Sequence record: LT960552.1
Strand: one strand, 5' to 3'
DNA: 64,000 nt
Shown: positions 1 through 64,000 of the stretch, piece by piece
How positions within the stretch are numbered: position 1 is the stretch's first letter
How the letters are laid out: each line of letters begins with the position of its first letter
Notes under the pieces: model-generated
What the model was told of the DNA's origin: nothing
Seen by the model: only the letters and a program-made list of their open reading frames with translations
Database searches by the model: none
Program-made: the position numbers and the translations under genes

Positions 1-4
1 CTAT

Positions 5-77
5 AGATGGATAGACTTCTGGCAGTAAAGATGTTCAGATGGATAGACGTATAGACCTCCATACATCTAGATGGATA
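5..77. repeat. AGATGGATA(GAC) x3 with exact 32-bp period
   Basis: copies start at 5, 37 and 69; extra TAGAC units in between. Confidence 0.8.
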
Positions 78-286
78 TGTGTCTGGACGTTTAGACGGCT
101 AAACCGATTTTAGTCTCGATTTTCCATTAGTTCCCCTTCCGCGTCTAGAAAGTTCTAGGCAGAATCGAAAGTCGTCTTTTCGTGTTGACAGAGCTATATT
201 ATCAAATGGGGTTAATGATTGCAAGGACTTTTTTCAATAAAAATAAATTTGACATCTGATTATATAATGTAGTACTATAGTATCAA

Positions 287-330
287 TCCAGCGAAATGGA
301 CTAACCCTATAGGGTGCCGAGATCCGCCTA
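287..330 (+). ncRNA. two-hairpin element, copy A
   Basis: TCCA-GCGAAA-TGGA cta ACCC-TATA-GGGT; promoter TTGACA 249 / TACTAT 273. Confidence 0.65.
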
Positions 331-367
331 TTAATATATAAAAGCGAATGAGAATCATTACTAATTA

Positions 368-409
368 TAGTTATATTCCCGCACCCTCTAGGGTATCCGA
401 TTTCTCTCG
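368..409 (-). ncRNA. two-hairpin element, copy B (convergent with A)
   Basis: minus strand CGA-GAGAAA-TCG gat ACCC-TAGA-GGGT; minus promoter TTGTAT (442-447) -17- TATTAT (419-424). Confidence 0.55.
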
Positions 410-658
410 TCTGAAATAATAATATCAAAGTACCGAATAGAATACAAGGATTATTTTTGATTTTTATGAAAATAGTTCAAATCGATTTATACGTATAAAG
501 GAAAGGATTTAAAAGGCGTACAAAAAAGCGGGGTGAATGTATAGCAGTACTATAGAAACGCCGTGTAATGGTTCCTATGCATTGTGGTGATATGAATACG
601 CATATAAAGGAAAGAAACTTATATAAGGAAAGTATTTGCAATGAATGAAAGAAAGTAC

Positions 659-686
659 TTGCAAAGGTTTAAGGTTATGATACTAT
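659..686 (+). promoter_or_regulatory. sigma70 early promoter
   Basis: TTGCAA-16-TACTAT with A-rich upstream tract. Confidence 0.6.
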
Positions 687-706
687 CTATTTCGCCAACA
701 AGGAAA

Positions 707-719
707 CGCTCTTTAACAA
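707..719 (+). promoter_or_regulatory. boxA antitermination element (NusB/NusE site)
   Basis: CGCTCTTTAACAA matches the rrn/lambdoid boxA consensus, ~20 nt after a promoter. Confidence 0.7.
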
Positions 720-788
720 CTTACCGGATGATTACTTGATAGTGATTCTTTACTTTAGAAATAAAGAAAAAGAAAAACGATAAAGTAC

Positions 789-816
789 TTGACGGTGAGA
801 TTAGAAAGTGTAGAAT
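789..816 (+). promoter_or_regulatory. sigma70 early promoter
   Basis: TTGACG-16-TAGAAT. Confidence 0.65.
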
Positions 817-822
817 GTTGGT

Positions 823-960
823 TATCGAAAGGCGGTCAGGTTCGCCGTATGATAGGTAAGGGTAACAGGGCAGAATACAGTACTGTTACAGAGTAGCCAG
901 AAGTGCTACTACAGCCTTATAAAAAGCTAACTAACAGTTAGTGACCTATTTACCGCCTAA
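823..960 (+). ncRNA. candidate structured cloverleaf-like RNA
   Basis: nested helices 830-836/952-958 and 852-857/944-949; hairpins 839-846 (UUCG), 862-889, 892-910, 927-941; no ORF. Confidence 0.5.
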
Positions 961-1082
961 CGATATAACGAAAAAAGTTTCTAAGAAGTTGAAAAAAGTA
1001 CTTGACTGATAGAAGCAAAACATAGTACGATGTATCCAAGCCAAACGGCTAATATAACCTAAACTTTTAAGAGGAATTACAA

Positions 1083-1736
1083 ATGACTACTACTAACACT
1101 GCAAAAGTATCTCGTGTAACTTTGAACTCAATCATTTTCGCCACTGCTCCAGTACTGGCTGATGCTGTAGAAGGTGAAACTCACAGTAAAGAAGTACTGG
1201 CACAACACAAAACGGCCTTAGCTGAATTTGTATCAAATCAGGGTAAAGAGTTGGCTGGTTTTATTTTGGGTAAAGTTGAAACGCCTGATTTGATTATCGC
1301 GATTATCAAAGAAGCGGCGAAACAAATTCCAGCAGTACAAAAGCAACTGGCAGATGAAGCGGCAGTAATTGCACTTCAAGCAGAAGAACAGCGTGTTAAA
1401 GATGCTGAAGCGGCTGAATTGAAGCGGAAACAGGATGAAGCAGCATTGCAAGCTGAAAAAGACAAAATGCTTAAATTGTTAACTGACGGCGGTTTAGATT
1501 TGGCAATTGCTCAAACAATGGTAGCGGCTGGCCTTAAAGCAAAAGCTCCAGCTAATTCACCAAAAAACAGTTATGAGCGTGTCGCGGTAACCGTTGACGG
1601 TAAAGGCTACGATGTTCCAGTGCGGGGCAACATGAGCGAAGAATTGAAAGCACTGGTAGCTAAAGATGGCGGGGATCGTGATGCATTTATCGCAAAATAC
1701 CGCAACGAACCAGCCGCACAAGAAGTTACTGAATAA
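1083..1736 (+). CDS. early protein: coiled coil plus possible H-NS-like C-terminal DNA-binding domain
   Basis: strong RBS GAGGA; Ala/Glu/Lys heptad region; C-terminus resembles the H-NS DBD pattern. Confidence 0.85.
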   Translation: MTTTNTAKVSRVTLNSIIFATAPVLADAVEGETHSKEVLAQHKTALAEFVSNQGKELAGFILGKVETPDLIIAIIKEAAKQIPAVQKQLADEAAVIALQAEEQRVKDAEAAELKRKQDEAALQAEKDKMLKLLTDGGLDLAIAQTMVAAGLKAKAPANSPKNSYERVAVTVDGKGYDVPVRGNMSEELKALVAKDGGDRDAFIAKYRNEPAAQEVTE

Positions 1737-1756
1737 TATCTCAGTACTGTAATAAT

Positions 1757-1776
1757 AGGGGGCAAACTAGCCCCCT
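1757..1776 (+). terminator. hairpin terminator
   Basis: TAGGGGGC-aaacta-GCCCCCTA after the stop codon. Confidence 0.6.
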
Positions 1777-1884
1777 AAGCCGTTCTAATAGTATTTTAAT
1801 ACTAACGTGTTATAGTACTATTAGAAACGCTTAAAAGTCTTTATAGAGCGTTTTATCTTATATCTTAAGTAAGGATAAACGCTT

Positions 1885-2154
1885 ATGCAATTAACCCCAA
1901 TATCTAATTTAATTGATAAAAATACTCGCATCGCTAAAACGATGACAGCCATTAGCAGAACAACATCGGTTTTTAATGGTTATCTTGCTTTTGTTGTTAA
2001 TGGTGAATTAGTACAACGTAGGATCTATGACATGGCATATAATAGTTTATATGATTCGTGTATGTATATAGTTCACAAGAAAGTTAATTATGCCGTTAAT
2101 CTTCCCTGTAAGCCTATTAGCGGAGCGTTTAACGCTGAATCACTAAAGGCATAA
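1885..2154 (+). CDS. hypothetical protein
   Basis: ORF with AAGGA RBS, followed by a terminator. Confidence 0.7.
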   Translation: MQLTPISNLIDKNTRIAKTMTAISRTTSVFNGYLAFVVNGELVQRRIYDMAYNSLYDSCMYIVHKKVNYAVNLPCKPISGAFNAESLKA

Positions 2155-2213
2155 GGTAGCATAAAAAGCCCGTTAGAATAGCTCTGATGGGCTTTTTTAT
2201 TTGTTGAAAGTAC

Positions 2214-2241
2214 TTGTATTATAATCTCAGTACTGTATAAT
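2214..2241 (+). promoter_or_regulatory. early promoter, paired-AGTACT family
   Basis: agtacTTGTAT-16-TATAAT; near-identical copies at ~2738 and ~3176, and an inverted copy at 2665-2693. Confidence 0.8.
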
Positions 2242-2272
2242 TCTCTATATCGAAACAACGGGAGTAAATGAA

Positions 2273-2497
2273 ATGAGATTAAGTGAACTGTTAGCGAAGT
2301 TGGAAGCGGTTGCAGTACTGGCAAAAGAATACGGAAACGCTGATCCTGATATTTCTTTTTGGCATGATGAAGTTGAAACCATTGAACATTTAGAAGTTGC
2401 TTTCCCACAAGAATTGGATGATGCAATAATTCCTGTCCAAGTACAATCAAATCGTGAGCGGGGAAACTTTTCATTTCGATTAGTATTACCAGAATAA
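2273..2497 (+). CDS. hypothetical protein
   Basis: ORF, GGGAG RBS, own promoter. Confidence 0.8.
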   Translation: MRLSELLAKLEAVAVLAKEYGNADPDISFWHDEVETIEHLEVAFPQELDDAIIPVQVQSNRERGNFSFRLVLPE

Positions 2498-2506
2498 TCT
2501 TTATAA

Positions 2507-2542
2507 AAGGGGTTGACAATCGTTAACCCTTTATAGTACTAT
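2507..2542 (+). promoter_or_regulatory. fused terminator/promoter cassette
   Basis: hairpin AAGGGGTTGAC-aatc-GTTAACCCTTT contains -35 TTGACA; -10 TACTAT follows. Confidence 0.75.
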
Positions 2543-2550
2543 AATATCAA

Positions 2551-2594
2551 TCCAGAGAAATGGACTAACCCTATAGGGTGCCGAGATCCATCTA
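2551..2594 (+). ncRNA. two-hairpin element, copy C
   Basis: TCCA-GAGAAA-TGGA cta ACCC-TATA-GGGT. Confidence 0.65.
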
Positions 2595-2613
2595 TAGAAA
2601 ATTTAGTACTTAA

Positions 2614-2659
2614 TAGATATAGTTCCGCACCCTCTAGGGTATCCAATTTCTCTTGTATA
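2614..2659 (-). ncRNA. two-hairpin element, copy D (convergent with C)
   Basis: minus CAA-GAGAAA-TTG gat ACCC-TAGA-GGGT; minus promoter TTGTAA (2688-2693) -17- TACAAT (2665-2670). Confidence 0.6.
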
Positions 2660-2798
2660 TAAGTATTGTACAGTACTGAGATTATAATTACAAGGGGTAA
2701 ACAGAAATAAAAATAAAAATTAAAACGAAAAAAGAACTTGTATTATAATCTCAGTACTGTACAATTCTCTATATCGAAACCAGTTAAGGATTAAAGAA

Positions 2799-3185
2799 AT
2801 GGAACGTAACGAGCAATTTAGATTAGTTCTGGAAGTGTTACAAGGTATGGAATCATGTATTGATTCAAATAAAACTTATACATTTATAAATGGTAAATCA
2901 TTTAACTTAAATCAATCGGCTGGTATATGTTGGCATGTTTTAGTACACACACCGAATAGTGAATATTCTGGTATAGGTATGGAATACCTTTCCCCGTTGT
3001 TTAAAAGTATGGGATTGGATTTACATTATCCGGTAGAAATGCAAATAACGAATGATCGAGATGATGCTCGTTGGATTCATTCAATTTCTAAAAATCAATA
3101 TAACCCAATCGGGCAAGAGGGTAAATTGCGTATTAAGTTATTAAAAGATTTGATTAAGTACTACAAAAAAGAACTTGCATTATAA
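2799..3185 (+). CDS. hypothetical protein
   Basis: ORF, AAGGA RBS, own promoter. Confidence 0.8.
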   Translation: MERNEQFRLVLEVLQGMESCIDSNKTYTFINGKSFNLNQSAGICWHVLVHTPNSEYSGIGMEYLSPLFKSMGLDLHYPVEMQITNDRDDARWIHSISKNQYNPIGQEGKLRIKLLKDLIKYYKKELAL

Positions 3186-3230
3186 TCTCAGTACTGTATA
3201 ATTCTCTATATCGAAAACGGGAGAAATGAT

Positions 3231-3686
3231 ATGAATTCAAAACAGTTCCAAGATGCAACAAGAGAAACATTTTTAAAGTACTTTCCTCATGGTCACATAA
3301 GCATTTCTATGTTGGCAATAGGTGGTGGTTGTAATATCTTTTGTGGCTTGATTGGAGACATTAATGATGTAGGTGGTAAGATCCGCATGAATGATCCTGT
3401 AACGGTACGGGCTTATATTCATGATAACTTTTCATTTAATGATGAAAGTACTGAATTGGAAAACGTTGTTATTGAGTTTGATGGTTCGTGGATCTCAGTA
3501 CTACCAGACAATCCGCATCATTATTGTCAATCCCACAAGGTGCCAAGTCGCAAGATTAACGCAGAACCTAAAAAGGCATTAAGTAATTTGGATAAGTACT
3601 TTAAACGATTAAAGGACAGTGTAACAGAGCAAGCAGGATTAAATCGCATTATTCAGCAGGATAAGATCCCCGCGAAATATCTTTAA
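3231..3686 (+). CDS. hypothetical protein
   Basis: ORF, GGGAG RBS, own promoter. Confidence 0.8.
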   Translation: MNSKQFQDATRETFLKYFPHGHISISMLAIGGGCNIFCGLIGDINDVGGKIRMNDPVTVRAYIHDNFSFNDESTELENVVIEFDGSWISVLPDNPHHYCQSHKVPSRKINAEPKKALSNLDKYFKRLKDSVTEQAGLNRIIQQDKIPAKYL

Positions 3687-3744
3687 TTATAACTGTACAT
3701 ATTAACAGTACTTTCTATATTAACTTTTAAATGAGAATATAAAA

Positions 3745-4077
3745 ATGAAATTAAATTCCAAAAACATGATTGTAAAAGCATTTGAATTAAAAACATCAGA
3801 AGATGTTGCATTATTCAAAAAGTCATCTTTTGATATTGGTGATATACTTTACAAGTATGAAGATACTGTATTAGTATTTTATGTCGTAGATAATTTTATA
3901 TATTGTTTTGATGAATCAGAGCCAGAAACTGACATACTCAAAAGCAGTACTAACATGGGTGATATTTTGGTATCATACGGTATTGAGTTGGAATATTTCA
4001 AACAAGATTTTGGCGGTAAAGGTTTGTATCTTGCTGATTTTTGTATTAATGAAGATATATTAGTAGATTTACTATAA
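3745..4077 (+). CDS. hypothetical protein
   Basis: ORF in tandem array. Confidence 0.75.
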   Translation: MKLNSKNMIVKAFELKTSEDVALFKKSSFDIGDILYKYEDTVLVFYVVDNFIYCFDESEPETDILKSSTNMGDILVSYGIELEYFKQDFGGKGLYLADFCINEDILVDLL

Positions 4078-4152
4078 TATATTGTCAAAAGTACTTGCAT
4101 TGTATAAGCGAGTACTTTACAATAAGTTATCGTTAATTGAGAGGATTCGAAT

Positions 4153-4563
4153 ATGTTACATGTTAAAGGTTTTTCTGAGGGTGGTTATTGCTTTATGATT
4201 GGTGATAAGCCTGTTTCTGTTGTTGAAGCATTGCAGAAAAATGGTAAGAAATTTAACAAGAATACATTAAACGCTTTAAATAGAAATAATCTTGCTAATG
4301 AAAGCGATCTTGTGTCATTTGAGTTACAAGTACAATCATTACATAAAGGATTAACACCTGAATATGTAATTCAAATTTTACGCAATGAATATAATATTGA
4401 TTTTAATAATGATTTTCATGAGTTAAGTTCTGCCAGCGTACTGGATTTATTAACAGTATATCATATTGCACAATATCGAGCACCCTCACCATGTAATCGT
4501 GATGGTTCGCCAATGCGTTATTTTTACCAGTACTTAAAACGCTTCATAGAAAAGAAAAAATAA
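4153..4563 (+). CDS. hypothetical protein
   Basis: ORF, GAGGA RBS, own promoter TTGCAT-17-TACAAT. Confidence 0.8.
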   Translation: MLHVKGFSEGGYCFMIGDKPVSVVEALQKNGKKFNKNTLNALNRNNLANESDLVSFELQVQSLHKGLTPEYVIQILRNEYNIDFNNDFHELSSASVLDLLTVYHIAQYRAPSPCNRDGSPMRYFYQYLKRFIEKKK

Positions 4564-4569
4564 TCAAAT

Positions 4570-4605
4570 AAGGGGTTGACTTCGGTTAACCCTTTTTGCT
4601 ATACT
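4570..4605 (+). promoter_or_regulatory. fused terminator/promoter cassette
   Basis: AGGGGTTGAC-TTCG-GTTAACCC-TTTTT then TGc-TATACT. Confidence 0.8.
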
Positions 4606-4613
4606 AATATTAC

Positions 4614-4657
4614 TCCAGAGAAATGGACTAACCTTATAAGGTGTATAAGTGTACCTA
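4614..4657 (+). ncRNA. two-hairpin element, copy E
   Basis: TCCA-GAGAAA-TGGA cta ACCT-TATA-AGGT (compensatory change in hairpin 2). Confidence 0.65.
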
Positions 4658-4751
4658 TAATAAAATAATTAAAATTCATACAAAAAAGTACTTGTATTTT
4701 CTTTTCAGTACTGTATAATTCTTTATATCGAACACAAACGAGGGTTTTTAA

Positions 4752-5174
4752 ATGAGAACATGTAAAGAGTGTGGGAACAATTGCAACGTATTATCTAATG
4801 GTGTTGTCCATCATTACGATGAGGATGATAAAATTGATTATGATCTAGATGGGGATCATGTTGCAATACCTGAATTATCTGATTCTGAAAACAACATGTT
4901 AAATCCAATTCTTCAAAGTACTTTTAATTTTAATGGTGATGTTCCTTGTATTAACTACGCCGCGAATGGTGGAGGTTATGAAACTTACCAGTACTTCATT
5001 TGTGCTGATGGTGGATGTTTAGGAATTGGAACAGTAATTAATGAGTTTCATAAAGTAAACTTTAATGATCCTGATGATAAACAATGGCACATTGTAGGGG
5101 TTGACGTGAATTATGAAAATACTAATCTGATAGATGATCACACAGGGGATTATATACCAGTAGCATATAGTTAA
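4752..5174 (+). CDS. hypothetical protein (N-terminal CxxC)
   Basis: ORF, GAGGG RBS. Confidence 0.8.
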   Translation: MRTCKECGNNCNVLSNGVVHHYDEDDKIDYDLDGDHVAIPELSDSENNMLNPILQSTFNFNGDVPCINYAANGGGYETYQYFICADGGCLGIGTVINEFHKVNFNDPDDKQWHIVGVDVNYENTNLIDDHTGDYIPVAYS

Positions 5175-5212
5175 CACTACAACGGGGATCATTGATCCCC
5201 TTTTGAGGTTAT

Positions 5213-5473
5213 ATGAATTTGTTTTATAGTACTAGAAAATTAGTAGTTTCATTTGATTGTAATTCTGATAAAATACATTGTGTAATATACAGAAAAGGAA
5301 TTCCCCGTTCTGATAACTGGAAAGTACTACAATCCTATACAATCAAACGTAAAGGGTTTAAACAGTTAGATGACCGTACACAAAAGGCATGTTTACGGCA
5401 AGTACTTAAAGCCATGCGTAACCGTATAACGCAAGCCTTACATGTTGCATTAACTACAAAAGATATTTTATAA
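5213..5473 (+). CDS. hypothetical protein
   Basis: ORF, GAGG RBS. Confidence 0.75.
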   Translation: MNLFYSTRKLVVSFDCNSDKIHCVIYRKGIPRSDNWKVLQSYTIKRKGFKQLDDRTQKACLRQVLKAMRNRITQALHVALTTKDIL

Positions 5474-5525
5474 TATAATGAAAAAGTACTGGACAATGCT
5501 CCGGTACTTTGTTATAGTACTTACA

Positions 5526-5570
5526 TCGAAGAGAAATTCGAATAGCCCATAGGGTTCAGGGGTATATCTA
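5526..5570 (+). ncRNA. two-hairpin element, copy F (diverged)
   Basis: TCGAA-GAGAAA-TTCGA at AGCCC-ATA-GGGTT; promoter TGGACA 5490 -17- TATAGT 5513 inside a terminator hairpin. Confidence 0.55.
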
Positions 5571-5659
5571 TTAAAAATAATTAAAATTAAAATGAAAAAG
5601 AACTTGCATTATATTATGGTTATGGTAATATATGTATATCGAAACGGGAGGTTAAAGAA

Positions 5660-5728
5660 ATGAAACTACGTTATCAATGGCTGTTGTTTGCTTTGTTTAT
5701 CCTTATTACCTGCGTAAACTTTGATTAG
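5660..5728 (+). CDS. 22-aa hydrophobic peptide MKLRYQWLLFALFILITCVNFD
   Basis: first ATG after a promoter, GGGAGG RBS; below the ORF-track cutoff. Confidence 0.6.
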   Translation: MKLRYQWLLFALFILITCVNFD

Positions 5729-5738
5729 GGGTTATATT

Positions 5739-6080
5739 ATGATGATTGTAAACTTTGGTGATGATATCAATTTCAATAGTATTAAGCATATTATTGAAAA
5801 TAGTCAATCTGTATCTATTACTTTATGTTCTGGCGATGGTGATGATTTTACGGTGATAGAGCGTGAAAGAAGTAAATTTGCTGGTTTTCATGAGGCTGAT
5901 CTTATTGTTATTAGTACTGTACGGAATGCTAATGGTGATGGTATCTATGTATATCCTGAATACTTCACTATTGAACAGGCAGACACTGCTATTGAAGCCT
6001 TAAAAATAAGGGCGAGTGATACTAACATTAAATCATCTGAATTATCGGATTCATTAACTGATTTATTAGAATCGGAATAA
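5739..6080 (+). CDS. hypothetical protein
   Basis: ORF; start refined to ATG after AGGGG. Confidence 0.75.
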   Translation: MMIVNFGDDINFNSIKHIIENSQSVSITLCSGDGDDFTVIERERSKFAGFHEADLIVISTVRNANGDGIYVYPEYFTIEQADTAIEALKIRASDTNIKSSELSDSLTDLLESE

Positions 6081-6146
6081 CATATTAAAAGTACTTGCAT
6101 TATATTAGCGAGTACTTTATAATGAAGTTATCAAGTGAGGTACACA

Positions 6147-6194
6147 ATGAAATGGTTAATTATAGCAGTACTGATTTACATTATCTTTTTTTAA
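6147..6194 (+). CDS. 15-aa hydrophobic peptide MKWLIIAVLIYIIFF
   Basis: first ATG after a promoter, GAGGT RBS. Confidence 0.55.
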   Translation: MKWLIIAVLIYIIFF

Positions 6195-6213
6195 TCAAGA
6201 GGAAGTATTAAAA

Positions 6214-6423
6214 ATGGCACATAAAGATCGTCGTTACAATGTTAACCCTGAATTTACCGGACACGAATCAGGCAAGAAACAATTTGTTATTCGTTTTTGT
6301 GGTGATTTTGTTTCTTCTCATTCAAAGCGTGATGACGCAGAAAAAGAGATTGCCCGCTGGAAAAGTACTGGAACCGTTCCACATATCGGAAAGCAATGGG
6401 ATAATCTAGTTGAACCTGTTTAA
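6214..6423 (+). CDS. hypothetical protein
   Basis: ORF, GAGGA RBS. Confidence 0.75.
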   Translation: MAHKDRRYNVNPEFTGHESGKKQFVIRFCGDFVSSHSKRDDAEKEIARWKSTGTVPHIGKQWDNLVEPV

Positions 6424-6488
6424 TTAATCAATATTAATAGTACTGGTGAAATATCCAGTACTGTTTTTTTATACAGCATAATATATAA

Positions 6489-6533
6489 TAGATACATTTT
6501 CGCACCCTGTGGGTCAAAGACATTTCGCTGTCT
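6489..6533 (-). ncRNA. two-hairpin element, copy G
   Basis: minus AGACA-GCGAAA-TGTCT ttg ACCC-ACA-GGGT; minus promoter TTGACA (6565-6570) -17- TATTAT (6542-6547). Confidence 0.6.
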
Positions 6534-6658
6534 ATGAAGTAATAATACAGTATTTTGATATACGTGTCAAGGATTAAATTAAAATTAAAACAAAAGAAAG
6601 TACTTGCATTAAGTATGAAGTACTGTATAATCTTTTATATCGAAACGGGAGAATTAAA

Positions 6659-6925
6659 ATGAGTAACGCATTGAAAGCCATGATATCGTTGGTAATTTCA
6701 GTACTGATAACCTTTATAATATTAACTGCGGCGAGAGATGATGTTCTGTGGCGGTTAACCATGTTAGGATATGAAATTGAAGATACATGGTATTCTTTTT
6801 TGACATATGGCCTTAATGGGATATATGCTATATTAATGGTAGGTTGTTTTTATATTTTGTTTTGTTTAATGTTTTATATTACAGGGGGCAGTAATGAGAG
6901 TACAACCAATCCAGCCAATCATTAA
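6659..6925 (+). CDS. small membrane protein
   Basis: two hydrophobic segments; GGGAG RBS. Confidence 0.75.
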   Translation: MSNALKAMISLVISVLITFIILTAARDDVLWRLTMLGYEIEDTWYSFLTYGLNGIYAILMVGCFYILFCLMFYITGGSNESTTNPANH

Positions 6926-7064
6926 GTTAGCGAATAGTACTGTCAAGAATGAATATTCAAAAATTGTTGTTGACATTCCTTGTAGTACTGTGGTATCATT
7001 AGGTTCTTACAAATCGTGTGATTTGTATAATTCAATTTATAAACAATAAAAGGTAAATTTAAAT

Positions 7065-7922
7065 ATGGGTAAGTTCATTAGTTATGGTATTCTCGCGATT
7101 ATTGTATTCGTTGGCTTGGGTGCATTGTTTGGTTCGTGGTACACGGTTGATCAGCAAGATCGTGGGGTAGTACTAACGAATGGTAAAATTACCAGTATTG
7201 CAGAACCTGGTTTGAACTGGAAAATGCCATTTATGGATTCTGTTGTACAAATTCCAGTCACTGGACAAAATAAAAGTTATTCGAATCTAAAAGCATATAG
7301 CCGAGATCAACAACCGGCAGATATGACTATTTCTGTATCATTCTCAGTCCCAGCGGCTAAGGTAGGGGAATTATATAGTACTTTTGGTGATATTGACAAT
7401 CTAACTACTCGTGTTATTGATCGTCAAGTACCACAAGCTGTGGAAAATGTTTTTGGTCAGTTTAATGCGATTTTAGCAGTACAAGATCGTAATAAGTTAG
7501 TTACTAACTTAAACATTGCAATTAAAAAGGCAATGGAAAACTACCCAGTAGTAATTGAGAGTGTACAGGTTGAAAACCTATCATTCAGTCCAGCATATGA
7601 AAAATCAATTGAAGAACGTATGCAAGCAGAGATCGCAGTTACAAAGCGTAAACAGGACTATGAACAGGCTAAAATTTCAGCATCTATCACAGTCGCAAAT
7701 GCACAGGCCGAAGCTGATAGCCAGTTAGCTAAAGCAACGGCAGGAGCACAAGCAACACGCTTACAGGGTGAAGCTGACGCCGCCGCAATTAAGGCGAAGT
7801 CCGAAGCACTAAACAATAATCCACAACTTGTACAGTTGGCGGCGGTGGATAAATGGGATGGTGTACTACCTACTCAAATGGTTCCATCTGCTACAGTGCC
7901 GTTTGTGAATCTAAACAAATAA
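7065..7922 (+). CDS. SPFH/band 7/prohibitin-domain membrane protein
   Basis: N-terminal TM, 'TVDQQDRGVVLTNGK', 'EPGLNWKMPF', AQA/EAE coiled tail. Confidence 0.9.
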   Translation: MGKFISYGILAIIVFVGLGALFGSWYTVDQQDRGVVLTNGKITSIAEPGLNWKMPFMDSVVQIPVTGQNKSYSNLKAYSRDQQPADMTISVSFSVPAAKVGELYSTFGDIDNLTTRVIDRQVPQAVENVFGQFNAILAVQDRNKLVTNLNIAIKKAMENYPVVIESVQVENLSFSPAYEKSIEERMQAEIAVTKRKQDYEQAKISASITVANAQAEADSQLAKATAGAQATRLQGEADAAAIKAKSEALNNNPQLVQLAAVDKWDGVLPTQMVPSATVPFVNLNK

Positions 7923-8056
7923 GTACTATCACAAAAAGCCTCGCATTGTCGAGGCTTTTTATTATCTGAATAATTAAAATTAAAACGTAAAAAGTACTTG
8001 CATTGCATGAGCGAGTACTTTATAATACTTATATCAACCACACAAGAGGCAACAAA

Positions 8057-8398
8057 ATGAAAACTGAATTCTTCGCGACAAGAACATTGGCACGTAACGC
8101 CGTAGAAGCTCTTAATGGTAAGTTCAAAGATTTTGGTAAAGATGCTCCTACTGGCGAACGTTGGGCGGTGCTGGTGGATGAAGTACTAACAGTGCAAGAA
8201 CCAGAAGTTAAAAGTACTAACGAATTGCATTTTGATTTCGTTAATACATTAGCTGATGATGCAGCTAAAGCATTAAATCAGCCTACTGGTATTCGTGGAG
8301 AGCAAACATTAACAACTCCTAACAAGAAGCCTGTACGTGTCTTGTGGCGGCGTTCAATGGTAGCAGTACGTTTGTCTGCACTTCTCTCTAAAGTGTAA
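8057..8398 (+). CDS. hypothetical phage protein
   Basis: start refined to ATG after GAGG. Confidence 0.8.
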   Translation: MKTEFFATRTLARNAVEALNGKFKDFGKDAPTGERWAVLVDEVLTVQEPEVKSTNELHFDFVNTLADDAAKALNQPTGIRGEQTLTTPNKKPVRVLWRRSMVAVRLSALLSKV

Positions 8399-8447
8399 TA
8401 CAACTACTTGGGGGCATGATATGCCCCTAATTATTAAGTGAGATCAT

Positions 8448-8690
8448 ATGAAGAAATATGTAATTGATAATACACAATTACGCATACATTTCAAGGCACA
8501 AACAAAAGTACTTGATAAGGCTATTCGTATTGTGAAAGATTATAATAATGGAAGTGTTAGAGCTAGACGGTTAGGGTGTGGTTTATTTTCAGTAATAGAT
8601 GTATCACATAACGAACGGATCGTTATTAAAAATAAAACACTTAATTTAATGACTCATGAACAATATAATAAATTCGTCGAACGACGTTGA
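8448..8690 (+). CDS. ParE/RelE-like toxin-fold protein (orphan)
   Basis: pattern KA..v..y..G.v.aRRL..G..S.i.V...ER....LMTHEQYNK recalls prophage 'ParE family toxin-like' proteins. Confidence 0.55.
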   Translation: MKKYVIDNTQLRIHFKAQTKVLDKAIRIVKDYNNGSVRARRLGCGLFSVIDVSHNERIVIKNKTLNLMTHEQYNKFVERR

Positions 8691-8746
8691 CATAATCCCC
8701 TAAATATGTATAATAATAATTATACACGATTAGGGGATTTTTTATT

Positions 8747-9484
8747 ATGCCTGATAAATTTAAACATAAGAATGGTGCTACTATAGCAGGTCATGCCGAT
8801 AAGTGGAGTGATGAAAACCGTTCGAGTTCCAGCCATGCCGCAGGGCAAGGAAGTAAAGGAAGTAGAAATCAAGGTACTGGAATAAAAGGTAAACAAAACA
8901 CTATAGCATCACAAGGGATTGATACATCTAAAATGGATAAGTCCGAAAAATTAAAGTACTTTAATTCTTTGGGATTACTTGAACCAAAACAAGAATTATC
9001 AATTAAAACGTGGCCTGAAACATTACGTAAAGTTTTTAAAGACGAACCAGTATATATTAAAGATATTACTACCGCTATAAAGTCTATTGAACCCGCAAGA
9101 TATCAACAAGCCATTCAATCCGCATTCAATGCTTACAACGAAATTACAAAACAATCAGATGATGTTTATGATATATATGCCGCTATAATGCAAGAGTTAC
9201 AACCTATTTCAGAACAAATAGAAAAACGTTCTCCAAATAATAATACAGCTATAAAAAGTGTAATGACTTCTCAAGAATTTATTGAAACTAATGATGATAT
9301 TCCTGTAAAGTACTTGCAACAATTAATTAAACAAGCTGAACAATTTCATGATGTTGAAGGGGCATTAGCTTATATTACAATGGGTAGAGATAACGCCACC
9401 AATCCAGATGATATAAGAGATGTATATAATTCAATGGTTAATACTGCTGATAACTTAAGTGATATAGGTTTTGATTTAAAATAA
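8747..9484 (+). CDS. hypothetical protein, low-complexity N-terminus
   Basis: long ORF, GGGGA RBS. Confidence 0.8.
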   Translation: MPDKFKHKNGATIAGHADKWSDENRSSSSHAAGQGSKGSRNQGTGIKGKQNTIASQGIDTSKMDKSEKLKYFNSLGLLEPKQELSIKTWPETLRKVFKDEPVYIKDITTAIKSIEPARYQQAIQSAFNAYNEITKQSDDVYDIYAAIMQELQPISEQIEKRSPNNNTAIKSVMTSQEFIETNDDIPVKYLQQLIKQAEQFHDVEGALAYITMGRDNATNPDDIRDVYNSMVNTADNLSDIGFDLK

Positions 9485-9550
9485 AATAAAGGGTTGACTT
9501 ATGTTAACCCTTTTGCTATTGTATCAGTACTGAAACATAAGGAATATATT

Positions 9551-9901
9551 ATGAAAAAGTTATTATTACTCGCTGCATTGTTTAGTACTACAGTTTCAGC
9601 TCAAACATTTACATGTGATAACTTTACTCTGTATCAAGGTATCGGAAATAATCAATACAGACAAGTAGATGATGCAGGTGTACAATCATCTTTGATTATT
9701 ACTATTGAAAGTACTGAACCATTGATTACCGTTTCTGTACAAGGTGATAAAGAAGTAGTGCAATTCTGGAAAGATTATAATGTATACAGAAATGTAACTG
9801 GTGAAATTTCACAAGATGGTAATAATTTTATAATGAAAACAGCTATACAAGATAGTACTGGATTTTATATACCTGTTAAAATTGAGTACCATTGTAAATG
9901 A
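9551..9901 (+). CDS. secreted/periplasmic protein
   Basis: signal peptide MKKLLLLAALFSTTVSA; start refined. Confidence 0.8.
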   Translation: MKKLLLLAALFSTTVSAQTFTCDNFTLYQGIGNNQYRQVDDAGVQSSLIITIESTEPLITVSVQGDKEVVQFWKDYNVYRNVTGEISQDGNNFIMKTAIQDSTGFYIPVKIEYHCK

Positions 9902-10095
9902 AATTATCATTTCAATTTATGCAAAAACGTGTACAGTACTTAAGTACTAAACTTAAAGCATCATTTGAATTACAATATACTATTAACCAGAATTATCATT
10001 TAATGAAGAATGGAAGATTCATTGTTATGGATCAACCGCTTGAAGTACTGGAAATAGTAGTAAGTGCATTATTAAGTAATAACATTAAAAAATAA
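9898..10095 (+). CDS. hypothetical protein
   Basis: start overlaps the upstream stop. Confidence 0.65.
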   Translation: MKLSFQFMQKRVQYLSTKLKASFELQYTINQNYHLMKNGRFIVMDQPLEVLEIVVSALLSNNIKK

Positions 10096-10102
10096 TTAAA
10101 TC

Positions 10103-10137
10103 AAGGGTTGACATATGTTAACCCTTTTTGCTATACT
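10103..10137 (+). promoter_or_regulatory. fused terminator/promoter cassette
   Basis: AAGGGTTGAC-atat-GTTAACCC-TTTTT, TTGACA-18-TATACT. Confidence 0.8.
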
Positions 10138-10145
10138 ACTATCAA

Positions 10146-10189
10146 TCCAGCGAAATGGACTAACCCTATAGGGTGTATAGTTATGTCAG
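10146..10189 (+). ncRNA. two-hairpin element, copy H
   Basis: TCCA-GCGAAA-TGGA cta ACCC-TATA-GGGT. Confidence 0.65.
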
Positions 10190-10342
10190 TACTTTTATTA
10201 TATGCATAGAAAAAGAATTTAAAAATAAAATGAAAAAGTACTTGTGTTAGATGCTGGTTGTGTTATTATAACTACATCGAGAGGCGGCAATCTCTTGATA
10301 AACAAAAATCAAAAAACATTTTAAGAGAGAGAGAGAAAAATC

Positions 10343-10672
10343 ATGGCTAACTTCAACAAAGATAACTCTGTATTACGCACTGCTGCTCACACACTGAAAG
10401 TAGGTACAATTGTAGTACATAATTATACTACATTCTGTCATGGTGTTATCGTAAGTTATGCAAAAAATGGTGATTACAACGTTTACTTTCCTGAAGATAT
10501 GGCTCCTGCAATGCCTAAGTATCAGGCTAATACAGAAGAAGCTCGTGCGAATCGTACTCGCACACTAACTTCACGTACTGGTTTCTTTGTAAGCAAACAC
10601 AAATCTTTCCCTGCAATTCGAGAATTGCAACGCCAGTACCGCCTCAAAGGTACTGCACTGGAAGCATTATAA
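10343..10672 (+). CDS. hypothetical protein
   Basis: ORF, own promoter. Confidence 0.8.
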   Translation: MANFNKDNSVLRTAAHTLKVGTIVVHNYTTFCHGVIVSYAKNGDYNVYFPEDMAPAMPKYQANTEEARANRTRTLTSRTGFFVSKHKSFPAIRELQRQYRLKGTALEAL

Positions 10673-10744
10673 TAATTCATAAATGGGGTGACAAAGCTCA
10701 CCCCGTTTGATATACTATCAGTACTTAATCAGGAGTACAATATC

Positions 10745-10966
10745 ATGCTTAAAGATTTAATTGAAGAACTTAACAGAGTACCTACTGAATCAGAACAACA
10801 AGCAGGTTTAAAACTTCATGATCTATGTATTCAAAATGATCTTGAAATTCCAGAAGTACTAATGACATTAAATTATTTTCGTGGTATCGAACCAGAATTG
10901 ATTGTATCAAAGATTAATGCTGTCAGTACTCCATTAATCGAAAATGCTATGTATGTAATGCATTAA
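10745..10966 (+). CDS. hypothetical protein
   Basis: start refined after AGGAG. Confidence 0.75.
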   Translation: MLKDLIEELNRVPTESEQQAGLKLHDLCIQNDLEIPEVLMTLNYFRGIEPELIVSKINAVSTPLIENAMYVMH

Positions 10967-10976
10967 TTTAAAATAA

Positions 10977-11009
10977 AGGCTTGACACGTTCAAGCCTTTT
11001 TGTTATAGT
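10977..11009 (+). promoter_or_regulatory. fused terminator/promoter cassette
   Basis: AGGCTTGA-cacgt-TCAAGCCT-TTTT, TTGACA-17-TATAGT. Confidence 0.8.
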
Positions 11010-11017
11010 ACTATCAA

Positions 11018-11061
11018 TGAGGAATAACTCACTAACCCTATAGGGTGTATAAGTGTATCTA
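11018..11061 (+). ncRNA. two-hairpin element, copy I
   Basis: TGAG-GAATAA-CTCA cta ACCC-TATA-GGGT (hairpin-1 stem recoded but still paired). Confidence 0.65.
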
Positions 11062-11144
11062 TAATAAAATAATTAAAATTCAAATGAAAAAAGTACTTGC
11101 AATATAATTTTAGTACTGTATAATGTTTTACATAGAAAGAAAAT

Positions 11145-11378
11145 ATGGAAAAAATTATGTTTACAAAATTAACTGATAAAATCAATCGTGAGTTACTTCG
11201 AAATGGTACACGTATATCGCGTGAAACATCTGATGCTACTATCACTATTGGTTATACTACTGGTGGATATTCAGTATTTGAATTCGATAAAAAGGGGGAA
11301 CTTATTGATCATCATTATTCCTTTCATTTGAATTATGCTTACAATATGTTTAAGCGTCAATGTAAAAAGTACTTGTAA
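11145..11378 (+). CDS. hypothetical protein
   Basis: ORF, own promoter. Confidence 0.7.
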   Translation: MEKIMFTKLTDKINRELLRNGTRISRETSDATITIGYTTGGYSVFEFDKKGELIDHHYSFHLNYAYNMFKRQCKKYL

Positions 11379-11450
11379 TAAGTTATCAGTACTGTATACT
11401 TAGTATATGAATTAGGGAATGTTCCTTAATCGATGGTGGAGGTTTTAATT

Positions 11451-11831
11451 ATGAAATATGGCGTAAGAATTAACAATCACAAAGATATCACTTGGTGTAG
11501 TTGTAAAGCAAAAGCTGAAAGTATCTTCAATGGTTATTATGATGCAGTACTGTTTATTGGTACTGACAGCGATCACTTGGCATATCGGTTTAAAGCTAAT
11601 AACTATGAAATCGATGAATACATTTATGCACAAGAAAATGGATGCAGTGACGGTAACTTTATAGCAGTAGTTGAAGACAAACAAGGTAATGTGTTATATC
11701 ATTCTACTATTGAGGGGCGTGGAAAGTGTAGTGATATTCTTGTAGCAATTTCCGAGGCACTTACTGCGTCAAAAGTAGAGCATTCTTATATGTGTATAGA
11801 TGAAACATTACAATTAGAGACTTGGGGATAA
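11451..11831 (+). CDS. hypothetical protein
   Basis: start refined after GGAGG. Confidence 0.75.
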   Translation: MKYGVRINNHKDITWCSCKAKAESIFNGYYDAVLFIGTDSDHLAYRFKANNYEIDEYIYAQENGCSDGNFIAVVEDKQGNVLYHSTIEGRGKCSDILVAISEALTASKVEHSYMCIDETLQLETWG

Positions 11832-11918
11832 AAGTACTTGCAATAAGTATTCAGTACTGTATAATGTATTACATAGGGTAAGCAATACCGCTTACCCATA
11901 TTAAGTGAGAATATTAAA

Positions 11919-12494
11919 ATGAAATTCAATGAACTGAACGCTGAACAACAAGCCGCTGCTATTGAGATACATCGTGATATTAATGTAGATCATCAAGACT
12001 GGCACGAGTATGTTAAATGTACACATCATTCTAACCTTGAAGCGGTAGGATTCGATGGTGTAGAGTCTGCTTATTCTGGTTTTTGGTCACAAGGTGATGG
12101 GGCAAGTTTTACCGCAAGTTCACTTGATATTGAAAAGTTTTTACGTTCACAAAAACGCTGGACTTACTATCGCGTATTACATGAAATGATTCGTATCAAT
12201 GAGTTGTGGGTAAAAGTTGTTAGAACTACTCATCGTTATTGTCATGAAAACACTACACAAGCCGAATTACACGGCGAGCATTACTTAAATTTAACTCCAC
12301 GTCAAGAAAAATTTTATGAAGAACTGGAAAAGGAAATAGATGCATATATCACTAATGCAGGACAAGAGTACTACAGTGCTCTTAATACTTCATATAATAA
12401 TATGACATCTGATGAAGAAGTAAAAGAAAGTATAATAGCTAATGAAATGGAATTCGAAGAAGATCCACGCGAGAGCTGTGTAACTTACCTTTAA
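11919..12494 (+). CDS. conserved mobile-element protein (YSGFWSQGDGASF motif)
   Basis: motif recalled from plasmid/ICE proteins often labelled 'antitoxin of TA stability system'; function unproven. Confidence 0.6.
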   Translation: MKFNELNAEQQAAAIEIHRDINVDHQDWHEYVKCTHHSNLEAVGFDGVESAYSGFWSQGDGASFTASSLDIEKFLRSQKRWTYYRVLHEMIRINELWVKVVRTTHRYCHENTTQAELHGEHYLNLTPRQEKFYEELEKEIDAYITNAGQEYYSALNTSYNNMTSDEEVKESIIANEMEFEEDPRESCVTYL

Positions 12495-12577
12495 AATATA
12501 TTAAAAGTACTATTGCATTACAGGTGATAGTACTTTATAATTAATTTTATCCAGTACATTATTAAGGAAACTGTATC

Positions 12578-12919
12578 ATGAGAAAACCAAACGTAGAACT
12601 AATGTGTGATTCACATCATGGCGTATATATTCCGCAAATTATGATCCCACGCTTGATCGCAAACGGCTGGCGTAACATTCCACAAGATGCATATAATATT
12701 GCAATTGCTGGACCATATAATGAACAAGATAATGATCAGTACTGGAGTATATGGGATGAAGTACTTGACAATGCAGAATGGCATGATGATCATACTTCTC
12801 AAATCTTTAAGTTATATCAAGACGGTGATGTATTTGCGTACTGTAAAGAATCAATGACTCCTACGGAATACTTTAACATGTTTGGGGAATTCCCTGAATG
12901 GTATAGTGAAGAAATTTAA
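12578..12919 (+). CDS. hypothetical phage protein
   Basis: ORF, AAGGA RBS, own promoter. Confidence 0.8.
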   Translation: MRKPNVELMCDSHHGVYIPQIMIPRLIANGWRNIPQDAYNIAIAGPYNEQDNDQYWSIWDEVLDNAEWHDDHTSQIFKLYQDGDVFAYCKESMTPTEYFNMFGEFPEWYSEEI

Positions 12920-13012
12920 ATTCAAAAAGTACTTGCAATAAGTATTCAGTACTGTATAATATTTTACATAGACACTAGATAACCTCGTGTTAAAGTAAAA
13001 GGAATAACGATC

Positions 13013-13360
13013 ATGACTGACATTGAAACTACTTTAAATGACTTAAATTCACAACTTGATAGACTCGTTATTAATTCAGATAAACACATAACTACTGTTG
13101 GTTATGTCTATGTTAGACCTTTTAACTTAGGCTTGCTGGTGGAACAACTACCAGAAGGTGTAAAAGTTGGTCCAGCAATGGGTGATACATTACCGACTAT
13201 ATTCTCTGAATACATGGCTAATGCTAATCTTTATCTAGTACAAAGTATTGCTAAAGAACCAGAAATCAAATATGTTTCTATTCAGCAGTACTTAACCGAT
13301 TCAATTGAAAGTACTGAAAACATTATCAAAATGATTAAATCATTGCAATCAGTAAATTAA
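13013..13360 (+). CDS. hypothetical protein
   Basis: ORF, own promoter. Confidence 0.8.
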   Translation: MTDIETTLNDLNSQLDRLVINSDKHITTVGYVYVRPFNLGLLVEQLPEGVKVGPAMGDTLPTIFSEYMANANLYLVQSIAKEPEIKYVSIQQYLTDSIESTENIIKMIKSLQSVN

Positions 13361-13367
13361 TTGAAAG

Positions 13368-13403
13368 AAGGGGTTGACTTCGGTTAACCCTTTTTGCTAT
13401 ACT
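13368..13403 (+). promoter_or_regulatory. fused terminator/promoter cassette
   Basis: same sequence as the 4570 cassette. Confidence 0.8.
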
Positions 13404-13411
13404 AATATTAC

Positions 13412-13455
13412 TCCAGAGAAATGGACTAACCCTATAGGGTGCAGAAATGTATCTA
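13412..13455 (+). ncRNA. two-hairpin element, copy J
   Basis: TCCA-GAGAAA-TGGA cta ACCC-TATA-GGGT. Confidence 0.65.
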
Positions 13456-13574
13456 TATGATATAGTACTGTGTATTTGTACAGGAAAATAAATTAAAAAT
13501 TTAAATGAAAAAGAGCTTGCATTATATGCTGTAGCTGATAGAATGTAGTTATTGAAACAACGGGAGTAAATGAA

Positions 13575-13814
13575 ATGGCTAATAAAGAAGTAGAATTTAA
13601 AGTTAGAAAATGGTCAGAAACCAATGCTAAGCCGTTCGATGTAGTGCTGGTGGATCATTTAAAAAACAACCAACATTACCAACCACACGTAGAATTCAGT
13701 ACTATTGAAAATGCTGAAAAACACATGGAAACGTTGAGTACTTTAATTACAACCAATCCAGAACGCATTAACTTTATTCGTGACCATTGGCCGGTAGATG
13801 CGGGTATAGAATAA
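13575..13814 (+). CDS. hypothetical protein
   Basis: leader AAACAACGGGAGTAAATGAAATG identical to that of the 2273 gene. Confidence 0.8.
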   Translation: MANKEVEFKVRKWSETNAKPFDVVLVDHLKNNQHYQPHVEFSTIENAEKHMETLSTLITTNPERINFIRDHWPVDAGIE

Positions 13815-13897
13815 AAATTCAAACGAAAAAAGTACTTGACTATATCAGTTGAGTACTTTAAAATAGAATCTTAATCAACGCAATAGGAAACGAAATC

Positions 13898-14791
13898 ATG
13901 AAAATGTACAAAGGTATCGCAGGTAAAGCAATCAAAGAAAACCGCCCACTGCTAAGATCAGAACTGGAATTGGTTGTTCCCTCAATCTTTTCAAGTACTG
14001 GTCACGAATCACGTTCAGCCCGTTTTGCACCTGTTGCAACCATCGACGTTGTAGACCGTTTAGCAAAAGAAGGTTATCAACCATTCTTTGCTATTCAGTC
14101 CAATGTACGTGACGAATCTAAACGCGAATTCACTAAGCATATGCTGCGTTTCCGTCAACATGATGGCAAAACATCCGGCGAATCTAATGAGATCATTCTC
14201 GTTAACGCAAATGATGGAACAAGTGCATACCAATTAATGGCCGGTCAATTCCGTTTCGTTTGTGCTAATGGTCTGGTTATGGGTAACATGCAACATAACA
14301 CAAAAATCTATCACAAAGGTAACAATATCATGGATGACGTGATCGAAGGCGTCTATTCAGTAGTGAAAGATTTTGATAACATCGAACGTTATAAAGATGA
14401 AATGCAACTAATTCAATTGAATGATAACGAGCGTAAAACATTTGCTACCGCTGGTTATCTCATGAAAGAAGGATTACCAGAAAGCGGCTCACTCGATGAC
14501 TTTCTATATAATCCTTTACAATTGTTATCACGTTCAGGTCTAAACAGTCAAGATCAATATGATAACAGTTTGTATAGTACTTTTAATACTGTACAACAAC
14601 ACTTAATCAACGGTGGTCAACGCTCATTCATGGAAGATCGTAATGGTCGTACTCGCCGCCGTTCAAGTCGTGGCGTTACTAATATCAATAAGAATATTGA
14701 TATCAATAGTAACTTGTGGCAACTGGCAACGGCTCTTGTTGAGAAAAATACTAAAGTAGTACATGATATTGTTGATGCACAATTATCATAA
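13898..14791 (+). CDS. DUF932-family protein (plasmid leading-region type)
   Basis: 'VPSIFS..HESRS', 'EGYQPFFA.Q..VRD..KREFTKHMLR', 'EIILVN..DGTSAYQ..AG.FRFVC.NGLV'. Confidence 0.9.
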   Translation: MKMYKGIAGKAIKENRPLLRSELELVVPSIFSSTGHESRSARFAPVATIDVVDRLAKEGYQPFFAIQSNVRDESKREFTKHMLRFRQHDGKTSGESNEIILVNANDGTSAYQLMAGQFRFVCANGLVMGNMQHNTKIYHKGNNIMDDVIEGVYSVVKDFDNIERYKDEMQLIQLNDNERKTFATAGYLMKEGLPESGSLDDFLYNPLQLLSRSGLNSQDQYDNSLYSTFNTVQQHLINGGQRSFMEDRNGRTRRRSSRGVTNINKNIDINSNLWQLATALVEKNTKVVHDIVDAQLS

Positions 14792-14879
14792 CAAATAAGT
14801 ACTAAAATCATATAAGGGGTTGACTTAGGTTAACCCCTTTTGCTATACTTCTTTTATCGAAACAAACGAGGGTTAGCAA

Positions 14880-15215
14880 ATGTTAGAAGTATACATAAGT
14901 TCAGATTTAGTTTCAAATGGTAGAAATGAATTCGGTACTGAACAAGAAAAAACAGAGTACTACATCATTGCAGAATCTACAAATGGTCAACGTATTAGAT
15001 TAGATAGTGTGTCAGTTGTTAATAGAGAATACACTGATACACAATGTACTGAGTACTTAGAACGTATCGTTACTAAAATTAAAAATCATTTAGATGCTGG
15101 TGGTAAGTTAAATAAAAATTGTTGGTACGAAATAGATCCTTGCTATGGTTCACAACGTTATATCGATTTGGATAGTACTGGTTACTTTTATCAACGTGAG
15201 AAACTCGAAGATTAA
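14880..15215 (+). CDS. hypothetical protein
   Basis: ORF after terminator/promoter cassette 14815-14849. Confidence 0.8.
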   Translation: MLEVYISSDLVSNGRNEFGTEQEKTEYYIIAESTNGQRIRLDSVSVVNREYTDTQCTEYLERIVTKIKNHLDAGGKLNKNCWYEIDPCYGSQRYIDLDSTGYFYQREKLED

Positions 15216-15286
15216 TAATAATGGGGTTGACTATAGTTAGCCCCTTTTGTTATAATTCTTATACACCATCACGAAAGGAAAGAAAC

Positions 15287-15484
15287 ATGACCAGAGAAGA
15301 AAGAATTGAAGCCGCTCATAAAGTACTGTCATACAAACATCTTGAAATGATGGAAGCTATGGAAAGAGTACTAGGCACGTTTGGCGAAGAAAATAAAGAT
15401 AAATTCGCCGCCGTATATGATGAAGTTGAAAACATTCTTTATCCGCATGGTGCGGGTGAAGATGCAGTATACTGCGAAAATTAA
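15287..15484 (+). CDS. hypothetical protein
   Basis: start refined; cassette at 15222-15256. Confidence 0.75.
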   Translation: MTREERIEAAHKVLSYKHLEMMEAMERVLGTFGEENKDKFAAVYDEVENILYPHGAGEDAVYCEN

Positions 15485-15545
15485 TAATTGACAAACTCTG
15501 TCAGTACTGATATACTGGCAGAATATTAAATCAGAGGATACAATC

Positions 15546-15728
15546 ATGGTTCAAGTAGATATGACTGAATTGCGGAAACGTTGGTATGATCTGGCACGTT
15601 CAGGTACTGCTATCACTGGTGATAATAGAACGCTTTTCAATACACTTGATGGCTGGCAACGTCAAGAATTAAAAAATGCATATCTTAAAGGTATGACAGA
15701 TGAAGTGCAAGCATGGGATGAAGCATAA
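15546..15728 (+). CDS. hypothetical protein
   Basis: ORF, GAGGA RBS. Confidence 0.75.
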   Translation: MVQVDMTELRKRWYDLARSGTAITGDNRTLFNTLDGWQRQELKNAYLKGMTDEVQAWDEA

Positions 15729-15737
15729 TTAAAAATA

Positions 15738-15771
15738 AAGGCTTGACTTAGGTTAAGCCTTTTGCTATAGT
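15738..15771 (+). promoter_or_regulatory. fused terminator/promoter cassette
   Basis: AGGCTTGAC-ttag-GTTAAGCCT-TTT, TTGACT-17-TATAGT. Confidence 0.8.
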
Positions 15772-15779
15772 ACTATCAA

Positions 15780-15823
15780 TGCAGCGAAATGCACTAACCC
15801 TATAGGGTGCGGAGCTATGTCTG
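15780..15823 (+). ncRNA. two-hairpin element, copy K
   Basis: TGCA-GCGAAA-TGCA cta ACCC-TATA-GGGT (compensatory C-G to G-C). Confidence 0.65.
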
Positions 15824-15915
15824 TAAAAGATATTAAAATTCAAATGAAAAGTACTTGACCTATATAGCTGGTGGATGATATATTATTAGTACTGGATGCA
15901 AATGAGGGCAATACT

Positions 15916-16188
15916 ATGAAAGTTACTACACTGATTAAAAAGTTGTTTGGTCAAGACTCTATCGCTGATTACATGGAAGTACTGGAAGATGATGAAAAGA
16001 AATTAGTACTTGAGTATTATACAATTCAATCAGATGAAGATGCAAGTGAACCAGATTACTTTGTTAAGTTATGGCAGGATGGATTGTATACTGTCAAAAA
16101 CATTAACGGTGAAGTTATCGTGAATACATATAATGTAAGATTACTAAAAGAAAAGTTAAAAGTACTTGCAAACAATCATAAGGTTTAG
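15916..16188 (+). CDS. hypothetical protein
   Basis: start refined after GAGGG. Confidence 0.75.
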   Translation: MKVTTLIKKLFGQDSIADYMEVLEDDEKKLVLEYYTIQSDEDASEPDYFVKLWQDGLYTVKNINGEVIVNTYNVRLLKEKLKVLANNHKV

Positions 16189-16253
16189 TATTATATATAC
16201 ATCGAACGGGGACAGGGAACATAATGTTACCGCCTGATTCGGGAGATTCAATC

Positions 16254-16703
16254 ATGAGCGACTTAACTACTTCCCTGCTTTCACTGGCTAAAAACAACGG
16301 CGGCAACTTCAAATCAGAAAAGCAATCTGCTATGTTTAATAGTCTGGCAAGTAATGGTGTGTTAGTTCTCGCTGGTGGATCTGTATATGGTAACACATGG
16401 TCATATGAGTTTATCATTGATAGTACTGGTGTTGTATCAGTCAATAAACTATCTTATAGCAAAGCTGGTGTTGCCAGTACTGAAGCTATGTTCTCACGCG
16501 ATGGTACTGTTCAGGCTGACCGTAAAGTTGCACAGGATGATAAGAATACTAAACGTATCAAGCGTGAGATTAAAGGGCTTGAGAAACGTATCAAGCAACG
16601 TCAAGCAGAGTATGATGCTGGTCAGTATCCCGATGCTGAAATGTTTAATAAAGCTCAGAGAGAAGATAGAGATAATTTGGAAGAGTACCAAGCAATGTTA
16701 TAA
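16254..16703 (+). CDS. hypothetical protein
   Basis: start refined after GGGAG. Confidence 0.75.
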   Translation: MSDLTTSLLSLAKNNGGNFKSEKQSAMFNSLASNGVLVLAGGSVYGNTWSYEFIIDSTGVVSVNKLSYSKAGVASTEAMFSRDGTVQADRKVAQDDKNTKRIKREIKGLEKRIKQRQAEYDAGQYPDAEMFNKAQREDRDNLEEYQAML

Positions 16704-16768
16704 AGTACTTGACATTTATTAAAGCCACTGTCATAATGTCGGTGGCTTAGTCTATTGAGGAATAGCAT

Positions 16769-16969
16769 ATGTTTAATGTAGTAGGTTGTTTAGGGTGTAC
16801 CATTGGTAGTGCAGCGTCAGTCGATGAAGCTATCACACTTGTACGTTCACAGGTGCCAGTAGGTAAGAAGAAGCAGAGCACCATGCGTAACGCTCTCTCT
16901 ACGCTACACCAAGGCCAGCAGTACCATGTAGACTATGGTCATTCAGGGGTAACCGTAGAGCGGCTATAG
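16769..16969 (+). CDS. hypothetical protein
   Basis: GAGGA RBS, promoter TTGACA-17-CATAAT. Confidence 0.7.
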   Translation: MFNVVGCLGCTIGSAASVDEAITLVRSQVPVGKKKQSTMRNALSTLHQGQQYHVDYGHSGVTVERL

Positions 16970-17193
16970 GTAAGCCGTACGCTGTTATATGGCATTTTTA
17001 ATTTAATTCAAAAAATATTTTATACAGAATAAAAGTACTTGACTTTTGAAATGAGTAAGGGATACCTTAACTTTTCTGTATAAAATATGTTTGGACTATG
17101 CAAAATTTTTTTGCTTACTAAAGGCCAGTAACGCTTAGCACCCCTATAATCGGGGTATATGAGTATAATGTTATATTCTATTAGGAGAATAGA

Positions 17194-17832
17194 GTGGAAG
17201 AACAGCACACATTACATTTAGAATGGAATAGACGTAAAAACCACGCTTATAGAAACCATCGTGGTGATGGTATAGATTCACCAGTACTTAACCCTATTAA
17301 GAAGAATGTATACCAATCTGATTTTTACAATCAGCTATTACATTACGGGTCACAATTAATTAACTTAAGTACTAGTATTATGCCGCATGTACATATTGAT
17401 TATGGTTGGATTGAAAATAGGGGAAGGTTATATATTCCAGTAGCTAATAGCTGTACATTTGAGATATTCACGGACGATCTTGGAGATGCTGTAATACTTA
17501 AGAACGACTTTCAAAAAATTTTTCAGTTATACTTAATGAATAATCACAAACATACAATAATGTACGGTAATAATTTTATTGGTAACAACTTAATAGTACT
17601 CCAATGTGAACATGTTAATTACGCAGTGGATATTAGTATAGATACAGAGTTATCCAAAGCAGTAAAAATGGAAACCAAGAAACTCCCAACAAAATATAGT
17701 ACTTCTATAGTATATGGGATTACTGATGAATTATTATGGTTATGTAATATGAATATAATTGAGTACTTTAGTTTTATCGAAGATGCCATACACTCATTAT
17801 CAGAAGAATGTAAAATAAGAGGATATCTATAA
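17194..17832 (+). CDS. hypothetical protein
   Basis: ORF, AGGAG RBS, GTG start. Confidence 0.75.
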   Translation: MEEQHTLHLEWNRRKNHAYRNHRGDGIDSPVLNPIKKNVYQSDFYNQLLHYGSQLINLSTSIMPHVHIDYGWIENRGRLYIPVANSCTFEIFTDDLGDAVILKNDFQKIFQLYLMNNHKHTIMYGNNFIGNNLIVLQCEHVNYAVDISIDTELSKAVKMETKKLPTKYSTSIVYGITDELLWLCNMNIIEYFSFIEDAIHSLSEECKIRGYL

Positions 17833-17901
17833 TGGATTATGAGAAGTTGACACCTGAAGATGTTATTGATATGTGTATAACATTCTTTGATAATTTGGAG
17901 A

Positions 17902-18531
17902 ATGAAGATGGCAGTAATTGATAATGTATCATTTTTTACTACTATGTTATATGAATTGTCTTACAATTTTAGCAAAGTACATGGTAAATTACTTAAACAG
18001 TATTATTCAGGATATGACAGTTCATTTGTATACACAGGGGCTAAGTACAGTGATGTTTTTAATAATTACCTACGCTGCATGATAAAATGTACAGAATCGT
18101 TTAGTACTATAGAATTCACTATAGGGTCTAAGGTACATCCGTTATGTATTATCAGGCACAATAAAAGTATGTCTCTTGAATATTCATATACGAATGGTAT
18201 TAAATTAAATCGTTCAAAAGGTACAGATAATGATACAGTACTAAAGTTAATGAGTGCTGGTACTTCTGAATTGATACAATTACCTGGTTCATTAGATAAT
18301 GATATATTAGAGCCTTGGGAATTTCAGATGCTTACTAAGTATGACATAGGAACATTTAATATATTTTTGTTAGATGCATGGATAGTTAATGAGTTACCTT
18401 TTTACACTGATATAGAAGTTAATTTTCTTCCTTTTGGAAGTGATACAACATCTGCTCAAAGGGCATGTTTAATAGAAATGTTTACCAGTACAGTACAAGG
18501 GTTGATACATGAAGCTTCTAAAGTTTATTGA
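17902..18531 (+). CDS. paralog-family protein (E..FQ..T motif)
   Basis: LEPWEFQMLTKYD. Confidence 0.75.
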   Translation: MKMAVIDNVSFFTTMLYELSYNFSKVHGKLLKQYYSGYDSSFVYTGAKYSDVFNNYLRCMIKCTESFSTIEFTIGSKVHPLCIIRHNKSMSLEYSYTNGIKLNRSKGTDNDTVLKLMSAGTSELIQLPGSLDNDILEPWEFQMLTKYDIGTFNIFLLDAWIVNELPFYTDIEVNFLPFGSDTTSAQRACLIEMFTSTVQGLIHEASKVY

Positions 18532-19144
18532 TGTATGTAAATCCTTATTAGAATTGCATAGTTTACTTACTTCTAACACATTCAACACATCAATTGTTAT
18601 GAATTATGATAGAATACAATTAAGTACTGGTAATGAGTATCGTGTATTGTCAGGTGGAGCTATGGCAACAAGGTTAGAATTTTATCTATCAGAATATAGA
18701 TCAGATGCTACATTAGTACAAGTATCTCGGCAGATGGATTTACACATAAAATTAAGAGATGATCATTATTTCTTAATGAATGAAGATAATCTTTTACAAT
18801 TTGGTATATTAAAAGAAACTACTGGTGTATTGAATATGATGGCAGTGTATCTTCCGTTCATCGATAATAATGTACCGCATGACCAAGATACATTAGAAGC
18901 ATTAGAGTTTCAGTACTTAACGAAGTACAGTATAAATGAAGTACAAGCGATGATAGTATATCATATACTTAACGGGTACAGAAAAGATTATCCAGCTCAT
19001 ACATTAACTTCAAAGTACAATCCATCATTAGTAATTAATTTTAAAGTACTGGATGAATGTACAGAAGAAGAGTTAGATGAAATAAACAATAAAATACGGG
19101 AACAGATAAATGGGATTCAACTTTCAGTACTATCAAAAATTTAA
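18509..19144 (+). CDS. paralog-family protein
   Basis: LEALEFQYLTKYS. Confidence 0.75.
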   Translation: MKLLKFIDVCKSLLELHSLLTSNTFNTSIVMNYDRIQLSTGNEYRVLSGGAMATRLEFYLSEYRSDATLVQVSRQMDLHIKLRDDHYFLMNEDNLLQFGILKETTGVLNMMAVYLPFIDNNVPHDQDTLEALEFQYLTKYSINEVQAMIVYHILNGYRKDYPAHTLTSKYNPSLVINFKVLDECTEEELDEINNKIREQINGIQLSVLSKI

Positions 19145-19706
19145 AGAAATATTTAAAGTTATGTCAAAGTTTGATGCTGTTATTACAGATGACATTGAGT
19201 TCAGGGATGATATATTATCAGTAAGATTAGTACGAGTACGTTCTTGTATGACATTTAATATATTTGCAGTTGGTTTTGATTTTGATTATCCAGTACTTAG
19301 TATGTCGTGGTGTTACAAGAACAGCACCGCTAATTTTTCTGGATTTATCTTCAGTAAAGATACATTTATAAGTTCAATTTATAGTACTAATGATATAAGT
19401 AATTTTAATTATGCAGTTTATGAAAATATTAATGAAAAGAATGTATGTAAGTTGGATTATCCTTTACGGGAAGAACAAGTATTTCAGGAGTTGACGAGAT
19501 TTAATATTCCACATGAAGAAGATATAAATGTATTCATGGAGACTTCTTATGAAGTACTAAATGGTAGTACTAAGTTTAGTTCTTTCTCTTTTCATCCACA
19601 AAATTTTGATTCGAAAAATGAAACAGAAATGGATAATATGGTACAATCGATATTGGAACGTTTAGAGCTTTTGTATCTTCAAAATGACTCAATTTTAAAA
19701 GAATAA
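19110..19706 (+). CDS. paralog-family protein
   Basis: REEQVFQELTRFN. Confidence 0.75.
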   Translation: MGFNFQYYQKFKEIFKVMSKFDAVITDDIEFRDDILSVRLVRVRSCMTFNIFAVGFDFDYPVLSMSWCYKNSTANFSGFIFSKDTFISSIYSTNDISNFNYAVYENINEKNVCKLDYPLREEQVFQELTRFNIPHEEDINVFMETSYEVLNGSTKFSSFSFHPQNFDSKNETEMDNMVQSILERLELLYLQNDSILKE

Positions 19707-19728
19707 ATAAATGTTCTCTAAAAAATAG

Positions 19729-20409
19729 TTGTATAAAAAATGGTCAAAAAAAATTCCGCTTCTAATATTTAATATCAAGATAAAATGGCGGGGCGAGGGG
19801 AGCGGCGGGTTGATGGAATCGATGTTAGTACTAAAAGAGTTTTACGAAAAGTTTTCTTCATTAATAAATGAGATTGGTATATTAAGTACACAGATGAATG
19901 ATACGGCTGTAGAATGGGGAGGACAAGAACGGGGTTTACGATATACATTTACAAAAGACGAAGGATTCTATTCTATTAAATTAATAGATGATATTCATTA
20001 TACATTTGAATTAGAAGCCATATGTTATAATTTTCAACATATTAATATTAATTCTACATGTACATTTTTTACAAGTCCTCAATGTAATGAAATATATACT
20101 GGTAAAGGATTTAGTACTACAAAGTTCAATATAGTTCACCGAGATGAAAGTGAGTTTAGAAGGGACATGAATTATCCTATAGTAGAAGAAGAATATTTTC
20201 AAAATAGTACACGAATGAAATTAGAAGATGAAGAATTTTATCAGTACTTTATGGAATTAGAACCATTATCCCTAGAGCTTGGTTTAAAATTTTCTCACGT
20301 TGAAGATGGTGAAAAATTAGCTCTTTCATTACTTAAAGATACTGCACTAATTAATAGTATTATTAATAAATTGAATATTCTTTTAATGACATGCCAGAGA
20401 ATACCATGA
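19729..20409 (+). CDS. paralog-family protein
   Basis: VEEEYFQNSTRMK; true start probably downstream. Confidence 0.7.
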   Translation: MYKKWSKKIPLLIFNIKIKWRGEGSGGLMESMLVLKEFYEKFSSLINEIGILSTQMNDTAVEWGGQERGLRYTFTKDEGFYSIKLIDDIHYTFELEAICYNFQHININSTCTFFTSPQCNEIYTGKGFSTTKFNIVHRDESEFRRDMNYPIVEEEYFQNSTRMKLEDEEFYQYFMELEPLSLELGLKFSHVEDGEKLALSLLKDTALINSIINKLNILLMTCQRIP

Positions 20410-20930
20410 GTGATATTTACAAACAAGCAAGAAAGTACTGTAATAGATTTTTAAAGTTAGATAAAGTGATGGTAAATTCTGAATCTACGATCATGAAAGG
20501 AACGTGGACGAGTCCATATAATGTTACTAATCGATATCAAGCTTCATTAGATTCTAATAAGAAAGGATTTAAAATGAAAATGGCTAGAGGTCGATTTTCG
20601 TCATATGAAGTATATTATTACAGACATAGTTATGACGTTAGAACACACTCACATAGAGATAAAAATTTTTATATTATAAATGATAAAATATTTTCACATT
20701 ATAGTACTAAAACAGTTCAAGAATTACGTGATGTATCAATATATGATGAAGGGTTAGAATTTCAATTAAGCACTGTATATAATGACAGTGAATTATTTGA
20801 CTATTATTGTTGTTCTATGTTATACTATGATGGTTTTCGTGGGGCATGTAGGACAAGTGTACATCACAGTACTTGGAAAGCGTTATATGAAAACGCATTA
20901 AAAATAAACTCTAAAACTTACGGTAGATAA
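20391..20930 (+). CDS. paralog-family protein
   Basis: DEGLEFQLSTVYN. Confidence 0.75.
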   Translation: MPENTMSDIYKQARKYCNRFLKLDKVMVNSESTIMKGTWTSPYNVTNRYQASLDSNKKGFKMKMARGRFSSYEVYYYRHSYDVRTHSHRDKNFYIINDKIFSHYSTKTVQELRDVSIYDEGLEFQLSTVYNDSELFDYYCCSMLYYDGFRGACRTSVHHSTWKALYENALKINSKTYGR

Positions 20931-20931
20931 A

Positions 20932-21486
20932 ATGTCTAGAAATGAGTTAATACAATTAAGTACTATATATAAGTTGTTAGGTGCGTATAAAATTTTCAAA
21001 GATAGTAGGACTAATACTTTATACAACAAGACTATTTTTAATTATAAAGATTCTGGATATGATTTAGAAATATCCAATTCTGGTTTATACATTTGGCCTA
21101 CTGACAAAGAGCGTGATGGTAATCAATTATTTTGTATAGAAGAAATTCTATCAACTGATTGGTGGGTTAAGTCTGTAATAAATGATGATGAATTTTCGTT
21201 ATGTCCAAAAGAGTTTATCGAAATAGAAGTTGGAGATCACGAAGATTATGAAAAAAAATATATCTATATTAGCAAATACAGTGAAAGTATCTTTAACACT
21301 TATTCAGAGGAATGGTTTTTTCAACAAATGACCGTTCAGAACATTATACCATTTGAACAATTCAAAGACGAGGTTAAGTTTTGTGAAAAAATATTATCTA
21401 TGAATATAGATGAAAATGATCTAATTTACATATATGATTTAAGAGACTTTGACATAAAACTGTTAGAAGGGTTTAGAGAAATATGA
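20932..21486 (+). CDS. paralog-family protein
   Basis: SEEWFFQQMTVQN. Confidence 0.75.
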   Translation: MSRNELIQLSTIYKLLGAYKIFKDSRTNTLYNKTIFNYKDSGYDLEISNSGLYIWPTDKERDGNQLFCIEEILSTDWWVKSVINDDEFSLCPKEFIEIEVGDHEDYEKKYIYISKYSESIFNTYSEEWFFQQMTVQNIIPFEQFKDEVKFCEKILSMNIDENDLIYIYDLRDFDIKLLEGFREI

Positions 21487-21911
21487 TAGTATTTCATGCT
21501 AGTACTGTTAACATTACAAACTTTTACATTCCATATGGTGGATTACATGTTGGTGGTATTCACAGTGCTATAGAATGTGCATTAAGGAAGGTCTATACGG
21601 GTCGTGACGAGGGATTTGAGGTAGATACCATCTACATACATCGTTGTTTTCTGAACGTACAGAAGCCTTTTGAGGCTGATGATATGGGTAGTGATGTTTC
21701 ATGGAAACGATTAAACAAGACTTTAATAGCTACTGAAACAGACTTCGACTGTATTAAATATATCAACAAGTATGAACCTGATATTGTTTCATCGTATTGT
21801 TTATTTGATACCAATTTAATAGAGATCCTTGATTGTAATAGTATGCACATGGATATGGCAGAAAATATTTTAAATGGGGTTTACAATGACGAATACCGTT
21901 ATAGTTGGTGA
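21483..21911 (+). CDS. possible ADP-ribosyltransferase-like fold protein
   Basis: N-terminal VFHAS..ITNF...GLHVG...A and late YINKYE..SYCLFD..LIEI pattern. Confidence 0.45.
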   Translation: MIVFHASTVNITNFYIPYGGLHVGGIHSAIECALRKVYTGRDEGFEVDTIYIHRCFLNVQKPFEADDMGSDVSWKRLNKTLIATETDFDCIKYINKYEPDIVSSYCLFDTNLIEILDCNSMHMDMAENILNGVYNDEYRYSW

Positions 21912-22491
21912 TACCTATATAAAAGAGAATAAATTAGTTGAAACTTTAATATTTTCATTAAGAATAATTCCTTTATTAAAACGTTCAGATGAATTGTTTA
22001 TGAGTATTAACAAAGACTTAGAATATAGTTTTGACAGTACTTTTCACAGTAATGAAGAAACGTATACTGTTATTATAAAAGAAGATAGATATATTAACAT
22101 TTCTGCATCATACGTAGGGGATAATGGATATACATTCAATCGTCCTATTATAAGAATTCAATATCAAGATATAGACAGTAGTACTAATATTGGAATTACT
22201 TATTTTACATATTCCCCTCTACATAAAAGTTTCACTATTGATGGTAATAATAATTATGTAGTTCCTAGACCATTTGTACATGATGAAGCATGGTACTTTC
22301 AAAAGTTAACACAACATGATTTATATCCAGAGAGTTGGTATATTCATGGTTCTAATCTAATGAATAAGTTAATAGATTTGGATGGTAATTTTGTATATAT
22401 GCGGGTACAAACTGGATTTGATGAAGAAGAACTTCAGAACATATCAAATATTTTAGATTTAATGGAAATAAAAAATGCTAAACATAATTGA
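21874..22491 (+). CDS. paralog-family protein
   Basis: HDEAWYFQKLTQHD. Confidence 0.75.
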   Translation: MGFTMTNTVIVGDTYIKENKLVETLIFSLRIIPLLKRSDELFMSINKDLEYSFDSTFHSNEETYTVIIKEDRYINISASYVGDNGYTFNRPIIRIQYQDIDSSTNIGITYFTYSPLHKSFTIDGNNNYVVPRPFVHDEAWYFQKLTQHDLYPESWYIHGSNLMNKLIDLDGNFVYMRVQTGFDEEELQNISNILDLMEIKNAKHN

Positions 22492-22921
22492 AAACATTGA
22501 TCCTATCAATTACATTGTACAAGATGTTTTAAATAACATCGATGGATTGGAGTTAACTCCACGTAATAATTTTTATATTGGTGATGGTTACTCACTTGAC
22601 GTACAAGAAGTACGTAAGAATTCATATAAATTAAAAGTACGAACAAATAATTTACAAGATTTATGTAATATTGCATTTGATAAGAAGAATCTTATCATAC
22701 GTTACAGTCCTGAATTTTTCTTTATACAAGAAGGTACAGAGTTGAGTACTAACTTGTTTGATGAAATGTTTCGGTTAGAAGAATTACCTAATGCATTTAG
22801 GAATAACAGTACTGTATTTGGATTAAGTGTGGAGTTTGATCATATAACGATGATGCAAACTATTGAACTTTGCCGTAGAATTCGAGATGATTTCTTGCGG
22901 AGAATTGCGTTACAAAAATAA
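22475..22921 (+). CDS. hypothetical protein
   Basis: overlapping ORF in operon. Confidence 0.7.
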   Translation: MLNIIENIDPINYIVQDVLNNIDGLELTPRNNFYIGDGYSLDVQEVRKNSYKLKVRTNNLQDLCNIAFDKKNLIIRYSPEFFFIQEGTELSTNLFDEMFRLEELPNAFRNNSTVFGLSVEFDHITMMQTIELCRRIRDDFLRRIALQK

Positions 22922-22941
22922 AAGTACTATCAAGGATGATA

Positions 22942-22949
22942 TATAAATA
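22942..22949 (+). promoter_or_regulatory. T4-type late promoter candidate
   Basis: perfect TATAAATA in the intergenic gap. Confidence 0.4.
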
Positions 22950-23000
22950 CTTTTAGAGCACAAGATTGTGCTAATAATACAAGTTCAAGGGAGTGAACAC

Positions 23001-23480
23001 ATGAATAATCTTATTCAAAAAGATAATGGGCCAATTGACGATGTGATCACGCAAGACGCTTTTGAAGTACATGGGACAATGTTTAATATTAAAGATATAG
23101 TACAATGTTTATTTTTATGCAGTTCAACGATGCATGAATTTTTCAATAACCCAATGTGTAATTGTTTTGCAGTAACTATCAATAGTACTGATAAGTGGGT
23201 TATGGCTACACCGATGACGATGAATACTGAATTTAATGAATGTGTTATGCGTAATAATAAAGAAAAAACACCACAATCTGAAGTACAGAAATTACGTAAT
23301 ACATACTCTAGACCAGATGAAAAACACGTATTGATGTTTTTATCTAAAGGGTATGTGATGGATAATTTTACAGTACAAGAGAGTTATCATGATTTTCTCT
23401 TTACAGAAGGAGAACCACATGTTATGATAACTGCGGAAGATATAGAAAGTTTAACCTTAAAGAATCCTTACTTGGAGTAA
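23001..23480 (+). CDS. hypothetical protein
   Basis: start refined after GGGAG. Confidence 0.75.
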   Translation: MNNLIQKDNGPIDDVITQDAFEVHGTMFNIKDIVQCLFLCSSTMHEFFNNPMCNCFAVTINSTDKWVMATPMTMNTEFNECVMRNNKEKTPQSEVQKLRNTYSRPDEKHVLMFLSKGYVMDNFTVQESYHDFLFTEGEPHVMITAEDIESLTLKNPYLE

Positions 23481-23482
23481 TA

Positions 23483-23644
23483 ATGGCGAAGTCAAAAAAT
23501 AAAAATATTCCAGTTGTTAACAATTTTGTTGCAAAGCACATGGAAACATTTAACAAACCAAAAACGTTTGTAGATCAAAAGAAAGAATTTAAAAATGGTA
23601 AGACAAAACACAAAGGACGCTATGATGCGTCCTTTGACGTTTAA
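23483..23644 (+). CDS. small basic phage protein (53 aa)
   Basis: MAKSKNKNIPVVNNFVAKHMETFNKPKTFVDQKKEFKNGKTKHKG...; GGAG RBS; missed by the track. Confidence 0.7.
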   Translation: MAKSKNKNIPVVNNFVAKHMETFNKPKTFVDQKKEFKNGKTKHKGRYDASFDV

Positions 23645-23655
23645 ATGGTGAATAT

Positions 23656-24519
23656 ATGTTAGATTATAAAAAGTATTCAGTAAAAGAATTTATTGAATAT
23701 GCTAGAGAACAAAATAAAACAAAAAATAATAACAGTTTTGTTCTTGGGTATGATAATGAATGTGATGTATACTTAATATCAAAATATCAAAATATGGGGA
23801 ATTACAGAGCCTGTGTTTATTCTAAATATTTTTCTGTAGCTAATATTGAAACTGGAAAATATATATTCTATTATTGTAATTTTAAAAATACAGTAACGCA
23901 TGAGTTTGAAAATGTTTCATTCAGTACTAAGTATAACAATAAAACAAAAACTTATGAAATTAAATCTAAAACGTATAAATTGAATAACAAATCAATTGAT
24001 ATAGAAACAAATAGTCAAATTTTCACAACTATCTATGATGATTTACGTATAAAAGAAAGACTATACAGAAATGGATGTAAATTTATTGAAGTTAGTTTTC
24101 CTATTGTAACTTACGTAGATGGAAAAGTTCATAATAGAACGTATGGCGAAACCTATATACATGAAACATATAATAGTAAAGGTGTTTGTACTTTTTGTAA
24201 TTTTAGTTTTAGTTATAAAGGGAACCGTGCTACTATTCAGATGTATTATAAGAAAGGTGCTAGTTTTTGGATGAGTTCAGGTACAGGTAACACTGATTTA
24301 TATTTACGTGATAATATAAAAATTCCTGAATTAAAAGAAGTAGGAATTGAGTACTTATATAATGATTTTAACATGTGGAACATAGATTTGCGTATGGTTG
24401 GTTCAGAAAATTTTGAATGTTTTGAATATGCAAAATCTCATCTTATTAAGTTACTTACTAAACATAGCAAGTATTTAAGTACTGCATTAGATAAAATAAA
24501 GGTTCACAATGAAGCGTAA
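23656..24519 (+). CDS. hypothetical protein
   Basis: long ORF. Confidence 0.75.
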   Translation: MLDYKKYSVKEFIEYAREQNKTKNNNSFVLGYDNECDVYLISKYQNMGNYRACVYSKYFSVANIETGKYIFYYCNFKNTVTHEFENVSFSTKYNNKTKTYEIKSKTYKLNNKSIDIETNSQIFTTIYDDLRIKERLYRNGCKFIEVSFPIVTYVDGKVHNRTYGETYIHETYNSKGVCTFCNFSFSYKGNRATIQMYYKKGASFWMSSGTGNTDLYLRDNIKIPELKEVGIEYLYNDFNMWNIDLRMVGSENFECFEYAKSHLIKLLTKHSKYLSTALDKIKVHNEA

Positions 24520-24832
24520 AATTAAATTTAAAGATGATATTCCAAAATATGTATGGTTAGGAAATCGAGGGTTTCCTAATCAGCATACTATTATTACGTA
24601 CCATGATAATTCAATTATTAGGGTTAGTGATGCCCCGAATTATCGGTCGGCGTTAGAGAGAATTTACACTTTTAGTAAGCAATGTAGGAATAACGATGAA
24701 ATATTGAAGTATGAGTTTGCATTATGTCATTACGTGGATGATGAGGATGAAGATACATTTTATCTTCTATTGTTACCATTTAACGAGTGGTATAAACATA
24801 TTGATATGGATCACAAATATGGAACAGAATAA
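24509..24832 (+). CDS. hypothetical protein
   Basis: overlapping ORF. Confidence 0.7.
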   Translation: MKRKIKFKDDIPKYVWLGNRGFPNQHTIITYHDNSIIRVSDAPNYRSALERIYTFSKQCRNNDEILKYEFALCHYVDDEDEDTFYLLLLPFNEWYKHIDMDHKYGTE

Positions 24833-24877
24833 TTTTTTATGGTATAATATACGCACCTAAACGAGAGGTTATCAACT

Positions 24878-25273
24878 ATGAACAAAACACATTCTACATA
24901 TCTAAAGGCAATAACTGGTGTCATTTTAGTGAATAAAGATGGCGAAGAATATATGTACTGTATTGAAGATATGCAATACTCTAAGTACTTTACTATTGGT
25001 CAAATTTTCAATGCAATTAGAGTACTATACGGTAAAGACGTTGGTGATTACGGTAAGTTATGGCCTCGTTATAAGATCAATGAAACTATCTCAAATGATT
25101 GGTTAACATTACAATCAGCAATGGATAATTGTGATACTGATTATGATTTTTTGGTGGAAGCATGTAAACAATTAAATGAAGAAGTTCCTGAAATTGTTGA
25201 ACGTGAAAAAGTACTACAACGATTAGAACTAGTTAAAGAAACAATCATGAAGATTGCGACTACAGTACAATAA
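24878..25273 (+). CDS. hypothetical protein
   Basis: GAGGT RBS; TGgTATAAT promoter upstream. Confidence 0.8.
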   Translation: MNKTHSTYLKAITGVILVNKDGEEYMYCIEDMQYSKYFTIGQIFNAIRVLYGKDVGDYGKLWPRYKINETISNDWLTLQSAMDNCDTDYDFLVEACKQLNEEVPEIVEREKVLQRLELVKETIMKIATTVQ

Positions 25274-25294
25274 ATTATTTAAAAGGAATATAAT

Positions 25295-25642
25295 ATGTCA
25301 AACGGAAGTGACAACAAATTCAATATGTTCGAAGGTCTAGATGTAGAAAAAACTCGCAAAGTACTTCATGATGATTCAGAAGTTCAATTCGAAAATACAG
25401 AAGATGAAGATGTTGAAATTGTAAGTATTACAATGAAAACAGATACTCGTAAGAAATATGCAGCATCAGTAATTGCAAGATCACAAGAAGAATATGAAAC
25501 ATATATCATTGGTTCGTATTTTGAAACATTAATCCATCCAGAAACTAAGGAAGAGTATCAAGTGAAAATCACAGTACTTAAACCTGAAGTTAATCCAATG
25601 GAAACAATGAAACCTGCATATGCTTACAGTACTAACCACTAA
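25295..25642 (+). CDS. hypothetical protein
   Basis: AAGGA RBS; terminator follows. Confidence 0.8.
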   Translation: MSNGSDNKFNMFEGLDVEKTRKVLHDDSEVQFENTEDEDVEIVSITMKTDTRKKYAASVIARSQEEYETYIIGSYFETLIHPETKEEYQVKITVLKPEVNPMETMKPAYAYSTNH

Positions 25643-25685
25643 TTAATTATAAGGGGCTTAATGCCCCTTTTTAAATAGGATATAT

Positions 25686-26021
25686 ATGAACGGTTTTGAT
25701 ATTTTGATTTTATGTTATATTTTTATAGGAATAAGTATAAGTGGGTATATTATATATTCATATATTCATGGAGTTTATGTTTATTTTAAACAATTATATA
25801 CAGCACAAGTAGTACGTCCATCTAGGATTAAAATTCAATTCGGTTATTCATTATTCGATTCAAATTATGACCATTGGGGTATAGTTATTGGTATATCATT
25901 TTTGTTTACATTAATGCATGTCGTGTGTGCATTATTAATTTGGCCTGTATTTTCCATATGGTTAATAAGTTACACAATCAAAGTAGCACGTATTAAAAAC
26001 TTTGGTGATGGGGACTACTAA
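25686..26021 (+). CDS. membrane protein
   Basis: multiple hydrophobic segments. Confidence 0.75.
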   Translation: MNGFDILILCYIFIGISISGYIIYSYIHGVYVYFKQLYTAQVVRPSRIKIQFGYSLFDSNYDHWGIVIGISFLFTLMHVVCALLIWPVFSIWLISYTIKVARIKNFGDGDY

Positions 26022-26791
26022 TGTTATCAATAAAAGATGTATTAAATTGTCAACAACGTTGGAATTCACAAATTACAAGTGTTGCAAACGGTATTGATTC
26101 AAAACTAATATCAGTACTTTCATATGAAGATATGTTTAGTGAAAAATATAATGATAATAAATTTAAAGAATTATATGAAGCATTAATTGAACCTATGGTA
26201 AAACAATATAATCAAGAATTAAACAGTTTAAGATCACAGTACTTAATTGAATATCTTAATGATATGGCAATTGTCCTTGATACTGTTGGTGTTAATACTA
26301 CAACAGGTGAAGAAATTAGTGCTCCGATAACAAATATACCTTATAGTTTTATTCCATGTGCTGAAGTTGAATGTGTATATAATTTTATCAATGAATTAAA
26401 ATATTCTATATATGAGTATCGTCCATTTTGGAGTAGAGGTGGTTATCACATATGTGGTAATAATGAATATATAACCACTGAAGGTTCAGATTCACCATGT
26501 AATTTTATTTTAAATAACAGAAATAAATTTATTAAAAGTTATGGTGAACATAAAATTGAGGTATTCAAACGTTCAGTACTACAAGCTAGTGATTTATTTG
26601 ACTATGATATACATGTACAACCTATGTCTAGATATGATGAAGATAGGATTCCAAATAACTATAATTTAGCAGTTAGACGGCATTTAATATTAAAACATGC
26701 ATTAGAAAATGAAAAATTGATAGAAGAACACTCACGATTTATATCGAAGATATCAATAGATGGTGATGTTCTATTCACAGAGATAGGATAA
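26021..26791 (+). CDS. hypothetical protein
   Basis: long coupled ORF. Confidence 0.75.
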   Translation: MLSIKDVLNCQQRWNSQITSVANGIDSKLISVLSYEDMFSEKYNDNKFKELYEALIEPMVKQYNQELNSLRSQYLIEYLNDMAIVLDTVGVNTTTGEEISAPITNIPYSFIPCAEVECVYNFINELKYSIYEYRPFWSRGGYHICGNNEYITTEGSDSPCNFILNNRNKFIKSYGEHKIEVFKRSVLQASDLFDYDIHVQPMSRYDEDRIPNNYNLAVRRHLILKHALENEKLIEEHSRFISKISIDGDVLFTEIG

Positions 26792-26794
26792 TTA

Positions 26795-27607
26795 TTGATG
26801 TTTTTAAAATTCTTTTTAACACATGAAGATTCAAATACTTCAAAAGGTTGGTCTATAGGAAATACTTTATTAGTTAGTACTCATAATGATCATAAGAAAG
26901 AACTATATGAAACTACTAATTTTCATAATGTATTAAGTAACTTAGCATTTCATATGAAATCAACAAATGTACATACTGTTGATAAAGATTATAGAGTATT
27001 TTTAATAAATGTTTCAGATGAAGCCATGTTCCAGTTAGAAATGTTATATATTCCAGAAAATAGTTTTTGTACATATAATATATTAACAGGTAAAATTGGT
27101 TTTGGTGATTCAGAAAGGAATGCGATTTTAGCAAGTTTAGATGAAAAAAATGGTATGAGTTTATCAGGTTGGGTTAAAAATGACAATAAGAATTCATTAT
27201 TTTTCGATTTTAATGTAACCTCAACCAAGTTAATAGATATGGACGAATACCAACTTACTGTACCAGATGCATTTTATGATCAAGTACTTAATGAATTAAG
27301 ACCTTACATATGTCAAGAAAAAATACATTTATTAAAAGTTTTTGGTCAATATGTTTTATATAATAAAACTGCTTTAAATAATTATTTAGATTTATATTTT
27401 GAAAATTTAAATTCTTCTGGTTCAGAAAAGAAAGAAATTGAAATACAATATTGTCAATTAACTAGAATACAAATGGTTTTAGCTATCAAACTATTCATGG
27501 AAGATGATAAAGATTTCATTTTATATAAAGATGAATTTCCTGATGAATACTATTCAATAGGTGAATTGTGTAGAAAAATAATGAACGTTTCAGGTGAAAC
27601 GTTTTAA
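26795..27607 (+). CDS. hypothetical protein (contains DEAMFQLEMLY, paralog-like motif)
   Basis: long ORF. Confidence 0.75.
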   Translation: MMFLKFFLTHEDSNTSKGWSIGNTLLVSTHNDHKKELYETTNFHNVLSNLAFHMKSTNVHTVDKDYRVFLINVSDEAMFQLEMLYIPENSFCTYNILTGKIGFGDSERNAILASLDEKNGMSLSGWVKNDNKNSLFFDFNVTSTKLIDMDEYQLTVPDAFYDQVLNELRPYICQEKIHLLKVFGQYVLYNKTALNNYLDLYFENLNSSGSEKKEIEIQYCQLTRIQMVLAIKLFMEDDKDFILYKDEFPDEYYSIGELCRKIMNVSGETF

Positions 27608-27627
27608 AAAATTATGCTATAATATAC

Positions 27628-27653
27628 AAGACAGCACATCGCTGTCTTTTTTT
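27628..27653 (+). terminator. intrinsic terminator
   Basis: AAGACAGC-acatc-GCTGTCTT + T tract; overlaps the start region of a TGcTATAAT promoter (27615-27623). Confidence 0.7.
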
Positions 27654-27657
27654 AATT

Positions 27658-28137
27658 GAGAAAAACTCTGGATGGCTTTGTTAAGCAAAGATGTTTAAAA
27701 CCTGATCCTATCGAAAAGTAGATGGCAGATGAGTATTCCATTCAGTACGAACAGCAAAAGAAACCCGTTAGAAGTACGTGCAGTCATACAAAGAGACATA
27801 AGACACTGAGATCACGGCAATGCGGCTGTATAAAGCATGACAGTACTACATAAGTTCATGCCTAGATAGACATATAGGATCGCACCTACCTAATGTATAA
27901 GGGAGTCAAAAAATGCGATTGATTTATTACAATATAGATCCGTCCAGATTTTGACAAGTACTTAAGCTGTTCATGTAGCTTGAGTATTCAGTGTGGCAAT
28001 GTATAAAACCACGACCGTTGTATAGAACCGCGATAGAAAGAAACAGGACAACCCGCTTTCACTCTTTTATAGAAATTCGTGACATGAAATTACTACGACT
28101 ATCATCGTCAGTTTTTCTCCCCACCCGATGGGGGGAT
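27658..28137 (+). ncRNA. candidate large structured ncRNA
   Basis: nested helices 27658-27667/28110-28119, 27667-27675/27940-27948, 27704-27711/27874-27881; 12-bp hairpin 27957-27988; G.U pairs favour + strand; no credible ORF. Confidence 0.65.
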
Positions 28138-28210
28138 GAAAATACATTAACAAATCTCGTCAGTATTATAAACAGAAGTACTATTCAGTACTATATTAAT
28201 TAAGAAATTT

Positions 28211-28310
28211 AAATCACAAATGAACGTAGTGCAAACGAAGTTCATAAGTGATTTACTGGAACATCGTAGATGTTCCTTGTATAAATGAGAATCGGCAAAG
28301 TACTGATTCT
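28211..28310 (+). ncRNA. three consecutive hairpins (3' domain of the RNA or separate leader)
   Basis: stems 28211-28254, 28258-28276, 28288-28310. Confidence 0.45.
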
Positions 28311-28327
28311 GTAACAGTGAGATATAA

Positions 28328-28855
28328 ATGAAGATTGTATATAAATGCAAAGATACGGATCAAGTATTAACATCCGTAGATATGAGTACGTTTAATGGTT
28401 ATATGATTCAAGTAGAAAACGGAAACAAAATTAGTAATATAACTGAATTAAGTAATAATTTTGTTCTTTCTAAAATTGAGTTAAGACCTACTAAAAAGCC
28501 ACTCATACATAAAGTTGAATACAATGGTCATATAGAATACCGATACAACAATAATAATGTTAGTAGTGTTTATTATGAATTTAACAATAAAAAATACGGA
28601 GAGTATCAGAAGTATGATTTAAATGGAGTACTGTTGGATAGAATTTTTTATTTTGATGGTTTAGACATTACTACAGAAATTATGCAATTTATTGGTTATA
28701 AAAACGGGTTAACATCATTTAAAGATTATAAATTTAAAGAAGATGAACTGTTTAATATAATGATGAAGTACGGTTTTTATTTTAGATTTTGTAATGACTC
28801 GGAACGGGAAAGTTCTGATTTTGATCGTATCAATGAGTACTGTCAATACATATAA
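28328..28855 (+). CDS. hypothetical protein with a MORN-variant-like segment
   Basis: KKYGEYQKYDLNGVLLDRIFYFDG. Confidence 0.7.
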   Translation: MKIVYKCKDTDQVLTSVDMSTFNGYMIQVENGNKISNITELSNNFVLSKIELRPTKKPLIHKVEYNGHIEYRYNNNNVSSVYYEFNNKKYGEYQKYDLNGVLLDRIFYFDGLDITTEIMQFIGYKNGLTSFKDYKFKEDELFNIMMKYGFYFRFCNDSERESSDFDRINEYCQYI

Positions 28856-28863
28856 GGAAATAT

Positions 28864-29403
28864 ATGGAAGATAATGAAAAAGCTGCATCTGTTCATTTCA
28901 GTTCAGCTAGTAATACATGGGATACTCCTGATGAATTTTATCAGAAGTTAAATGCTGCTTGGAATTTTACATTAGATCCAGCCGCAATGGATGAAACTGC
29001 AAAATGTAACAAGTACTACACTCCTGAAACTGATGGATTATCACATTCATGGAATGGTGAAACTGTATGGTGTAATCCTCCATATGGTAGAGAAATTAAA
29101 AATTGGTATAAGAAATTTGATGAAGAATTTAAGCAAAATGGTACTACTATTGTAGCACTACCACCAGCAAGAACTGACACTATCTATTTTCATAAGTATG
29201 TTAAAGATTCAGCTACTGCTATTTGTTTTGTTAAAGGTCGTTTGAAATTTGATAACAGAAATCTTCCATTATGGACAGAGGAAGGTTCTCATAAAAAGAA
29301 TGGTGCACCTTTTCCTAGTATGATTGTAATATATGATAATGATTTAACAAATGAAAAAATTAAAGTACTACAAGAACTAGGTTTAGTAGTACGTCCTTGG
29401 TAA
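28864..29403 (+). CDS. phage DNA N6-adenine methyltransferase
   Basis: WDTPDEFY..L...FTLDPAA, WCNPPYG catalytic motif, LPPARTDT. Confidence 0.9.
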   Translation: MEDNEKAASVHFSSASNTWDTPDEFYQKLNAAWNFTLDPAAMDETAKCNKYYTPETDGLSHSWNGETVWCNPPYGREIKNWYKKFDEEFKQNGTTIVALPPARTDTIYFHKYVKDSATAICFVKGRLKFDNRNLPLWTEEGSHKKNGAPFPSMIVIYDNDLTNEKIKVLQELGLVVRPW

Positions 29404-29963
29404 ATTTATATATGAAAAATACTTGTATAATGATGTACGGTAGAATGAATCCTGTACACTTAGGTCATAAAAACTTATTTGATCGCGGTAAGTACCTTAT
29501 GGATTCAATACCTGATTCTGAATTTAGAATATACATGAGTACTACACGCGATAAAGATAAAAATCCAATTCCATATTATATTAAACGAAATATGTTAAAT
29601 GATTATTTTCCTACTGTATTTCCATTTTTACAGGATGCACAAGAAAGTACTTTATTTGGTACTTTAGAAAAGATTAATAAGGAATTTGATAATTTAATAT
29701 TTTTATGTGGTAGTGATAGAGTTGAAAATTTTGAAAATATTATTTTCAAGTACAATCATTCACTATATGATTTTAATGTTATTAATATTGAATCGGTAGG
29801 TTGTGATAGAGAATATTGTAGGTATAGTTCTACTAATATGAGACAAGCAATACGTGATAATAATTATGAAGATTTTTGTTCATTTCTTCCCAATCGTGGT
29901 GATGCATTGAATGAAAAATATTTTGAATATATTTCACATTTTATAGGAGTAAACAACTATTGA
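29397..29963 (+). CDS. cytidyltransferase-like (HIGH-family nucleotidyltransferase)
   Basis: GRMNPVHLGH, GSDRV, SSTNMR. Confidence 0.8.
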   Translation: MVNLYMKNTCIMMYGRMNPVHLGHKNLFDRGKYLMDSIPDSEFRIYMSTTRDKDKNPIPYYIKRNMLNDYFPTVFPFLQDAQESTLFGTLEKINKEFDNLIFLCGSDRVENFENIIFKYNHSLYDFNVINIESVGCDREYCRYSSTNMRQAIRDNNYEDFCSFLPNRGDALNEKYFEYISHFIGVNNY

Positions 29964-30274
29964 TGATTTATAAATTAAACCAATTATTTTGGGATACTAA
30001 TGAAAGTACTGGATATCGTCATGTAAGTATAGAATATAATAATCGTACATTAATGGCTGTAACGGCTCATAACGTGTCTGGAACGTGGACATCACGAGTG
30101 ATACCTATGGGATTTTCTTTTGAACTGGATGAGGTACAAGCGGTATCACTCGTGTTTGAATCACTACCATCATTGATGACATTTATGTGTTCAACCAATT
30201 TATCAGTTGAAAATATTCAAAATTTTCTGTTGACAATACAACAAAACTACGATACACTCAGTAAACATATATAA
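29960..30274 (+). CDS. hypothetical protein
   Basis: coupled ORF. Confidence 0.7.
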   Translation: MMIYKLNQLFWDTNESTGYRHVSIEYNNRTLMAVTAHNVSGTWTSRVIPMGFSFELDEVQAVSLVFESLPSLMTFMCSTNLSVENIQNFLLTIQQNYDTLSKHI

Positions 30275-30288
30275 AAAAAGAAGGTAAG

Positions 30289-30861
30289 TTGATGAGCAGT
30301 TTGATGACTAAAACATTTGCCAAGTACTTACGTTTAGGAATTACTCCTAGACCAGTGCGTGGTAATTGGAAAGATGGTGATTACATGTACAGTATCTATC
30401 ATGATGAAGTACAGTACGCTATTGATGATATGGGCGATTACGAAATTGATTTAGATATTGAACATATATTAGAATGTTTAAATGCACGTGAAACCATAAT
30501 TGATCGTAATCATGTAATTGTCAGAGAACTATATGAGCATTTTATGAGTGTATTTGACACTGATATTTGGGTTCGTGTCGGTATTGGGATGCAATTAAGT
30601 GTTGTGTTTGGTTCAGTACATGGTGAATTTGCAACGTTCATGATGGATTTTGTTGATATGGATAAGTTCAATCAAATTGTTGCAGAAATAAGAGAAAAGA
30701 TATTATCAGAAACTGATAAAGAACCTGAAATATTACCATCTGAGTACTACACTTTAATTTTACACAATCGAGAAGACATTAAACTACTTGATGGGTATTT
30801 TAATTCTAAAGTACATGTGTACTTTATGGATGAATTTGAAGATGATGATGATGACCAATAA
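30289..30861 (+). CDS. hypothetical protein
   Basis: ORF, AAGGT RBS. Confidence 0.75.
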   Translation: MMSSLMTKTFAKYLRLGITPRPVRGNWKDGDYMYSIYHDEVQYAIDDMGDYEIDLDIEHILECLNARETIIDRNHVIVRELYEHFMSVFDTDIWVRVGIGMQLSVVFGSVHGEFATFMMDFVDMDKFNQIVAEIREKILSETDKEPEILPSEYYTLILHNREDIKLLDGYFNSKVHVYFMDEFEDDDDDQ

Positions 30862-30878
30862 AAACTAAGGCAAATAAA

Positions 30879-31583
30879 ATGCAAAAAACTGATTATTCCA
30901 AATTACGTACTAAAATTTTAGGAATTATTGAAGGTTTAACAATGACAGATTCAAAGTACTTTGATTTACGAAAAGTACTTATTTATGCTGAAGGAATTCA
31001 TCACTATACTCGTCGTGATGGTTCTCCTGAATTCTCTCATCAACTTGAGATGTTAAGCTTAGCACTTAGTTTACACAATTCATTGATTAAACCATTTGAA
31101 GTTTATATGGCAATTATTGTGCATGATACTATTGAAGATTATCCTGAAAAATCTGAAGAACTTCATTCAATGTTTCCTGATATTGCTCAATATAGTCGTA
31201 AATTATCTAAGTTTGTTGATAGTGATAATAATGAAGATGAAAAAACATATTATAGATATTTTGATAATATTAGTAAATGTGAAGTATGTTCAGTTGTAAA
31301 ATTAATTGACCGTATTCATAATTTAAGTACTGCACCTGGTGTATTCAGTAATACTAAGATTAGTGAATATTGTGATGAAGTTGATACTTATTTTCTTTGT
31401 ATGATGCATATAGCAAAAAGTAATTTCAATCAACGTGAAGTATATGAAGTACTTAAATTTATTCTTCAAAATGAAGTACGTACAATTCGTACATTTTTAC
31501 GAATAGCAACAAATATAGAACAACAAAAAACTATTTCTGCAAGTGAACTAGTTAATCGTTTAAAAGGAAATTCGAGTAAATGA
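30879..31583 (+). CDS. SpoT/Mesh1-like HD-domain (p)ppGpp hydrolase
   Basis: H..TRRDGSPEFSH, VHDTIED, VKLIDRIHNL. Confidence 0.85.
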   Translation: MQKTDYSKLRTKILGIIEGLTMTDSKYFDLRKVLIYAEGIHHYTRRDGSPEFSHQLEMLSLALSLHNSLIKPFEVYMAIIVHDTIEDYPEKSEELHSMFPDIAQYSRKLSKFVDSDNNEDEKTYYRYFDNISKCEVCSVVKLIDRIHNLSTAPGVFSNTKISEYCDEVDTYFLCMMHIAKSNFNQREVYEVLKFILQNEVRTIRTFLRIATNIEQQKTISASELVNRLKGNSSK

Positions 31584-32644
31584 GTTTTGAAAAACAACGT
31601 AATATAATTACCCGCACACTTGGTGAAGACAATATTCGTCTATTAAAAATGACCAATGCTATTCTTGCTGGTGGAGCAATTACTTCTATTTTTAGTGGTA
31701 AAGAAATTAATGATTTTGACATTTACTTTCGTAAAGTAGAAGATTTGCTTGCTTTTGTTCGCAATGCTTATTGTGATGAAGAACATTTAACAGATGATTT
31801 ATTTGCTGAATTAGCACCCTTCTCATTAATATGCACGAGTTATACTACTCGTAGTATTACATTTAATAATGATAATAACTTAAAAATTCAATTAATTCAT
31901 TTTGATTATTTTGACACCATTCAACAAATTTTTGACAGTTATGATTTCCACCACAACATGGGTGCATATGATTTTAGTACTGATGAATTTGTACTAGATG
32001 ACCATTTCTTAACTGATATTGCTCAACGTAGACTTACTTTTAATGATGGTACTAAGTATCCAATTATGAGTACTTTGAGAGTTTCAAAATATATTGATCG
32101 TGGTTATGTAATTTCAAAGAAAGAAATGTTTAAAATTGCATTATCTGTTTCTAGATTAGATATACAAACATGGGATGAACTTGAAGATCAGTTAAGTGGT
32201 TTTTATGGTGTTGATATTTCAAAAATGTTTGATAGAACTGAAGAGTTTAGTTTAGAAAGTGCTATTGGTATGTTAGATAAAGTGGAAGAAATTCCCGAAC
32301 AAGAAAATAATATACATCCTACGTTAAACGATCTATTGTTTAATATTATTGGATCACCTTATACTACACAACGTATTTTCTTTAAGACTGTCATTTTAGA
32401 TGGTATTAATTATGTTTCTACTACTTCAAACGACATATTTACATTAGATACAGTACTACAATGTAATAACATGTGTGTTAGTGGGACAATTAATGAAACT
32501 CGTAACAACAGATATTTGTTTGGAGCAAATAGCCAAATTGCAATATTACAATTACTTGATGGTAATGTTTCAATGAGAGCTAATAATTTAGTACTAAATG
32601 GTACAGTTAAATTATTAGCTATAAAAGATATGAATGAGGTTTAA
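31580..32644 (+). CDS. Pol-beta superfamily nucleotidyltransferase
   Basis: LAGGAI....EINDFDIYF; later IQLIH..FDSYDF, R..KY..RGY. Confidence 0.75.
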   Translation: MSFEKQRNIITRTLGEDNIRLLKMTNAILAGGAITSIFSGKEINDFDIYFRKVEDLLAFVRNAYCDEEHLTDDLFAELAPFSLICTSYTTRSITFNNDNNLKIQLIHFDYFDTIQQIFDSYDFHHNMGAYDFSTDEFVLDDHFLTDIAQRRLTFNDGTKYPIMSTLRVSKYIDRGYVISKKEMFKIALSVSRLDIQTWDELEDQLSGFYGVDISKMFDRTEEFSLESAIGMLDKVEEIPEQENNIHPTLNDLLFNIIGSPYTTQRIFFKTVILDGINYVSTTSNDIFTLDTVLQCNNMCVSGTINETRNNRYLFGANSQIAILQLLDGNVSMRANNLVLNGTVKLLAIKDMNEV

Positions 32645-32646
32645 TA

Positions 32647-32805
32647 ATGTGGTATTTGGAAATAAGTATAGATAATTCTGAAACATCTTACGAAGTGATG
32701 TTTACTGGATTATATCATACAGAACAGGAAGCAAAGAAAGAAAGTAGTGAATGGTTTAGGGGTTTAAAGATTATTAAATTCGTACCAATTTATACTAAAG
32801 AATGA
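32647..32805 (+). CDS. small hypothetical protein (52 aa)
   Basis: GAGGT RBS; missed by the track. Confidence 0.55.
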   Translation: MWYLEISIDNSETSYEVMFTGLYHTEQEAKKESSEWFRGLKIIKFVPIYTKE

Positions 32806-32854
32806 CAATTTAAGGGAGTAGTGTAGCAAGTTTATTCACAAGGAGTGTGGAGCG

Positions 32855-33586
32855 ATGGTAGATCGTATTAAATTTGCAACTGAAATGGCGAACGAATTGA
32901 ACATGGCTAATTTTCAGTCTTTAACATCCGTAATGGCAGAATACGCAACTGCTGGTGCGGTCGATGGTGTTCAATGTGGTCAAGCTAATATGTTAGCTGA
33001 TGTATACAGTACTTTAAATAGTACTCAATATTCAGTAAAAACATATAAAGATGATTTTGTTTCGTTATATATGAACGGTGTAGTTCAAGATGAACGTAGA
33101 TATACTGATCCAATTATTGAACGTAGAGTAGCAGGTGTATCAGATCCTAACGGTGATCCGGTTATTGTACTTCAAGAAGTACTTCAAGATATTCGTGATA
33201 ATGAAAATAAAAGTAAAAGTCATTATGGTGTTAATAACACTGAAACGATTTTACTAGGATATAGTGAAGATGAACAGTTTTATTACTTTAGATTATCTGA
33301 AATGCCTTATGTGTATGAACAACCTGTTATAGTAGATGTGAAGTATTTCACGGATCGTAGCAAGAACTTTAATAAACATGATGGTAACCGTACATCAATT
33401 GTTGGTTTTAATGAGGATGGTATTCAAATTTATGAATGGGTACATCCTAATAATCAAACATACACGAGATGTTTGAAGAAACGTTATTGTTTAGAAGATG
33501 CTGATTCATTCTATTTCAAAATAGAAAAACAATCATATTCACGTCCTGATAATTCAGTACTCATGGGTATGGTTCATATTTGTTAA
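32855..33586 (+). CDS. hypothetical protein
   Basis: GGAG RBS; terminator follows. Confidence 0.8.
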   Translation: MVDRIKFATEMANELNMANFQSLTSVMAEYATAGAVDGVQCGQANMLADVYSTLNSTQYSVKTYKDDFVSLYMNGVVQDERRYTDPIIERRVAGVSDPNGDPVIVLQEVLQDIRDNENKSKSHYGVNNTETILLGYSEDEQFYYFRLSEMPYVYEQPVIVDVKYFTDRSKNFNKHDGNRTSIVGFNEDGIQIYEWVHPNNQTYTRCLKKRYCLEDADSFYFKIEKQSYSRPDNSVLMGMVHIC

Positions 33587-33631
33587 CTAAATTGCCCTGA
33601 TTTTATCGGGGCATTATTTTAAGGAAAGTTA

Positions 33632-33925
33632 ATGATAGATTTAAACAACACCGATTACGTTACGATATTAATAGAAGCTTCAAAAATTTTAGATGGAACT
33701 TTAGTACAGAAACCTACGGGTGAGGTAATTTATACCTTAGAAACTAGAAAACCAAATAAAAATTACATTTACAATGATTGGGGAAGATATGATAAAGATA
33801 ATGGTATGGTTTACTTGAAACATGACAATGGGGTATACTATTCATATCCAAAGAATAGGATGTTAAAAGTGACGATTTACAAGTACGATTTACAAAAATA
33901 TATTGATGAAACGTGTGAATATTGA
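33632..33925 (+). CDS. hypothetical protein
   Basis: AAGGA RBS. Confidence 0.7.
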   Translation: MIDLNNTDYVTILIEASKILDGTLVQKPTGEVIYTLETRKPNKNYIYNDWGRYDKDNGMVYLKHDNGVYYSYPKNRMLKVTIYKYDLQKYIDETCEY

Positions 33926-33984
33926 TTGACATTATTAAAATCTTAAAGTACACTATCAATCTGATTAATTATGAGGTTAACTTT

Positions 33985-34251
33985 ATGTATGCAATATATA
34001 GCTTTGAAGATTTGACTTATCATCATGATTTTAGCTTGATCAAAAAGGGATTTAGTGATATGGAAACGGCAGAATCATTCAAAGCTGAACTTGAGTCTGG
34101 ACGTTTTTCATCTGAATATCTAGCTGAATTAGTTGTATGCAAAGAACTAAAAACTCATGATAACAACGAATCTAACATCGGATTTGATAAAGAAGATATG
34201 ATGGAAGATTATATTGAATTGGTTCACAAATATTTTGGAGATGTAAAATGA
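33985..34251 (+). CDS. hypothetical protein
   Basis: start refined after GAGGT. Confidence 0.7.
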   Translation: MYAIYSFEDLTYHHDFSLIKKGFSDMETAESFKAELESGRFSSEYLAELVVCKELKTHDNNESNIGFDKEDMMEDYIELVHKYFGDVK

Positions 34252-35408
34252 ATACTGAAATTATTTTTAATGATCTAATGAACTTAACGGCAACAAATGA
34301 TGCCTTTATGTGGAAGGATTTTAAATCTGTTGGTGGTGGAACCTTCCGTATTTTTACATACCGCCTTGCAAGTTATACTGATTTTTTATCACCAAGTGCA
34401 TTAGAATGTCGTGGTACAATGTTTGAGATTTCTAAACATGATCATGATACTGGTTCATATCTTCGTGTAGCATCAAGAACTCCACAAAAGTTCTTTAATG
34501 CTTATGAAAACCCATTTACTATGTATGATAAAACTACATTGAGTTCAGAAATTTCGGTTGTAATGGATAAACTTGATGGTTCTATTATTAGTACTTTTAT
34601 GGATGTTGATTTTGTAGTACGTACTAAATCACATGGATCGTTAGATTCTGAACATGCATATAATAGTACTGCACTGTTACATAAAGATAAAGAATTCTAT
34701 GAAGAAGTATTTCAAGCAGAAATGTTCGGATATACAGTAAACATGGAATATACTTCACCGGAATTTCGTATTGTTCTTCCTTATCAAGAAGATGATTTAA
34801 CGGTATTGAATTTACGGCATCGTGCTAATGGATCTTTGTTGATTGGTAAAGAATTAGAGGCTCAATTCCCATTACTTTATGCACGTTCTGTATTTGCAAA
34901 GTACGGTGAAATTGATAGTACTTTTCCAATGCATGAAACATTATATGATAGTATTGAAGCTGTTCGTACTATGACTGATATTGAGGGTTATGTATTGATC
35001 CTTAATGATGGTCGTATGTGTAAGATTAAGACTGACTGGTATAGTGCATTACATTTTACAAAAGATAGTATTAATGTTGATTCACGTTTATATGAAGCAG
35101 TTATTGCTGGTGGTTCAGATGATTTAAAACAATTATTTGGTACTGATCCTTATAGTCTTAAAAAGATCGAAAAAATGGAACAGCTTGTTTTTTCTTGCTA
35201 TAATAAGTTAGTACATGATGTTGAAACGTTCGTAGAAGCGAACAAACACATGGAACGAAAAGACTATGCGTTAAAAGTTCAGGCTGAATTGCCTAATGAA
35301 CTTGGTAAACCAGGTCTAGCATTTAATCTTTATAATTCTAAGCCCGTAGATTATAAAAACACTATGCTAAAATATATGAAGGATGTTCTTAAAGAATTCG
35401 AAGTTTAA
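34248..35408 (+). CDS. rnlA: RNA ligase 1 (T4 RnlA-like)
   Basis: FRIFTYRLASY, ALECRG.MF, P.KFFN, KLDGS (KxDG), EGYV, KIKTDWY. Confidence 0.92.
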   Translation: MNTEIIFNDLMNLTATNDAFMWKDFKSVGGGTFRIFTYRLASYTDFLSPSALECRGTMFEISKHDHDTGSYLRVASRTPQKFFNAYENPFTMYDKTTLSSEISVVMDKLDGSIISTFMDVDFVVRTKSHGSLDSEHAYNSTALLHKDKEFYEEVFQAEMFGYTVNMEYTSPEFRIVLPYQEDDLTVLNLRHRANGSLLIGKELEAQFPLLYARSVFAKYGEIDSTFPMHETLYDSIEAVRTMTDIEGYVLILNDGRMCKIKTDWYSALHFTKDSINVDSRLYEAVIAGGSDDLKQLFGTDPYSLKKIEKMEQLVFSCYNKLVHDVETFVEANKHMERKDYALKVQAELPNELGKPGLAFNLYNSKPVDYKNTMLKYMKDVLKEFEV

Positions 35409-35434
35409 GGACATTTATAGCCTAACAAGGAGTA

Positions 35435-35674
35435 GTGATGGCTAAACCGAAATATAATTCAAAAAAGGGCGATGTACGAACACCTGAAGAACATAGAAAA
35501 ATACTACAAGAAATAGACGCTGTGCAAAGTGAACGCTCAAGGAAAGGGGTTGCTAAAAGTGCAAAGCGTCTAAAAAATACTTTAGGTATTAGCAGTACTA
35601 TGTATAAAAAGGAACGTAAGCCTAAAAATACCAAACCAAAGATTTATGATTTAGGAAGATACGCACGTGAGTAA
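35435..35674 (+). CDS. small basic protein
   Basis: AGGAG RBS. Confidence 0.7.
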   Translation: MMAKPKYNSKKGDVRTPEEHRKILQEIDAVQSERSRKGVAKSAKRLKNTLGISSTMYKKERKPKNTKPKIYDLGRYARE

Positions 35675-35894
35675 TATCCAAACAATAGAACTAGTTAAAG
35701 TTGTATATAAAGATCGTGAGTTTTTTCTTATACCTGCATCAGCACCGCTTTCCTATTCAGAAAAAAATGAAATGGTAAGTTATGTTAGAGATATTGGTGA
35801 TGTTGCATTTATTGTTGATGATGAAGTGTACTTCGATGAAGGAGCTAACTTCAACTTAACAATGAAGTACTGTAACAAATACGTTTTCATTTAA
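35667..35894 (+). CDS. hypothetical protein
   Basis: coupled ORF. Confidence 0.65.
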   Translation: MSNIQTIELVKVVYKDREFFLIPASAPLSYSEKNEMVSYVRDIGDVAFIVDDEVYFDEGANFNLTMKYCNKYVFI

Positions 35895-35906
35895 AAGGAG
35901 ATTTCC

Positions 35907-36131
35907 ATGAAAGTAGAAGTTCAACACAGTATTGTACAAGACATGTCGGTAGTTAAGTTTTTATCTTTAAAAGATTATCACCGAGCACTTGACTTTTTAG
36001 ACAAGAATGGGTTATCATGGACACCTCTTAAATATAGTTCTCGATTAGACACGGCGAGTATTCGTGTATCAGAGCATGTATTAACAATAATCACTGATAA
36101 ATTTGGAATAGGAAAATCATGCCAACATTAA
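35907..36131 (+). CDS. hypothetical protein
   Basis: AGGAG RBS. Confidence 0.75.
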   Translation: MKVEVQHSIVQDMSVVKFLSLKDYHRALDFLDKNGLSWTPLKYSSRLDTASIRVSEHVLTIITDKFGIGKSCQH

Positions 36132-37045
36132 CATTAACAGTTGGATTACCAGGATGTGGTAAAACCACATGGGCGAATGAGCAAGTTCGAACATCACGGT
36201 CTAAAACCGTGAATGTAAACCTTGATGATGTTCGCCAAACAATGGCAGGTTCACATAGTAATTACAAGTTCCGCAAAGACAACGAACAGTACATGCAAAA
36301 CGCTCAGTACAGTGCAGCAGAACATGCAGCAGTTAATGGTTGGAATATCATTGTATCAGATACAAATTTAAACCCAACTGTTCGCAATAAGTGGAAAGAA
36401 TTTGCTAAAAAATATAATTACACTTACAAAGAACATAGCTTCTTAGAAGAATATAAGAAAGATAAAACTTTCGAACATAATTTCTTTGCAGTGAAAGGGT
36501 TTGTTAAACAATGTAAAGAACGTAACCTTTTGCGTGAAAAATCAGTACCAGAAGATGTAATTGATGGAATGGCTGAAAAGTACTTCTATAATACAATGAA
36601 AGTTGAAACTCCAACGGTATTTGATTTGGAAGACGTAATCATTGTTGATATCGATGGTACTCTTGCACATATGGATGGTAAACGTGGTCCATATGAAGAA
36701 AACAAAGTACTATTAGATACTCCAGATTCTGAAGTAATTCTTTCAGTACTGGCTGAAAAGAACTATCTAGGTCGTAAAGTAATCGTCATGAGTGGTCGTC
36801 ATGTAACTTGCCAAGAAGATACAGAAGCATGGTTACAGAAGTACGGAGTACCATATGATCATATCTTCATGCGTAAAGCTGATGACAATCGTTCTGATGA
36901 TATTGTGAAGTACGAGCTTTACATGGAACACGTACACAACAAATACAACGTTGCGAAAATCTATGATGATCGTGATCAAGTATGTTTCATGTGGCGGCAT
37001 CTATTAGGTCTTAAAGTATTACAAGTTGCTGAAGGTAACTTTTAA
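36119..37045 (+). CDS. pseT: polynucleotide 5'-kinase/3'-phosphatase (T4 PseT-like)
   Basis: P-loop GLPGCGKTT; HAD motif DIDGT; SGR; DDR. Confidence 0.93.
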   Translation: MPTLTLTVGLPGCGKTTWANEQVRTSRSKTVNVNLDDVRQTMAGSHSNYKFRKDNEQYMQNAQYSAAEHAAVNGWNIIVSDTNLNPTVRNKWKEFAKKYNYTYKEHSFLEEYKKDKTFEHNFFAVKGFVKQCKERNLLREKSVPEDVIDGMAEKYFYNTMKVETPTVFDLEDVIIVDIDGTLAHMDGKRGPYEENKVLLDTPDSEVILSVLAEKNYLGRKVIVMSGRHVTCQEDTEAWLQKYGVPYDHIFMRKADDNRSDDIVKYELYMEHVHNKYNVAKIYDDRDQVCFMWRHLLGLKVLQVAEGNF

Positions 37046-37105
37046 TAATCAGTAGGGGATATAAAAATATCCCCTATTTTTAATTAATAAAATAAGGAGT
37101 TTAAC

Positions 37106-37288
37106 ATGGCTTGTGTTGTATATAAAATTATTAAAAAAGGTCAAACATCAATATATGATATTATTATTCATGATGATGAATATTGGTTTGGAACAGCTTT
37201 AATTCATGGTGGTGGAATTAGAGAAACGTTAGAAAAGAGATATCCAGATGATGAGTACAGAATAGACGTACACTTTAGGGTTGATTAA
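37106..37288 (+). CDS. hypothetical protein
   Basis: AGGAG RBS. Confidence 0.7.
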   Translation: MACVVYKIIKKGQTSIYDIIIHDDEYWFGTALIHGGGIRETLEKRYPDDEYRIDVHFRVD

Positions 37289-37554
37289 TGTATACTATAC
37301 ACGATAAAATGCTTATTAGAAATATTGCTGACTTGATTATTGAAGATCCTTCAATGTTTAAAACTATTGATATTGGTGAAAATGTAACTATAATATTTCC
37401 ACCAATGAAAGATTTGGTAGAGTACTTATATAGTACTGATTATGTTGATTTAAGTACTATTAAAAGTTTAGTTGCTGATATTTCTGATATATCTGTTCGT
37501 AATATATTCCAATCAGCTATAGGACAATGGAATAATTTAAGAACTTATGAATAA
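37288..37554 (+). CDS. hypothetical protein
   Basis: coupled ORF. Confidence 0.7.
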   Translation: MYTIHDKMLIRNIADLIIEDPSMFKTIDIGENVTIIFPPMKDLVEYLYSTDYVDLSTIKSLVADISDISVRNIFQSAIGQWNNLRTYE

Positions 37555-37563
37555 AAAATTCGA

Positions 37564-37770
37564 TTGGGGTTAATAATGGAAAAAACAATATATCTATTTT
37601 ACTATACAAGTTATGAAATTGTAGACCATGATCATGAATACAATTCTGTATATGAAGATGTACATTATAATTTAGGATCATTTTCAGATTTACAAAACGG
37701 ATTAGAGTACTATCAAAGTAAGTACCCTGATAAAGAAATAAAATATCAAACTGTTCGTCTTAATGATTGA
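37564..37770 (+). CDS. hypothetical protein
   Basis: ORF in operon. Confidence 0.65.
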   Translation: MGLIMEKTIYLFYYTSYEIVDHDHEYNSVYEDVHYNLGSFSDLQNGLEYYQSKYPDKEIKYQTVRLND

Positions 37771-37784
37771 ATTGAGGATTAAAC

Positions 37785-37952
37785 ATGAGCTTTGTTGCTT
37801 TTCTTATTTGGCTTTTCTTGATGGTAATTACCTTCATTAAAGCACGTGACTATGGTCGTTCTAAACTATTATGGGTTGTTATTGGTTTAGTACTATCACC
37901 TATTCTTTCACTTATTGGCTTACTAATTTTGGGGAAATCTTATGACCGTTGA
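37785..37952 (+). CDS. small membrane protein (55 aa)
   Basis: GAGGA RBS, two TM segments; missed by the track. Confidence 0.7.
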   Translation: MSFVAFLIWLFLMVITFIKARDYGRSKLLWVVIGLVLSPILSLIGLLILGKSYDR

Positions 37953-38367
37953 AATTAAATTAAATGGTAAAACTTATGAATTACCAGATGATATTGATAT
38001 CATGGATAATCCTAGTGATGACCGTGTTATTAAATTAAACTTATCTCGCTCTGATCTGAGTGAAGGTATTTGGATTGTGATTCATGAAAAAGATTTAGAA
38101 GATTATAAAAATGGTGTTTTTGATGAAGAATACACTCGTGTATGTTCTTTATCAAATCATGCAGTTTGTGGTATTCCGTGGGGTGCATATGTACCATATA
38201 AATTACAAGGTACAGAACGTCCAATCTCCGTATTTGAAGATATTATTAATACTGAAACCGATGAAGTATATTTTCCGTTTAAAGTACAAGTAGCATACGA
38301 AGAAGCTAATTTTGTCGAAGAAGAATTCTTAGATGAAGAAGCTGACGATCAAGATCTTAAAGATTAA
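37942..38367 (+). CDS. acidic hypothetical protein
   Basis: ORF; terminator follows. Confidence 0.8.
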   Translation: MTVEIKLNGKTYELPDDIDIMDNPSDDRVIKLNLSRSDLSEGIWIVIHEKDLEDYKNGVFDEEYTRVCSLSNHAVCGIPWGAYVPYKLQGTERPISVFEDIINTETDEVYFPFKVQVAYEEANFVEEEFLDEEADDQDLKD

Positions 38368-38413
38368 ATTTAATCAATAGCCGAAGAGATTCGGCTTTTT
38401 AATAGGTAATATT

Positions 38414-38767
38414 ATGAGTGAAAGACAATTTGGTGAATACCAGCATGAGTTAGAACTGAATGGTAGAATTGATGATATTGATTCACGTCAATCATTTTAC
38501 AGCAACTTAATGATAATTTATAATCTTGTAGTAGCTTTCGATGATGATTATTGGTCTGATGATGAAGATGTAGACCCTAACGAACTTTTTAGAAATTATA
38601 CAACATTAACTCTTGAAGTACTACAAAATATTAAAGATGGTATTAGTATTGATGGTGATAGTGCTAGTTATGAAATTAATTTTATGTTTGATGTTCTTGA
38701 AGGTGGTGATATGAATGATTCATTTGGCACTGAAGGTTGGCGTCATAATTTAGGATGGGGCGAATGA
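38414..38767 (+). CDS. acidic hypothetical protein
   Basis: ORF. Confidence 0.75.
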   Translation: MSERQFGEYQHELELNGRIDDIDSRQSFYSNLMIIYNLVVAFDDDYWSDDEDVDPNELFRNYTTLTLEVLQNIKDGISIDGDSASYEINFMFDVLEGGDMNDSFGTEGWRHNLGWGE

Positions 38768-38967
38768 TGGTTATTTTTGGATTAGTTTGTATTATCTATT
38801 TTTCAATAGCATTTATTGTATTTTTGCATTTTGTATTAACTGAAACATCAGGTAATATATTTGATGGAATTGTATTAATTATTGCGGTAGGTATTGCATG
38901 TTTATGGCCTGTATTTTCTGTATATTATATATTAGAATGGTATAACAATAAAAAGAGAAAAAAATGA
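38755..38967 (+). CDS. membrane protein
   Basis: two TM segments. Confidence 0.7.
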   Translation: MGRMMVIFGLVCIIYFSIAFIVFLHFVLTETSGNIFDGIVLIIAVGIACLWPVFSVYYILEWYNNKKRKK

Positions 38968-39203
38968 AAAAAATATTGACAGTATTGTTGATTTCTTTTA
39001 TACTTTCTGGATGTGATGGTAAATCCGAGAATCGTACTGAAAAATATGATTTACCAACTGAATTAAAAGATTGTCAGATATATAAACTCACTTCTAATAG
39101 TACAAGTAAGACGTTGTATGTAGTACGCTGCCCTAATTCATCTACACAAACAACATTTAATTCTGGCAAAAATAACAGTACTTCAATTTCTTATAATGAG
39201 TGA
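38964..39203 (+). CDS. lipoprotein
   Basis: signal peptide with lipobox LSGC. Confidence 0.8.
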   Translation: MKKILTVLLISFILSGCDGKSENRTEKYDLPTELKDCQIYKLTSNSTSKTLYVVRCPNSSTQTTFNSGKNNSTSISYNE

Positions 39204-39570
39204 TAAAAATATGGAAAAAGTATATGTATCGGTAGATGGAATTGAATTTAGTTCTAAAGAAGATTTATTAGAATATCAAAAGTTAGCAGAGTTAGCAGGT
39301 AATGACTTTGCTGAAAAACGTAGACAGTACTTAATACTTAAAGAAATTTCTAATAATGCGTTAAATGAACTATTGAAATTTCAAGAAGAATGTACGCATG
39401 AATATGTTCAAATACGAGCACGTTCAGACACTGGTAACTATGACCCTTCACAAGATTCATATTGGTATGAAATAAAATGTAAGTGTTGTAATAAACGGTG
39501 GGACGAAGATCAATCTGATTCTCAATACAGAGGAAAATTAGATGATAAAAAAGTTGAAAGGATACGATAA
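39196..39570 (+). CDS. hypothetical protein (Cys/His, possible Zn site)
   Basis: CTH...CKCC. Confidence 0.75.
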   Translation: MSDKNMEKVYVSVDGIEFSSKEDLLEYQKLAELAGNDFAEKRRQYLILKEISNNALNELLKFQEECTHEYVQIRARSDTGNYDPSQDSYWYEIKCKCCNKRWDEDQSDSQYRGKLDDKKVERIR

Positions 39571-39800
39571 TGATAGTAGCAATGAGTATTACTAGTGAAT
39601 CAAGTGATCACTATTTGGAATTATTTGTTGATAAAACAGTAGAACAAATCAAAGAAGAATTATATGACAATATGGAAATGTATGAACCAGTTAGTGATTA
39701 TGCAGTAACCTTTGATGATAATACTACACCATCTGAAAAAACGCAAGTTGAAACCATGTTATCAGATTGGTATAACCACTCGTGGGGGAATGATGAATAA
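39570..39800 (+). CDS. hypothetical protein
   Basis: coupled ORF. Confidence 0.7.
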   Translation: MIVAMSITSESSDHYLELFVDKTVEQIKEELYDNMEMYEPVSDYAVTFDDNTTPSEKTQVETMLSDWYNHSWGNDE

Positions 39801-40047
39801 CGAAAAATCAGGAATTGAATACACTTTACTTGAAAGTTGGGAAGGGTGGGACGAATATGGTATATCAGATTTATATTTTTATAATGTAAAGCTTAACGTT
39901 GAAATATTTGGTGAAGATTTCATTAAACAATATGTAGGACGTACATTAAATTTAGGTATGTATCTTTCAACTAGTACTATTGAAGTTTATGTTTCTGGTG
40001 AAGATGATCCAGTATTGATTAAAAATGTGAAATTATGTTTGGTCTGA
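39790..40047 (+). CDS. hypothetical protein
   Basis: start refined after GGGGG. Confidence 0.7.
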   Translation: MMNNEKSGIEYTLLESWEGWDEYGISDLYFYNVKLNVEIFGEDFIKQYVGRTLNLGMYLSTSTIEVYVSGEDDPVLIKNVKLCLV

Positions 40048-40080
40048 GTCTTTGACTCAGTTTTAATTAAGGAAACTTAT

Positions 40081-40332
40081 ATGGCAATTTTTATTGTATT
40101 ATATTTGGTTGGATTTATTTCAACTATTATGTATTATATTATGTATAAAATTAAATGTGTTGAAAATGGTTCAGTTTCATTTGGTGATATTATTTTTTGT
40201 TTTATATTATCATCATTTGGGTGGATGTTAGTACCACTAATTGTATGTGCTGAAATTATTGAGAACAATTATGGTTCAAGAATTAATAAATTTTTCAGTA
40301 CTCCATTATTTAAAGCTAAAGGTGATTTGTGA
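40081..40332 (+). CDS. membrane protein
   Basis: two TM segments. Confidence 0.7.
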   Translation: MAIFIVLYLVGFISTIMYYIMYKIKCVENGSVSFGDIIFCFILSSFGWMLVPLIVCAEIIENNYGSRINKFFSTPLFKAKGDL

Positions 40333-41108
40333 AATATGTAAAAGTACTGGATATTCCAGATGAAAAAAATGTTTATATAATTGGTGATATTCATGGTAAT
40401 TTTGAACTATTTAAAAAGACGTTACATGAATTAGGAATTACTGATGATGATGTATTAATTAGTGTAGGTGATTTAGTTGATCGTGGTAGAAATAATTCTA
40501 AAATGTTATTTGAATTTTTGAATAAAGAAAACCGATATATGGTATTAGGTAATCACGAAGATATGATGATGCGTGGTCGTACTAGCCGTGAATGGTATTT
40601 CAACTGGTTACAAAATGGTGGACAAACTACATTAGATGAAATAGGTTCACCTGGAATTAACCATTTTTGTACTTTACTTGAAGATGTACCTCATATTATT
40701 GAAGTTAATCATCGTGGGTATAAATTGGGAATTGCACATGCTGGGATTCCAAATTATCCAAACGTAAGTGATTGGGAAACTATAAAGAAATGGACAGAAG
40801 AACATGGTGATTATAGACATCAACTTCTTTGGGATAGAGATGCTATTCAAATGGCTCGATATGACTTTGAATTACCAGATAATGAAAAATTAGAAAGAAT
40901 TATTTCTGGTGTTGACTATGTTATTCATGGACATACAGGTGTTCCTCATAAGTTTGCATTTGGTAATAGAGTATGGATTGATACCCAATTCCGTAGTGGT
41001 CAATTTACTATTGCAACAATGGATGATGACCATTTAATGAAGTACTACACAGTTGTACCCGATGAATGGGGTGCAGAAGCTGGTTATGAAATAAAGGAAA
41101 CAAAATAA
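40329..41108 (+). CDS. serine/threonine protein phosphatase (NinI/PphA-like metallophosphoesterase)
   Basis: GDIHG, GDLVDRG, GNHE, HAG, GHT. Confidence 0.9.
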   Translation: MKYVKVLDIPDEKNVYIIGDIHGNFELFKKTLHELGITDDDVLISVGDLVDRGRNNSKMLFEFLNKENRYMVLGNHEDMMMRGRTSREWYFNWLQNGGQTTLDEIGSPGINHFCTLLEDVPHIIEVNHRGYKLGIAHAGIPNYPNVSDWETIKKWTEEHGDYRHQLLWDRDAIQMARYDFELPDNEKLERIISGVDYVIHGHTGVPHKFAFGNRVWIDTQFRSGQFTIATMDDDHLMKYYTVVPDEWGAEAGYEIKETK

Positions 41109-41590
41109 TGCGTTTATATAGTATTACAAATATGTACACTGATGGTATTCATGCAGGTATACAAACACAACATAGTACTGTTCGTTTATTCGTGAAGTAT
41201 GATAAATCTCGTGGGGATTCTTTCCCACAAGAAGATATGTTATATGAATGGGCATACAATCATGAAACTACTGTAGTACTTAATGGTGGTATGCATGATT
41301 CACTTAAATCAGTACTTACAATTTTGGAAGAATGGGAACGACATAATGTAAATGAAGTACTTCCATTTGCACCGTTTTGGGAACCAGGTATTAACAATGC
41401 ATTGACTAGTATTTGTATTATTATGCCACAAGATGCTATTGATTTTATGTCTGAAATTCGTGCAAAGAAACCACGTAATGATATTATGACTCCTGAATAT
41501 ACAGAGTTATATCATAATATTCGAGTAGCATATGGAAATCATGCTTTCAAGTTATTTGAAACAGTTGCATTCTTACCACTAGCAAAATAA
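41108..41590 (+). CDS. possible peptidyl-tRNA hydrolase 2-like protein
   Basis: GIQ..H, W...HETTVVLNGG, F.EPGINNALTSI pattern. Confidence 0.45.
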   Translation: MRLYSITNMYTDGIHAGIQTQHSTVRLFVKYDKSRGDSFPQEDMLYEWAYNHETTVVLNGGMHDSLKSVLTILEEWERHNVNEVLPFAPFWEPGINNALTSICIIMPQDAIDFMSEIRAKKPRNDIMTPEYTELYHNIRVAYGNHAFKLFETVAFLPLAK

Positions 41591-41599
41591 GGTAAATTT

Positions 41600-42835
41600 A
41601 TGAGTACTAAAATCCCTGAGAAGTTTTATGTTTCACGTGTATACCGTAGTACAGAAGAAATTCTAGGTTTCATGGTAGTTGCTGATAATGAAAGTACTAA
41701 GACATTTCAAAAAGCCAAAGAACGTGCTGATAGTTGGACACATAATTCTTCTAATCCATTGTCCCCACTTTATGTTGATAACACTCCACGTTCTGGTTTC
41801 CGTTTAGTTACAAATGTAAGTCGTTATAGTACTTCCAATGTGGTATGGCGTATTATGCACCCTGAAGGTTTTGAATTTGAAATCACTTCTGATAACATGT
41901 GTGATTTGTTGGAAACGAATACTATTGTTGAAGGTGAATTCCAAGATGAATTATTCTTTACACATAATCGTAAATTAGTAAATCAAAAAACAAAACTATT
42001 TGCTGAAATGATTCGTCAAGAAGAAAAGAAAAAAGAAACTATTGAAAAAGTTAAAGAATTAGAACCTGGATGTATTATTGCTGTACCTAATCAGTACAGT
42101 TATCGTAATCCACCACCTCCACCTGATAAGTATGTGTACTGTGGTAAGTTCCATTCTATTAATGTTAATAGTAATAACCCGATGGTTCTTGGAGCAAAGA
42201 GTTCTTTGCGTTATGTAGTTCGTGAAGTAAGTACTGGTAACTATTATTGCCTATCTAAAATTTCTAGTGAATTTACTGCGTTGAATATACATGAAGATAT
42301 TGACCGTGAAAAGGTTATACGAGAATTCAATGAGCAAATTCGTAGTGATAAGGTACATGTTGTACGTTATTATCAAACTGGATATGTGCAAAATGCAGTT
42401 GACCCAGTTCTTATTAATGAAAAACCATTTACTAAAGATAAATTAAAAATGGAATTCATTAAACAACCTATGAAAGATATTTCAGTAATTGATGATACAA
42501 AAATCTATGTTTATAATGAACAACGAGTTTTTGGATTCGGACTTATGAATAATGGTGGTCAATTGTATGTTAACACAGATAAAAATGCGTACAGTAATCA
42601 TAGCATGGTAGCTTCTAAACTATTAGTATATCCAATTTCATCTATTGATGAATGTAATGTTCCTCAAATTAATGTTGATTTGTCTAAACATAAAGGAATT
42701 GATAATTATAATTCTAGTAGTTCTGCATTCGGAACACGAGATCGATATGGTCGTGTTGGTAATAATAAACCAGAACTACGTCACGTTGATATTCCAGAAA
42801 AAATTGAAGTTGGGTATTACACACTAGGGGAATAA
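41600..42835 (+). CDS. hypothetical protein
   Basis: long ORF. Confidence 0.8.
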   Translation: MSTKIPEKFYVSRVYRSTEEILGFMVVADNESTKTFQKAKERADSWTHNSSNPLSPLYVDNTPRSGFRLVTNVSRYSTSNVVWRIMHPEGFEFEITSDNMCDLLETNTIVEGEFQDELFFTHNRKLVNQKTKLFAEMIRQEEKKKETIEKVKELEPGCIIAVPNQYSYRNPPPPPDKYVYCGKFHSINVNSNNPMVLGAKSSLRYVVREVSTGNYYCLSKISSEFTALNIHEDIDREKVIREFNEQIRSDKVHVVRYYQTGYVQNAVDPVLINEKPFTKDKLKMEFIKQPMKDISVIDDTKIYVYNEQRVFGFGLMNNGGQLYVNTDKNAYSNHSMVASKLLVYPISSIDECNVPQINVDLSKHKGIDNYNSSSSAFGTRDRYGRVGNNKPELRHVDIPEKIEVGYYTLGE

Positions 42836-42860
42836 TATTCCCCTGTTATAAGGAGATAAC

Positions 42861-44276
42861 ATGTCAGTACTTGATATTATTTTAAAAATTAAAGAAACTG
42901 CTAGTACTAATGCTAAAAAGGATATTCTTAAAGAGAATATTGATAATGAAGATTTAAAAAGAGTAATTAAACTTGCTTTAGAACCTTCAATTGTCAGTGG
43001 TATTAAAAAAATACCTGAACCAATTAGTACTGACAAAAGTATTACTCTTTCTGAAGCACTAACATCATTAGATAAACTTTATAATCGTACAGTAACGGGT
43101 AATGCTGCTCGACAATTTCTTGGTGAACTTTTGGGTTCAGTAACTGATTGTGATGCTGATATTATTCGTCGAGTAGTACTAAAGAATTTAGATTGTGGAA
43201 TACAAGAAAAAAATGCTAATGATGTATTTGGAAAACAGTTTATCAAAGATGAACCTTATATGCGTTGTTCATTGGTTGATGAGAAAACTGTAAAAAATAT
43301 CACATCATTTAAAACGCATGGCTATGCAGTTGTTGAAACAAAGATGGATGGTCAATATCTTAACAGTACTGTAGTAAATGATTCACTACTTTGTACATCA
43401 CGTAATGGTAAGATTTATGATTTTCTTGGTATGAAAGATGATGATATGCTTCGTTTAGCTAATAATGTTCAAGAATTAGATTCACGATTTAGTTCTGGTG
43501 TAGTATTCAATGGTGAATGCTTAATCATGGGTGATGATGGTAACGTAGTTAATCGGGAAACTGGTAATGGTATTATTCAAAAAGCTGGTAAAGATACTAT
43601 GTCTGATTCAGAAGCAATGCGTGTAGTATTTGTATTGTGGGATATTATACCGTATGATGCATTCTGTGATGGTATATGGGAAGTTGAAAGAAAAGAACGT
43701 CGTGAAATATTAGAACAAGCAATTAGTACTTTAGAATCTGAATTTGTTAGTCTAGTACAATATCGTAAAGTAAAAGATATTGGAGAAGCATTTGATTTCA
43801 ATACTGAAATGATTGATTCTGGTGAAGAAGGTTCAGTACTTAAATGTGAAAGTGGTATTTGGAAATCTCATACATCACCAAAGCAATTGAAAATGAAATT
43901 GAAGATGCAATTTGATTTGCGTATTGTTGGTTTCACTGAAGGTGAAGGTAAGCGTAAGGGGATGGTAGGTGCTATTTTGCTTGAATCTGAAGATGGCATT
44001 ATCACTGTAGGTTGTGGTACTGGTATTAAGGAAAAAGATCATGAATGGACATTCCAAACAATTTGGGATAAACGGGATGAACTTATGGGTAAAATTGTTA
44101 TGGTTGAAAGTAATTCATTGACCAAAGAAAAACGTACTGGTAAAATGAGTATCTTCTTACCATCATTCCAAGAATTCCGTTTTGATAAAGATGTAGCTGA
44201 TATATATGAACGTATTCTTGAAATTCGGGAATCCGCAGTTCATGTTCTTCGTGAAAAGTTGGCACGGTTAGAATGA
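42861..44276 (+). CDS. lig: ATP-dependent DNA ligase (T4 gp30-like)
   Basis: ETKMDG (KxDG), NGEC, WD, EG..LK, KMK, OB-fold FLP.F..FR.DK. Confidence 0.93.
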   Translation: MSVLDIILKIKETASTNAKKDILKENIDNEDLKRVIKLALEPSIVSGIKKIPEPISTDKSITLSEALTSLDKLYNRTVTGNAARQFLGELLGSVTDCDADIIRRVVLKNLDCGIQEKNANDVFGKQFIKDEPYMRCSLVDEKTVKNITSFKTHGYAVVETKMDGQYLNSTVVNDSLLCTSRNGKIYDFLGMKDDDMLRLANNVQELDSRFSSGVVFNGECLIMGDDGNVVNRETGNGIIQKAGKDTMSDSEAMRVVFVLWDIIPYDAFCDGIWEVERKERREILEQAISTLESEFVSLVQYRKVKDIGEAFDFNTEMIDSGEEGSVLKCESGIWKSHTSPKQLKMKLKMQFDLRIVGFTEGEGKRKGMVGAILLESEDGIITVGCGTGIKEKDHEWTFQTIWDKRDELMGKIVMVESNSLTKEKRTGKMSIFLPSFQEFRFDKDVADIYERILEIRESAVHVLREKLARLE

Positions 44277-44650
44277 TAATTTATACTAAAAGTTCTTTTA
44301 TGGAGCCTAAACAGGTTCTATATTTTGTACCATATTTGGACAAACATAGTTCATGGAACGGAATTATTGATTTTAAATTAATTCTCCAAAGCGAATTTAT
44401 TTCAATTATTGATGTGGATACAAATGAAAATTATATTATAAAAAATCGATACGAACGTATTGACAATACTTGGAATTCTGGTACACTATTATCATTAATG
44501 CGAGATGAGATTCAAATTGGTTCTGAAACTGAAGGGACTCGACATTCCTACAGTACTAAATTTAGATACAGTCCAAAATTGAATATTTCATCTTGTGAAA
44601 ACTTTGAAGAATATATAAAGGCTCTATATGAAATTCACAGAAATTTCTGA
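44273..44650 (+). CDS. hypothetical protein
   Basis: coupled ORF. Confidence 0.65.
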   Translation: MIIYTKSSFMEPKQVLYFVPYLDKHSSWNGIIDFKLILQSEFISIIDVDTNENYIIKNRYERIDNTWNSGTLLSLMRDEIQIGSETEGTRHSYSTKFRYSPKLNISSCENFEEYIKALYEIHRNF

Positions 44651-45431
44651 TATTCATGGTGAAATTGATTTCATAAAAGATATACCAGATCAAAAAGATA
44701 CAATTCTTCTTATCCCTGGTGATATACATGAAGTAAAAACATTTTCAGCTTATAGAACAATAATTGAAATACTTGTTAACAAGTATAAAGAAGTTGTTAT
44801 GGTTCCTGGAAATCATGAATATTATAAAAGTAATGTAACAAAAGTACATCGCAAATTAAAAGAACTTGATGATGAGTTCAGTACTTTTCATTTCTTGCAA
44901 GATGATTTTAGAATTTTCGAAGAAGGTGATGAAAAGGTTCTAGTACTTGGTGGAACATTATGGACTGACTTTGAAAATGGAAATCCCTTGACAAAGTTGA
45001 TGGCAAAGAGTATGATGAATGATTACCGATACATTAGGCATGGAACACCAGAATATTATTGGGGTCGTAAATTGATTCCTGATGATGTTGAATTTTTTCA
45101 TTACAAAACTAAAAATTTTATTAAAAAATGTATTGACGAACATCGTGTTTTGTGCGATAATATAAAAACAATTGTAATGACGCATCATGCTCCATCATAT
45201 CAAAGCGTTTCTGCACAATACCAAGATAGTAGTGCAAATGCATTTTATTGTTCAAATATGGATTATTATATTGGAGATATAAATCCAAATATATGGATTC
45301 ATGGACATACTCATACTTCCCATGATTATATGATTGGGGATACTCGTATTATTTGTAATCCAAGAGGATATGGTACTGGAAATGCTTATGAGAATAAAAA
45401 ATTTAACAGTACTCTAACGTTTGAGGTATAA
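44628..45431 (+). CDS. metallophosphoesterase
   Basis: SDIH, GD, GNHEYY, TLWTDF, THH.P, HGHTH. Confidence 0.9.
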   Translation: MKFTEISDIHGEIDFIKDIPDQKDTILLIPGDIHEVKTFSAYRTIIEILVNKYKEVVMVPGNHEYYKSNVTKVHRKLKELDDEFSTFHFLQDDFRIFEEGDEKVLVLGGTLWTDFENGNPLTKLMAKSMMNDYRYIRHGTPEYYWGRKLIPDDVEFFHYKTKNFIKKCIDEHRVLCDNIKTIVMTHHAPSYQSVSAQYQDSSANAFYCSNMDYYIGDINPNIWIHGHTHTSHDYMIGDTRIICNPRGYGTGNAYENKKFNSTLTFEV

Positions 45432-45433
45432 TC

Positions 45434-45859
45434 ATGGGTAGTTCAGACTCATTAATCAAATTAATGTCAATGGTTACTAATAATGCAAAAGTAACTATCA
45501 ATAACCAAACAATGTCATTTAGCGAAATGATTGTGAAAAAAACTTCTGATGGTGGAACCGTGGTAATGATTGACGGTGTACCTGCTGTTGGTGATGATGT
45601 AATTATCAACATTGAAGTTAACGGTGATGTTCAATCTATAACATTAGGTTCTGGTACTGTAAAATGTGCTAATGTTACAAATGGTATTAAAACAGTCTCA
45701 GGTGATATATTCTGTGAAAATGTTTATGGAAATATTACCAGTACATCAGGTGATGTACAATGTGATGACGTAGCTGGAAATATAAGTACAGTTTCGGGAG
45801 ATATAAATTGTGATGATATTGGCGGGAACGCAAGTACAATATCTGGAAACATTTACTAA
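45434..45859 (+). CDS. DUF4097/adhesin-like repeat protein
   Basis: repeated T.SGD(I/V).C...GN units. Confidence 0.7.
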   Translation: MGSSDSLIKLMSMVTNNAKVTINNQTMSFSEMIVKKTSDGGTVVMIDGVPAVGDDVIINIEVNGDVQSITLGSGTVKCANVTNGIKTVSGDIFCENVYGNITSTSGDVQCDDVAGNISTVSGDINCDDIGGNASTISGNIY

Positions 45860-45871
45860 TAAGGATAAATT

Positions 45872-46531
45872 ATGACTACTAATACTATTTCTATTCCATA
45901 TGTTCTAGAACGTTCTAGTGAAGGTGAACGTTCTTATGATCTAGCATCGCGTATGATGCAAGACCGCATTATCATGATTGATCATCAATTTGATGAAGCG
46001 ATGGCACACGTTGTTAAAATGCAGTTAATGTATCTTGATGCACGTAGTAATAACCCTATCTCTATCTATATCTCAAGTCCTGGTGGTTCCGTACATGATG
46101 GATTGGGTATTCGTGATGTAATTGGTAACTGTCGTTCACCTATTAAAACAATTGTAATGGGTTATGCTGCAAGTATGGGTTGCTATCTACAATCAGTTTG
46201 CGGTACATCAGGCCAACGGCTTGCTGGACAAAATGCTTATATTATGGCACACCAAGTTTCCAGTGGGACTAAGGGATTAGTAACTGACCAAGAAATTGCA
46301 TTAAATCATACTAAGTCTTTGAATAAATTATTAACATCACAAATTGCAGCCGCAGTAGGTGTTACACATGAACAATTCTTATTTGATTGTGACCGTGACC
46401 TATGGTTAAATGCCGAAGAAGCTCTTAACTATGGTGAATTAGGATTCATTGATGGTATTCTTGTTGGCGAACGTAATGACAAAGGTCAATACAAAGTTAA
46501 ACGCCGTGGTGGTTCGTTCGATTGGGTATAA
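45872..46531 (+). CDS. clpP: ClpP-like protease subunit
   Basis: SYDLASRMMQDRII, SPGGSV, AASMG (Ser), HQ (His), DRD (Asp). Confidence 0.9.
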   Translation: MTTNTISIPYVLERSSEGERSYDLASRMMQDRIIMIDHQFDEAMAHVVKMQLMYLDARSNNPISIYISSPGGSVHDGLGIRDVIGNCRSPIKTIVMGYAASMGCYLQSVCGTSGQRLAGQNAYIMAHQVSSGTKGLVTDQEIALNHTKSLNKLLTSQIAAAVGVTHEQFLFDCDRDLWLNAEEALNYGELGFIDGILVGERNDKGQYKVKRRGGSFDWV

Positions 46532-46537
46532 TGAACA

Positions 46538-46825
46538 ATGACTAAACAACTAATTCGGGGGAGTGAACTTCCCCTTAATTCAGAAGTACTTAGTACTTCT
46601 GAGTTTATTACTGTAGCACTTGACCAAATTTCAAGTACTGCATTGGCAGTAAAGGGTTCCGATGAAGCTGAGCCAGTTCTTACAGCTATGTCAGATATTT
46701 TAGAATTAATGTGCAGTTTGTTAAAAGCAAAAAATATTGCACCAGAATTTTTATTTGAACATGCAGAAGTACTACGAAATACAGAAGGAACTTTCGAACC
46801 GAAAGTAGCAGTAACTAAGGAGTAA
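46538..46825 (+). CDS. hypothetical; possible degenerate MazG-like protein
   Basis: SDILEL..LL...I....L...R..EG.F. Confidence 0.4.
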   Translation: MTKQLIRGSELPLNSEVLSTSEFITVALDQISSTALAVKGSDEAEPVLTAMSDILELMCSLLKAKNIAPEFLFEHAEVLRNTEGTFEPKVAVTKE

Positions 46826-46829
46826 TACA

Positions 46830-47276
46830 ATGGCTAATAATGATCAATACAAACTAGGGTATAGTTACTTTCAAGAAAGTACTGAGTTACTATCTCCTGA
46901 GCAATTAAAACAAATGCATCCACTATATCGTCGTGGATATAGAACTGCACAAGAAGATTTGATGAAAAAAACTCATAAAAACTTCCCAACAGTTCTAAGT
47001 GATATACCTCGTATTCCAGTTGCATTTGTTCCTGAATATTCTGATATTTTAGCGGCAACTCGTCGCCCTCGTATGAATAAGTTACATCTTCCACAAATGG
47101 AGCCAGTACTTAATTTACTAATTACCTCTGTTGAAAAGAAAAAAGATCAAATTAAGCGTTATGCTGATGTTGTTCGATTGGTTGATGAAGGATTTGATGT
47201 AATTCTACAGTACGGTTATAATTGTGGGATTTTAACTGAATACGATTTATCACAATATAATTACGAACCAAAATAA
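46830..47276 (+). CDS. hypothetical protein
   Basis: AGGAG RBS. Confidence 0.8.
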   Translation: MANNDQYKLGYSYFQESTELLSPEQLKQMHPLYRRGYRTAQEDLMKKTHKNFPTVLSDIPRIPVAFVPEYSDILAATRRPRMNKLHLPQMEPVLNLLITSVEKKKDQIKRYADVVRLVDEGFDVILQYGYNCGILTEYDLSQYNYEPK

Positions 47277-47323
47277 CTAATCTAGGCCACTTAATTGTGG
47301 CCTTATACATTTTAGGATTCATC

Positions 47324-47887
47324 ATGAGATTAAAGGCATTCACTTCAGAAGAAACTGATAAACTATTAGAAGATATTGAATTCATTGCAACTAATGCATA
47401 TACTATTAATAAAAAAGCAGTAATTATATTAGAACTAAAACATATCCAGTACTTGGAACATTTTAAATGGACTTTTTTTCAATGGAATCCATATACTCAA
47501 TCAGAGTTTATTAAATCGTTGTACACATATAATTCTTATATTATAGAAAATATTCCAGATGACGGATTTAGTAGAAGTGTTTTTGAAGAGCATTTTATGA
47601 GTGAATACGGTAAATTTTACCGTGGAGAAACTTTCCATTTTCGTTTATATCAACATCAATTGGAAAAATATGGAGTCCCACTAATTACTGATGAAGAATT
47701 GGAAACTATTAAGATTGCATCGACACTAACTAGTTTTATGTACAATTATGAATTCAGAAAAACATACACCATATTAGTAAATTATGCACATAGACCATTT
47801 GAATTTGATGAAAAAGATATTGTGTGGATAGAATTGATTAATAGATATAAAAATGTAGTGGAGAAACATTTATGCAATATAAATTAA
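47324..47887 (+). CDS. hypothetical, tandem paralog 1
   Basis: C-terminal PFEFDEKDIVW; start refined. Confidence 0.7.
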   Translation: MRLKAFTSEETDKLLEDIEFIATNAYTINKKAVIILELKHIQYLEHFKWTFFQWNPYTQSEFIKSLYTYNSYIIENIPDDGFSRSVFEEHFMSEYGKFYRGETFHFRLYQHQLEKYGVPLITDEELETIKIASTLTSFMYNYEFRKTYTILVNYAHRPFEFDEKDIVWIELINRYKNVVEKHLCNIN

Positions 47888-48396
47888 CCGAAGAACAAAG
47901 TGCAGATTTATTACTTCAATTAGAAAATTATATTCCTATCATTTATAAAATTAATGAAGTAGCATATGAATTTATGATGAAGTACTATAAAACTTATATA
48001 TCTAATGGACAATATTTTTTTAGTCCTATGAATGAAAAAAAATTCTTTAGAAAGATGGGTTCTGGTTCTGAAATATTTGGTGTATATAATGATGAAATAC
48101 CTTTAGTACGTGCAAGTACTAACTATATGGGATTCAATACAAAATTTCTACGAAAGCATGGAATAATTATCGAACCAATTAATGGGGAATTAATTTTTGA
48201 AGCAACTGGATGTCCAAGTATAGAGTATTCAAAAACAGTTTATGATGTTACTCAACTATTACAGTTTTTAACTGAATATAGTAATGTACCATTTACATTA
48301 GGAACTGAAGAATTGAAATTATACGAACGTGTTAAAAATGTAAATAATAAACGAATTCAAACTTTGATTAATGTGGGGATTACATATGATATATAA
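47872..48396 (+). CDS. hypothetical, tandem paralog 2
   Basis: C-terminal PFTLGTEELKLY. Confidence 0.7.
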   Translation: MQYKLTEEQSADLLLQLENYIPIIYKINEVAYEFMMKYYKTYISNGQYFFSPMNEKKFFRKMGSGSEIFGVYNDEIPLVRASTNYMGFNTKFLRKHGIIIEPINGELIFEATGCPSIEYSKTVYDVTQLLQFLTEYSNVPFTLGTEELKLYERVKNVNNKRIQTLINVGITYDI

Positions 48397-48874
48397 GGAA
48401 TTAACACAAAATCAAACTAATATTTGGATAAAGAATATCAATAAAAGTATAGAACTAAATGAATTTTTATTGGAAAAAATTAGAAATCGTTATAACTTTA
48501 TGAATGATGAATATAACGAAAAATATTTAACTGGTTGGACTAGATTTTTTTTTGAAAAAACCTGTTATGCATCACCATATAATGGATATATATATGAATA
48601 TGGTCATGGTATTTTTAAATTAAGAAATATGACGCCATTTACAAATGAAGAATTGTTGTTAGATTATCATTCCACCTTATATTTTGAAAAATGGAAAAGA
48701 AAATTAGCTTTAACACAAGAACGCTGGCTTAAATATGCTGACCAGCCATTTAAAATAGATGAAAATGATGTTATCTTTTATCAAGAATTGATAGAATTTC
48801 ATTATAAGTCAATTGTAATTATAAAAAACTTAGGAATAGATAATGAAAAATTCAACTTGGATGAAGATTGCTAA
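48371..48874 (+). CDS. hypothetical, tandem paralog 3
   Basis: C-terminal PFKIDENDVIFY. Confidence 0.7.
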   Translation: MWGLHMIYKELTQNQTNIWIKNINKSIELNEFLLEKIRNRYNFMNDEYNEKYLTGWTRFFFEKTCYASPYNGYIYEYGHGIFKLRNMTPFTNEELLLDYHSTLYFEKWKRKLALTQERWLKYADQPFKIDENDVIFYQELIEFHYKSIVIIKNLGIDNEKFNLDEDC

Positions 48875-49319
48875 AATTGTAGCAGAAGAAAGTAAATGTA
48901 TTTCACAACATGTTGGTGCCGTTATTGTAAAAAATGACCGTATTGTCAGTACTGGATATAATGGTACTCCATCTAAACAACAAAATTGTTGTGATGCAAA
49001 TTCACATTTAGTTAATAATGGTTATCAGGATTGGATTTCGGATGAAGCACGTCATGAACATCATTTATGGAGTCAACTACATGAGTTACATGCAGAGCAT
49101 AATGCACTCTTATTTGCAAATCCTCTTGACAGAGAAGGAGCAACATTGTATTGTACCTTACAGCCATGTTTCGTGTGTTCATTGTTAATTGCTGGTTCTG
49201 GCATTAAGAGAGTGATTTATGAAACTGAATATCATAGAACACCAAAAGAAGCTCTTGACGTTTTGAAAAATGCTGGTATAATTGTTGAAAGACTATCGGA
49301 CATTGAGGAAGAAAAATGA
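48843..49319 (+). CDS. cd: dCMP deaminase
   Basis: VGAVIV, TGYNGTP, HAEHNAL, PCFVC. Confidence 0.93.
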   Translation: MKNSTWMKIAKIVAEESKCISQHVGAVIVKNDRIVSTGYNGTPSKQQNCCDANSHLVNNGYQDWISDEARHEHHLWSQLHELHAEHNALLFANPLDREGATLYCTLQPCFVCSLLIAGSGIKRVIYETEYHRTPKEALDVLKNAGIIVERLSDIEEEK

Positions 49320-49588
49320 AAATGCTAGTTGTTATTGTACTTGCTATTATTTTATTGGTTGCGTTAATTGCAATTTTCAAATCATTACTTGATATAAAAA
49401 CTAATGAAACTAATAGTAAAAAGAACACTCGTAACTATAAAGTACGCTTTGATGCCGCAGCAGAAAAGTACTATATTGTTAATGAATTACAAACACATGA
49501 TGAGCCAGTAGTTAATTGGACTGGTCGACGAGTTATGTATAAAGAAAAGCCTAAAGCAGAATTTGTAACTGAAAAATTAAATTCGTAA
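49316..49588 (+). CDS. membrane-anchored hypothetical protein
   Basis: N-terminal TM. Confidence 0.75.
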   Translation: MKMLVVIVLAIILLVALIAIFKSLLDIKTNETNSKKNTRNYKVRFDAAAEKYYIVNELQTHDEPVVNWTGRRVMYKEKPKAEFVTEKLNS

Positions 49589-49594
49589 AATCAT

Positions 49595-49622
49595 AAAAAA
49601 GGAGCCAATTGGCTCCTTTTTT
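49595..49622. terminator. bidirectional intrinsic terminator
   Basis: perfect palindrome AAAAAAGGAGCC-AATT-GGCTCCTTTTTT between convergent genes. Confidence 0.85.
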
Positions 49623-49635
49623 GTTATATAAAATA

Positions 49636-50541
49636 TTAAGCAGTAACAGTAACTTGAACAGTTCTAGACCATGCAGAACCTTCAGAAATAGTTAAAGTTG
49701 CATTACCGGCGGCAACACCAGTGATGACAGCAGACGTACCACTACCAGAAACGGTGAATATTAATGGATCTGAACTAACGAATGAAGCTTCCATTGGATA
49801 CCCTTCACCATTTTTTGAACCAGAAACTGATATATTTGCTGTTCCAGAAACTGCAACTGTTGCAGGATTTGGAGTAATATCAATTACATATACATCACTT
49901 ACAGTTATAACACTCGTATCGGTATGTGAACCATCTACAGTACTTGCAGTTATTGTCGCAGAACCACGTAGTAATGCAGAAACTAATCCGCTAGCACTTA
50001 CTGATGCAATAGTAGGTGCAGATGATGTCCATCCTACTGATTTATTAGTAGCATTTACTGGATCAATAACAGCCGATAGCTGTTGAGTTTGTCCTACATT
50101 TAGTGCAGCAGTTGCAGGAGTAACACTAACACCAATAACTGATACTGGATCTTCACCTTGTCCTTGATAATTATTCAAGAATAAAGTACTACCATCTTGT
50201 AAAATAACTTTATTTAGAAGTAAGCGGATTGCAAATCCAACTACTACATCTGACGTATTTTTAATACTAATGCAGAAAGTTCCATTAGCTAATTTATCTG
50301 CGATTTCCGCACCTGTATCAGCAACATCTAGATCTGCTCCGGTTTTATCTACACCGGTAATTTGTACGAAAGGATAAACGGTTGCACCGTCAGCAGAAAG
50401 CAAATCAAACATATTGATTGAACGTTGCTTACTGATTCGTATATTTGTTAACTTAGTACCATCTTCAAGCACAGCAGCATCAATATTGATACCATCTACA
50501 CCGAATGGTGACTTGTTACGACCAGCAATTGGTTTTCCCAT
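49636..50541 (-). CDS. virion protein with bacterial Ig-like (Big_2) domains
   Basis: ATG reads on the minus strand at 50541 (AAGGAG RBS), TAA at 49636; VSVTP...L.VG.T.QL.A...P.NAT.K.V.W.SS; the track's + label is wrong. Confidence 0.85.
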   Translation of the reverse strand: MGKPIAGRNKSPFGVDGINIDAAVLEDGTKLTNIRISKQRSINMFDLLSADGATVYPFVQITGVDKTGADLDVADTGAEIADKLANGTFCISIKNTSDVVVGFAIRLLLNKVILQDGSTLFLNNYQGQGEDPVSVIGVSVTPATAALNVGQTQQLSAVIDPVNATNKSVGWTSSAPTIASVSASGLVSALLRGSATITASTVDGSHTDTSVITVSDVYVIDITPNPATVAVSGTANISVSGSKNGEGYPMEASFVSSDPLIFTVSGSGTSAVITGVAAGNATLTISEGSAWSRTVQVTVTA

Positions 50542-50582
50542 AATTAAAATCTCCTTAAAGGATTATACTTTATAACTATTTA

Positions 50583-51620
50583 TTACAAATATGTCGCATC
50601 AAGCATTACTTTAAGTTCTAAAACATCTCCAGTAATTAAATGTTTAGCGACAATTGTACCAACAAATAATCCAGTTGGTATTCTTCCTGGTGGTGGGTTT
50701 TGTTCTAAGAAATTATTTAGATAAAATTTATAACGTTGAATATTTTGAGCTACTGTTAATCCTGGAGTAACTGCATTATCTTTAATATTACGACCAAAGC
50801 GATAATCAATAAATGCTAAAGTCCCATCACGTACTTCCAAGTGCCAAGAAATATTATCTGCTGTCATTTGACCATCTGGATTTCCATAAAAAGTCATAGT
50901 AACATCATATAAATCTGTAATTCTACCAATAAATTCACTTGAGAGAATACCAATACTAAAAGGAATAGTAAATTCTTGTCCTTTAGTTGCATCCAATTTA
51001 ATAGTATAAGTACTATCAACTGGAACAACGACTGAGTTGTATGATCCTGTTCCAGCAGGTTGCCATAAACGAGCAGCCATTGCTAATTGAATGATCCCAT
51101 CAGTCGCAGTAACCATTGAAGCAGCCGAGTTTCCATTACCTATTAAAAGTGTATTTGGACTTGACGCTTTTACAAAAGCAGCCTTCTCACCATTCGGAAC
51201 ATAAACAGGTGCAGATGGTTCAGGTGAAGGTGCATAAAAAATATTATAATTTGGCACAAAGAACGTTTCAGAATTTGACATATGAACTAAATTATTGTAT
51301 AATTTTGTACAATACCCAACAGTATCATCATCTTCATTGAGAACTCGTATGAAAAATGAACCTGTTGGTATTGCAGCAAGTGCATCATCATCATCTAAAG
51401 TCGGGTCTAAAATAACACCAGTACTGGTAGTACCAGTAATTGATACTTTACGGTGAATAGCTAAATTACTTACATCAATTAAGTCGAAGCGTGTACTTGA
51501 ACGTTGTTTAAGAATTCTTAAATTTTTAATAAGTGTACCGTTCTGTAGCTTAGCTCCATGAACGATGATCCCCGTTGTGCCAAACGGTAATCTATATACA
51601 CCAGCAATAGGTTTACCCAT
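50583..51620 (-). CDS. virion-type protein sharing the N-terminal MGKPIAG domain with its neighbour
   Basis: minus-strand ATG at 51620, AGGAG RBS; the track's + label is wrong. Confidence 0.85.
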   Translation of the reverse strand: MGKPIAGVYRLPFGTTGIIVHGAKLQNGTLIKNLRILKQRSSTRFDLIDVSNLAIHRKVSITGTTSTGVILDPTLDDDDALAAIPTGSFFIRVLNEDDDTVGYCTKLYNNLVHMSNSETFFVPNYNIFYAPSPEPSAPVYVPNGEKAAFVKASSPNTLLIGNGNSAASMVTATDGIIQLAMAARLWQPAGTGSYNSVVVPVDSTYTIKLDATKGQEFTIPFSIGILSSEFIGRITDLYDVTMTFYGNPDGQMTADNISWHLEVRDGTLAFIDYRFGRNIKDNAVTPGLTVAQNIQRYKFYLNNFLEQNPPPGRIPTGLFVGTIVAKHLITGDVLELKVMLDATYL

Positions 51621-51787
51621 ATCAAATCTCCTATAAAAGTATGATATTTTTAATTATCATTCCAATTTTGTCTTGACACAGGAATGAACACGTGATACAT
51701 TGTATCTTGTACTGAGTTATTTATTTTAGGGTGTTTCTAAATGCATAATTTATATTCATTAAAAAAATGGAACATCAAAAAAAATTA

Positions 51788-51848
51788 TGTTATAATATAA
51801 GCATCAAAGCGTTGTAGCTTTGAATAATAGACTAAGGGAGTCTTAGAT
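51788..51848 (+). promoter_or_regulatory. TGtTATAAT promoter plus two-hairpin NAD-gene leader, copy 1
   Basis: TCAAAGC-GTTGTA-GCTTTGA ... CTAAG-GGAGT-CTTAG-ATATG. Confidence 0.7.
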
Positions 51849-52922
51849 ATGAAAAATGAAAAAGTATATGTATATATTGGTCGTTTTCAAATGGCACATT
51901 CAGGCCATGAACAAACAATTAAACATGCGTTAGAAAATTCAGACCGTTTGGTAATTCTTGTTGGTTCATCTGACCTTGCACGTGATCCTAAAAATCCGTT
52001 CACGTTCGATGAACGCAATCAGGTACTGGATGCTATGAGTACTCGTTTAGCACAAGAAGAATGGGCTAAAGGGCGTTCGGTTAAGATTAATATCTTACCA
52101 ATCCACGATTACGTTTATAACAACAGCAAATGGTTAATGGAAGTACATGAACAAGTCAAATCAGTAACATCAAGTACTGATATTACTATTACTGGCTGTC
52201 AGAAAGAAGCAGATGAAAGTACTTTCTATTTGAATTTCTTCCCACAGTGGAAACCAGATTTCATTCCAGAGCATAAAATTTCTGAAGGTAATTATACTGT
52301 AAACAGTACTGAAATTCGTAATCAATTCTTCAGTACTAAACAAGTTCCTACAAGTCTTCCAGAAGAAACAAAAGAGTTTCTTGCGAAATTTATGCATACT
52401 AAACCAATGGTATTCGATAATTTAATTGGTGAATTCAATTTCATTAATCGTTATCGTTCAGAAATGATTGAAAAATTACCATTTAAAACTATACCATTTA
52501 TTACTGGCGATGCATTGGTAATTTGTGCTGGTCATGTACTATTGGTTAAACGTAGGACTTTCCCAGGAAAAGGTCTATATGCACTTCCTGGTGGTTTCTT
52601 CGATTCTGAACAAGATGGAACTCAAATTGATTCCGCTATTCGTGAATTAAAAGAAGAAACTAAGATTGATGTCCCATTAAAAGTACTTTATGGTTCTATT
52701 CGGGAAAGTATGGAATTCGGGGATAAACACCGTTCTCTACGTTGGCGTATTATTACCAAATGTGCTTATATCCAATTACAAGACAGTACTTTACCAAAAG
52801 TAAAAGGTGCTGATGATGCGGAAAAAGCATTTTGGATGCCTCTTGGTGAATTAGTTAATAATCGTGATAAATTCTTTGAAGACCATTTAAGTATTATTGA
52901 TACTTTCTTAGGTATTTTATAA
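51849..52922 (+). CDS. bifunctional NMN adenylyltransferase / Nudix ADP-ribose pyrophosphatase (NadM-Nudix, NatV-like)
   Basis: IGRFQ..H.GH, NP F..ER, NSTEIR; Nudix box GG......AIRELKEET. Confidence 0.92.
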   Translation: MKNEKVYVYIGRFQMAHSGHEQTIKHALENSDRLVILVGSSDLARDPKNPFTFDERNQVLDAMSTRLAQEEWAKGRSVKINILPIHDYVYNNSKWLMEVHEQVKSVTSSTDITITGCQKEADESTFYLNFFPQWKPDFIPEHKISEGNYTVNSTEIRNQFFSTKQVPTSLPEETKEFLAKFMHTKPMVFDNLIGEFNFINRYRSEMIEKLPFKTIPFITGDALVICAGHVLLVKRRTFPGKGLYALPGGFFDSEQDGTQIDSAIRELKEETKIDVPLKVLYGSIRESMEFGDKHRSLRWRIITKCAYIQLQDSTLPKVKGADDAEKAFWMPLGELVNNRDKFFEDHLSIIDTFLGIL

Positions 52923-52970
52923 TAATATTGGAGTACACTATATAGTACTCCATTTTAAGCGAGTGAACAT

Positions 52971-53489
52971 ATGTTATATTGCCAACCAAATAGTTTTTAT
53001 GATGAAATGCTATATATTTCTAAAGCTAATGATAAATTTTTAAAGAAGTTATCATTGCCACAATATAATATTTCAAATTCTATATTAATGATAGAACCAA
53101 TAAGTTATATTATTAAAATAGTACTCAATGAACCTAATTTTAGTGGTACTGGAAATATAATTGCATTACGAACTTTCGGAGTTAATAACTCATTAACAAT
53201 GACTGCCGATTGCACTTATATGAGTGTATATTACGCAATAGTTGTTAATGGAACATTATTGATTTCCAAAGGATCTATATCAGATGTTTATATGAATAAT
53301 GATGGTGATACAATATATACCACATCAGATGGATATGGTGATGAATATCATTATAGTATTCAAGATATAGCTAATGCTGGAAATGATTTATATGCGTTGT
53401 ATGCATATGTATATTATAATGATAATATATTTCGACCAGATAATTTATTAGCAAAAATTCCAGTAATTTTATTAAAGAATTTGGTATAA
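52971..53489 (+). CDS. hypothetical protein
   Basis: ORF between the NAD genes. Confidence 0.7.
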   Translation: MLYCQPNSFYDEMLYISKANDKFLKKLSLPQYNISNSILMIEPISYIIKIVLNEPNFSGTGNIIALRTFGVNNSLTMTADCTYMSVYYAIVVNGTLLISKGSISDVYMNNDGDTIYTTSDGYGDEYHYSIQDIANAGNDLYALYAYVYYNDNIFRPDNLLAKIPVILLKNLV

Positions 53490-53501
53490 GCCAAAATAAC
53501 C

Positions 53502-53544
53502 GAAAGCGTGTAGCTTTCACACCTATACTAAGGGAGTCTTAGAT
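53502..53544 (+). promoter_or_regulatory. two-hairpin NAD-gene leader, copy 2
   Basis: GAAAGC-GTGTA-GCTTTC ... CTAAG-GGAGT-CTTAG-ATATG. Confidence 0.7.
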
Positions 53545-55023
53545 ATGAAAAATTTAAAAGTAAACTTTATTCTTAATGTTGATTCATACAAAACTGGTCA
53601 CGGTTTTATGATGAAAGATGGCGTTGTAGCACTCGAATCAAACATAATTGCCCGTAAACCATCCAAATTTGCTACTCATGTAGTGATGATGGGTATTCAG
53701 TACTATCTACAAGAGTATTTGGATATTAATATTACTGTAGATGATATCAACGAAGCAGAACATGAAACTAGTCAACGTGGTGATGACTTTGACCGCGAAT
53801 TTTGGGAACATATTGTAGAAGTACATGGTGGTAAAATTCCATTACATATTCGTGCTATTCCTGAAGGTACGTTGGTTCCTGTTGGTTGTCCTTTGGTACG
53901 TACATTTAGTACTGATGAACGTGTGGCAGTAATTGAAAGTTACATTGAAACTCAGTTACAACGTGCAATTTGGTTCCCAACAACTGTGGCAAGTAATGCT
54001 CGTAGCATTAAAGAATTTTTAGCAGATACAATGGAACGTCATGCAGGTCATCGTTTTGTAGATTATCATCTTCATAACTTTGGTGATCGTGGTGCATCAA
54101 GTTACGAATCAGCCATGATTGCTGGTATGGCACATGCAACTGTTTTTAATGGTTCTGACTGTTTATCTGCTAATCGGTTCATTAAATATTACTATAATAC
54201 TGACAAAGCATATTTGACCAGTGTCACTGCTAGTGAACATAGTGCAACTTGTTCAAACTCAGACGCAGACAAACGCGACGACTTTAATATGGCGTTGAAG
54301 ATGGTTCGTTTGTGGGAGAAAAAAGTTGATCGGTTCATTGCAAATGGTTCTGTTGGTGTTCCACCAATTGTATCAATAGTTATTGATACTTATGATGCAT
54401 ATCGTTTTGTTCGTGAATTTATTGGTACACGTTTAAAAGATATGATTATTGAAATTGCAAAACGTTGCCCTGGTGCTAAACTTGTTATGCGTCCAGATAG
54501 TGGTGATCCAACAACCATGCCAATTGAAATCATTGAACTTCTGATGGAAAAATTTGGCAGTACTGTAAATGGTTATGGGTACAAAGTACTTCCACCATTT
54601 ATTGGTGTAATTCAAGGTGATGGTATTAATGAAACTAGTATTCGTCAAATTGTTTCTAATCTTGATGATAAAAAACTTTGCATTGAAAATATAGTTTTTG
54701 GTATGGGTGGTAAATTAGTTCATCCTGCTGATGGTCGCGATACTTTTTCTTTTGCAATGAAAGGATCTGCACAAAAACTTGAAGATGCTACTTGGGAAGA
54801 TTTATTCAAAGATCCAATTACTGATGTAGGTAAACGTTCTTTGCGTGGTCGTGTAACAACTTATGAATGCACTAATACTCATAAAATTATTGCAGAACGT
54901 ATAGAATTACAAGAAATCAATCCATTCTTACGAGATATGATGGTTGATATGTATATTGATGGTGTTATCATGAATCTCTGTTCTTTTGATGAAGTTCGTG
55001 AACGTGCCAACAAAGGGTTATAA
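53545..55023 (+). CDS. nadV: nicotinamide phosphoribosyltransferase
   Basis: DSYK..H, LH.FG.RG, SEHS, DTYD, RPDSGD, QGDG, FGMGG. Confidence 0.93.
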   Translation: MKNLKVNFILNVDSYKTGHGFMMKDGVVALESNIIARKPSKFATHVVMMGIQYYLQEYLDINITVDDINEAEHETSQRGDDFDREFWEHIVEVHGGKIPLHIRAIPEGTLVPVGCPLVRTFSTDERVAVIESYIETQLQRAIWFPTTVASNARSIKEFLADTMERHAGHRFVDYHLHNFGDRGASSYESAMIAGMAHATVFNGSDCLSANRFIKYYYNTDKAYLTSVTASEHSATCSNSDADKRDDFNMALKMVRLWEKKVDRFIANGSVGVPPIVSIVIDTYDAYRFVREFIGTRLKDMIIEIAKRCPGAKLVMRPDSGDPTTMPIEIIELLMEKFGSTVNGYGYKVLPPFIGVIQGDGINETSIRQIVSNLDDKKLCIENIVFGMGGKLVHPADGRDTFSFAMKGSAQKLEDATWEDLFKDPITDVGKRSLRGRVTTYECTNTHKIIAERIELQEINPFLRDMMVDMYIDGVIMNLCSFDEVRERANKGL

Positions 55024-55065
55024 TATTTTAGGGGGCGTTTTGCCCCCTTATTTTTAAGGTTTAAT

Positions 55066-55299
55066 ATGATCGAAATTTTAAAAAATGTTGCATTATCAAT
55101 TGCCGTAGTTGGCTTTGGATTATCCGTAATGTTTCCATTTTTAGTACAAGCATATGCAATGACAGGGTTAGGTATGTTAGTAAGAACCACAACAATAAAA
55201 GAAAAAATAAGTAAAATGTTATTATTATTAATGTCAGTGATTGCGACTATATTAGTTATTGCATATTTTATTATTACATTACATTATATTTGGAGATAG
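55066..55299 (+). CDS. membrane protein
   Basis: hydrophobic segments. Confidence 0.7.
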   Translation: MIEILKNVALSIAVVGFGLSVMFPFLVQAYAMTGLGMLVRTTTIKEKISKMLLLLMSVIATILVIAYFIITLHYIWR

Positions 55300-55685
55300 T
55301 TATGGGTTCGTTTAATACAACATGTTCAATATCAAGATTACCAATTGGTATAGGTGATGAAGTAAAGTTATTCTTTATTGTTAAAAATCCTTATAATGAC
55401 AGTATTAATTGTTATACAAATAATAGTTGGAATATTTTTGGATTACCATTAGATGCTGTATATGATGATTATGGTCGATATAAATTAATTGAATATATTA
55501 CATTTTGTTCAGAGTTAATTAGAAAATATATTTTCGAGTGCAATATGCAACAATTAAATATACAAGTACAACCAATTATGACATCTGGACAAGACTATCA
55601 TTTTCAAACACATATACAGTTACATGAAATGATTGTCGAATTATCAAAAGAAAAACATAACGAACATGATAATTGGGATGAATAA
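55290..55685 (+). CDS. hypothetical phage protein
   Basis: MGSFNTTCSISRLPI..GD.V pattern. Confidence 0.7.
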   Translation: MEIVMGSFNTTCSISRLPIGIGDEVKLFFIVKNPYNDSINCYTNNSWNIFGLPLDAVYDDYGRYKLIEYITFCSELIRKYIFECNMQQLNIQVQPIMTSGQDYHFQTHIQLHEMIVELSKEKHNEHDNWDE

Positions 55686-55688
55686 AAT

Positions 55689-55889
55689 ATGAATATTTTT
55701 ATGGGAGTATTGACAGTAATAGTCTATTTGTTTATAGGGTATCTGGCATATCATGACCACAAACAAAAATTTAAAGAAGAACCACAAAAGAAAGTAAAAA
55801 GTATAATTTATGCAATAACAGCGGTGGTATTATATGCCCTTATTGGTTTTTTCTTAGCAGTACTTTTATACTTGATTTTAACAATGTAA
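55689..55889 (+). CDS. membrane protein
   Basis: two TM segments. Confidence 0.7.
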   Translation: MNIFMGVLTVIVYLFIGYLAYHDHKQKFKEEPQKKVKSIIYAITAVVLYALIGFFLAVLLYLILTM

Positions 55890-55898
55890 GGATATATA

Positions 55899-56345
55899 AT
55901 GGCTGGAAAGGGATTTGCATGTTTGACGTTGGATATTGAACAGGCTAAAGAAATACATAAAATTTTTAAGATTGCTGGAATTGAATGCTTGACACCAACT
56001 AAATTTCATGTTACCGTTATGCAAGATGAAAGCAATCCTGATATTGATATTTTAGTAAATGATGCAACATACACAGCAACAATAACTGGTGTAGAAAGAT
56101 TAGGAAAACCTGGTGGTGAATGGGAAGCAATAGTACTGTTATTAAAATCACCAGAAATTGAAAATCGACATAAGGAATTAAAAAATGCAGGATTCAATCA
56201 CAAATTTCCTGATTATACTTGTCATATGAGTATTGTTTATAAACCAAAAGATACAGATTTAGATTTAATTGAACTAGTTTTTAAACTTGGGGTTCTTCCA
56301 GAAGAATTAACTTTTGGTAATGAATATATGGAAACATCAACGTGA
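55899..56345 (+). CDS. acb1: 2H phosphoesterase, T4 57B/Acb1-like anti-CBASS nuclease
   Basis: KFHVTV and HMSIVY (HxT/HxS), VLLLKS....RH..L...G..H.F.DY, EY.E as in T4 Acb1. Confidence 0.75.
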   Translation: MAGKGFACLTLDIEQAKEIHKIFKIAGIECLTPTKFHVTVMQDESNPDIDILVNDATYTATITGVERLGKPGGEWEAIVLLLKSPEIENRHKELKNAGFNHKFPDYTCHMSIVYKPKDTDLDLIELVFKLGVLPEELTFGNEYMETST

Positions 56346-56355
56346 GATAACTGCC

Positions 56356-56574
56356 ATGAAAGCAGATCAGTACTTAAATGAATATCAAAAAAGTTTATAT
56401 AGTGGGGCGTGGGTTGATTCACATCCAGCCTCAGATAAAATGGTAACATGTATCAGATGTTTTAATTCATATAATTTGAAATTAGCACCAAGAACTGTAC
56501 CTAAGACTGATGGATATTATACTAAAGAACCAAAATGTCCAACATGTGGATGTCGATTATATTTTTCACAATAA
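56356..56574 (+). CDS. small zinc-ribbon protein
   Basis: CIRC...CPTC; start refined. Confidence 0.7.
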   Translation: MKADQYLNEYQKSLYSGAWVDSHPASDKMVTCIRCFNSYNLKLAPRTVPKTDGYYTKEPKCPTCGCRLYFSQ

Positions 56575-56605
56575 CTATAATTTATTATTTTAAGAAGTAA
56601 TTGAA

Positions 56606-57016
56606 ATGCTAATTAATGATAAAAATCATTTATACCATCTTATAAAGTATGGTGTATATTTTGGATACAGCAATGACAGTATTATAGAATTTATCCAAAA
56701 TTTTGGAACTGCATATGAAGAAATTAACGGAAAGTTTTTTGATTATCGTATTAAAGGTGAAACTGCTGGAACTGGTCATATGTGCTCATGGTATGAAGCT
56801 ATAACACTTTCCTATAAAGAATTAACTAACCGGATTAATTCTAATAGATATTGTGATATTATTTTTCCGTGGGATAATGATAAACCATTTAACAAAACAC
56901 TAACAGATAGCTATGTAACCAATTTGTATAGTACTAATTTTATGTATAGATATAAAGTCGAACAATTATTTAATTACATAACAACTAATTTTGATATAAC
57001 ATTTCAACAGGAATAA
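56606..57016 (+). CDS. hypothetical protein
   Basis: ORF. Confidence 0.7.
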   Translation: MLINDKNHLYHLIKYGVYFGYSNDSIIEFIQNFGTAYEEINGKFFDYRIKGETAGTGHMCSWYEAITLSYKELTNRINSNRYCDIIFPWDNDKPFNKTLTDSYVTNLYSTNFMYRYKVEQLFNYITTNFDITFQQE

Positions 57017-57018
57017 AA

Positions 57019-57810
57019 ATGAATCTCAATAACTTTATTGCAAATAAAGGTGTTCCACGGTTAGTATTTGCTACAGGTGCAGGATTATCACAAGAATCTG
57101 GAATTAGTACTTTTCGTGATGCTGATAATGAAGGTTTATGGGATCAGTACAATATTGATGAAATTTGTAATTTTGCAACTTTTCATATTAATTATCAAAA
57201 AGTACATAATTTTTACAACCAACTACGAGAAAACTTAAAACATGTTGAACCAAATATTGGTCATCATATTATTGCTGAATTTCAAAAAATGTACGGGGAT
57301 GATAGGGTAATACATATCACGGCTAATGTTGATGATTTATCAGAACGTGCAGGTGGAACAGCAATGCATGTTCATGGTAAACTAACTGAAGTAGTAGAAC
57401 CTTTTAGTATTAATTCTAACAATTATGAAGTAAAAGATATTGGATATGAAAGTTTCACACCAACTGATGGGGTAATTTCTAAACCAAATATTGTTATGTT
57501 TGGTGAAGGATTTTGGTTCACTGATGGTGTACGTAAACCAATTTACGATGATATGTATCTAGTACTAGATAGTTTAACTGAACAAGATACTGTAATTGTT
57601 ATTGGTTCATCTGATACAGTAATTCCTTGGTCAGTATATGCTGGGTTAGCAACTCCAGCCCAAACATTAAATGTGAATCCAGAATCACACGAAAAAGATG
57701 AATATTTTACATATAATATGTATCAACCAATCAGCAATGCAATATCTATGATTGACCAATATATTCACATGCGTATGGATAAACAAGATTTTAGCTCAGT
57801 AGAATATTAA
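57019..57810 (+). CDS. Sir2/CobB-like NAD-dependent deacylase
   Basis: TGAGLSQESGISTFRD, T.NVDDL.ERAG, HVHG, KPNIVMFGE, IGSS. Confidence 0.9.
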   Translation: MNLNNFIANKGVPRLVFATGAGLSQESGISTFRDADNEGLWDQYNIDEICNFATFHINYQKVHNFYNQLRENLKHVEPNIGHHIIAEFQKMYGDDRVIHITANVDDLSERAGGTAMHVHGKLTEVVEPFSINSNNYEVKDIGYESFTPTDGVISKPNIVMFGEGFWFTDGVRKPIYDDMYLVLDSLTEQDTVIVIGSSDTVIPWSVYAGLATPAQTLNVNPESHEKDEYFTYNMYQPISNAISMIDQYIHMRMDKQDFSSVEY

Positions 57811-57819
57811 GGTTATATT

Positions 57820-58728
57820 ATGATAGGTTATGAAGAAATTGAATTCGGAACACGTTCAAATCGATTTGACTGTGTTTTTGTATGGATATATGCACGTAAC
57901 TGTACACCATATGCTGGTTATCCATATAATGATATTCCTAATGTAAGTTTAGTACTTACTGAATTACGATGGGATGGGTTATTTGGTGCAGTTGGTGGTG
58001 CAGTAGAAGATGATGATTTAAATTTAGAAGTTGCTATCCATCGTGAATCAATGGAAGAAATTGCGTATGATTTACCGATTGAACGACTGGAACCGTTGGC
58101 AACATATAAAAATACGATAAGTGGTTCTCATATTCATAGTTATTCATTGGAAGTAACTTATGAAGAACTATTAGAAATTCGTAAGAATGCATATGATGGT
58201 GTACATTTTAATCCTGAAAATGCAGGTATTAACTTACTACATATTTGCCGATATTTAAAATCTGGTAAAATTGAATGTGGTTGGAATACAGTACTTGAAC
58301 AAAATTTTGTCAGTACTTCTAAACTAGAATTAATGAAATTAGTTCGTACTAAAAATTTACTTATTGATTATGTAGATGATAGTGCTGGAACTAAAGGTTC
58401 ATATAAGATGTTTATTGATGATATACGTGATGTTAATATGTATTATCCATATGATGAATTTGTGGTAGTACGTTCATATAAAGATGCAGTTCAATATGTA
58501 ACTGAACATGGACTACCATCATTTGTATCATTTGATCATGATTTGGGCGATACTGAAAGTGAAAATGAAGAAACAGGATATACATTTGCTAAGTACTTAG
58601 TAGAGTATATGATGGATAATCAAATTGCAGTCCCTTTTGAATATCATGTTCATAGTGCTAATCCAGTAGGGGCAATGAATATCATGTCCTACTTGGAAAA
58701 TGCATTTAAATTTATTCGGAGTTTATAA
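57820..58728 (+). CDS. fusion: NUDT16-like Nudix hydrolase + cyclic-phosphate-processing receiver domain
   Basis: LRWDGLFGAVGG.V......AIHRESMEEI; C-terminal FIDDIRD..VRSY..SFDHDLG..TGY..HSANPVG. Confidence 0.7.
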   Translation: MIGYEEIEFGTRSNRFDCVFVWIYARNCTPYAGYPYNDIPNVSLVLTELRWDGLFGAVGGAVEDDDLNLEVAIHRESMEEIAYDLPIERLEPLATYKNTISGSHIHSYSLEVTYEELLEIRKNAYDGVHFNPENAGINLLHICRYLKSGKIECGWNTVLEQNFVSTSKLELMKLVRTKNLLIDYVDDSAGTKGSYKMFIDDIRDVNMYYPYDEFVVVRSYKDAVQYVTEHGLPSFVSFDHDLGDTESENEETGYTFAKYLVEYMMDNQIAVPFEYHVHSANPVGAMNIMSYLENAFKFIRSL

Positions 58729-59030
58729 TGAAACGTTTTGTTTGGTCAATTATTTTATCTTTTCTTATTGTATATGCAATGTCATGGGCAGTAAGTTCAT
58801 CTAAAGGTACTGAAAAACAGCGGATTTATTCTAATACCGGAGTTGTTGTTGCATTAGGTCAGTGTAAGAATGGTGAGTGTTCGTTTCAATACACTGATAA
58901 GAATAATTCATTACAGTATGCAACATCATCAACACCAGTTAGTATAGGACAACTGGTGTATCAACAATGTTGGTATGAAGAAGTGAAGGGAAATCTATGC
59001 TATACTGAATATCAACCTAGCAAAAACTAG
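58728..59030 (+). CDS. membrane-anchored/secreted protein
   Basis: N-terminal TM, four Cys. Confidence 0.75.
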   Translation: MKRFVWSIILSFLIVYAMSWAVSSSKGTEKQRIYSNTGVVVALGQCKNGECSFQYTDKNNSLQYATSSTPVSIGQLVYQQCWYEEVKGNLCYTEYQPSKN

Positions 59031-59102
59031 TTGTATTTTGTAATATTAAATACAATTAGTTAATAAAAAGTGTTACGCACACAAACTAAAAAAAGGATGT
59101 TT

Positions 59103-60557
59103 ATGAAACGATATGTTCTTGACACAAACGTGATTCTTAGTGACCCAAATGCTATTCTTGCCTTTGAAGGTTCACATGTTATTCTTCCATTCACAGTACT
59201 AGAAGAATTAGATTCCATTAAGAGTCGCAAAGTTGACATTAGTAGAGATGCACGTGTTGCAGTTCGCAATATTAGTGCAATTCTTGAAGGTGCAACTCAT
59301 GAAGAAATTGCAACTACAGGTGTTCCAATTTCACGTACTCACACCAATATTCACGAGGATACCCGTCTTTTTGTTCTAACCATTGAAGAACTCGATGCAA
59401 TTAAAGCATTATCTGGCTCTGCTACGTATGATGTGGACTATGCAAAGAATGAAACTCTACGTAATAGCACTGTACCAGATGACAAAATTATTCTAGTTGC
59501 TAAGCTAAGTAATTCTGTACTAGTAACTCGTGATATTAATATGCGAATTAAAGCACTAGCATATGGTGTTGAAGTTCAAGATTATCGTCACGATATAACA
59601 ATTGAAGATTCTGATTTGATTCATACAGGTCATCATGCAATCGAAGGTTCAATTTGGGATCGCATTGGAACTGTTTATTCAGAACAACACGGAATCAAAT
59701 TATTACACTTCGTACCAAAAGATCAAGTAGATTTCTTACCAGCAAATATTTGTGTTGGTGATTTTGTTTATGACGAAGCTGATGTACTGTTCGTTTATGA
59801 AGGTGAAGGTGCACGTTTAGATGAAAATGATGAGCCAATTGATGATGAACAATATATTGCATTTATTGATGTTGGACAATCTTCTTCATTAAATCGTAAA
59901 GTATGGCATATCAAAGCTAAAAATATCCAACAGGCTATGGCAATTAATAGTATTATGGATAGTGATGTTCATATTACAGTACTATTAGGATCAGCCGGTA
60001 CTGGTAAAACACTAATTACTATGGCATGTGCTTTAGAATTAGTAATGGAATTGAAGCATAAAAACAAACGTTACGAGCGTATTATTTTCTCTAAAACTCA
60101 GGATTCTCAATTTGAAGACATTGGTTTTTTACCAGGAACTGAGATGGAAAAAGTGATGCCATTCTGTGGTGCAGCAGTTGATGCCTTGGAATATTTACAT
60201 AAAGATGATGTGAATCCACAAGGTTCAATTGATGAAACTTTGAAACGTAATAAGTTCCAATTCAAAGCATTAAATTTTGTTCGTGGTCGTAGTTTCATTA
60301 ATACAATTCTAATTGTGGATGAATTCCAAAATATTACACCAGCACAAGCAAAAACAATTTTGACTCGTGCAGGTGAGAACTGTAAAGTAATCATTATGGG
60401 TAACTTATCTCAGATTGATAATAAGTTTGTAAGTCCAACTAATAGTGGATTAACTTATGTTACTGAGAAATTTAAAGATTGGGAAGGTTGCCGAATTATT
60501 GAATTAGAAGGTGTAGTACGTTCACCACTAGCTGCTTTCGCAGAAGAAAATCTATAA
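59103..60557 (+). CDS. phoH: PhoH-like ATPase with N-terminal PIN domain
   Basis: YVLDTNV, EELD, DD.I, VTRDINMRIKA; GSAGTGKT, RGRS, DEFQN, GN..QID. Confidence 0.92.
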   Translation: MKRYVLDTNVILSDPNAILAFEGSHVILPFTVLEELDSIKSRKVDISRDARVAVRNISAILEGATHEEIATTGVPISRTHTNIHEDTRLFVLTIEELDAIKALSGSATYDVDYAKNETLRNSTVPDDKIILVAKLSNSVLVTRDINMRIKALAYGVEVQDYRHDITIEDSDLIHTGHHAIEGSIWDRIGTVYSEQHGIKLLHFVPKDQVDFLPANICVGDFVYDEADVLFVYEGEGARLDENDEPIDDEQYIAFIDVGQSSSLNRKVWHIKAKNIQQAMAINSIMDSDVHITVLLGSAGTGKTLITMACALELVMELKHKNKRYERIIFSKTQDSQFEDIGFLPGTEMEKVMPFCGAAVDALEYLHKDDVNPQGSIDETLKRNKFQFKALNFVRGRSFINTILIVDEFQNITPAQAKTILTRAGENCKVIIMGNLSQIDNKFVSPTNSGLTYVTEKFKDWEGCRIIELEGVVRSPLAAFAEENL

Positions 60558-60604
60558 TTATAAAAGGGGATATTTCGGTATCCCTTTTTCCATAAGGCTA
60601 ATAA

Positions 60605-61039
60605 ATGGAAATTTATTTAACAGGAATAGTACTGAAATTAGATGAAGCAAATTTAAACGGTAGAATTTATTCATTAAAAGATGTAGAAAAATCTATATTA
60701 AATTTGCAAAATACTATTATACATGGTAACCTATTATCTGAAATTGACCCTTTAGAACGAACAGCAACGATTAATTTAGATAATGTTGGTGCTATTGTTG
60801 AAAAATTAGAAATAGTTGATAACAATTTAGTTAGTACTGTTCGAGTACTACCTACGGTTAGGGGTCAACAATTAACTCGTGTATTAGAAAATAATGGAAA
60901 TGTCTTTCTAAGCTCACGAGGATATGGTACAATTGATATTGATGGAAATATTGCCGATTTTAAATTAATTACGGTTGACATATTACCAGCACATGCATGT
61001 GATGATCCTGATAAAATTTGCAGGATTGATATAAAATAA
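60605..61039 (+). CDS. T4 gp21-like prohead protease homolog, catalytic His apparently absent
   Basis: N.NGRIY, SSRG.G, F.L.TVDI; SEIDP where gp21 has GELNHP. Confidence 0.65.
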   Translation: MEIYLTGIVLKLDEANLNGRIYSLKDVEKSILNLQNTIIHGNLLSEIDPLERTATINLDNVGAIVEKLEIVDNNLVSTVRVLPTVRGQQLTRVLENNGNVFLSSRGYGTIDIDGNIADFKLITVDILPAHACDDPDKICRIDIK

Positions 61040-61099
61040 ATGAAACAGCTTTAAAAATTATGGTATAATCTAAACATAACTACAATGAAGGAAATAAAA

Positions 61100-61357
61100 A
61101 TGGCTAAGCAAGATGATAAAGCACTAAAATCTACACGTAAAGATCGTCTATATAAAAATGAGCAGCTAGACGCTCTATTAGACCTTCGTCGTAAAGGTGT
61201 TCTCACCCGTCAGCAGTTCCGTTTACAGACCTTTGATAAGGGTCTACAGGGCAGCACTAAGGGTTCTCCAATGTATAACGCATTTGAACTAGAAAAAGTG
61301 AATGGTAGTAAAAAAGCGATTCTAGTTGAGAAAACTAAGCAGTGGGTACGTATCTAA
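61100..61357 (+). CDS. small basic protein
   Basis: AAGGA RBS; TGgTATAAT promoter; start refined. Confidence 0.75.
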   Translation: MAKQDDKALKSTRKDRLYKNEQLDALLDLRRKGVLTRQQFRLQTFDKGLQGSTKGSPMYNAFELEKVNGSKKAILVEKTKQWVRI

Positions 61358-61485
61358 TTTCTGGCCTGTTTTGATATAAACAACATAAATAAGTTTACAA
61401 TAATAAAAATATTTTTGACTCCATGTTGTTTATATTACATTCTTTAAGGCCAACGTAAGTTGGCCTTTTTTATTGGAAAAATAAA

Positions 61486-62205
61486 ATGATTAATGAAAAC
61501 AACGAACAAATAGATGTTGAATTAGAGAATCATAATATGATAGAAGAAATTTATACATATTTCTCTAATATCGGAACTCCTGATGTAATAATCTATGGTT
61601 CATTTATTGAAAAAACATGTGGGTTTGATGTTATTCCAAATGATATTGATATATCAGTAATTATTAAAGATGAATTGCCTGAAAATCATTATAGTACTTT
61701 TTTCTTAAATTCTTCTAAATTACCAATAAATGTTGAATACTTAAGTATGGAATCATTTAAACAAGAACTTAATTCATTCCAGCCAAAGTATTTTTTATGT
61801 ACAGCAACTCCAGAATTAAGTGAACTGATAGATTCAGTTTGGAAAAATAAAGAATTGCATGAGATTCGTGCTGGTATCAGTTCTATAACTTCTAAAGCAT
61901 TTGATAAAGGCCGAAAAAAACTGTTAGTTCATGAAGATTATGATGAAGTACTAGGTCTTAAAAATTTATATCATGCATTTAAATTTCCGTTATATGCAAA
62001 ATGGTATTACTATCCTGAACTTGCATGTGAATGCTACTTAGATGATATCGAGTATTTGAATGATATTCATAAAAACATTTATGAAATTTATAAAAATAGC
62101 AATGGAACACTTGATGAGCGGTGTGATATTGTAGTATCATATGCTAAACCACTTTATAATAAGTTGTTAACAGACTTCCGTAAATTATTTCCTAAAAAGG
62201 TATAG
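61486..62205 (+). CDS. predicted nucleotidyltransferase
   Basis: YGS....PNDIDI; K.LYH..K.P. Confidence 0.7.
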   Translation: MINENNEQIDVELENHNMIEEIYTYFSNIGTPDVIIYGSFIEKTCGFDVIPNDIDISVIIKDELPENHYSTFFLNSSKLPINVEYLSMESFKQELNSFQPKYFLCTATPELSELIDSVWKNKELHEIRAGISSITSKAFDKGRKKLLVHEDYDEVLGLKNLYHAFKFPLYAKWYYYPELACECYLDDIEYLNDIHKNIYEIYKNSNGTLDERCDIVVSYAKPLYNKLLTDFRKLFPKKV

Positions 62206-62209
62206 CATA

Positions 62210-62425
62210 ATGACAATATTTGTAATTCTTGGAATGTTATTGCTGTTTTTATTTGGTTTGGCAGCGACTATTGGAAGTATAGTTTTGATATTCTTCTCAT
62301 CAATGTTTGGTGGTAAAGTTAGTACTGGTGAATTATTATTTGGTATATTTTGGATCTGCGTTGGTTCATATTGTTTGTACTATGTATTTTCAAATATAAA
62401 TTTTAGTATTAATATAACGGGATGA
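62210..62425 (+). CDS. membrane protein
   Basis: two TM segments. Confidence 0.7.
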   Translation: MTIFVILGMLLLFLFGLAATIGSIVLIFFSSMFGGKVSTGELLFGIFWICVGSYCLYYVFSNINFSINITG

Positions 62426-62429
62426 TAAA

Positions 62430-62564
62430 ATGGGCGAATTGATTTTTGCATTAGTAGAATGCTTAATTGAAATATTGTGTATGGGTGCATCAGTTCGTTG
62501 GTTTTTTGGATTACTATTATTATCTATAGCTATTTGTGTTGGTTATTATACCTATATTATGTAA
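62430..62564 (+). CDS. small membrane protein (44 aa)
   Basis: hydrophobic ORF in operon; missed by the track. Confidence 0.55.
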   Translation: MGELIFALVECLIEILCMGASVRWFFGLLLLSIAICVGYYTYIM

Positions 62565-62642
62565 GGATTAAAAAATGAAACTATTTACAAAAGGACGCAT
62601 GTCATTTCGATTATGAATTTTAAATCATAATAAGGAGGACAT

Positions 62643-63185
62643 ATGTTCTTTAATCAGAAATTTAAAATCTTCTATGATAACGGAAATGTAGTTGAAGTAG
62701 ATGATTTGTTAGAATACATTGGTAATGCATATGGTGCTGCTGAAAAATTCTACTTACGTATGAAGTTTACTATAAAAGTTGATAAATCAAGTTTTTGGAG
62801 TTCTTCATACTTTAACGAAAATTGGCATGTAACAGATTTGTTCTTATACACTGAAAACAATATCATGATTTCTCCTGAGTTGTTTAAAGGTGAATATTTA
62901 AAACATCGTACCGATTATATGAATATATGGTACAGAAATCGTAAGTATTCCATGATGCAATGGAGGCATTTTCATTTCAAACGTGGTCATACATCAACGT
63001 ATGAACGTAAAATGGAAACGATAGCTGAACGTAGGGCAATTGCTGGTGTAGTAAAAGAAGAAGGTGAACCAGAGTTTCGTGGTCGCCGCCGTTGTATCCC
63101 ACATCCGTGGGATGACATAATGGCTCGTCGCAGTCTTTCTTGGAAAGATTGTACTAAAAGAAAACGTCAACATAAAGGAAGCTAA
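62643..63185 (+). CDS. hypothetical phage protein
   Basis: AGGAGG RBS; basic C-terminus with PWDD..SWK. Confidence 0.8.
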   Translation: MFFNQKFKIFYDNGNVVEVDDLLEYIGNAYGAAEKFYLRMKFTIKVDKSSFWSSSYFNENWHVTDLFLYTENNIMISPELFKGEYLKHRTDYMNIWYRNRKYSMMQWRHFHFKRGHTSTYERKMETIAERRAIAGVVKEEGEPEFRGRRRCIPHPWDDIMARRSLSWKDCTKRKRQHKGS

Positions 63186-63213
63186 TGCTTCCTTTTTTCA
63201 TAGAAGATATATA

Positions 63214-64000
63214 ATGAATTCAGATGAACTACTACTAGCTCGTAGACTTTTAAACAATTTAACTATTGAAAATAGAAATTTTATTGTAACTCGTGACATA
63301 TCACACGATATCCCTTCTTATGAAGATTGTAGATATCCATCACATTTAATTAGTTGGCTACATTTAAATAATTTATTAGTACTGTTAAGTAGCTACCCAA
63401 TTGATGATGATGAACGTTATTTTATTGAAATTTTTAAAATTACTGAATTGGGTAGTACTATTACATGGTTTACTGAATTACTTGAACAATACAATAAAGG
63501 AATGGATGGGGAACACGAATTTAGATATGCAGGAAAATTATTGTATACTATATTACATAACTTCAATGAACTAGAAGTAGACCCTGTTATTCAATTAATA
63601 ACTGATGAAGAAAAAGAAGCATATCAACATTTTTACCGTACCCAAGTTTGGGATTCGACCGTTAAAGAAACAAAGACTTATACACGTGAAGAAGCATTAC
63701 AAACAATTGAATTTAATAAAGGTTTACTTTCTATGTTTGAAATGTCAGTAATTTTAGGTGCACGTGGTACAGATCCTACCCGTACAAATAATTATGTTTT
63801 CAAAAAATGTATGGAAGAATTGGGTGAAATGGCAGTTGAAGATCAAATTGAAAATGGTCTTTCATATAAAGATGCTGGCAGTGATGGTGTTGCTGGTGAA
63901 GCTGTAGATCTTGCAATTTGTGCAATGGATATGTTTGCCTTGCAGTATGGACATTTAAATCCAGAAGAAATTCAAGAGAAGTTTATCACTTATATGAATA
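63214..64000 (+). CDS. partial gene with C-terminal MazG-like NTP pyrophosphohydrolase motif
   Basis: open to the window end; in-frame KCMEELGE...GEAVDLAICAMD. Confidence 0.7.
   Translation, partial: MNSDELLLARRLLNNLTIENRNFIVTRDISHDIPSYEDCRYPSHLISWLHLNNLLVLLSSYPIDDDERYFIEIFKITELGSTITWFTELLEQYNKGMDGEHEFRYAGKLLYTILHNFNELEVDPVIQLITDEEKEAYQHFYRTQVWDSTVKETKTYTREEALQTIEFNKGLLSMFEMSVILGARGTDPTRTNNYVFKKCMEELGEMAVEDQIENGLSYKDAGSDGVAGEAVDLAICAMDMFALQYGHLNPEEIQEKFITYMN

Follow-up and report, generated by a model that had tools for sequence, protein, structure and literature searches.

AGTACT is over-represented and under selection throughout the genomes of enterobacterial RaK2-like phages

Results

AGTACT is in excess in coding and non-coding DNA

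In Yersinia phage fHe-Yen9-03 (LT960552.1, 352,596 bp), the hexamer AGTACT is far more frequent than codon usage or oligonucleotide composition can explain, it is under purifying selection, and only one phage clade shows the excess. The window analysed here, bases 1-64000 of this genome, holds a field of 268 AGTACT sites (1..64000, no strand; 4.2 per kb). At the window's GC content of 31.7%, 21.3 copies would be expected; among the 4096 hexamers, AGTACT ranks first in frequency there. Density is greatest in the early region (1-20 kb of the window), at about 6.5 per kb, and is 2.5 times higher there. A sequence-only reading had proposed from counts made by eye that the over-representation was roughly tenfold or more and extended into open reading frames. 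Those counts are exact (32 copies in 1-5000 against 1.67 expected from the local composition, and 21 in 40001-45000 against 1.63), and the scale that they implied holds for the window. Over the whole genome there are 1012 copies, against 118, 87, 170 and 402 expected under Markov models of order 0, 1, 2 and 3, respectively, and AGTACT is the top outlier at each order.

Most sites (909 of 1012) lie in coding sequence, at a density of 2.8 per kb compared with 4.1 per kb in non-coding DNA. All three reading frames are used, in line with the different frames noted earlier: coding copies fall as AGT-ACT in 471 cases, as nAG-TAC-Tnn in 114 and as nnA-GTA-CTn in 328. When synonymous codons were shuffled within genes, 211 +/- 13 copies arose against 913 observed (z = 53), and 471 of the 786 Ser-Thr dipeptides are encoded AGT-ACT, compared with 119 expected from codon usage. 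Furthermore, Ser-Thr and Val-Leu are themselves used at 1.54 and 1.30 times expectation, while the reversed dipeptides stand at 1.0. A codon or Markov artefact, the outcome on which the earlier proposal had been made to depend, is thus ruled out, as the excess persisted after synonymous shuffling and at Markov orders 0-3. It is also specific to the full hexamer. In the whole genome, words one mismatch away from AGTACT have counts near expectation, with no depletion, and GTAC elsewhere is not enriched to a comparable degree.

The flanks of the word are symmetric, with C preferred before it and G after it; across five genomes, C is favoured at position -1 by 1.7- to 3.1-fold and G is disfavoured (0.36- to 0.47-fold). 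The sites are equally dense on the two strands and similarly so over gene classes (2.4-3.2 per kb). With palindromic flanks and equal strand density, AGTACT has no strand or orientation bias of the Chi, USS or KOPS type. Since both the word and its flanks are palindromic, AGTACT appears to be read on double-stranded DNA. A signal acting in RNA as AGUACU, for example as the target of a phage RNase, could account for the higher density of the early region. However, both the word and its flanks are palindromic, density is equal in genes of either orientation, and some copies lie within promoters, upstream of the inferred transcription start sites; we consider it extremely improbable.

Sites are conserved but turn over

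AGTACT positions are conserved in 57-63% of cases in the comparison with BF, against 34% for other hexamers, and in 39-41% against 20% in the comparison with GAP32. Where the amino acid is conserved, the codon ACT is kept in 79% of cases inside the motif and in 64% elsewhere. Against a sister phage of 99% identity, 27 of 972 sites differ where 42 differences are expected; some 15 of these are clear losses, and likely gains number up to 21, which leaves gain and loss roughly in balance. AGTACT is therefore under purifying selection, being lost more slowly than other hexamers, with turnover.

Between the two Yersinia phages, sites are gained no less often than expected under neutrality, which would suit a mutational or repair bias (very-short-patch repair or biased gene conversion) that generates functionless AGTACT. 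However, sites are lost at a rate clearly below the genome average, the excess includes amino-acid changes, and the two-site promoter architecture described below is fixed and conserved in five genera. In particular, methylation-biased repair of the VSP or HIP1 type, which the sequence-only reading had offered as a possible driver, is rejected because the one-mismatch neighbours are not depleted; moreover, the phages with the closest outside homologues of the methylase discussed below avoid AGTACT. A bias of any of these kinds is very unlikely.

The excess is confined to one clade, and its word varies

In every enterobacterial RaK2-like phage tested, AGTACT is in excess at roughly nine times the chance level, with 850-1313 copies against 135-200 of a control word. 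Outgroups have 0-81 copies, and the excess is absent from five more distant jumbo phages; relatives infecting Vibrio, Ralstonia, Pseudomonas, Agrobacterium and Xanthomonas citri do not show it. In E. coli K-12 the relation is reversed (400 AGTACT against 1147 of the control word), giving 0.09 per kb compared with 2.9 per kb in the phage. Phages are expected to shed palindromes, and the enriched genomes do purge about 27 other 6-bp palindromes. Among the publications searched, none that names these phages mentions AGTACT, and none ties GCGC to them.

In metagenomic relatives the word differs. One lineage has the strict form CAGTACTG / TYCAGTACTGRA (15 copies against 0.1 expected), and a second has ATCGTAC, which occurs 35 times in 19 kb, in every frame and on either strand. 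The adenine-containing GTAC is retained in every version. That relatives have different versions fits a reader that evolves along with the phage.

Alternatively, the reader could be a protein of the Enterobacterales host that the phage recruits or titrates. The excess is found only in phages of enterobacterial hosts and not in relatives on other hosts, and the host genome under-uses AGTACT. The site of SlmA contains AGTACT flanked by G and C. However, a flank of this type is exactly what the phages disfavour, the versions of the word differ among the metagenomic relatives, and we know of no enterobacterial factor for which AGTACT is the determinant. A host reader therefore seems improbable.

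AGTACT pairs have a fixed position in early promoters

The non-coding control region (1..1082, + strand), which continues from 351.6-352.6 kb of the genome, contains several sigma-70-like promoters of the form A-tract plus AGTACTTGAC. Downstream, the window has 11 promoter pairs of AGTACT; the two copies of a pair are 20-21 bp apart and stand in fixed register with the -35 and extended -10 elements. In the early promoter at 2209..2241 (+ strand), where the -35 and -10 signals were annotated, the copies lie 20 bp from each other, the -35 element being fused to the first (AGTAC-TTGTAT) and the extended -10 element to the second (AGTAC-TGTATAAT). The other early promoters, also on the + strand, have a spacing of 20 bp at 4687..4719, 6599..6631, 11092..11124, 11833..11865 and 12928..12960, and of 21 bp at 4090..4123, 6090..6123, 7993..8026 and 13831..13864; an early promoter-like pair lies at 11368..11400 (+ strand, 20 bp).

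The peak in AGTACT spacing at 20-21 bp is present in five of five genomes. Beyond the peaks at 10 and 20-21 bp no helical phasing was seen, and the remainder is the 3-bp periodicity of coding sequence. Promoter pairs make up less than 10% of AGTACT sites, and 90% lie inside genes. The upstream promoter copy also matches the proximal UP-element subsite consensus; ordinary contact with RNA polymerase may thus account for part of the promoter signal.

A clade-wide adenine methylase is a candidate partner

The gene g056 (28864..29403, + strand) encodes a 179-aa N6-adenine DNA methyltransferase of the phage Dam family (PF05869), and it is a legitimate candidate partner of AGTACT, as had been proposed. 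In searches by family, the PF05869 gene is a conserved, solitary adenine methylase; no other methylase is common to the four enriched genomes searched, and the gene is missing from the outgroups. Against this, the closest outside homologues (40-53% identity) are in Staphylococcus, Lactococcus, Acinetobacter and Bacillus phages that all avoid AGTACT, and a syntenic orthologue (53% identity) is found in a metagenomic lineage that has no AGTACT excess. Thus g056 is not sufficient for the excess, and the methylase alone was rejected as its driver; the proposed partnership keeps its support from the clade-wide distribution and is weakened by the orthologue.

Phylogenetic profiling gave 59 proteins that are present in five enriched genomes and missing from three non-enriched ones. 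In Pfam and PHROG scans of 55 of these 59 clade-specific proteins, no DNA-binding domain was recognizable other than the methylase. Of the clade-specific proteins that belong to no Pfam family, g063 (32855..33586, + strand; 243 aa) is the most conserved, and it is a candidate nuclease or reader. Its structural model (pLDDT 90.5) has the PD-(D/E)XK fold of type II restriction endonucleases, as shown by an exhaustive aligner only, a Foldseek search against the PDB having given nothing significant. Its structural neighbours include ThaI (Z 8.4), NhoI, HinP1I, MspI, SwaI, DpnI (Z 5.8), EcoRV, PvuII and NaeI, and MutH (Z 5.0) only as a distant one. The product of g055, which adjoins the methylase, was rejected as a nuclease and instead resembles a MORN-repeat protein.

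The genes g056 and g063 keep their synteny in three lineages; 3.4 kb lie between them in this phage and 5 bp in one metagenomic lineage. In four lineages that carry g063, GCGC is missing altogether. Two of these lineages have no AGTACT excess, and this phyletic pattern points to GCGC as the target of g063. The same pattern argues against a restriction-modification pair of the ScaI/Eco255I kind, in which g056 and g063 would both act on AGTACT, unmethylated host sites being cut and the phage's own methylated sites accumulating for a secondary reason. The restriction-endonuclease fold of g063, the blunt-end cutters among its neighbours (ThaI, SwaI, EcoRV, PvuII and NaeI) and its place beside an adenine methylase in one lineage would suit such a pair. 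However, a genome that encodes such a system would not normally be enriched in the system's own target, and the host has few AGTACT sites, so the pair would be a poor weapon. We regard it as distinctly improbable.

Discussion

It was suggested from the sequence that AGTACT is a functional, genome-wide mark at the level of DNA, and AGTACT does behave as one: the flanks are symmetric, the sites are uniform over strands and gene classes, selection acts with turnover, the excess belongs to one clade, and other palindromes are purged. With moderate confidence, we propose that AGTACT is selected at the level of double-stranded DNA and read symmetrically by a putative sequence-specific factor, probably a dimer. 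Both the protein that reads AGTACT and the effect of that reading are what we infer here. Each of the roughly 1000 copies would mark phage DNA and thereby bring a small benefit that depends on density. At early promoters, where two copies two helical turns apart overlap the upstream edge of the -35 element and the extended -10 element, the same putative factor may gate host RNA polymerase, most likely through shut-off or sequestering of these promoters. The leading candidates for the machinery are g056 and g063, the two clade-specific proteins of the window that would read DNA sequence.

Another account, which we think unlikely, is a private epigenetic system like that of Dam and GATC. Here g056 would methylate the adenine of the GTAC core, and hemi- or full methylation would time early promoters, organize replicated DNA or guide strand-directed repair, with g063 perhaps a nuclease or reader like MutH or DpnI. 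A purely epigenetic mechanism, dispensing with a separate binding protein, is a possible form of it. It draws on g056 being the sole methylase shared by the enriched genomes searched and missing from outgroups, on the synteny of g056 and g063 (with a gap of 5 bp in one of the three lineages), on the retention of the adenine-containing GTAC by all versions of the word, and on MutH and DpnI being among the structural neighbours of g063. The sites within -35 and -10 regions also resemble known Dam-controlled promoters, and the density of GATC in E. coli is similar to the one AGTACT per 350 bp seen here. However, the nearest outside homologues of g056 are in AGTACT-avoiding phages, its syntenic orthologue is in a lineage without the excess, GTAC has no comparable enrichment outside AGTACT, and no match to the SeqA (PF03925) or MutH (PF02976) families was found in six genomes.

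A more elaborate possibility, which we offer tentatively and do not favour, is that two words distinguish self from non-self. AGTACT and its versions, possibly methylated by g056, would be the positive mark, with a reader that also gates early promoters; GCGC, with zero copies in every g063-bearing genome, would be the negative mark, and g063 would cut DNA containing it. If this were true, g063 would cut the host chromosome and competing phages, and protective methylation would be unneeded.

Selection on AGTACT bends codon and amino-acid usage across 350 kb, and therefore an important DNA-reading activity should exist. Heavily repeated words (HIP1, USS/DUS and Chi, for example) offer a rare view of proteins that read entire genomes, and to our knowledge none has been described for a phage. 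The AGTACT excess concerns dozens of therapeutically studied jumbo phages. It provides a simple sequence signature by which the clade can be spotted in metagenomes, and an unusual digestion pattern is predicted for ScaI and HhaI-type enzymes.

Among known systems, HIP1 of cyanobacteria (GCGATCGC) is likewise a short palindrome in many-fold excess, found genome-wide and in all coding frames, clade-specific and with a suspected methylase association; AGTACT shows the several-fold excess, inside and outside coding sequence and in every frame, that is typical of HIP1. However, AGTACT belongs to a virus rather than a cell, is 6 bp long with 8-12-bp versions in other lineages, takes two fixed positions in early promoters, and stands in a genome that otherwise purges palindromes. 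The enterobacterial GATC system (Dam, SeqA and MutH) shares with AGTACT an orphan adenine methylase and a palindrome about once per 250-350 bp, and has promoter and origin sites that are read by methylation state, but GATC reaches its density without enrichment and no SeqA or MutH homologue was found for the phage. ScaI and Eco255I (AGT^ACT) recognize the identical hexamer, and in the phage a restriction-fold enzyme and a methylase are encoded nearby. However, the phage enriches the site rather than avoiding it, and the phyletic pattern of g063 points to GCGC.

The uptake sequences USS and DUS, self-recognition marks read by a specific protein, resemble AGTACT in occurring about once per kb, in being kept by selection or drive and in having dialects; they are asymmetric and tied to natural transformation, whereas AGTACT is palindromic and in a lytic phage. 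Chi (GCTGGTGG), similarly, is a word in excess that flags self DNA to a processing enzyme but, unlike AGTACT, is asymmetric and oriented. Chi is separately enriched in the phage, occurring 13 times on one strand and 4 times on the other, compared with about 0.9 expected per strand.

AGTACT excess and its range

The excess of AGTACT in Yersinia phage fHe-Yen9-03 (LT960552.1), a RaK2-like jumbo myovirus of 352,596 bp in the genus Eneladusvirus, is real, strong and beyond what composition yields. The window corresponds to bases 1-64000 of this phage, and the first 64 kb of the genome as assembled from its loci proved identical to it. The counts made by eye in the sequence-only reading were exact (32 in 1-5000, with 1.7 expected, and 21 in 40001-45000, with 1.6 expected), and the window as a whole holds 268 copies against 21 expected, AGTACT being its most frequent hexamer of all. 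Across the genome there are 1012 copies; Markov models of orders 0, 1, 2 and 3 expect 118, 87, 170 and 402, and the word is the top outlier under each. Because its 18 one-mismatch neighbours in the genome lie near their expected counts, the signal is a property of the whole hexamer. Genes contain 90% of the genome's sites, in all three reading frames (AGT-ACT 471, nAG-TAC-Tnn 114, nnA-GTA-CTn 328), and a synonymous-codon shuffle of each gene gave 211 +/- 13 copies against the real 913. AGT-ACT spells 60% of Ser-Thr dipeptides, for which codon usage predicts 15%. Furthermore, the excess distorts the protein sequences themselves, with Ser-Thr at 1.54x, Val-Leu at 1.30x and the reversed dipeptides at 1.0x. 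We found no report in the literature of either this excess or the absence of GCGC (discussed below) in these phages.

The enrichment extends over the enterobacterial RaK2-like phages. Counts of AGTACT and of the control word TCATGA are, respectively, 1008 and 137 in fHe-Yen9-04, 1072 and 152 in BF, 1011 and 169 in GAP32, 1235 and 187 in CBB, 1105 and 186 in XbC2, 850 and 149 in Munch, 891 and 135 in PBECO4, 937 and 142 in RaK2, and 1313 and 200 in Hallingskeid. The corresponding figures for more distant jumbo phages are 81 and 98 (Vibrio phage 2.275.O), 62 and 176 (RsoM2USA), 15 and 40 (PA5oct), 25 and 82 (Atu_ph07), and 0 and 127 (XacN1). E. coli K-12 has 400 and 1147, and the density of AGTACT in fHe-Yen9-03 is 33x that of this bacterium.

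About 27 other 6-bp palindromes have been purged to 0-2 copies in the AGTACT-rich phages, and since the same genomes are under such strong palindrome-avoidance pressure, AGTACT stands as a deliberate exception. The hexamers banned clade-wide (0-2 copies per genome in all five, with 20 or more expected) are AGGCCT, CAGCTG, CGATCG, CGTACG, CTCGAG, CTGCAG, GAGCTC, GAGCCC, GCATGC and TCCGGA, which we take to match sites of restriction enzymes from enterobacteria (Kpn2I, Eco24I and PstI, for example). Other words, among them GATATC and CTTAAG, show avoidance that varies from genus to genus. Separately, the whole genome has 13 copies of the E. coli Chi octamer GCTGGTGG on its + strand and four on its - strand, with about 0.9 expected per strand, and Chi sub-words rank among the window's most enriched hexamers.

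Selection on sites

AGTACT is under selection and is probably read at the level of double-stranded DNA. Its flanks are symmetric in five genomes, C being favoured and G disfavoured immediately outside the hexamer, and this preference is graded among isolated phages from 3.1x in RaK2 to 1.7x in BF. Site density differs neither between the two strands nor among core, clade-specific and orphan genes; that the word acts as a signal at the level of RNA is unlikely. At orthologous positions, AGTACT is kept in 57-63% of cases in the comparison with Serratia phage BF (other hexamers 34%) and in 39-41% in that with GAP32 (other hexamers 20%). Even with the amino acid kept constant, the same synonymous codon persists more often inside the motif, and an origin of the sites in mutational bias is likewise unlikely.

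Comparison with the sister phage fHe-Yen9-04, which is 1% diverged, shows differences at 27 of 972 sites, with 42 expected. Polarised with BF as outgroup, these comprise about 15 clear losses and up to 21 likely gains, so that gain and loss are in rough balance. Positions common with RaK2 make up 14-17% of sites, though each genome has about 1000. Taken together, the site conservation, the balance of gain and loss and the low positional overlap with RaK2 show that each site is under weak purifying selection, with turnover at a maintained density.

Promoters and the tandem array

In all five genomes, distances between neighbouring sites peak sharply at 20-21 bp, with a second, smaller peak at 10-11 bp. 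Eleven pairs of 20-21 bp spacing lie in the window and have one common form. An A-tract is followed by AGTACT, which shares its last T with the start of a -35 hexamer (for example TTGCAT, TTGTAT or TTGACT); 14-15 bp further on comes the second AGTACT and then GTATAAT or TTATAAT. Several pairs match -35/-10 signals annotated in the sequence record. Two same-face palindromes over both sigma-70 contact regions are the classic layout of a dimeric regulator.

A 1.8-kb non-coding region across the genome ends has further single AGTACTTGAC promoters and a 20-bp tandem array, each unit of which opens with AGTACT. This array, in the large non-coding region preceding the early genes, has five sites in fHe-Yen9-03 (genome 351854-351929, immediately before base 1 of the window) and ten in fHe-Yen9-04 (353537-353712); that of RaK2 (224747-224802) is similar. 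It may serve for nucleation or as an element resembling an origin. Overall, the best reading, in which we place about even confidence, is that AGTACT is a selected self-mark recognised by a putative dimeric factor, which would also control early promoters.

Candidate readers

Among the 567 predicted proteins, a set of 59 occurs in five enriched genomes and is missing from three non-enriched relatives. Family scans of 55 of these gave one DNA-sequence-reading enzyme, the N6-adenine methylase g056 (28864-29403), which belongs to the phage Dam family PF05869. The sequence-only reading had proposed this enzyme as a partner of AGTACT. In its favour, methylase family searches of four enriched genomes (fHe-Yen9-03, RaK2, GAP32 and PBECO4) found it to be the only methylase common to all four; a C5 methylase is absent from fHe-Yen9-03, and the N6/N4 type is absent from RaK2 and PBECO4. 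The main rival to a dimeric self-mark factor is a private epigenetic system of the Dam type, with g056 as its basis and possibly g063 (a clade-specific protein with a restriction-endonuclease fold) as a second component. However, the closest g056 homologues outside the clade, which are 40-53% identical and nearer than the RaK2 orthologue, belong to genomes that avoid AGTACT, and we consider such a system rather doubtful. As a separate observation, fHe-Yen9-04 has 1.3 kb inserted in the region matching window 40-48 kb; the insert includes an additional gene, with the annotation type II DNA modification methyltransferase, which fHe-Yen9-03 does not have.

The most conserved clade-specific protein without a family is g063 (32855-33586, + strand). 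Among isolated phages its homologues come solely from the clade; there are 71 such records, each with at least 59% identity and each labelled hypothetical. Its language-model neighbours are restriction-enzyme families throughout, and its AlphaFold model, built from 22 sequences, is confident (pLDDT 90.5). A Foldseek search for g063 against the PDB gave no significant match; in an exhaustive structural comparison, type II restriction endonucleases fill nearly all top ranks, led by ThaI (Z 8.4), then NhoI, HinP1I, MspI, SfiI and NaeI, with further matches to SwaI, DpnI, HhaI, MutH, EcoRV and PvuII. The AlphaFold DB also gives matches named restriction endonucleases. A variant PD-(D/E)XK site could be made up of D49, S60-V-K62 and E89, which are invariant.

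A profile search of 1.8 billion proteins returned a few remote g063 homologues, on metagenomic contigs syntenic with the window. In a lineage of 26% GC, a gap of only 5 bp separates the g063 homologue from a Dam-family gene immediately upstream of it, and the iterated word is a strict 8-mer, CAGTACTG, usually inside TYCAGTACTGRA, with 15 copies in 20 kb against 0.1 expected. A 41% GC jumbo-phage lineage (loci L183-L185) also has both genes; there AGTACT is not enriched (5 against 6 expected), and its place is taken by ATCGTAC, with about 35 copies in 19 kb. These lie on either strand and in every reading frame, and many continue with two bases and a G, as ATCGTAC(NN)G. ATCGTAC has the look of another version of the iterated word, which thus differs from lineage to lineage while GTAC stays as its core. 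Drift of this kind, to which the graded flank preference among isolated phages also belongs, would be expected if a protein and its sites co-evolve, and it counts against a chemical bias or a host factor that stays fixed.

GCGC has no copies in five enriched genomes (fHe-Yen9-03, BF, GAP32, PBECO4 and RaK2), with 215-353 expected in each, and is at normal frequency in three outgroups, which are Vibrio, Ralstonia and Pseudomonas jumbo phages (561, 557 and 337 copies). It is also missing from the loci of all three metagenomic lineages with a g063 homologue (0 copies, with 6, 33 and 6.4 expected), two of which have no AGTACT excess. As GCGC is absent where g063 is found, and enzymes that cut GC-only 4-bp sites (ThaI, HinP1I, MspI and HhaI) are among its closest solved folds, g063 is predicted to be a nuclease directed at GCGC, from which the phages are safe for want of the site, more probably than the reader of AGTACT. 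Its target may be GCGC-containing (host) DNA, with the phage protected by site absence, not methylation. The correlation may nevertheless reflect a single evolutionary event, because the lineages have common ancestry.

Other clade-specific genes in the window include one for an 80-aa early protein with a ParE-like toxin domain (8448-8690, + strand; PF24732, E 9e-12), preceded by that of a basic 131-aa clade-specific protein (8003-8398). A further clade-specific protein (57820-58728, + strand) has two domains, one a Nudt16-like NUDIX domain and the other a receiver domain of the cyclic-phosphate-processing type (cREC_REC).

Follow-up and report, generated by a model that had tools for sequence, protein, structure and literature searches.

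The first 16 kb of Yersinia jumbo phage fHe-Yen9-03 (Eneladusvirus, Rak2-like; 350-kb genome) raise a simple question: why does a short two-hairpin element, each time with its own strong sigma70-type promoter, recur throughout this region, and does it act as RNA or as DNA? The window analyzed here, 64,000 nucleotides from the start of that genome, contains exactly 11 copies of the 52-nt element between positions 284 and 15828, eight on the plus strand and three (B, D and G) on the minus strand. A first-pass annotation had listed 11 copies, and pattern and covariance-model searches recovered all of them in place. A loose pattern of loop, spacer and hairpin 2 gave 10 matches versus 0.09 expected from shuffles. 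The covariance-model search proposed in that annotation was run with a model built from seven copies, which recovered the remaining four with E values of 1e-5 to 1e-7 and found no further match anywhere in the 64 kb; a broader model returned the identical 11 copies, with the next best match at 14.9 bits. The copies are dispersed rather than tandem, at a spacing of 0.1-4 kb, and several follow promoters of the type found in PeSL (promoter-early stem-loop) cassettes of T4-type phages (Arbiol 2010, Comeau 2014; PMC2839356, PMC4122927).

Copy A, 249..335, plus strand: -35 at 249-254, -10 at 273-278, element 284-335 with hairpin 1 at 287-300 and hairpin 2 at 304-315; convergent with copy B.
Copy B, 363..447, minus strand: element 363-413, hairpin 2 start 394, -10 at 419-424, -35 at 442-447; runs leftward and converges on A, with predicted starts ~128 nt apart.
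Copy C, 2513..2599, plus strand: PeSL-type promoter (-35 within a stem-loop), element 2548-2599, hairpin 2 start 2568; convergent with copy D.
Copy D, 2609..2693, minus strand: element 2609-2659, hairpin 2 start 2640, second-class (gene-type) promoter 2665-2693; antisense relative to gene direction.
Copy E, 4576..4662, plus strand: promoter, then element 4611-4662, hairpin 2 start 4631; hairpin 2 is ACCT/AGGT, the sole two-sided change in the window; a second promoter and then g008 lie downstream.
Copy F, 5490..5575, plus strand: promoter, then element 5524-5575, hairpin 2 start 5545; stem 1 is CGAA/TTCG, and hairpin 2 has a G-U closing pair and a 3-nt loop.
Copy G, 6484..6570, minus strand: element 6484-6536, hairpin 2 start 6514, promoter 6542-6570; antisense, between g011 and g012, and followed by the g011 terminator hairpin (6439-6462).
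Copy H, 10108..10194, plus strand: PeSL-type promoter, element 10143-10194, hairpin 2 start 10163; left edge of a 3.1-kb segment absent from fHe-Yen9-04.
Copy I, 10981..11066, plus strand: PeSL-type promoter, element 11015-11066, hairpin 2 start 11035; stem 1 is TGAG/CTCA with loop GAATAA.
Copy J, 13374..13460, plus strand: PeSL-type promoter, element 13409-13460, hairpin 2 start 13429; right edge of the 3.1-kb indel.
Copy K, 15743..15828, plus strand: PeSL-type promoter, element 15777-15828, hairpin 2 start 15797; stem 1 is TGCA/TGCA; no further copy precedes the terminal-repeat end, inferred at ~17.0-17.2 kb.

Hairpin 1 consists of a 4-5 bp stem and a six-base purine-rich loop; among 80 distinct copies, this loop is GCGAAA in 39 and GAGAAA in 18. 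Its stem exists in ~20 fully complementary versions, each retained at its own position across species. Pairing holds in 93-96% of cases versus 15-59% in slid controls, and the four pairs of stem 1 afford the four top mutual-information values (1.14-1.25 bits, with the next pair at 0.60), confirming the strong covariation claimed for stem 1 in the first-pass annotation. The same claim for stem 2 was overstated: hairpin 2, in which an A-U or G-U pair closes three C-G pairs and the loop has 3-4 nt, is nearly invariant, with GCCC/GGGT being a one-sided A-U to G-U change and ACCT/AGGT the only two-sided one. RNAalifold independently predicts both hairpins, and ~15 nt 3′ of hairpin 2 are likewise constrained in sequence. 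A first stem that is free in sequence but kept paired, combined with a sequence-constrained second hairpin and tail, is a pattern typical of protein-recognized RNA. Two observations count against reading the element as an RNA module, namely that the hairpins have little thermodynamic stability (z-scores versus shuffles from -0.2 to -2.4) and that hairpin 1 is missing in about one-fifth of copies in some lineages, which leaves 13-17 unpaired nt at the 5′ end.

G-U outnumbers A-C by 17 to 1 in the pairs, an excess that points to the transcribed strand and, most simply, to RNA. A DNA-level function, whether as operator site of an early-promoter repressor, as hairpin or cruciform, or as transcript-primed (R-loop) replication origin in the terminal repeat, would be in keeping with the perfect 12-bp palindrome formed by hairpin 2 in Eneladusvirus copies, with the A+T-rich stretch 3′ of the element and with the convergent pairs, which form long imperfect inverted repeats. 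We nevertheless consider such a function highly improbable. The hairpin 2 loop in most lineages is ACA or ATA, non-palindromic and always on the same strand; a protein binding duplex DNA would not select for sequence-free pairing in stem 1; G-U is tolerated where A-C is not; and the fixed junction with the transcription start, described below, indicates a transcript. The single-stranded DNA role that had earlier been rated less likely is disfavored by that exact anchoring together with the strand-asymmetric G-U pairs.

How is the element positioned relative to its promoters? Each copy was originally described as lying directly behind its own sigma70-like promoter, and an independent promoter scan detected 9 of the 11; the -35 hexamers of copies B and D are weaker (TTGTAT and TTGTAA). 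Every copy opens with C/T-A five to six bases past the -10 hexamer, at the predicted +1, which places the start of hairpin 1 only 2-3 nt from the predicted 5′ end. The promoters themselves fall into two classes: in copies C, E, H, I, J and K, the -35 lies within a stem-loop that has a T-run behind it (PeSL-type), and no stem-loop overlaps the -35 of copies A, B, D, F and G. Regardless of class, over 150 copies show sequence conservation that starts at the predicted +1, which suggests that the RNA is the conserved product. The proposed separation from gene promoters also holds, as every unpaired sense copy is followed by another complete promoter before the gene, while PeSL promoters at ~14820 and ~15227 drive genes directly without an element; these two arrangements argue for an independent module. 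More generally, what lies 3′ of the element is another promoter, its convergent partner or a terminator. The copies said to point against the genes were verified, with both orientations present: lone antisense copies have a terminator hairpin 25-70 nt downstream, and no terminator follows the element in sense copies.

The closeness of hairpin 1 to the 5′ end in most copies, along with stem 1 letters that vary freely while pairing is retained, would suit a protective stem-loop that lies 2-3 nt from the triphosphate and blocks 5′-end-dependent decay. This explanation is quite unlikely given stems of only 4 bp whose stability does not exceed that of shuffles, and given loops, hairpin 2 and tail that are conserved in sequence although protection does not need them. 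Moreover, copies lacking hairpin 1 would begin with the unpaired stretch noted above, and antisense copies carry no message that needs protection.

The family extends well beyond this phage. The search of related jumbo phages suggested by the first-pass annotation revealed it in every Rak2-like lineage tested, at ~8-14 copies per genome, and the early-region restriction seen in the window was borne out, as copies are limited to a direct terminal repeat of ~20 kb. One complete genome of 352 kb has 10 copies, all of them within a single 16-kb block. The core is conserved across genera whose flanks can no longer be aligned and is invariant in phages infecting hosts from Xanthomonas to E. coli. 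Antisense copies hold their position across genera as well, with counterparts of copy G in the corresponding position of BF, pEa_SNUABM_50 and GAP32. The covariance model found no copy in the more distant phage PA5oct, none of 185,579 bacterial and archaeal species genomes contains the element, and E. coli genomes show no similarity to it. Rfam 15 likewise offered no known family, with 0 hits at gathering scores across the 64-kb window and, when 1-17.5 kb was searched at E<=1, no match at the position of a copy, CRISPR repeat and ToxI families included. The searchable literature yielded no description of the element.

Comparison with the sister phage fHe-Yen9-04 revealed a second property of the copies. 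The segment missing there (10258-13353) is bounded by copies H and J, with the indel junction inside ~170 nt of homology common to both, and other indels break inside promoter cassettes. The copies thus act as recombination points, and the whole family might be viewed as a mobile regulatory cassette resembling PeSL, in which repeats are kept as homology for gene-cassette shuffling and the hairpins are incidental. Such cassettes are known in T4-type phages (PMC2839356, PMC4122927). Repeats maintained for homology should homogenize, yet stem 1 has ~20 compensated, position-specific versions across species, the core persists between genera despite unalignable flanks, and G-U exceeds A-C. Since these features go unexplained, we regard recombination as a demonstrated side effect that is insufficient as an explanation, and the cassette view as very unlikely.

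Overall, we favor, with a probability of roughly 0.4, a self-contained immediate-early RNA module that acts through protein binding, and whose transcription, binding and effect we infer. Each copy would be a small independent transcription unit, its strong promoter fired by host sigma70 RNA polymerase within the first minutes of infection, and the conserved 52 nt would form the very start of the transcript. The unit would work as RNA, hairpin 1 presenting its purine-rich loop on a stem whose letters are free if paired. Eleven copies per repeat, or 22 per packaged genome, could flood the cell with a 5′-terminal RNA tag that binds a conserved partner, which might belong to universal host machinery (RNA polymerase or the RNA-decay apparatus, for example) or be an early phage protein that is itself conserved. 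Lone antisense copies would end at the nearby terminator hairpin to give RNAs of ~100-125 nt. Sense copies would read on into the next promoter and gene, so that, with no terminator intervening, the tag would also head some early mRNAs; they may even be mRNA leaders only, with undefined 3′ ends. A decoy for a host protein is possible, although a scan of 30 of the 34 terminal-repeat proteins revealed no binding partner, and convergent pairs would yield mutually complementary RNAs, a poor fit to a decoy. The element-bearing repeat is the host-takeover region, and a more ambitious version of this idea, which we consider doubtful, is a clade-wide RNA dedicated to takeover: a 52-nt putative protein-binding module, expressed from 10-14 strong promoters per repeat, that titrates or reprograms some universal component of the host. 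Candidates for that component are RNA polymerase, the RNA-decay machinery and an RNA-sensing defense. If true, this would add a new class of early phage effectors that are RNAs and not proteins.

The early region contains 17 terminator-like sites versus 7.2 expected, and the element lies directly 3′ of early promoters, an arrangement that also brings to mind a cis-acting leader for elongation control. With a logic like that of nut, put, Q or LoaP, polymerase would be modified early and then pass the terminators of the repeat. Hairpin 2 and the tail could form a hairpin-stabilized promoter-proximal pause at ~+41, with hairpin 1 loading a factor onto the paused polymerase or the RNA itself modifying it. 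The tail columns fit the pause hallmarks -10G, -1Y and +1G (PMC10268239) in part: the base immediately after hairpin 2 is G in 97-98% of copies, the position ten bases further along is a pyrimidine in 99%, and the one after that is a purine in 99-100% but G in only 37-40%. On this alignment, hairpin 2 has its 3′ end at -11. Constancy of the core across hosts from Xanthomonas to E. coli would suit a universal partner such as RNA polymerase. However, the resemblance to a pause was drawn post hoc, and fewer than half of the copies have G at +1. Long antisense transcripts would be expected from antisense and convergent copies, read-through should ignore the terminators that stand behind lone antisense copies, and known antitermination sites need no exact +1 anchoring. 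A strong promoter just downstream also renders adjacent genes independent of element transcripts. Finally, Pfam searches of 30 of the 34 terminal-repeat proteins found no antiterminator or RNA-binding domain and no NusG-like protein, and none of the 34 ORFs has an N-type arginine-rich N-terminus. The closest N-like candidate, g022, has four Arg in residues 4-23 and lies inside the segment missing from the sister phage. We therefore judge elongation control unlikely, and retain the protein-binding RNA module as the preferred reading.

Comparison with characterized systems helps to place such a module. Like lambda-type nut sites, the element has a small promoter-proximal hairpin with a variable stem and purine-rich loop, and terminators downstream. 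Lambda-type nut (boxA plus boxB, with N protein) has two sites, whereas the element has 11 sites, is anchored at +1, includes antisense copies and resides in a region with no N-like arginine-rich protein and no Rfam match; at the sequence level, boxB has a GNRA-like five-base loop and hairpin 1 a six-base loop on a 4-5 bp stem. HK022 put shares two adjacent nascent-RNA hairpins near early promoters, and factor-independent action on polymerase, by analogy with put, is conceivable. However, put has much longer stems and two sites per genome, both sense; put and the element have only their two-hairpin layout in common, with stems of 4 bp here. Membership in the nut/put family, and with it the put/nut-like antiterminator proposed in the first-pass annotation, is unsupported: no boxB-, nut- or put-like family matched, and the ORFs and domains surveyed above included no N-type or antiterminator protein. 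The his-type hairpin-stabilized pause resembles the element, judged by sequence, in a hairpin 11 nt before a conserved pyrimidine, a -10 G and a +1 purine, but the element has a stem of only 4 bp, carries G at +1 in under half of its copies, and lacks both a leader peptide and an attenuator. As for a 5′-terminal stabilizing stem-loop, which would lie within a few nt of the end, the distance is 2-3 nt in copies with hairpin 1 and 13-17 nt where hairpin 1 is missing, and stability does not exceed that of shuffles.

Other phage nucleic acids offer further points of reference. With regard to N4-type DNA hairpin promoters, in which a virion RNA polymerase uses a hairpin of the template strand, every copy has an upstream sigma70-type promoter, and the G-U asymmetry favors the transcribed sense strand. 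Phage decoy RNAs (RNA anti-CRISPRs, which imitate CRISPR repeats, and pseudo-ToxI, which imitates an antitoxin) are similarly short and structured, have their own promoters and titrate a host protein, a mode of action that might apply to the element too; in contrast to them, the element has no CRISPR-repeat or ToxI Rfam match (E<=1), no similarity to E. coli genomes and no tandem arrangement. A precedent comes from the related jumbo phage PA5oct, in which the terminal repeat gives rise to two abundant non-coding RNAs that amount to as much as 2-5% of phage reads (PMC7318152). Both phages have a long direct terminal repeat rich in early genes and depend on host polymerase, but each RNA of PA5oct occurs once and measures 236-451 nt (PMC7318152), whereas the element is 52 nt, multicopy and predicted to be transcribed. 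The nearest likeness is to PeSL: repeated intergenic cassettes in a variable early region, an A+T-rich upstream part, a sigma70 consensus promoter, a G-run/C-run stem-loop that overlaps the -35 and terminates upstream transcription (copies C, E, H, I, J and K), and indels from recombination between copies, here between fHe-Yen9-03 and fHe-Yen9-04. PeSL ends in a Shine-Dalgarno site and a gene, whereas the element cassette continues into a 52-nt structured RNA and then a further promoter. The PeSL description does not include hairpins within the transcript, covariation of such hairpins or confinement to a terminal repeat. The upstream PeSL-type promoters are of a known kind, and the RNA motif that they precede is new.

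The 52-nt element, in which hairpin 1 is followed by hairpin 2 and a tail, occurs in eleven copies (A-K) between 284 and 15828, with B, D and G on the minus strand. A simple scan found hairpin 2 at all eleven places proposed by the first-pass annotation and a layout common to the copies, and a loose pattern gave 10 matches versus 0.09 expected by chance. Trained on just the seven most regular copies, a covariance model recovered the four remaining copies at E values of 1e-5 to 1e-7 and nothing further in 64 kb with filters off; a model from 86 copies of eight phages returned exactly eleven in the window, with the next match at 14.9 bits. The family had been proposed as undescribed, and indeed no copy matched Rfam, whether at gathering scores over the whole window or at E≤1 over 1-17.5 kb. 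Literature searches by motif letters, clade transcriptomes and the CBB and fEgEco12 papers revealed no description of the motif, and no transcriptome for the clade was found in the searchable literature. The only sub-threshold Rfam matches (rimP leader and Leu leader, both strands) lie at 7904-8004, within a palindromic terminator 3′ of g014, and almost certainly reflect just a bidirectional terminator. A tRNA or tmRNA identity was rejected, as none was found in the window.

Across 80 distinct copies, 98% of cells are paired, versus 15-52% in slid controls, and the covariation score of 0.45 exceeds the 0.14 of shuffles, none of 500 reaching 0.45. For another set of 70 distinct copies, most of them not in the first, pairing was 95.7% and covariation 0.39 versus 0.12, and RNAalifold predicted both hairpins in agreement with the layout. 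Covariation had been claimed for both stems; it holds for stem 1, where all four pairs show two-sided changes, yielding ~20 fully complementary versions and the four top mutual-information values in the alignment. Stem 2 shows very little variation: the three C-G pairs are fixed in 95-100% of copies, and the closing pair is A-U or G-U. Beyond hairpin 1, no column pair was outstanding in mutual information as a third helix or pseudoknot. Some Asteriusvirus and Kae01-group copies replace hairpin 1 with an A-rich linker that keeps GAAA, retaining hairpin 2 and the tail. Two features of individual copies were discarded: a 3-bp hairpin in the tail, noticed by eye in some, is inconsistent across copies, and a mini-ORF (ATG-GAC-TAA) in hairpin 1 is confined to copies that have a TCCA/TGGA stem.

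G-U pairs outnumber A-C pairs 17:1 and the hairpin 2 loops (ACA, ATA, TATA) keep a constant strand. This pattern points to a sense single strand as the acting form, most simply RNA; a role at the DNA level appears very improbable. The hairpins are weak (z-scores −0.2 to −2.4), and we think it unlikely that the element serves as a 5′ stabiliser.

Each copy had been assigned its own sigma70-like promoter, which an independent scan bore out for nine of the eleven, detecting sigma70-type sites directly 5′ of A, C, E, F, G, H, I, J and K; the −35 hexamers of B and D are weaker. In every phage, each copy of the element starts with C/T-A five to six bases past the −10 hexamer, at the expected start site, which would leave 2-3 nt between the 5′ end and hairpin 1. 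The junction is constant for either promoter type. Overall, judged from sequence comparison, the element is a real, selected and structured RNA module with a predicted start at +1. Past each unpaired sense copy, 25-50 nt on, come an A+T-rich stretch, then a second, complete promoter that contains GTACTTG, and only then a gene. The hexamer AGTACT occurs 268 times in the window versus ~21 expected from base composition; it lies in the −35 and −10 flanks of this second promoter class and in hairpins after many element copies. Its excess and placement suggest a candidate phage factor or phage sigma that would read AGTACT. A single-subunit phage polymerase promoter, considered for the letters TATAGGG, was dropped in view of ACA and ATA loops in other lineages and of the sigma70 promoter at every copy.

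The 352,596-bp genome of fHe-Yen9-03 (LT960552.1, genus Eneladusvirus) belongs with its relatives to the Rak2-like jumbo myoviruses, the nearer being fHe-Yen9-04, Serratia phage BF and the Erwinia pEa_SNUABM phages, and the more distant GAP32, CBB and XbC2. The window's first 6 kb match positions 1-6000 of fHe-Yen9-03 at 100% identity. Searches with the covariance model recovered the element family in every lineage tested.

Occurrence of the element family in related phages
Serratia phage BF: 12 copies in 50 kb, confined to the first 19 kb (model)
pEa_SNUABM_50: family present (model)
CBB: all copies inside the annotated 22,456-bp terminal repeat (model)
GAP32 and XbC2: family present (model)
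Klebsiella phage fENko-Kae01: all copies inside the annotated 19,736-bp repeat (model)
E. coli phage fEgEco12: all copies inside the 20,993-bp repeat (model; PMC13070987)
Rak2, 121Q and six uncultured 355-371-kb contigs: copies present
Asteriusvirus TH47, complete 352-kb genome: all ten matches in one 16-kb block beside the left-end marker of the repeat

Single pattern matches in small unrelated viral contigs all failed the covariance model, and across 185,579 bacterial and archaeal species genomes there was nothing beyond scattered chance matches, namely 24 single matches in unrelated MAGs, one of which passes the model marginally (25 bits). Host mimicry was rejected, given that blastn matched none of 5,426 E. 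coli genomes and that the genome-collection matches are scattered.

Synteny places the end of the fHe-Yen9-03 terminal repeat at a probable ~17.0-17.2 kb, between g034 and an array of ~200-aa paralogues, and all eleven copies lie inside this predicted repeat. From 17194, where it would end, genes of similar size (~190-215 aa) are tightly packed, as they also are beyond the annotated repeat ends of CBB and fENko-Kae01. At the left end, exact copies of the 9-mer AGATGGATA stand at 5, 37 and 69 with 32-nt spacing, and a pattern search found one further occurrence in 64 kb; Tandem Repeats Finder reported no repeats there. Relatives carry many similar short repeats in the region aligned to 1-80, and the spaced 9-mer may mark a terminus or an origin, or act in packaging. 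On the minus strand at ~55-215, a non-coding block is near-invariant in Eneladusvirus and Mimasvirus, with part kept even in Asteriusvirus. The block carries a leftward promoter-like site of its own and is predicted to form hairpins, one of which shows a compensating change; it could represent another conserved non-coding RNA or else a DNA signal.

Copies A/B and C/D form convergent pairs, and every genus has an A/B-like pair at ~1 kb from the left end of the repeat. If the map is circular or concatemeric, copy B is aimed at a leftward array of four RCC1-repeat genes ~1.4 kb off, which lies in record region 348000-352596, ends at 351572 and is followed by ~1 kb of non-coding sequence up to the window start. 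Lone antisense copies (G, the equivalent copies of BF, pEa_SNUABM_50 and GAP32, and further ones in Kae01 and fEgEco12) each have the converging gene's terminator hairpin 25-70 nt on. fHe-Yen9-04 lacks segment 10258-13353 (g020-g026 and copy I), with the junction in ~170 nt common to H and J. Segments 2260-2529, 2780-3164, 3691-4071 and 10258-13353 are cassette-sized and replaced or absent in this 98-99% identical phage. Where checked, indel breakpoints fall at promoter cassettes or element copies, as a purely recombinational cassette might show; we nonetheless regard that reading as decidedly unlikely. By its arrangement, the element behaves as an independent unit, with its own promoter, either orientation, separation from the neighbouring gene's promoter and, for some copies, a nearby terminator.

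The combination of a free stem and a kept loop with a sequence-fixed hairpin 2 and tail suggests recognition by a protein. Given this pattern and the independent-unit behaviour, we rank first a self-contained early protein-binding RNA, at a probability of roughly 40%. Ranked second, and doubtful, is a cis-acting pause or antitermination leader: the tail columns broadly fit published pause hallmarks (−10G, −1Y, +1G; PMC10268239), with G at +1 in only 37-40% of copies, but antisense copies and a missing factor count against it. In 30 of the 34 terminal-repeat proteins, the only domains that Pfam searches identified were Band_7, a ParE-like one and DUF932, with no partner among them, and no N-like candidate emerged when all 34 were scanned for basic patches. 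The ParE-like toxin domain (E 9e-12) belongs to g016 (8448-8690), which in the repeat lies after g015 (8057-8398), the gene of a small basic protein; this may be a pair of the toxin-antitoxin kind or a decoy that defeats an antitoxin.

Accounts of how large phages take over their hosts usually invoke small early proteins, and the Rak2-like clade includes the largest Enterobacterales phages, several of them therapy or biocontrol candidates. Nearly all terminal-repeat genes of the clade are without assigned function. Since the best-conserved non-coding feature of this region is, by its substitution pattern, an RNA motif under clear structural selection, it offers a concrete, testable entry to immediate-early events. 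If the element controls elongation, it would also bear on an old question, the T4-like transition from immediate-early to delayed-early transcription.

Upstream of most sense copies, the promoter −35 lies within a G-run/C-run stem-loop followed by T's, which is the build of the promoter-early stem-loop (PeSL) cassette of T4-type phages (PMC2839356, PMC4122927). Canonical PeSL-type sites, with a terminator stem-loop over the −35, also occur at 14815-14849 and 15223-15256, driving g029 and g030 directly without the element. The element would extend the PeSL idea to cassettes able to carry an RNA payload while retaining their role as shuffling points. The more distant jumbo phage PA5oct has no copy, including in its repeat with RNA-seq-supported non-coding RNAs; it provides a precedent for abundant non-coding RNAs made from a terminal repeat (PMC7318152).

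Follow-up and report, generated by a model that had tools for sequence, protein, structure and literature searches.

The gap between genes g053 and g055 of Yersinia phage fHe-Yen9-03 (27608-28327 of the window, i.e. of the 64,000 nucleotides of record LT960552.1 analysed here) raises the question of whether it holds a gene for an untranslated RNA. A sequence-only reading had described it as gene-free, higher in G+C than the adjacent sequence and folding into a large RNA of a new kind, and our analysis confirmed this reading in part. The gap is real in that it lacks any open reading frame of at least 80 amino acids, but it is not formally gene-free in the record, since GenBank places a CDS of 70 amino acids with a GTG start, g054 (27991-28203, + strand), wholly within the RNA. 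Judged from sequence comparison, g054 is probably not a gene: no counterpart is annotated in GAP32, CBB, BF and pEa_SNUABM_19, indels of 7-8 nt among orthologues disrupt its reading frame, and no ORF is conserved across the orthologues compared. A small conserved ORF starting from GGGGGGAUGAAAAUG was considered and rejected, as it reads MKIH-stop in the window copy and stops after 4 codons in the Citrobacter copy, and the second AUG is missing from both copies in the alignments. The difference in composition was found as described, with a G+C content of 0.35-0.41 over 27600-28200 compared to approximately 0.23-0.29 in the flanks; an inflection of the GC skew is absent from the locus. The ORF-poor 710 nt at 35409-36118 were dismissed as a second RNA gene, as they contain three small tandem ORFs.

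Homologues fill the same gap between g053 and g055 in 62 records of Rak2-like jumbo phages, including Eneladusvirus, Mimasvirus, Asteriusvirus and others. Compared to shuffled sequences, the + strand of the window copy folded with z = -3.14, none of 100 shuffles being as good, whereas the minus strand (z = -1.28) did not fold better than its shuffles. RNAalifold applied to 13 orthologues gave 84 pairs, 40 of them with compensatory changes, and our main model comprises 112 pairs on 55 non-redundant members (alignment A3, with the window copy as row 1). In this model, 88.3% of the positions concerned were paired (n = 55), compared to 37-44% when the partners were slid against each other; both sides changed in 73 of the 112 pairs, and the covariation score was 0.405 (vs. 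0.163) and was reached by none of 500 shuffles. G-U/U-G combinations (433) greatly exceeded A-C/C-A combinations (118), which places the RNA on the + strand, where the G.U pairs of the sequence-only reading had already put it. Compensatory changes thus keep the helices, and do so on one strand only, as is generally looked for in a structured non-coding RNA.

The RNA is preceded by a promoter of its own. The extended -10 element TGCTATAAT (27615-27623, + strand) had been proposed earlier and was found in place; a -35-like hexamer, TGAAAC (27595-27600, + strand), is separated from TATAAT by 17 nt and falls within the final codons of g053. Most of the 55 family members have TGAAAC-like words with this spacing, and TGnTAYAMT is found upstream of the RNA in 49 of them, the remaining six having TATACT together with TGAAAT. 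A sigma-70-type promoter (TGAAAC, 17 nt, TGnTATAAT) is accordingly predicted before all 55 copies. The supposed overlap of the -10 element with a terminator hairpin did not stand, as the hairpin (27628-27648) starts just downstream. This 8-bp hairpin (27628-35/27641-48), which is followed by seven U (27628-27653, + strand; terminator scan), is the terminator for the upstream operon and may in addition be a 5' stem-loop of the RNA. Its stem covaries among class-A orthologues, and only in this class does it stand between the -10 element and the RNA body. With the seven U, the hairpin of the window copy could also stop transcription of the RNA itself. The copies of classes D and E and those from bacterial islands have a terminator-like hairpin after the first CGUCAG, with conservation extending past it, so that the functional unit may not be one simple transcript. 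Beyond the RNA body (28210-28286, + strand), class-A orthologues show compensatory changes in a long hairpin specific to this class (28210-28256) and in a second hairpin (28258-28276). The -10-like TATAAA ahead of g055 (28280-28285, + strand) reads TATAAT in relatives, which suggests a candidate promoter of g055's own. Furthermore, copy E of GAP32 sits between minus-strand genes and the copy in the Enterobacter island converges on a cI-like gene. Since each copy has its own promoter and some copies converge with their neighbours, the RNA is a stand-alone gene and not a leader. Taken together, the covariation in 55 homologues, the excess of G-U on one strand and the conserved private promoter bear out the earlier proposal of a large structured + strand RNA.

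The conserved RNA body is predicted to extend from 27661 to 28170 (nhmmer envelope 27627-28176), and all elements of the fold given below are on the + strand. It is the sole copy in the window, where blastn and nhmmer detected no other and the promoter word alone recurs. Approximately 18 helices make up the fold, together with three pseudoknots that covary (P1/P4 loop, P12 loop/28082-28088 and 28017-28021/P15 loop) and are 92-100% paired with multiple exchanges (n = 55); covariation is blind to whether such pairings are intramolecular or intermolecular. About 90 nucleotides are invariant, most of them in junctions and loops. The 5' domain (27668-27748) contains P1 (27668-75/27738-45), which is pseudoknotted with the loop of P4 (27733-35/27746-48), and the hairpins P2 (27676-80/27686-90) and P3 (27702-04/27726-28 plus 27707-12/27721-25). 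P1 is 92.5% paired, with the variants GAAUGA/UCAUUC, GAAAGG/CCUUUC, GAUUGA/UCAAUC and CUGUUGG/CCGACAG, and P4 is paired in 100%. In the adjacent region (27751-27829), P5 (27751-55/27825-29; 100% paired, both-side changes in 3 of 5 pairs) surrounds P6 (27765-68/27814-17 plus 27771-72/27812-13; 92% paired), hairpin P7, which is variable, and two invariant strands, AAAAGAAAC and CAAUGCG. It is followed by hairpin P8 (27835-27861; GCAUGA/UCAUGC), in which all six pairs show changes on both sides, and by a segment (27862-27904) made up of the invariant GAUAGACAUAUA, hairpin P9 (27875-78/27885-88) and the invariant UAAGGGA, whose columns do not vary in any of the 55 members. P9 is backed by the paired deletion of an A and a U (UAGG/CCUA vs. 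UAAGG/CCUUA) and by AAGA/UCUU in class C.

The central part of the RNA (27905-27955) is enclosed by helix P10 (27905-11/27949-55), which surrounds hairpin P11 (27921-27/27934-40) and a conserved CGUCCA...AAAUUU module; this closing helix has at least 4 bp in 49 of 55 members and exists in more than 20 different sequence versions. In class D, GCCA-GAAA-UGGC replaces the P10 domain and a related module is found inside P16. The 12-bp hairpin P12 (27957-27988) shows double changes in 10 of 11 counted pairs, and its loop (27970-27976) pairs with 28082-28088 to form PK2, which is 99.2% paired, covaries in six of seven pairs and occurs in the versions UUCAUGU/ACAUGAA, AUUGUAU/AUACAAU, AUUGCAU/AUGCAAU and UCGAAU/AUUCGA. 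Hairpin P13 (27992-28013; 90.5% paired, double changes in 4 of 5 pairs) leads to the 3' core (28017-28088). In this core, PK3 connects 28017-28021 to the P15 loop (28048-28052) in 100% of the members, with CG/UA and GC/AU exchanges, and P14 (28029-33/28077-81; 99.3% paired, 5 of 5 pairs covarying) surrounds P15 (28036-40/28056-60; paired in 100%) and P16 (28063-65/28071-73; 95% paired, 3 of 3 pairs covarying), followed by the 3' strand of PK2. The short hairpin P17 (28097-99/28107-09), for which no covariation was detected (n = 55), and the first invariant CGUCAR follow (28097-28111), and the pairs A28110-U27667 and G28111-C27666 close the 5' and 3' domains. Further downstream (28112-28143) are a U-rich strand, the C/G-rich hairpin P18 (28120-26/28130-35; 88% paired, with a lower stem possible) and the invariant GGGGGAUGAAA; the variation in P18 is nearly all from C-G to U-G and thus fits the + strand only. 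A second invariant block, AUCUCGUCAGUA, is located at 28155-28166 and contains G28163, which covaries with 27666 and 28111 (CGG 23, UAA 20 and UGG 8 of 55).

Measured against the 55 homologues, about one third of the helices drawn in the sequence-only reading turned out to be wrong in detail: six were upheld, the closing helix was upheld partially, and four were assigned the wrong partners. CTTTG/CAAAG, GCATGA/TCATGC, the 12-bp hairpin at 27957-27988, GTGG/CCAC and GAAAG/CTTTC are all backed by compensatory changes, and the C/G hairpin by C-to-U changes only. Of the 10-bp closing helix, the two inner pairs exist family-wide (27666-28111 covaries as CG 24, UA 20 and UG 9 of 55), but the other pairs are specific to this lineage. 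The pairing TCTGGATGG/CCGTCCAGA was not supported because the true partner of its 5' arm is 27738-27745, and GATCCTAT/ATAGGATC fails because its 5' arm sits in a separate covarying hairpin. Likewise, AGTCAA/TTGATT had to be given up, since GUCAAAA pairs with UUUUGAC at 27949-27955 instead, and GTTGTA/TACGAC is 71% paired without covariation, whereas GUUGU pairs with ACAAC (28048-28052) in 100% of the members. Conversely, the sequence-only reading had not seen that the RNA forms a multi-copy family, that it contains three pseudoknots and that it is shared with bacterial islands.

In a further series of searches, the locus was compared to known RNA families, using the 4227 covariance models of Rfam 15, which include GOLLD, ROOL, OLE, HEARO, raiA, group I/II introns, RNase P, tmRNA, 6S and SRP. 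At the gathering threshold there was no match in the whole window; with E values up to 10, 27400-28500 gave scattered chance matches only, and with E values up to 5, nothing overlapped the RNA in five to six other copies. Five bacterial loci yielded one unrelated sRNA only at the gathering threshold. Using ARAGORN, no tmRNA was detected in the window or in 25 related loci; tRNA genes are absent from 24 of 25 RNA loci and more than 3 kb away in the remaining one. The earlier statement that signatures of RNase P, tmRNA, 6S and introns are missing agrees with these empty Rfam and tRNA/tmRNA searches of the window. A group I intron was rejected separately, as Intron_gpI gave no match up to an E value of 10, and in all phages the upstream gene ends in a stop codon and terminator and the downstream gene is separate. 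There were no homologues among 72,556 plasmids. Comparison of the invariant single strands with E. coli 16S, 23S and 5S rRNA, three tRNAs and 4.5S RNA gave one 8-mer, which is at chance level. The RNA was termed undescribed in the sequence-only reading, and it has neither an Rfam 15 match nor an annotation; no published description was found in a literature search that left subscription journals mostly outside its reach. As we could not find the family in the databases and literature searched, we regard it as new.

Rak2-like genomes carry diverged paralogues at 2-3 other sites, with 3-4 copies each. The four copies of fHe-Yen9-04 include three near 24.7 kb, 260.5 kb and 334.8 kb, and a copy corresponding to its fourth is present in GAP32 and the pEa_SNUABM phages at approximately 174-177 kb. 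Four copies were also found in CBB, GAP32, BF and two metagenomic genomes. About half of the genes in these genomes of approximately 350 kb are without assigned function. The genes downstream of the RNA vary from copy to copy. Copy E of GAP32 has the T4-like recombination genes gp46/47 and gp49 as neighbours. Bacteria carry family members as well, on small integrative islands found in Citrobacter, Enterobacter, E. coli and relatives; these islands share one backbone and have no replication genes of their own. In a tree, the island RNAs form two clades nested among the phage copies. The E. coli copies bear no annotation in RefSeq. Matches from bacteria, archaea and metagenomes were kept only if confirmed by the nhmmer profile; most exact-pattern matches from these sources were discarded as chance, approximately 80 being expected for the pattern. 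No protein family common to the neighbourhoods of phage and island RNAs was found, and Pfam and PADLOC returned just LprI-like and weak candidate-defence matches for the neighbouring genes.

The closest known counterparts in kind are ROOL and GOLLD, large ornate RNAs of phages and prophages that assemble into RNA-only multimeric cages according to cryo-EM (PMC12286853). The family shares with these RNAs (500-800 nt) the large size, the high degree of structure, the many conserved unpaired nucleotides and the encoding by stand-alone genes in phages and prophages; its loop-strand pairings could equally be intermolecular. It differs in showing no match in sequence or structure (the Rfam models of both are empty), in residing in jumbo myoviruses of Enterobacteria and not in Firmicutes or lake metagenomes, in lacking an association with tRNA genes and in having 3-4 diverged paralogues per genome. 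OLE RNA of extremophilic Firmicutes (~600 nt) is single-copy and chromosomal, with dedicated partner proteins encoded adjacent to it. It resembles the family in size and density of invariant nucleotides and is presumed to act as RNP scaffold, but there is no homology and the family has no conserved partner gene alongside. tmRNA and RNase P RNA (350-450 nt) are rich in pseudoknots and sometimes encoded by phages; the family shares several pseudoknots and a comparable size with them, but matches neither Rfam model and has no tRNA-like end or conserved tag ORF. In the jumbo phage PA5oct, which is distantly related to the Rak2/121Q group, ncRNA002 was described as a "putative lncRNA" of 451 nt that accounts for 4.65% of early phage reads and whose structure was not reported (PMC7318152). 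It is likewise untranslated, of similar length and comparably placed on the map (~22 kb from the left end), but has no detectable relationship to the family, as a search with the family profile (nhmmer) gave no similarity. Its existence demonstrates the capacity of such phages to produce long ncRNAs in abundance.

The sequence-only reading had offered a scaffold, a ribozyme or a decoy as candidate roles of the RNA, and several other readings of the locus were weighed. That there is no RNA at all, and the region is a DNA-level element, a degraded gene or a chance fold of a G+C-richer stretch, is hardly credible: g054 is annotated inside it and chance hairpins are common in AT-rich genomes, but slid and shuffled controls fell far below the 73 compensated pairs, G-U exceeds A-C and no ORF is conserved. 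Very improbable, too, is a cis-acting leader of g055, the Dam methylase and the cytidylyltransferase, be it a riboswitch, a thermosensor or a processive antiterminator. The downstream genes of the window are co-directional, and an antiterminator RNA could override the terminator-like hairpin within the conserved unit of some copies. A leader should, however, always lie upstream of a co-directional regulated gene and be transcribed together with it, and convergent genes follow both copy E of GAP32 and the copy in the Enterobacter island; moreover, downstream genes change between copies, g055 seems to have its own -10 element after two hairpins, and 500 nt is far above the size of known leaders of these kinds.

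We also doubt, somewhat less strongly, that the RNA is a replication pre-primer, i.e. that it forms an R-loop at an origin and primes DNA synthesis near its G-run, the copies marking several origins and those in islands allowing amplification by the phage replisome. ColE1 RNA II is a folded RNA of ~550 nt, and T4 has several dispersed origins with primer transcripts at oriE and oriA; as untranslated RNAs with promoters for host RNA polymerase, these resemble the family. Its RNAs are dispersed, have strong early-type promoters and a length of ~500 nt close to that of RNA II, contain a C-run/G-run near the 3' end and belong to genomes with T4-like recombination genes, and the islands lack replication genes. 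On the other hand, the ColE1 and T4 primers lack a pseudoknotted invariant core, known R-loop origins need less structure and a strong fold would oppose the hybrid. No antisense RNA I partner, plasmid match, skew inflection or iterons were seen, and conservation obeys the rules of RNA pairing, with G-U on one strand only. More plausible, if still unlikely, is a ribozyme, with the junction invariants as active site and the two CGUCAR blocks as processing sites, or with action in trans on RNA. The size, the pseudoknot-locked core and the predominantly unpaired invariant nucleotides are typical of large ribozymes, both occurrences of CGUCAR covary with 27666, and a peripheral module has moved between helices across classes, as peripheral domains do in large ribozymes such as group I introns and RNase P. 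Yet Rfam ribozyme and intron models gave not even a weak match, flanking exons are absent, a catalytic motif was not recognised, and conservation by itself cannot tell a ribozyme from a scaffold.

The reading that we prefer, and to which we assign a probability of roughly 60%, is that 27630-28170 is a stand-alone + strand ncRNA gene of ~500 nt from an undescribed family, whose product acts in trans as a particle with a role in phage conflict. As a best guess from the sequences, the RNA would act early in infection as a compact RNA or RNA-protein particle, its invariant unpaired nucleotides binding or remodelling a partner that is conserved from host to host. The paralogues have pseudoknot sequences of their own and would be versions that cannot replace one another, and the island copies may exploit or interfere with the phage RNAs in a conflict between phage and host or phage and island. 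"Trans-acting particle" denotes a class of mechanism here and not a specific mechanism.

Few RNAs are both large and complex in their tertiary fold, and a field of research has grown from every class discovered so far (RNase P, group I/II introns, tmRNA, OLE, GOLLD, ROOL, the omega RNAs of IscB). With three covarying pseudoknots, ~90 invariant nucleotides, paralogues that offer specificity swaps and a counterpart in islands, the family is well suited for study, and its carriers include cultivable phages that infect E. coli, Yersinia, Serratia, Erwinia and Cronobacter. Recognising the RNA should end the annotation of spurious ORFs like g054, and it would account for four gaps that are among the largest "empty" ones in genomes of ~350 kb. 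Going further, a less probable picture is that of a new RNA machine of giant phages, a ribozyme or self-assembling particle whose "pseudoknots" are intermolecular. If so, the 3-4 paralogues of a genome would form separate assemblies via orthogonal contacts. Bacterial islands, having acquired versions of the RNA and exchanged them, would use these against the corresponding phage, either to sabotage it or to exploit it.

The sequence matches LT960552.1 at the same coordinates with 100% identity over 901 bases around the finding, and belongs to Yersinia phage fHe-Yen9-03; this Eneladusvirus is one of the jumbo myoviruses of the Rak2/121Q/GAP32 group, whose genomes are about 350 kb long. The gap at 27608-28327 is flanked by two hypothetical genes, g053 (270 aa) and g055 (175 aa), with genes for a Dam-type methylase and a cytidylyltransferase further downstream. 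It had been described as gene-free and visibly GC-richer than its flanks, and indeed it holds no ORF of at least 80 aa and reaches a G+C content of 0.35-0.41 compared to 0.23-0.29 in the flanks. The GenBank CDS g054 (27991-28203; 70 aa, beginning with GTG) is contained entirely within the structured RNA; it is unannotated in related phages, indels in the orthologues disrupt its reading frame, and it is probably an annotation artefact. Further stretches of the window without an ORF of at least 80 aa (1-1082, 6081-6658, 13361-13897, 15485-15870 and 16723-17193), some of them G+C-richer (0.35-0.39), may hold small genes or other non-coding elements. At 34248-37045, some 7 kb downstream of the RNA gene, three tandem 74-79-aa ORFs lie between genes for an RNA ligase (g066) and for a polynucleotide kinase/3'-phosphatase (g070); this gene pair resembles the RNA-repair pair of T4.

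On the + strand, 27655-28140 folds with -118.8 kcal/mol (z = -3.14; 0 of 100 shuffles as good), compared to z = -1.28 on the - strand. Using blastn, we recovered the same gap and gene order in 62 phage records from Eneladusvirus, Mimasvirus, Asteriusvirus and unclassified relatives, including Munch, 7t3 and fENko-Kae01, and the alignment of homologues contains compensatory changes: RNAalifold on 13 orthologues predicted 84 pairs, and 40 of these have such changes. The structure model was built from a scan of all column pairs in a 55-sequence alignment (<97% identity), followed by region-by-region inspection. Over these 55 sequences its 112 pairs are 88.3% paired, as against 37-44% with the partners slid by 1-3 columns, and both sides have changed in 73 pairs compared to 32-43 in the slid controls; the covariation score is 0.405 versus 0.163 in shuffles, none of 500 reaching the observed value. 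G-U pairs outnumber A-C mismatches (433 vs 118) and the RNA is therefore encoded on the + strand, as the sequence-only reading had proposed from its G-U pairs.

Exact-pattern scans and then an nhmmer profile revealed several diverged copies in each phage genome (65-75% identity), here called classes B to E, the gap copy being class A; the window has one copy only. In fHe-Yen9-04, copies lie at ~24.7 kb (the counterpart of the window copy), 260.5 kb and 334.8 kb, plus a fourth; four were also found in CBB, GAP32, Serratia BF and two complete metagenomic genomes, and three in 121Q. The counterpart of this fourth fHe-Yen9-04 copy in GAP32 and the pEa_SNUABM phages is at ~174-177 kb. In the tree, classes C and D each group across genera, so the duplications are older than the genera; there are also some hints of exchange among the copies. 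The class B copy of phage UB (locus L017; that of 121Q is L024) lies between an annotated RNA polymerase sigma factor gene and an HNH endonuclease, and copy C of fHe-Yen9-04 downstream of genes for a sigma factor and a DksA-like protein, which may be a recurring transcription-factor neighbourhood.

The model consists of + strand helices and three pseudoknots (P1 with the loop of P4, PK2 and PK3). The 5' end pairs with the loop of P4 (27733-35/27746-48; 100% paired) to form P1 (27668-75/27738-45), and is followed by P2 (27676-80/27686-90) and P3 (27702-04/27726-28 plus 27707-12/27721-25). P5 (27751-55/27825-29; 100% paired) encloses P6 (27765-68/27814-17); in the class A copy of Escherichia phage UE-S1 (L013, ~860-980), this region carries a ~57-nt tandem duplication (CAGAAGAAACCCGTCAG...CACGGCAATGCGGCT). 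P8 (27835-40/27856-61) and P9 (27875-78/27885-88) precede P10 (27905-11/27949-55), which encloses P11 (27921-27/27934-40). P10 is poorly aligned; taken sequence by sequence, 49 of 55 have a closing helix of 4 bp or more, and over 20 versions of it occur. The loop of P12 (27957-68/27977-88) enters PK2 (27970-76/28082-88), which is 99.2% paired with exchanges in 6 of 7 pairs (UUCAUGU/ACAUGAA, AUUGUAU/AUACAAU, AUUGCAU/AUGCAAU, UCGAAU/AUUCGA). P13 (27992-96/28009-13) and PK3 (28017-21/28048-52; 100% paired) are followed by P14 (28029-33/28077-81; 99.3% paired, all 5 pairs covarying), enclosing P15 (28036-40/28056-60; 100% paired) and P16 (28063-65/28071-73), and by P17 (28097-99/28107-09) and P18 (28120-26/28130-35). 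Most classes have the sub-domain ending in CGUCCAAAAUUU within P10. Class D instead has a GAAA-capped hairpin as its P10, with a related module inside P16, and Citrobacter-type and Enterobacter-type island copies have CGUCCAAAAUUU-type modules at both positions. Compactly folded (tertiary) RNAs typically have such movable peripheral modules.

Five helices drawn earlier from the sequence recur here and covary (CTTTG/CAAAG, GCATGA/TCATGC, the 12-bp hairpin, GTGG/CCAC and GAAAG/CTTTC), and the C/G hairpin is also right, its changes being C-to-U only. The 10-bp closing helix survives family-wide as a two-pair closure (27666-67/28110-11), whose inner pair covaries (CG 24, UA 20, UG 9), the remainder being a lineage-specific extension. 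Position 27666 covaries with the last base of both copies of the invariant CGUCAR block near the 3' end (CGG 23, UAA 20, UGG 8), which suggests alternative pairings or a triple. Four further helices had been given the wrong partners: TCTGGATGG pairs with CCAUUCAG at 27738-45, GATCCTAT is part of hairpin P3, and AGTCAA/TTGATT and GTTGTA/TACGAC are replaced by GUCAAAA with UUUUGAC at 27949-55 and GUUGU with ACAAC at 28048-52.

The extended -10 noted previously, TGCTATAAT, is present at 27615-23 with a -35-like TGAAAC 17 nt upstream; the terminator-like hairpin said to overlap it (27628-48, plus seven U) sits just downstream. A sigma-70-type promoter precedes all 55 copies (TGnTAYAMT in 49, TATACT in 6), most with TGAAAC-like words at the -35 position, and in classes B to E and island copies 13-20 nt separate the end of the -10 from the CUG of P1. 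Between the class A RNA and g055 lie a long conserved hairpin (28210-56), a second one (28258-76) and, 3' of both within 28210-28286, a -10-like TATAAA; the hairpins could be processing sites (e.g. for RNase III) or part of a longer RNA 3' end peculiar to class A. GAP32 copy E has EndoVII (gp49) and two other genes as neighbours, all on the opposite strand, and in the Enterobacter island the RNA and a cI-like gene are convergent. Because of these neighbours, the promoter in every copy and the elements ahead of g055, we rejected a 5' leader. Two features sit uneasily with the model: the hairpin-U7 terminator between -10 and RNA body in class A, and a hairpin and U run directly after the first CGUCAG in classes D and E and island copies, beyond which P18 and the second CGUCAG are still invariant. 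The promoter word AAAAATTATGCTATAATATA (27606-27626) recurs at 35351-35376, 51779-51799 and 61050-61072, and looks like a phage early promoter class using host sigma-70.

Profile-confirmed chromosomal members occur in Citrobacter amalonaticus, Enterobacter chinensis, Silvania, a Buttiauxella MAG and an Enterobacteriaceae isolate, and in 2 of 5426 complete E. coli genomes; no member was found on plasmids. The RNA, at which RefSeq annotates nothing, adjoins a large serine recombinase at ppdD/hofB, a tyrosine integrase or an integrase at ffs (island loci at ppdD/hofB or ffs: L179 1845-6024, L188 127-5118, L055 3817-12232 and L194 4791-14896). These small integrative islands of enterobacteria share the layout integrase, RNA, cI-like repressor, Ner-like protein, 286-aa membrane protein, LprI-like protein and small serine recombinase, and the islands examined contain no replication or virion genes. 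Island RNAs form two clades nested among phage copies and the islands themselves share one backbone, a distribution that looks like cassette exchange.

Across the window, no Rfam 15 family reached its gathering threshold and hits up to E = 10 were at chance level only, and none of seven copies tested gave even a weak match; ARAGORN found neither tRNA nor tmRNA, as the sequence-only reading had held for tmRNA. GenBank and RefSeq have nothing or spurious small ORFs at the copies, and we found no description of the family in a literature whose subscription journals were covered in part. Together with the covariation in 55 sequences, this upholds the proposal of an undescribed large structured + strand RNA, and we rate the predicted RNA as a new class. 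The distant relative PA5oct makes an abundant 451-nt early 'lncRNA', ncRNA002 (PMC7318152), at 21951-22401 (L044 1452-1902), which is similar in length and map position but has no detectable sequence similarity.

We found no complementarity to rRNA, tRNA or 4.5S RNA beyond chance, and no protein shared by the neighbourhoods of the copies. A replication pre-primer of the T4 oriE or ColE1 RNA II type would account for dispersed untranslated early transcripts and for islands without replication genes, but fits poorly with so rigidly conserved a fold, the absence from plasmids and the lack of a skew signal at the locus. The reading with most support, from the stand-alone promoters, convergent contexts, invariant junctions and pseudoknots, is of a compactly folded RNA or RNP particle that would act in trans and be made from early-type promoters. 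A ribozyme is a serious rival, since its architecture would look identical to that of such a particle, and the doubled CGUCAR block hints at one. For the trans-acting RNA or particle, the early-region locations, the retention of non-interchangeable paralogues and the capture and swapping of the RNA in islands suggest a role in conflict.
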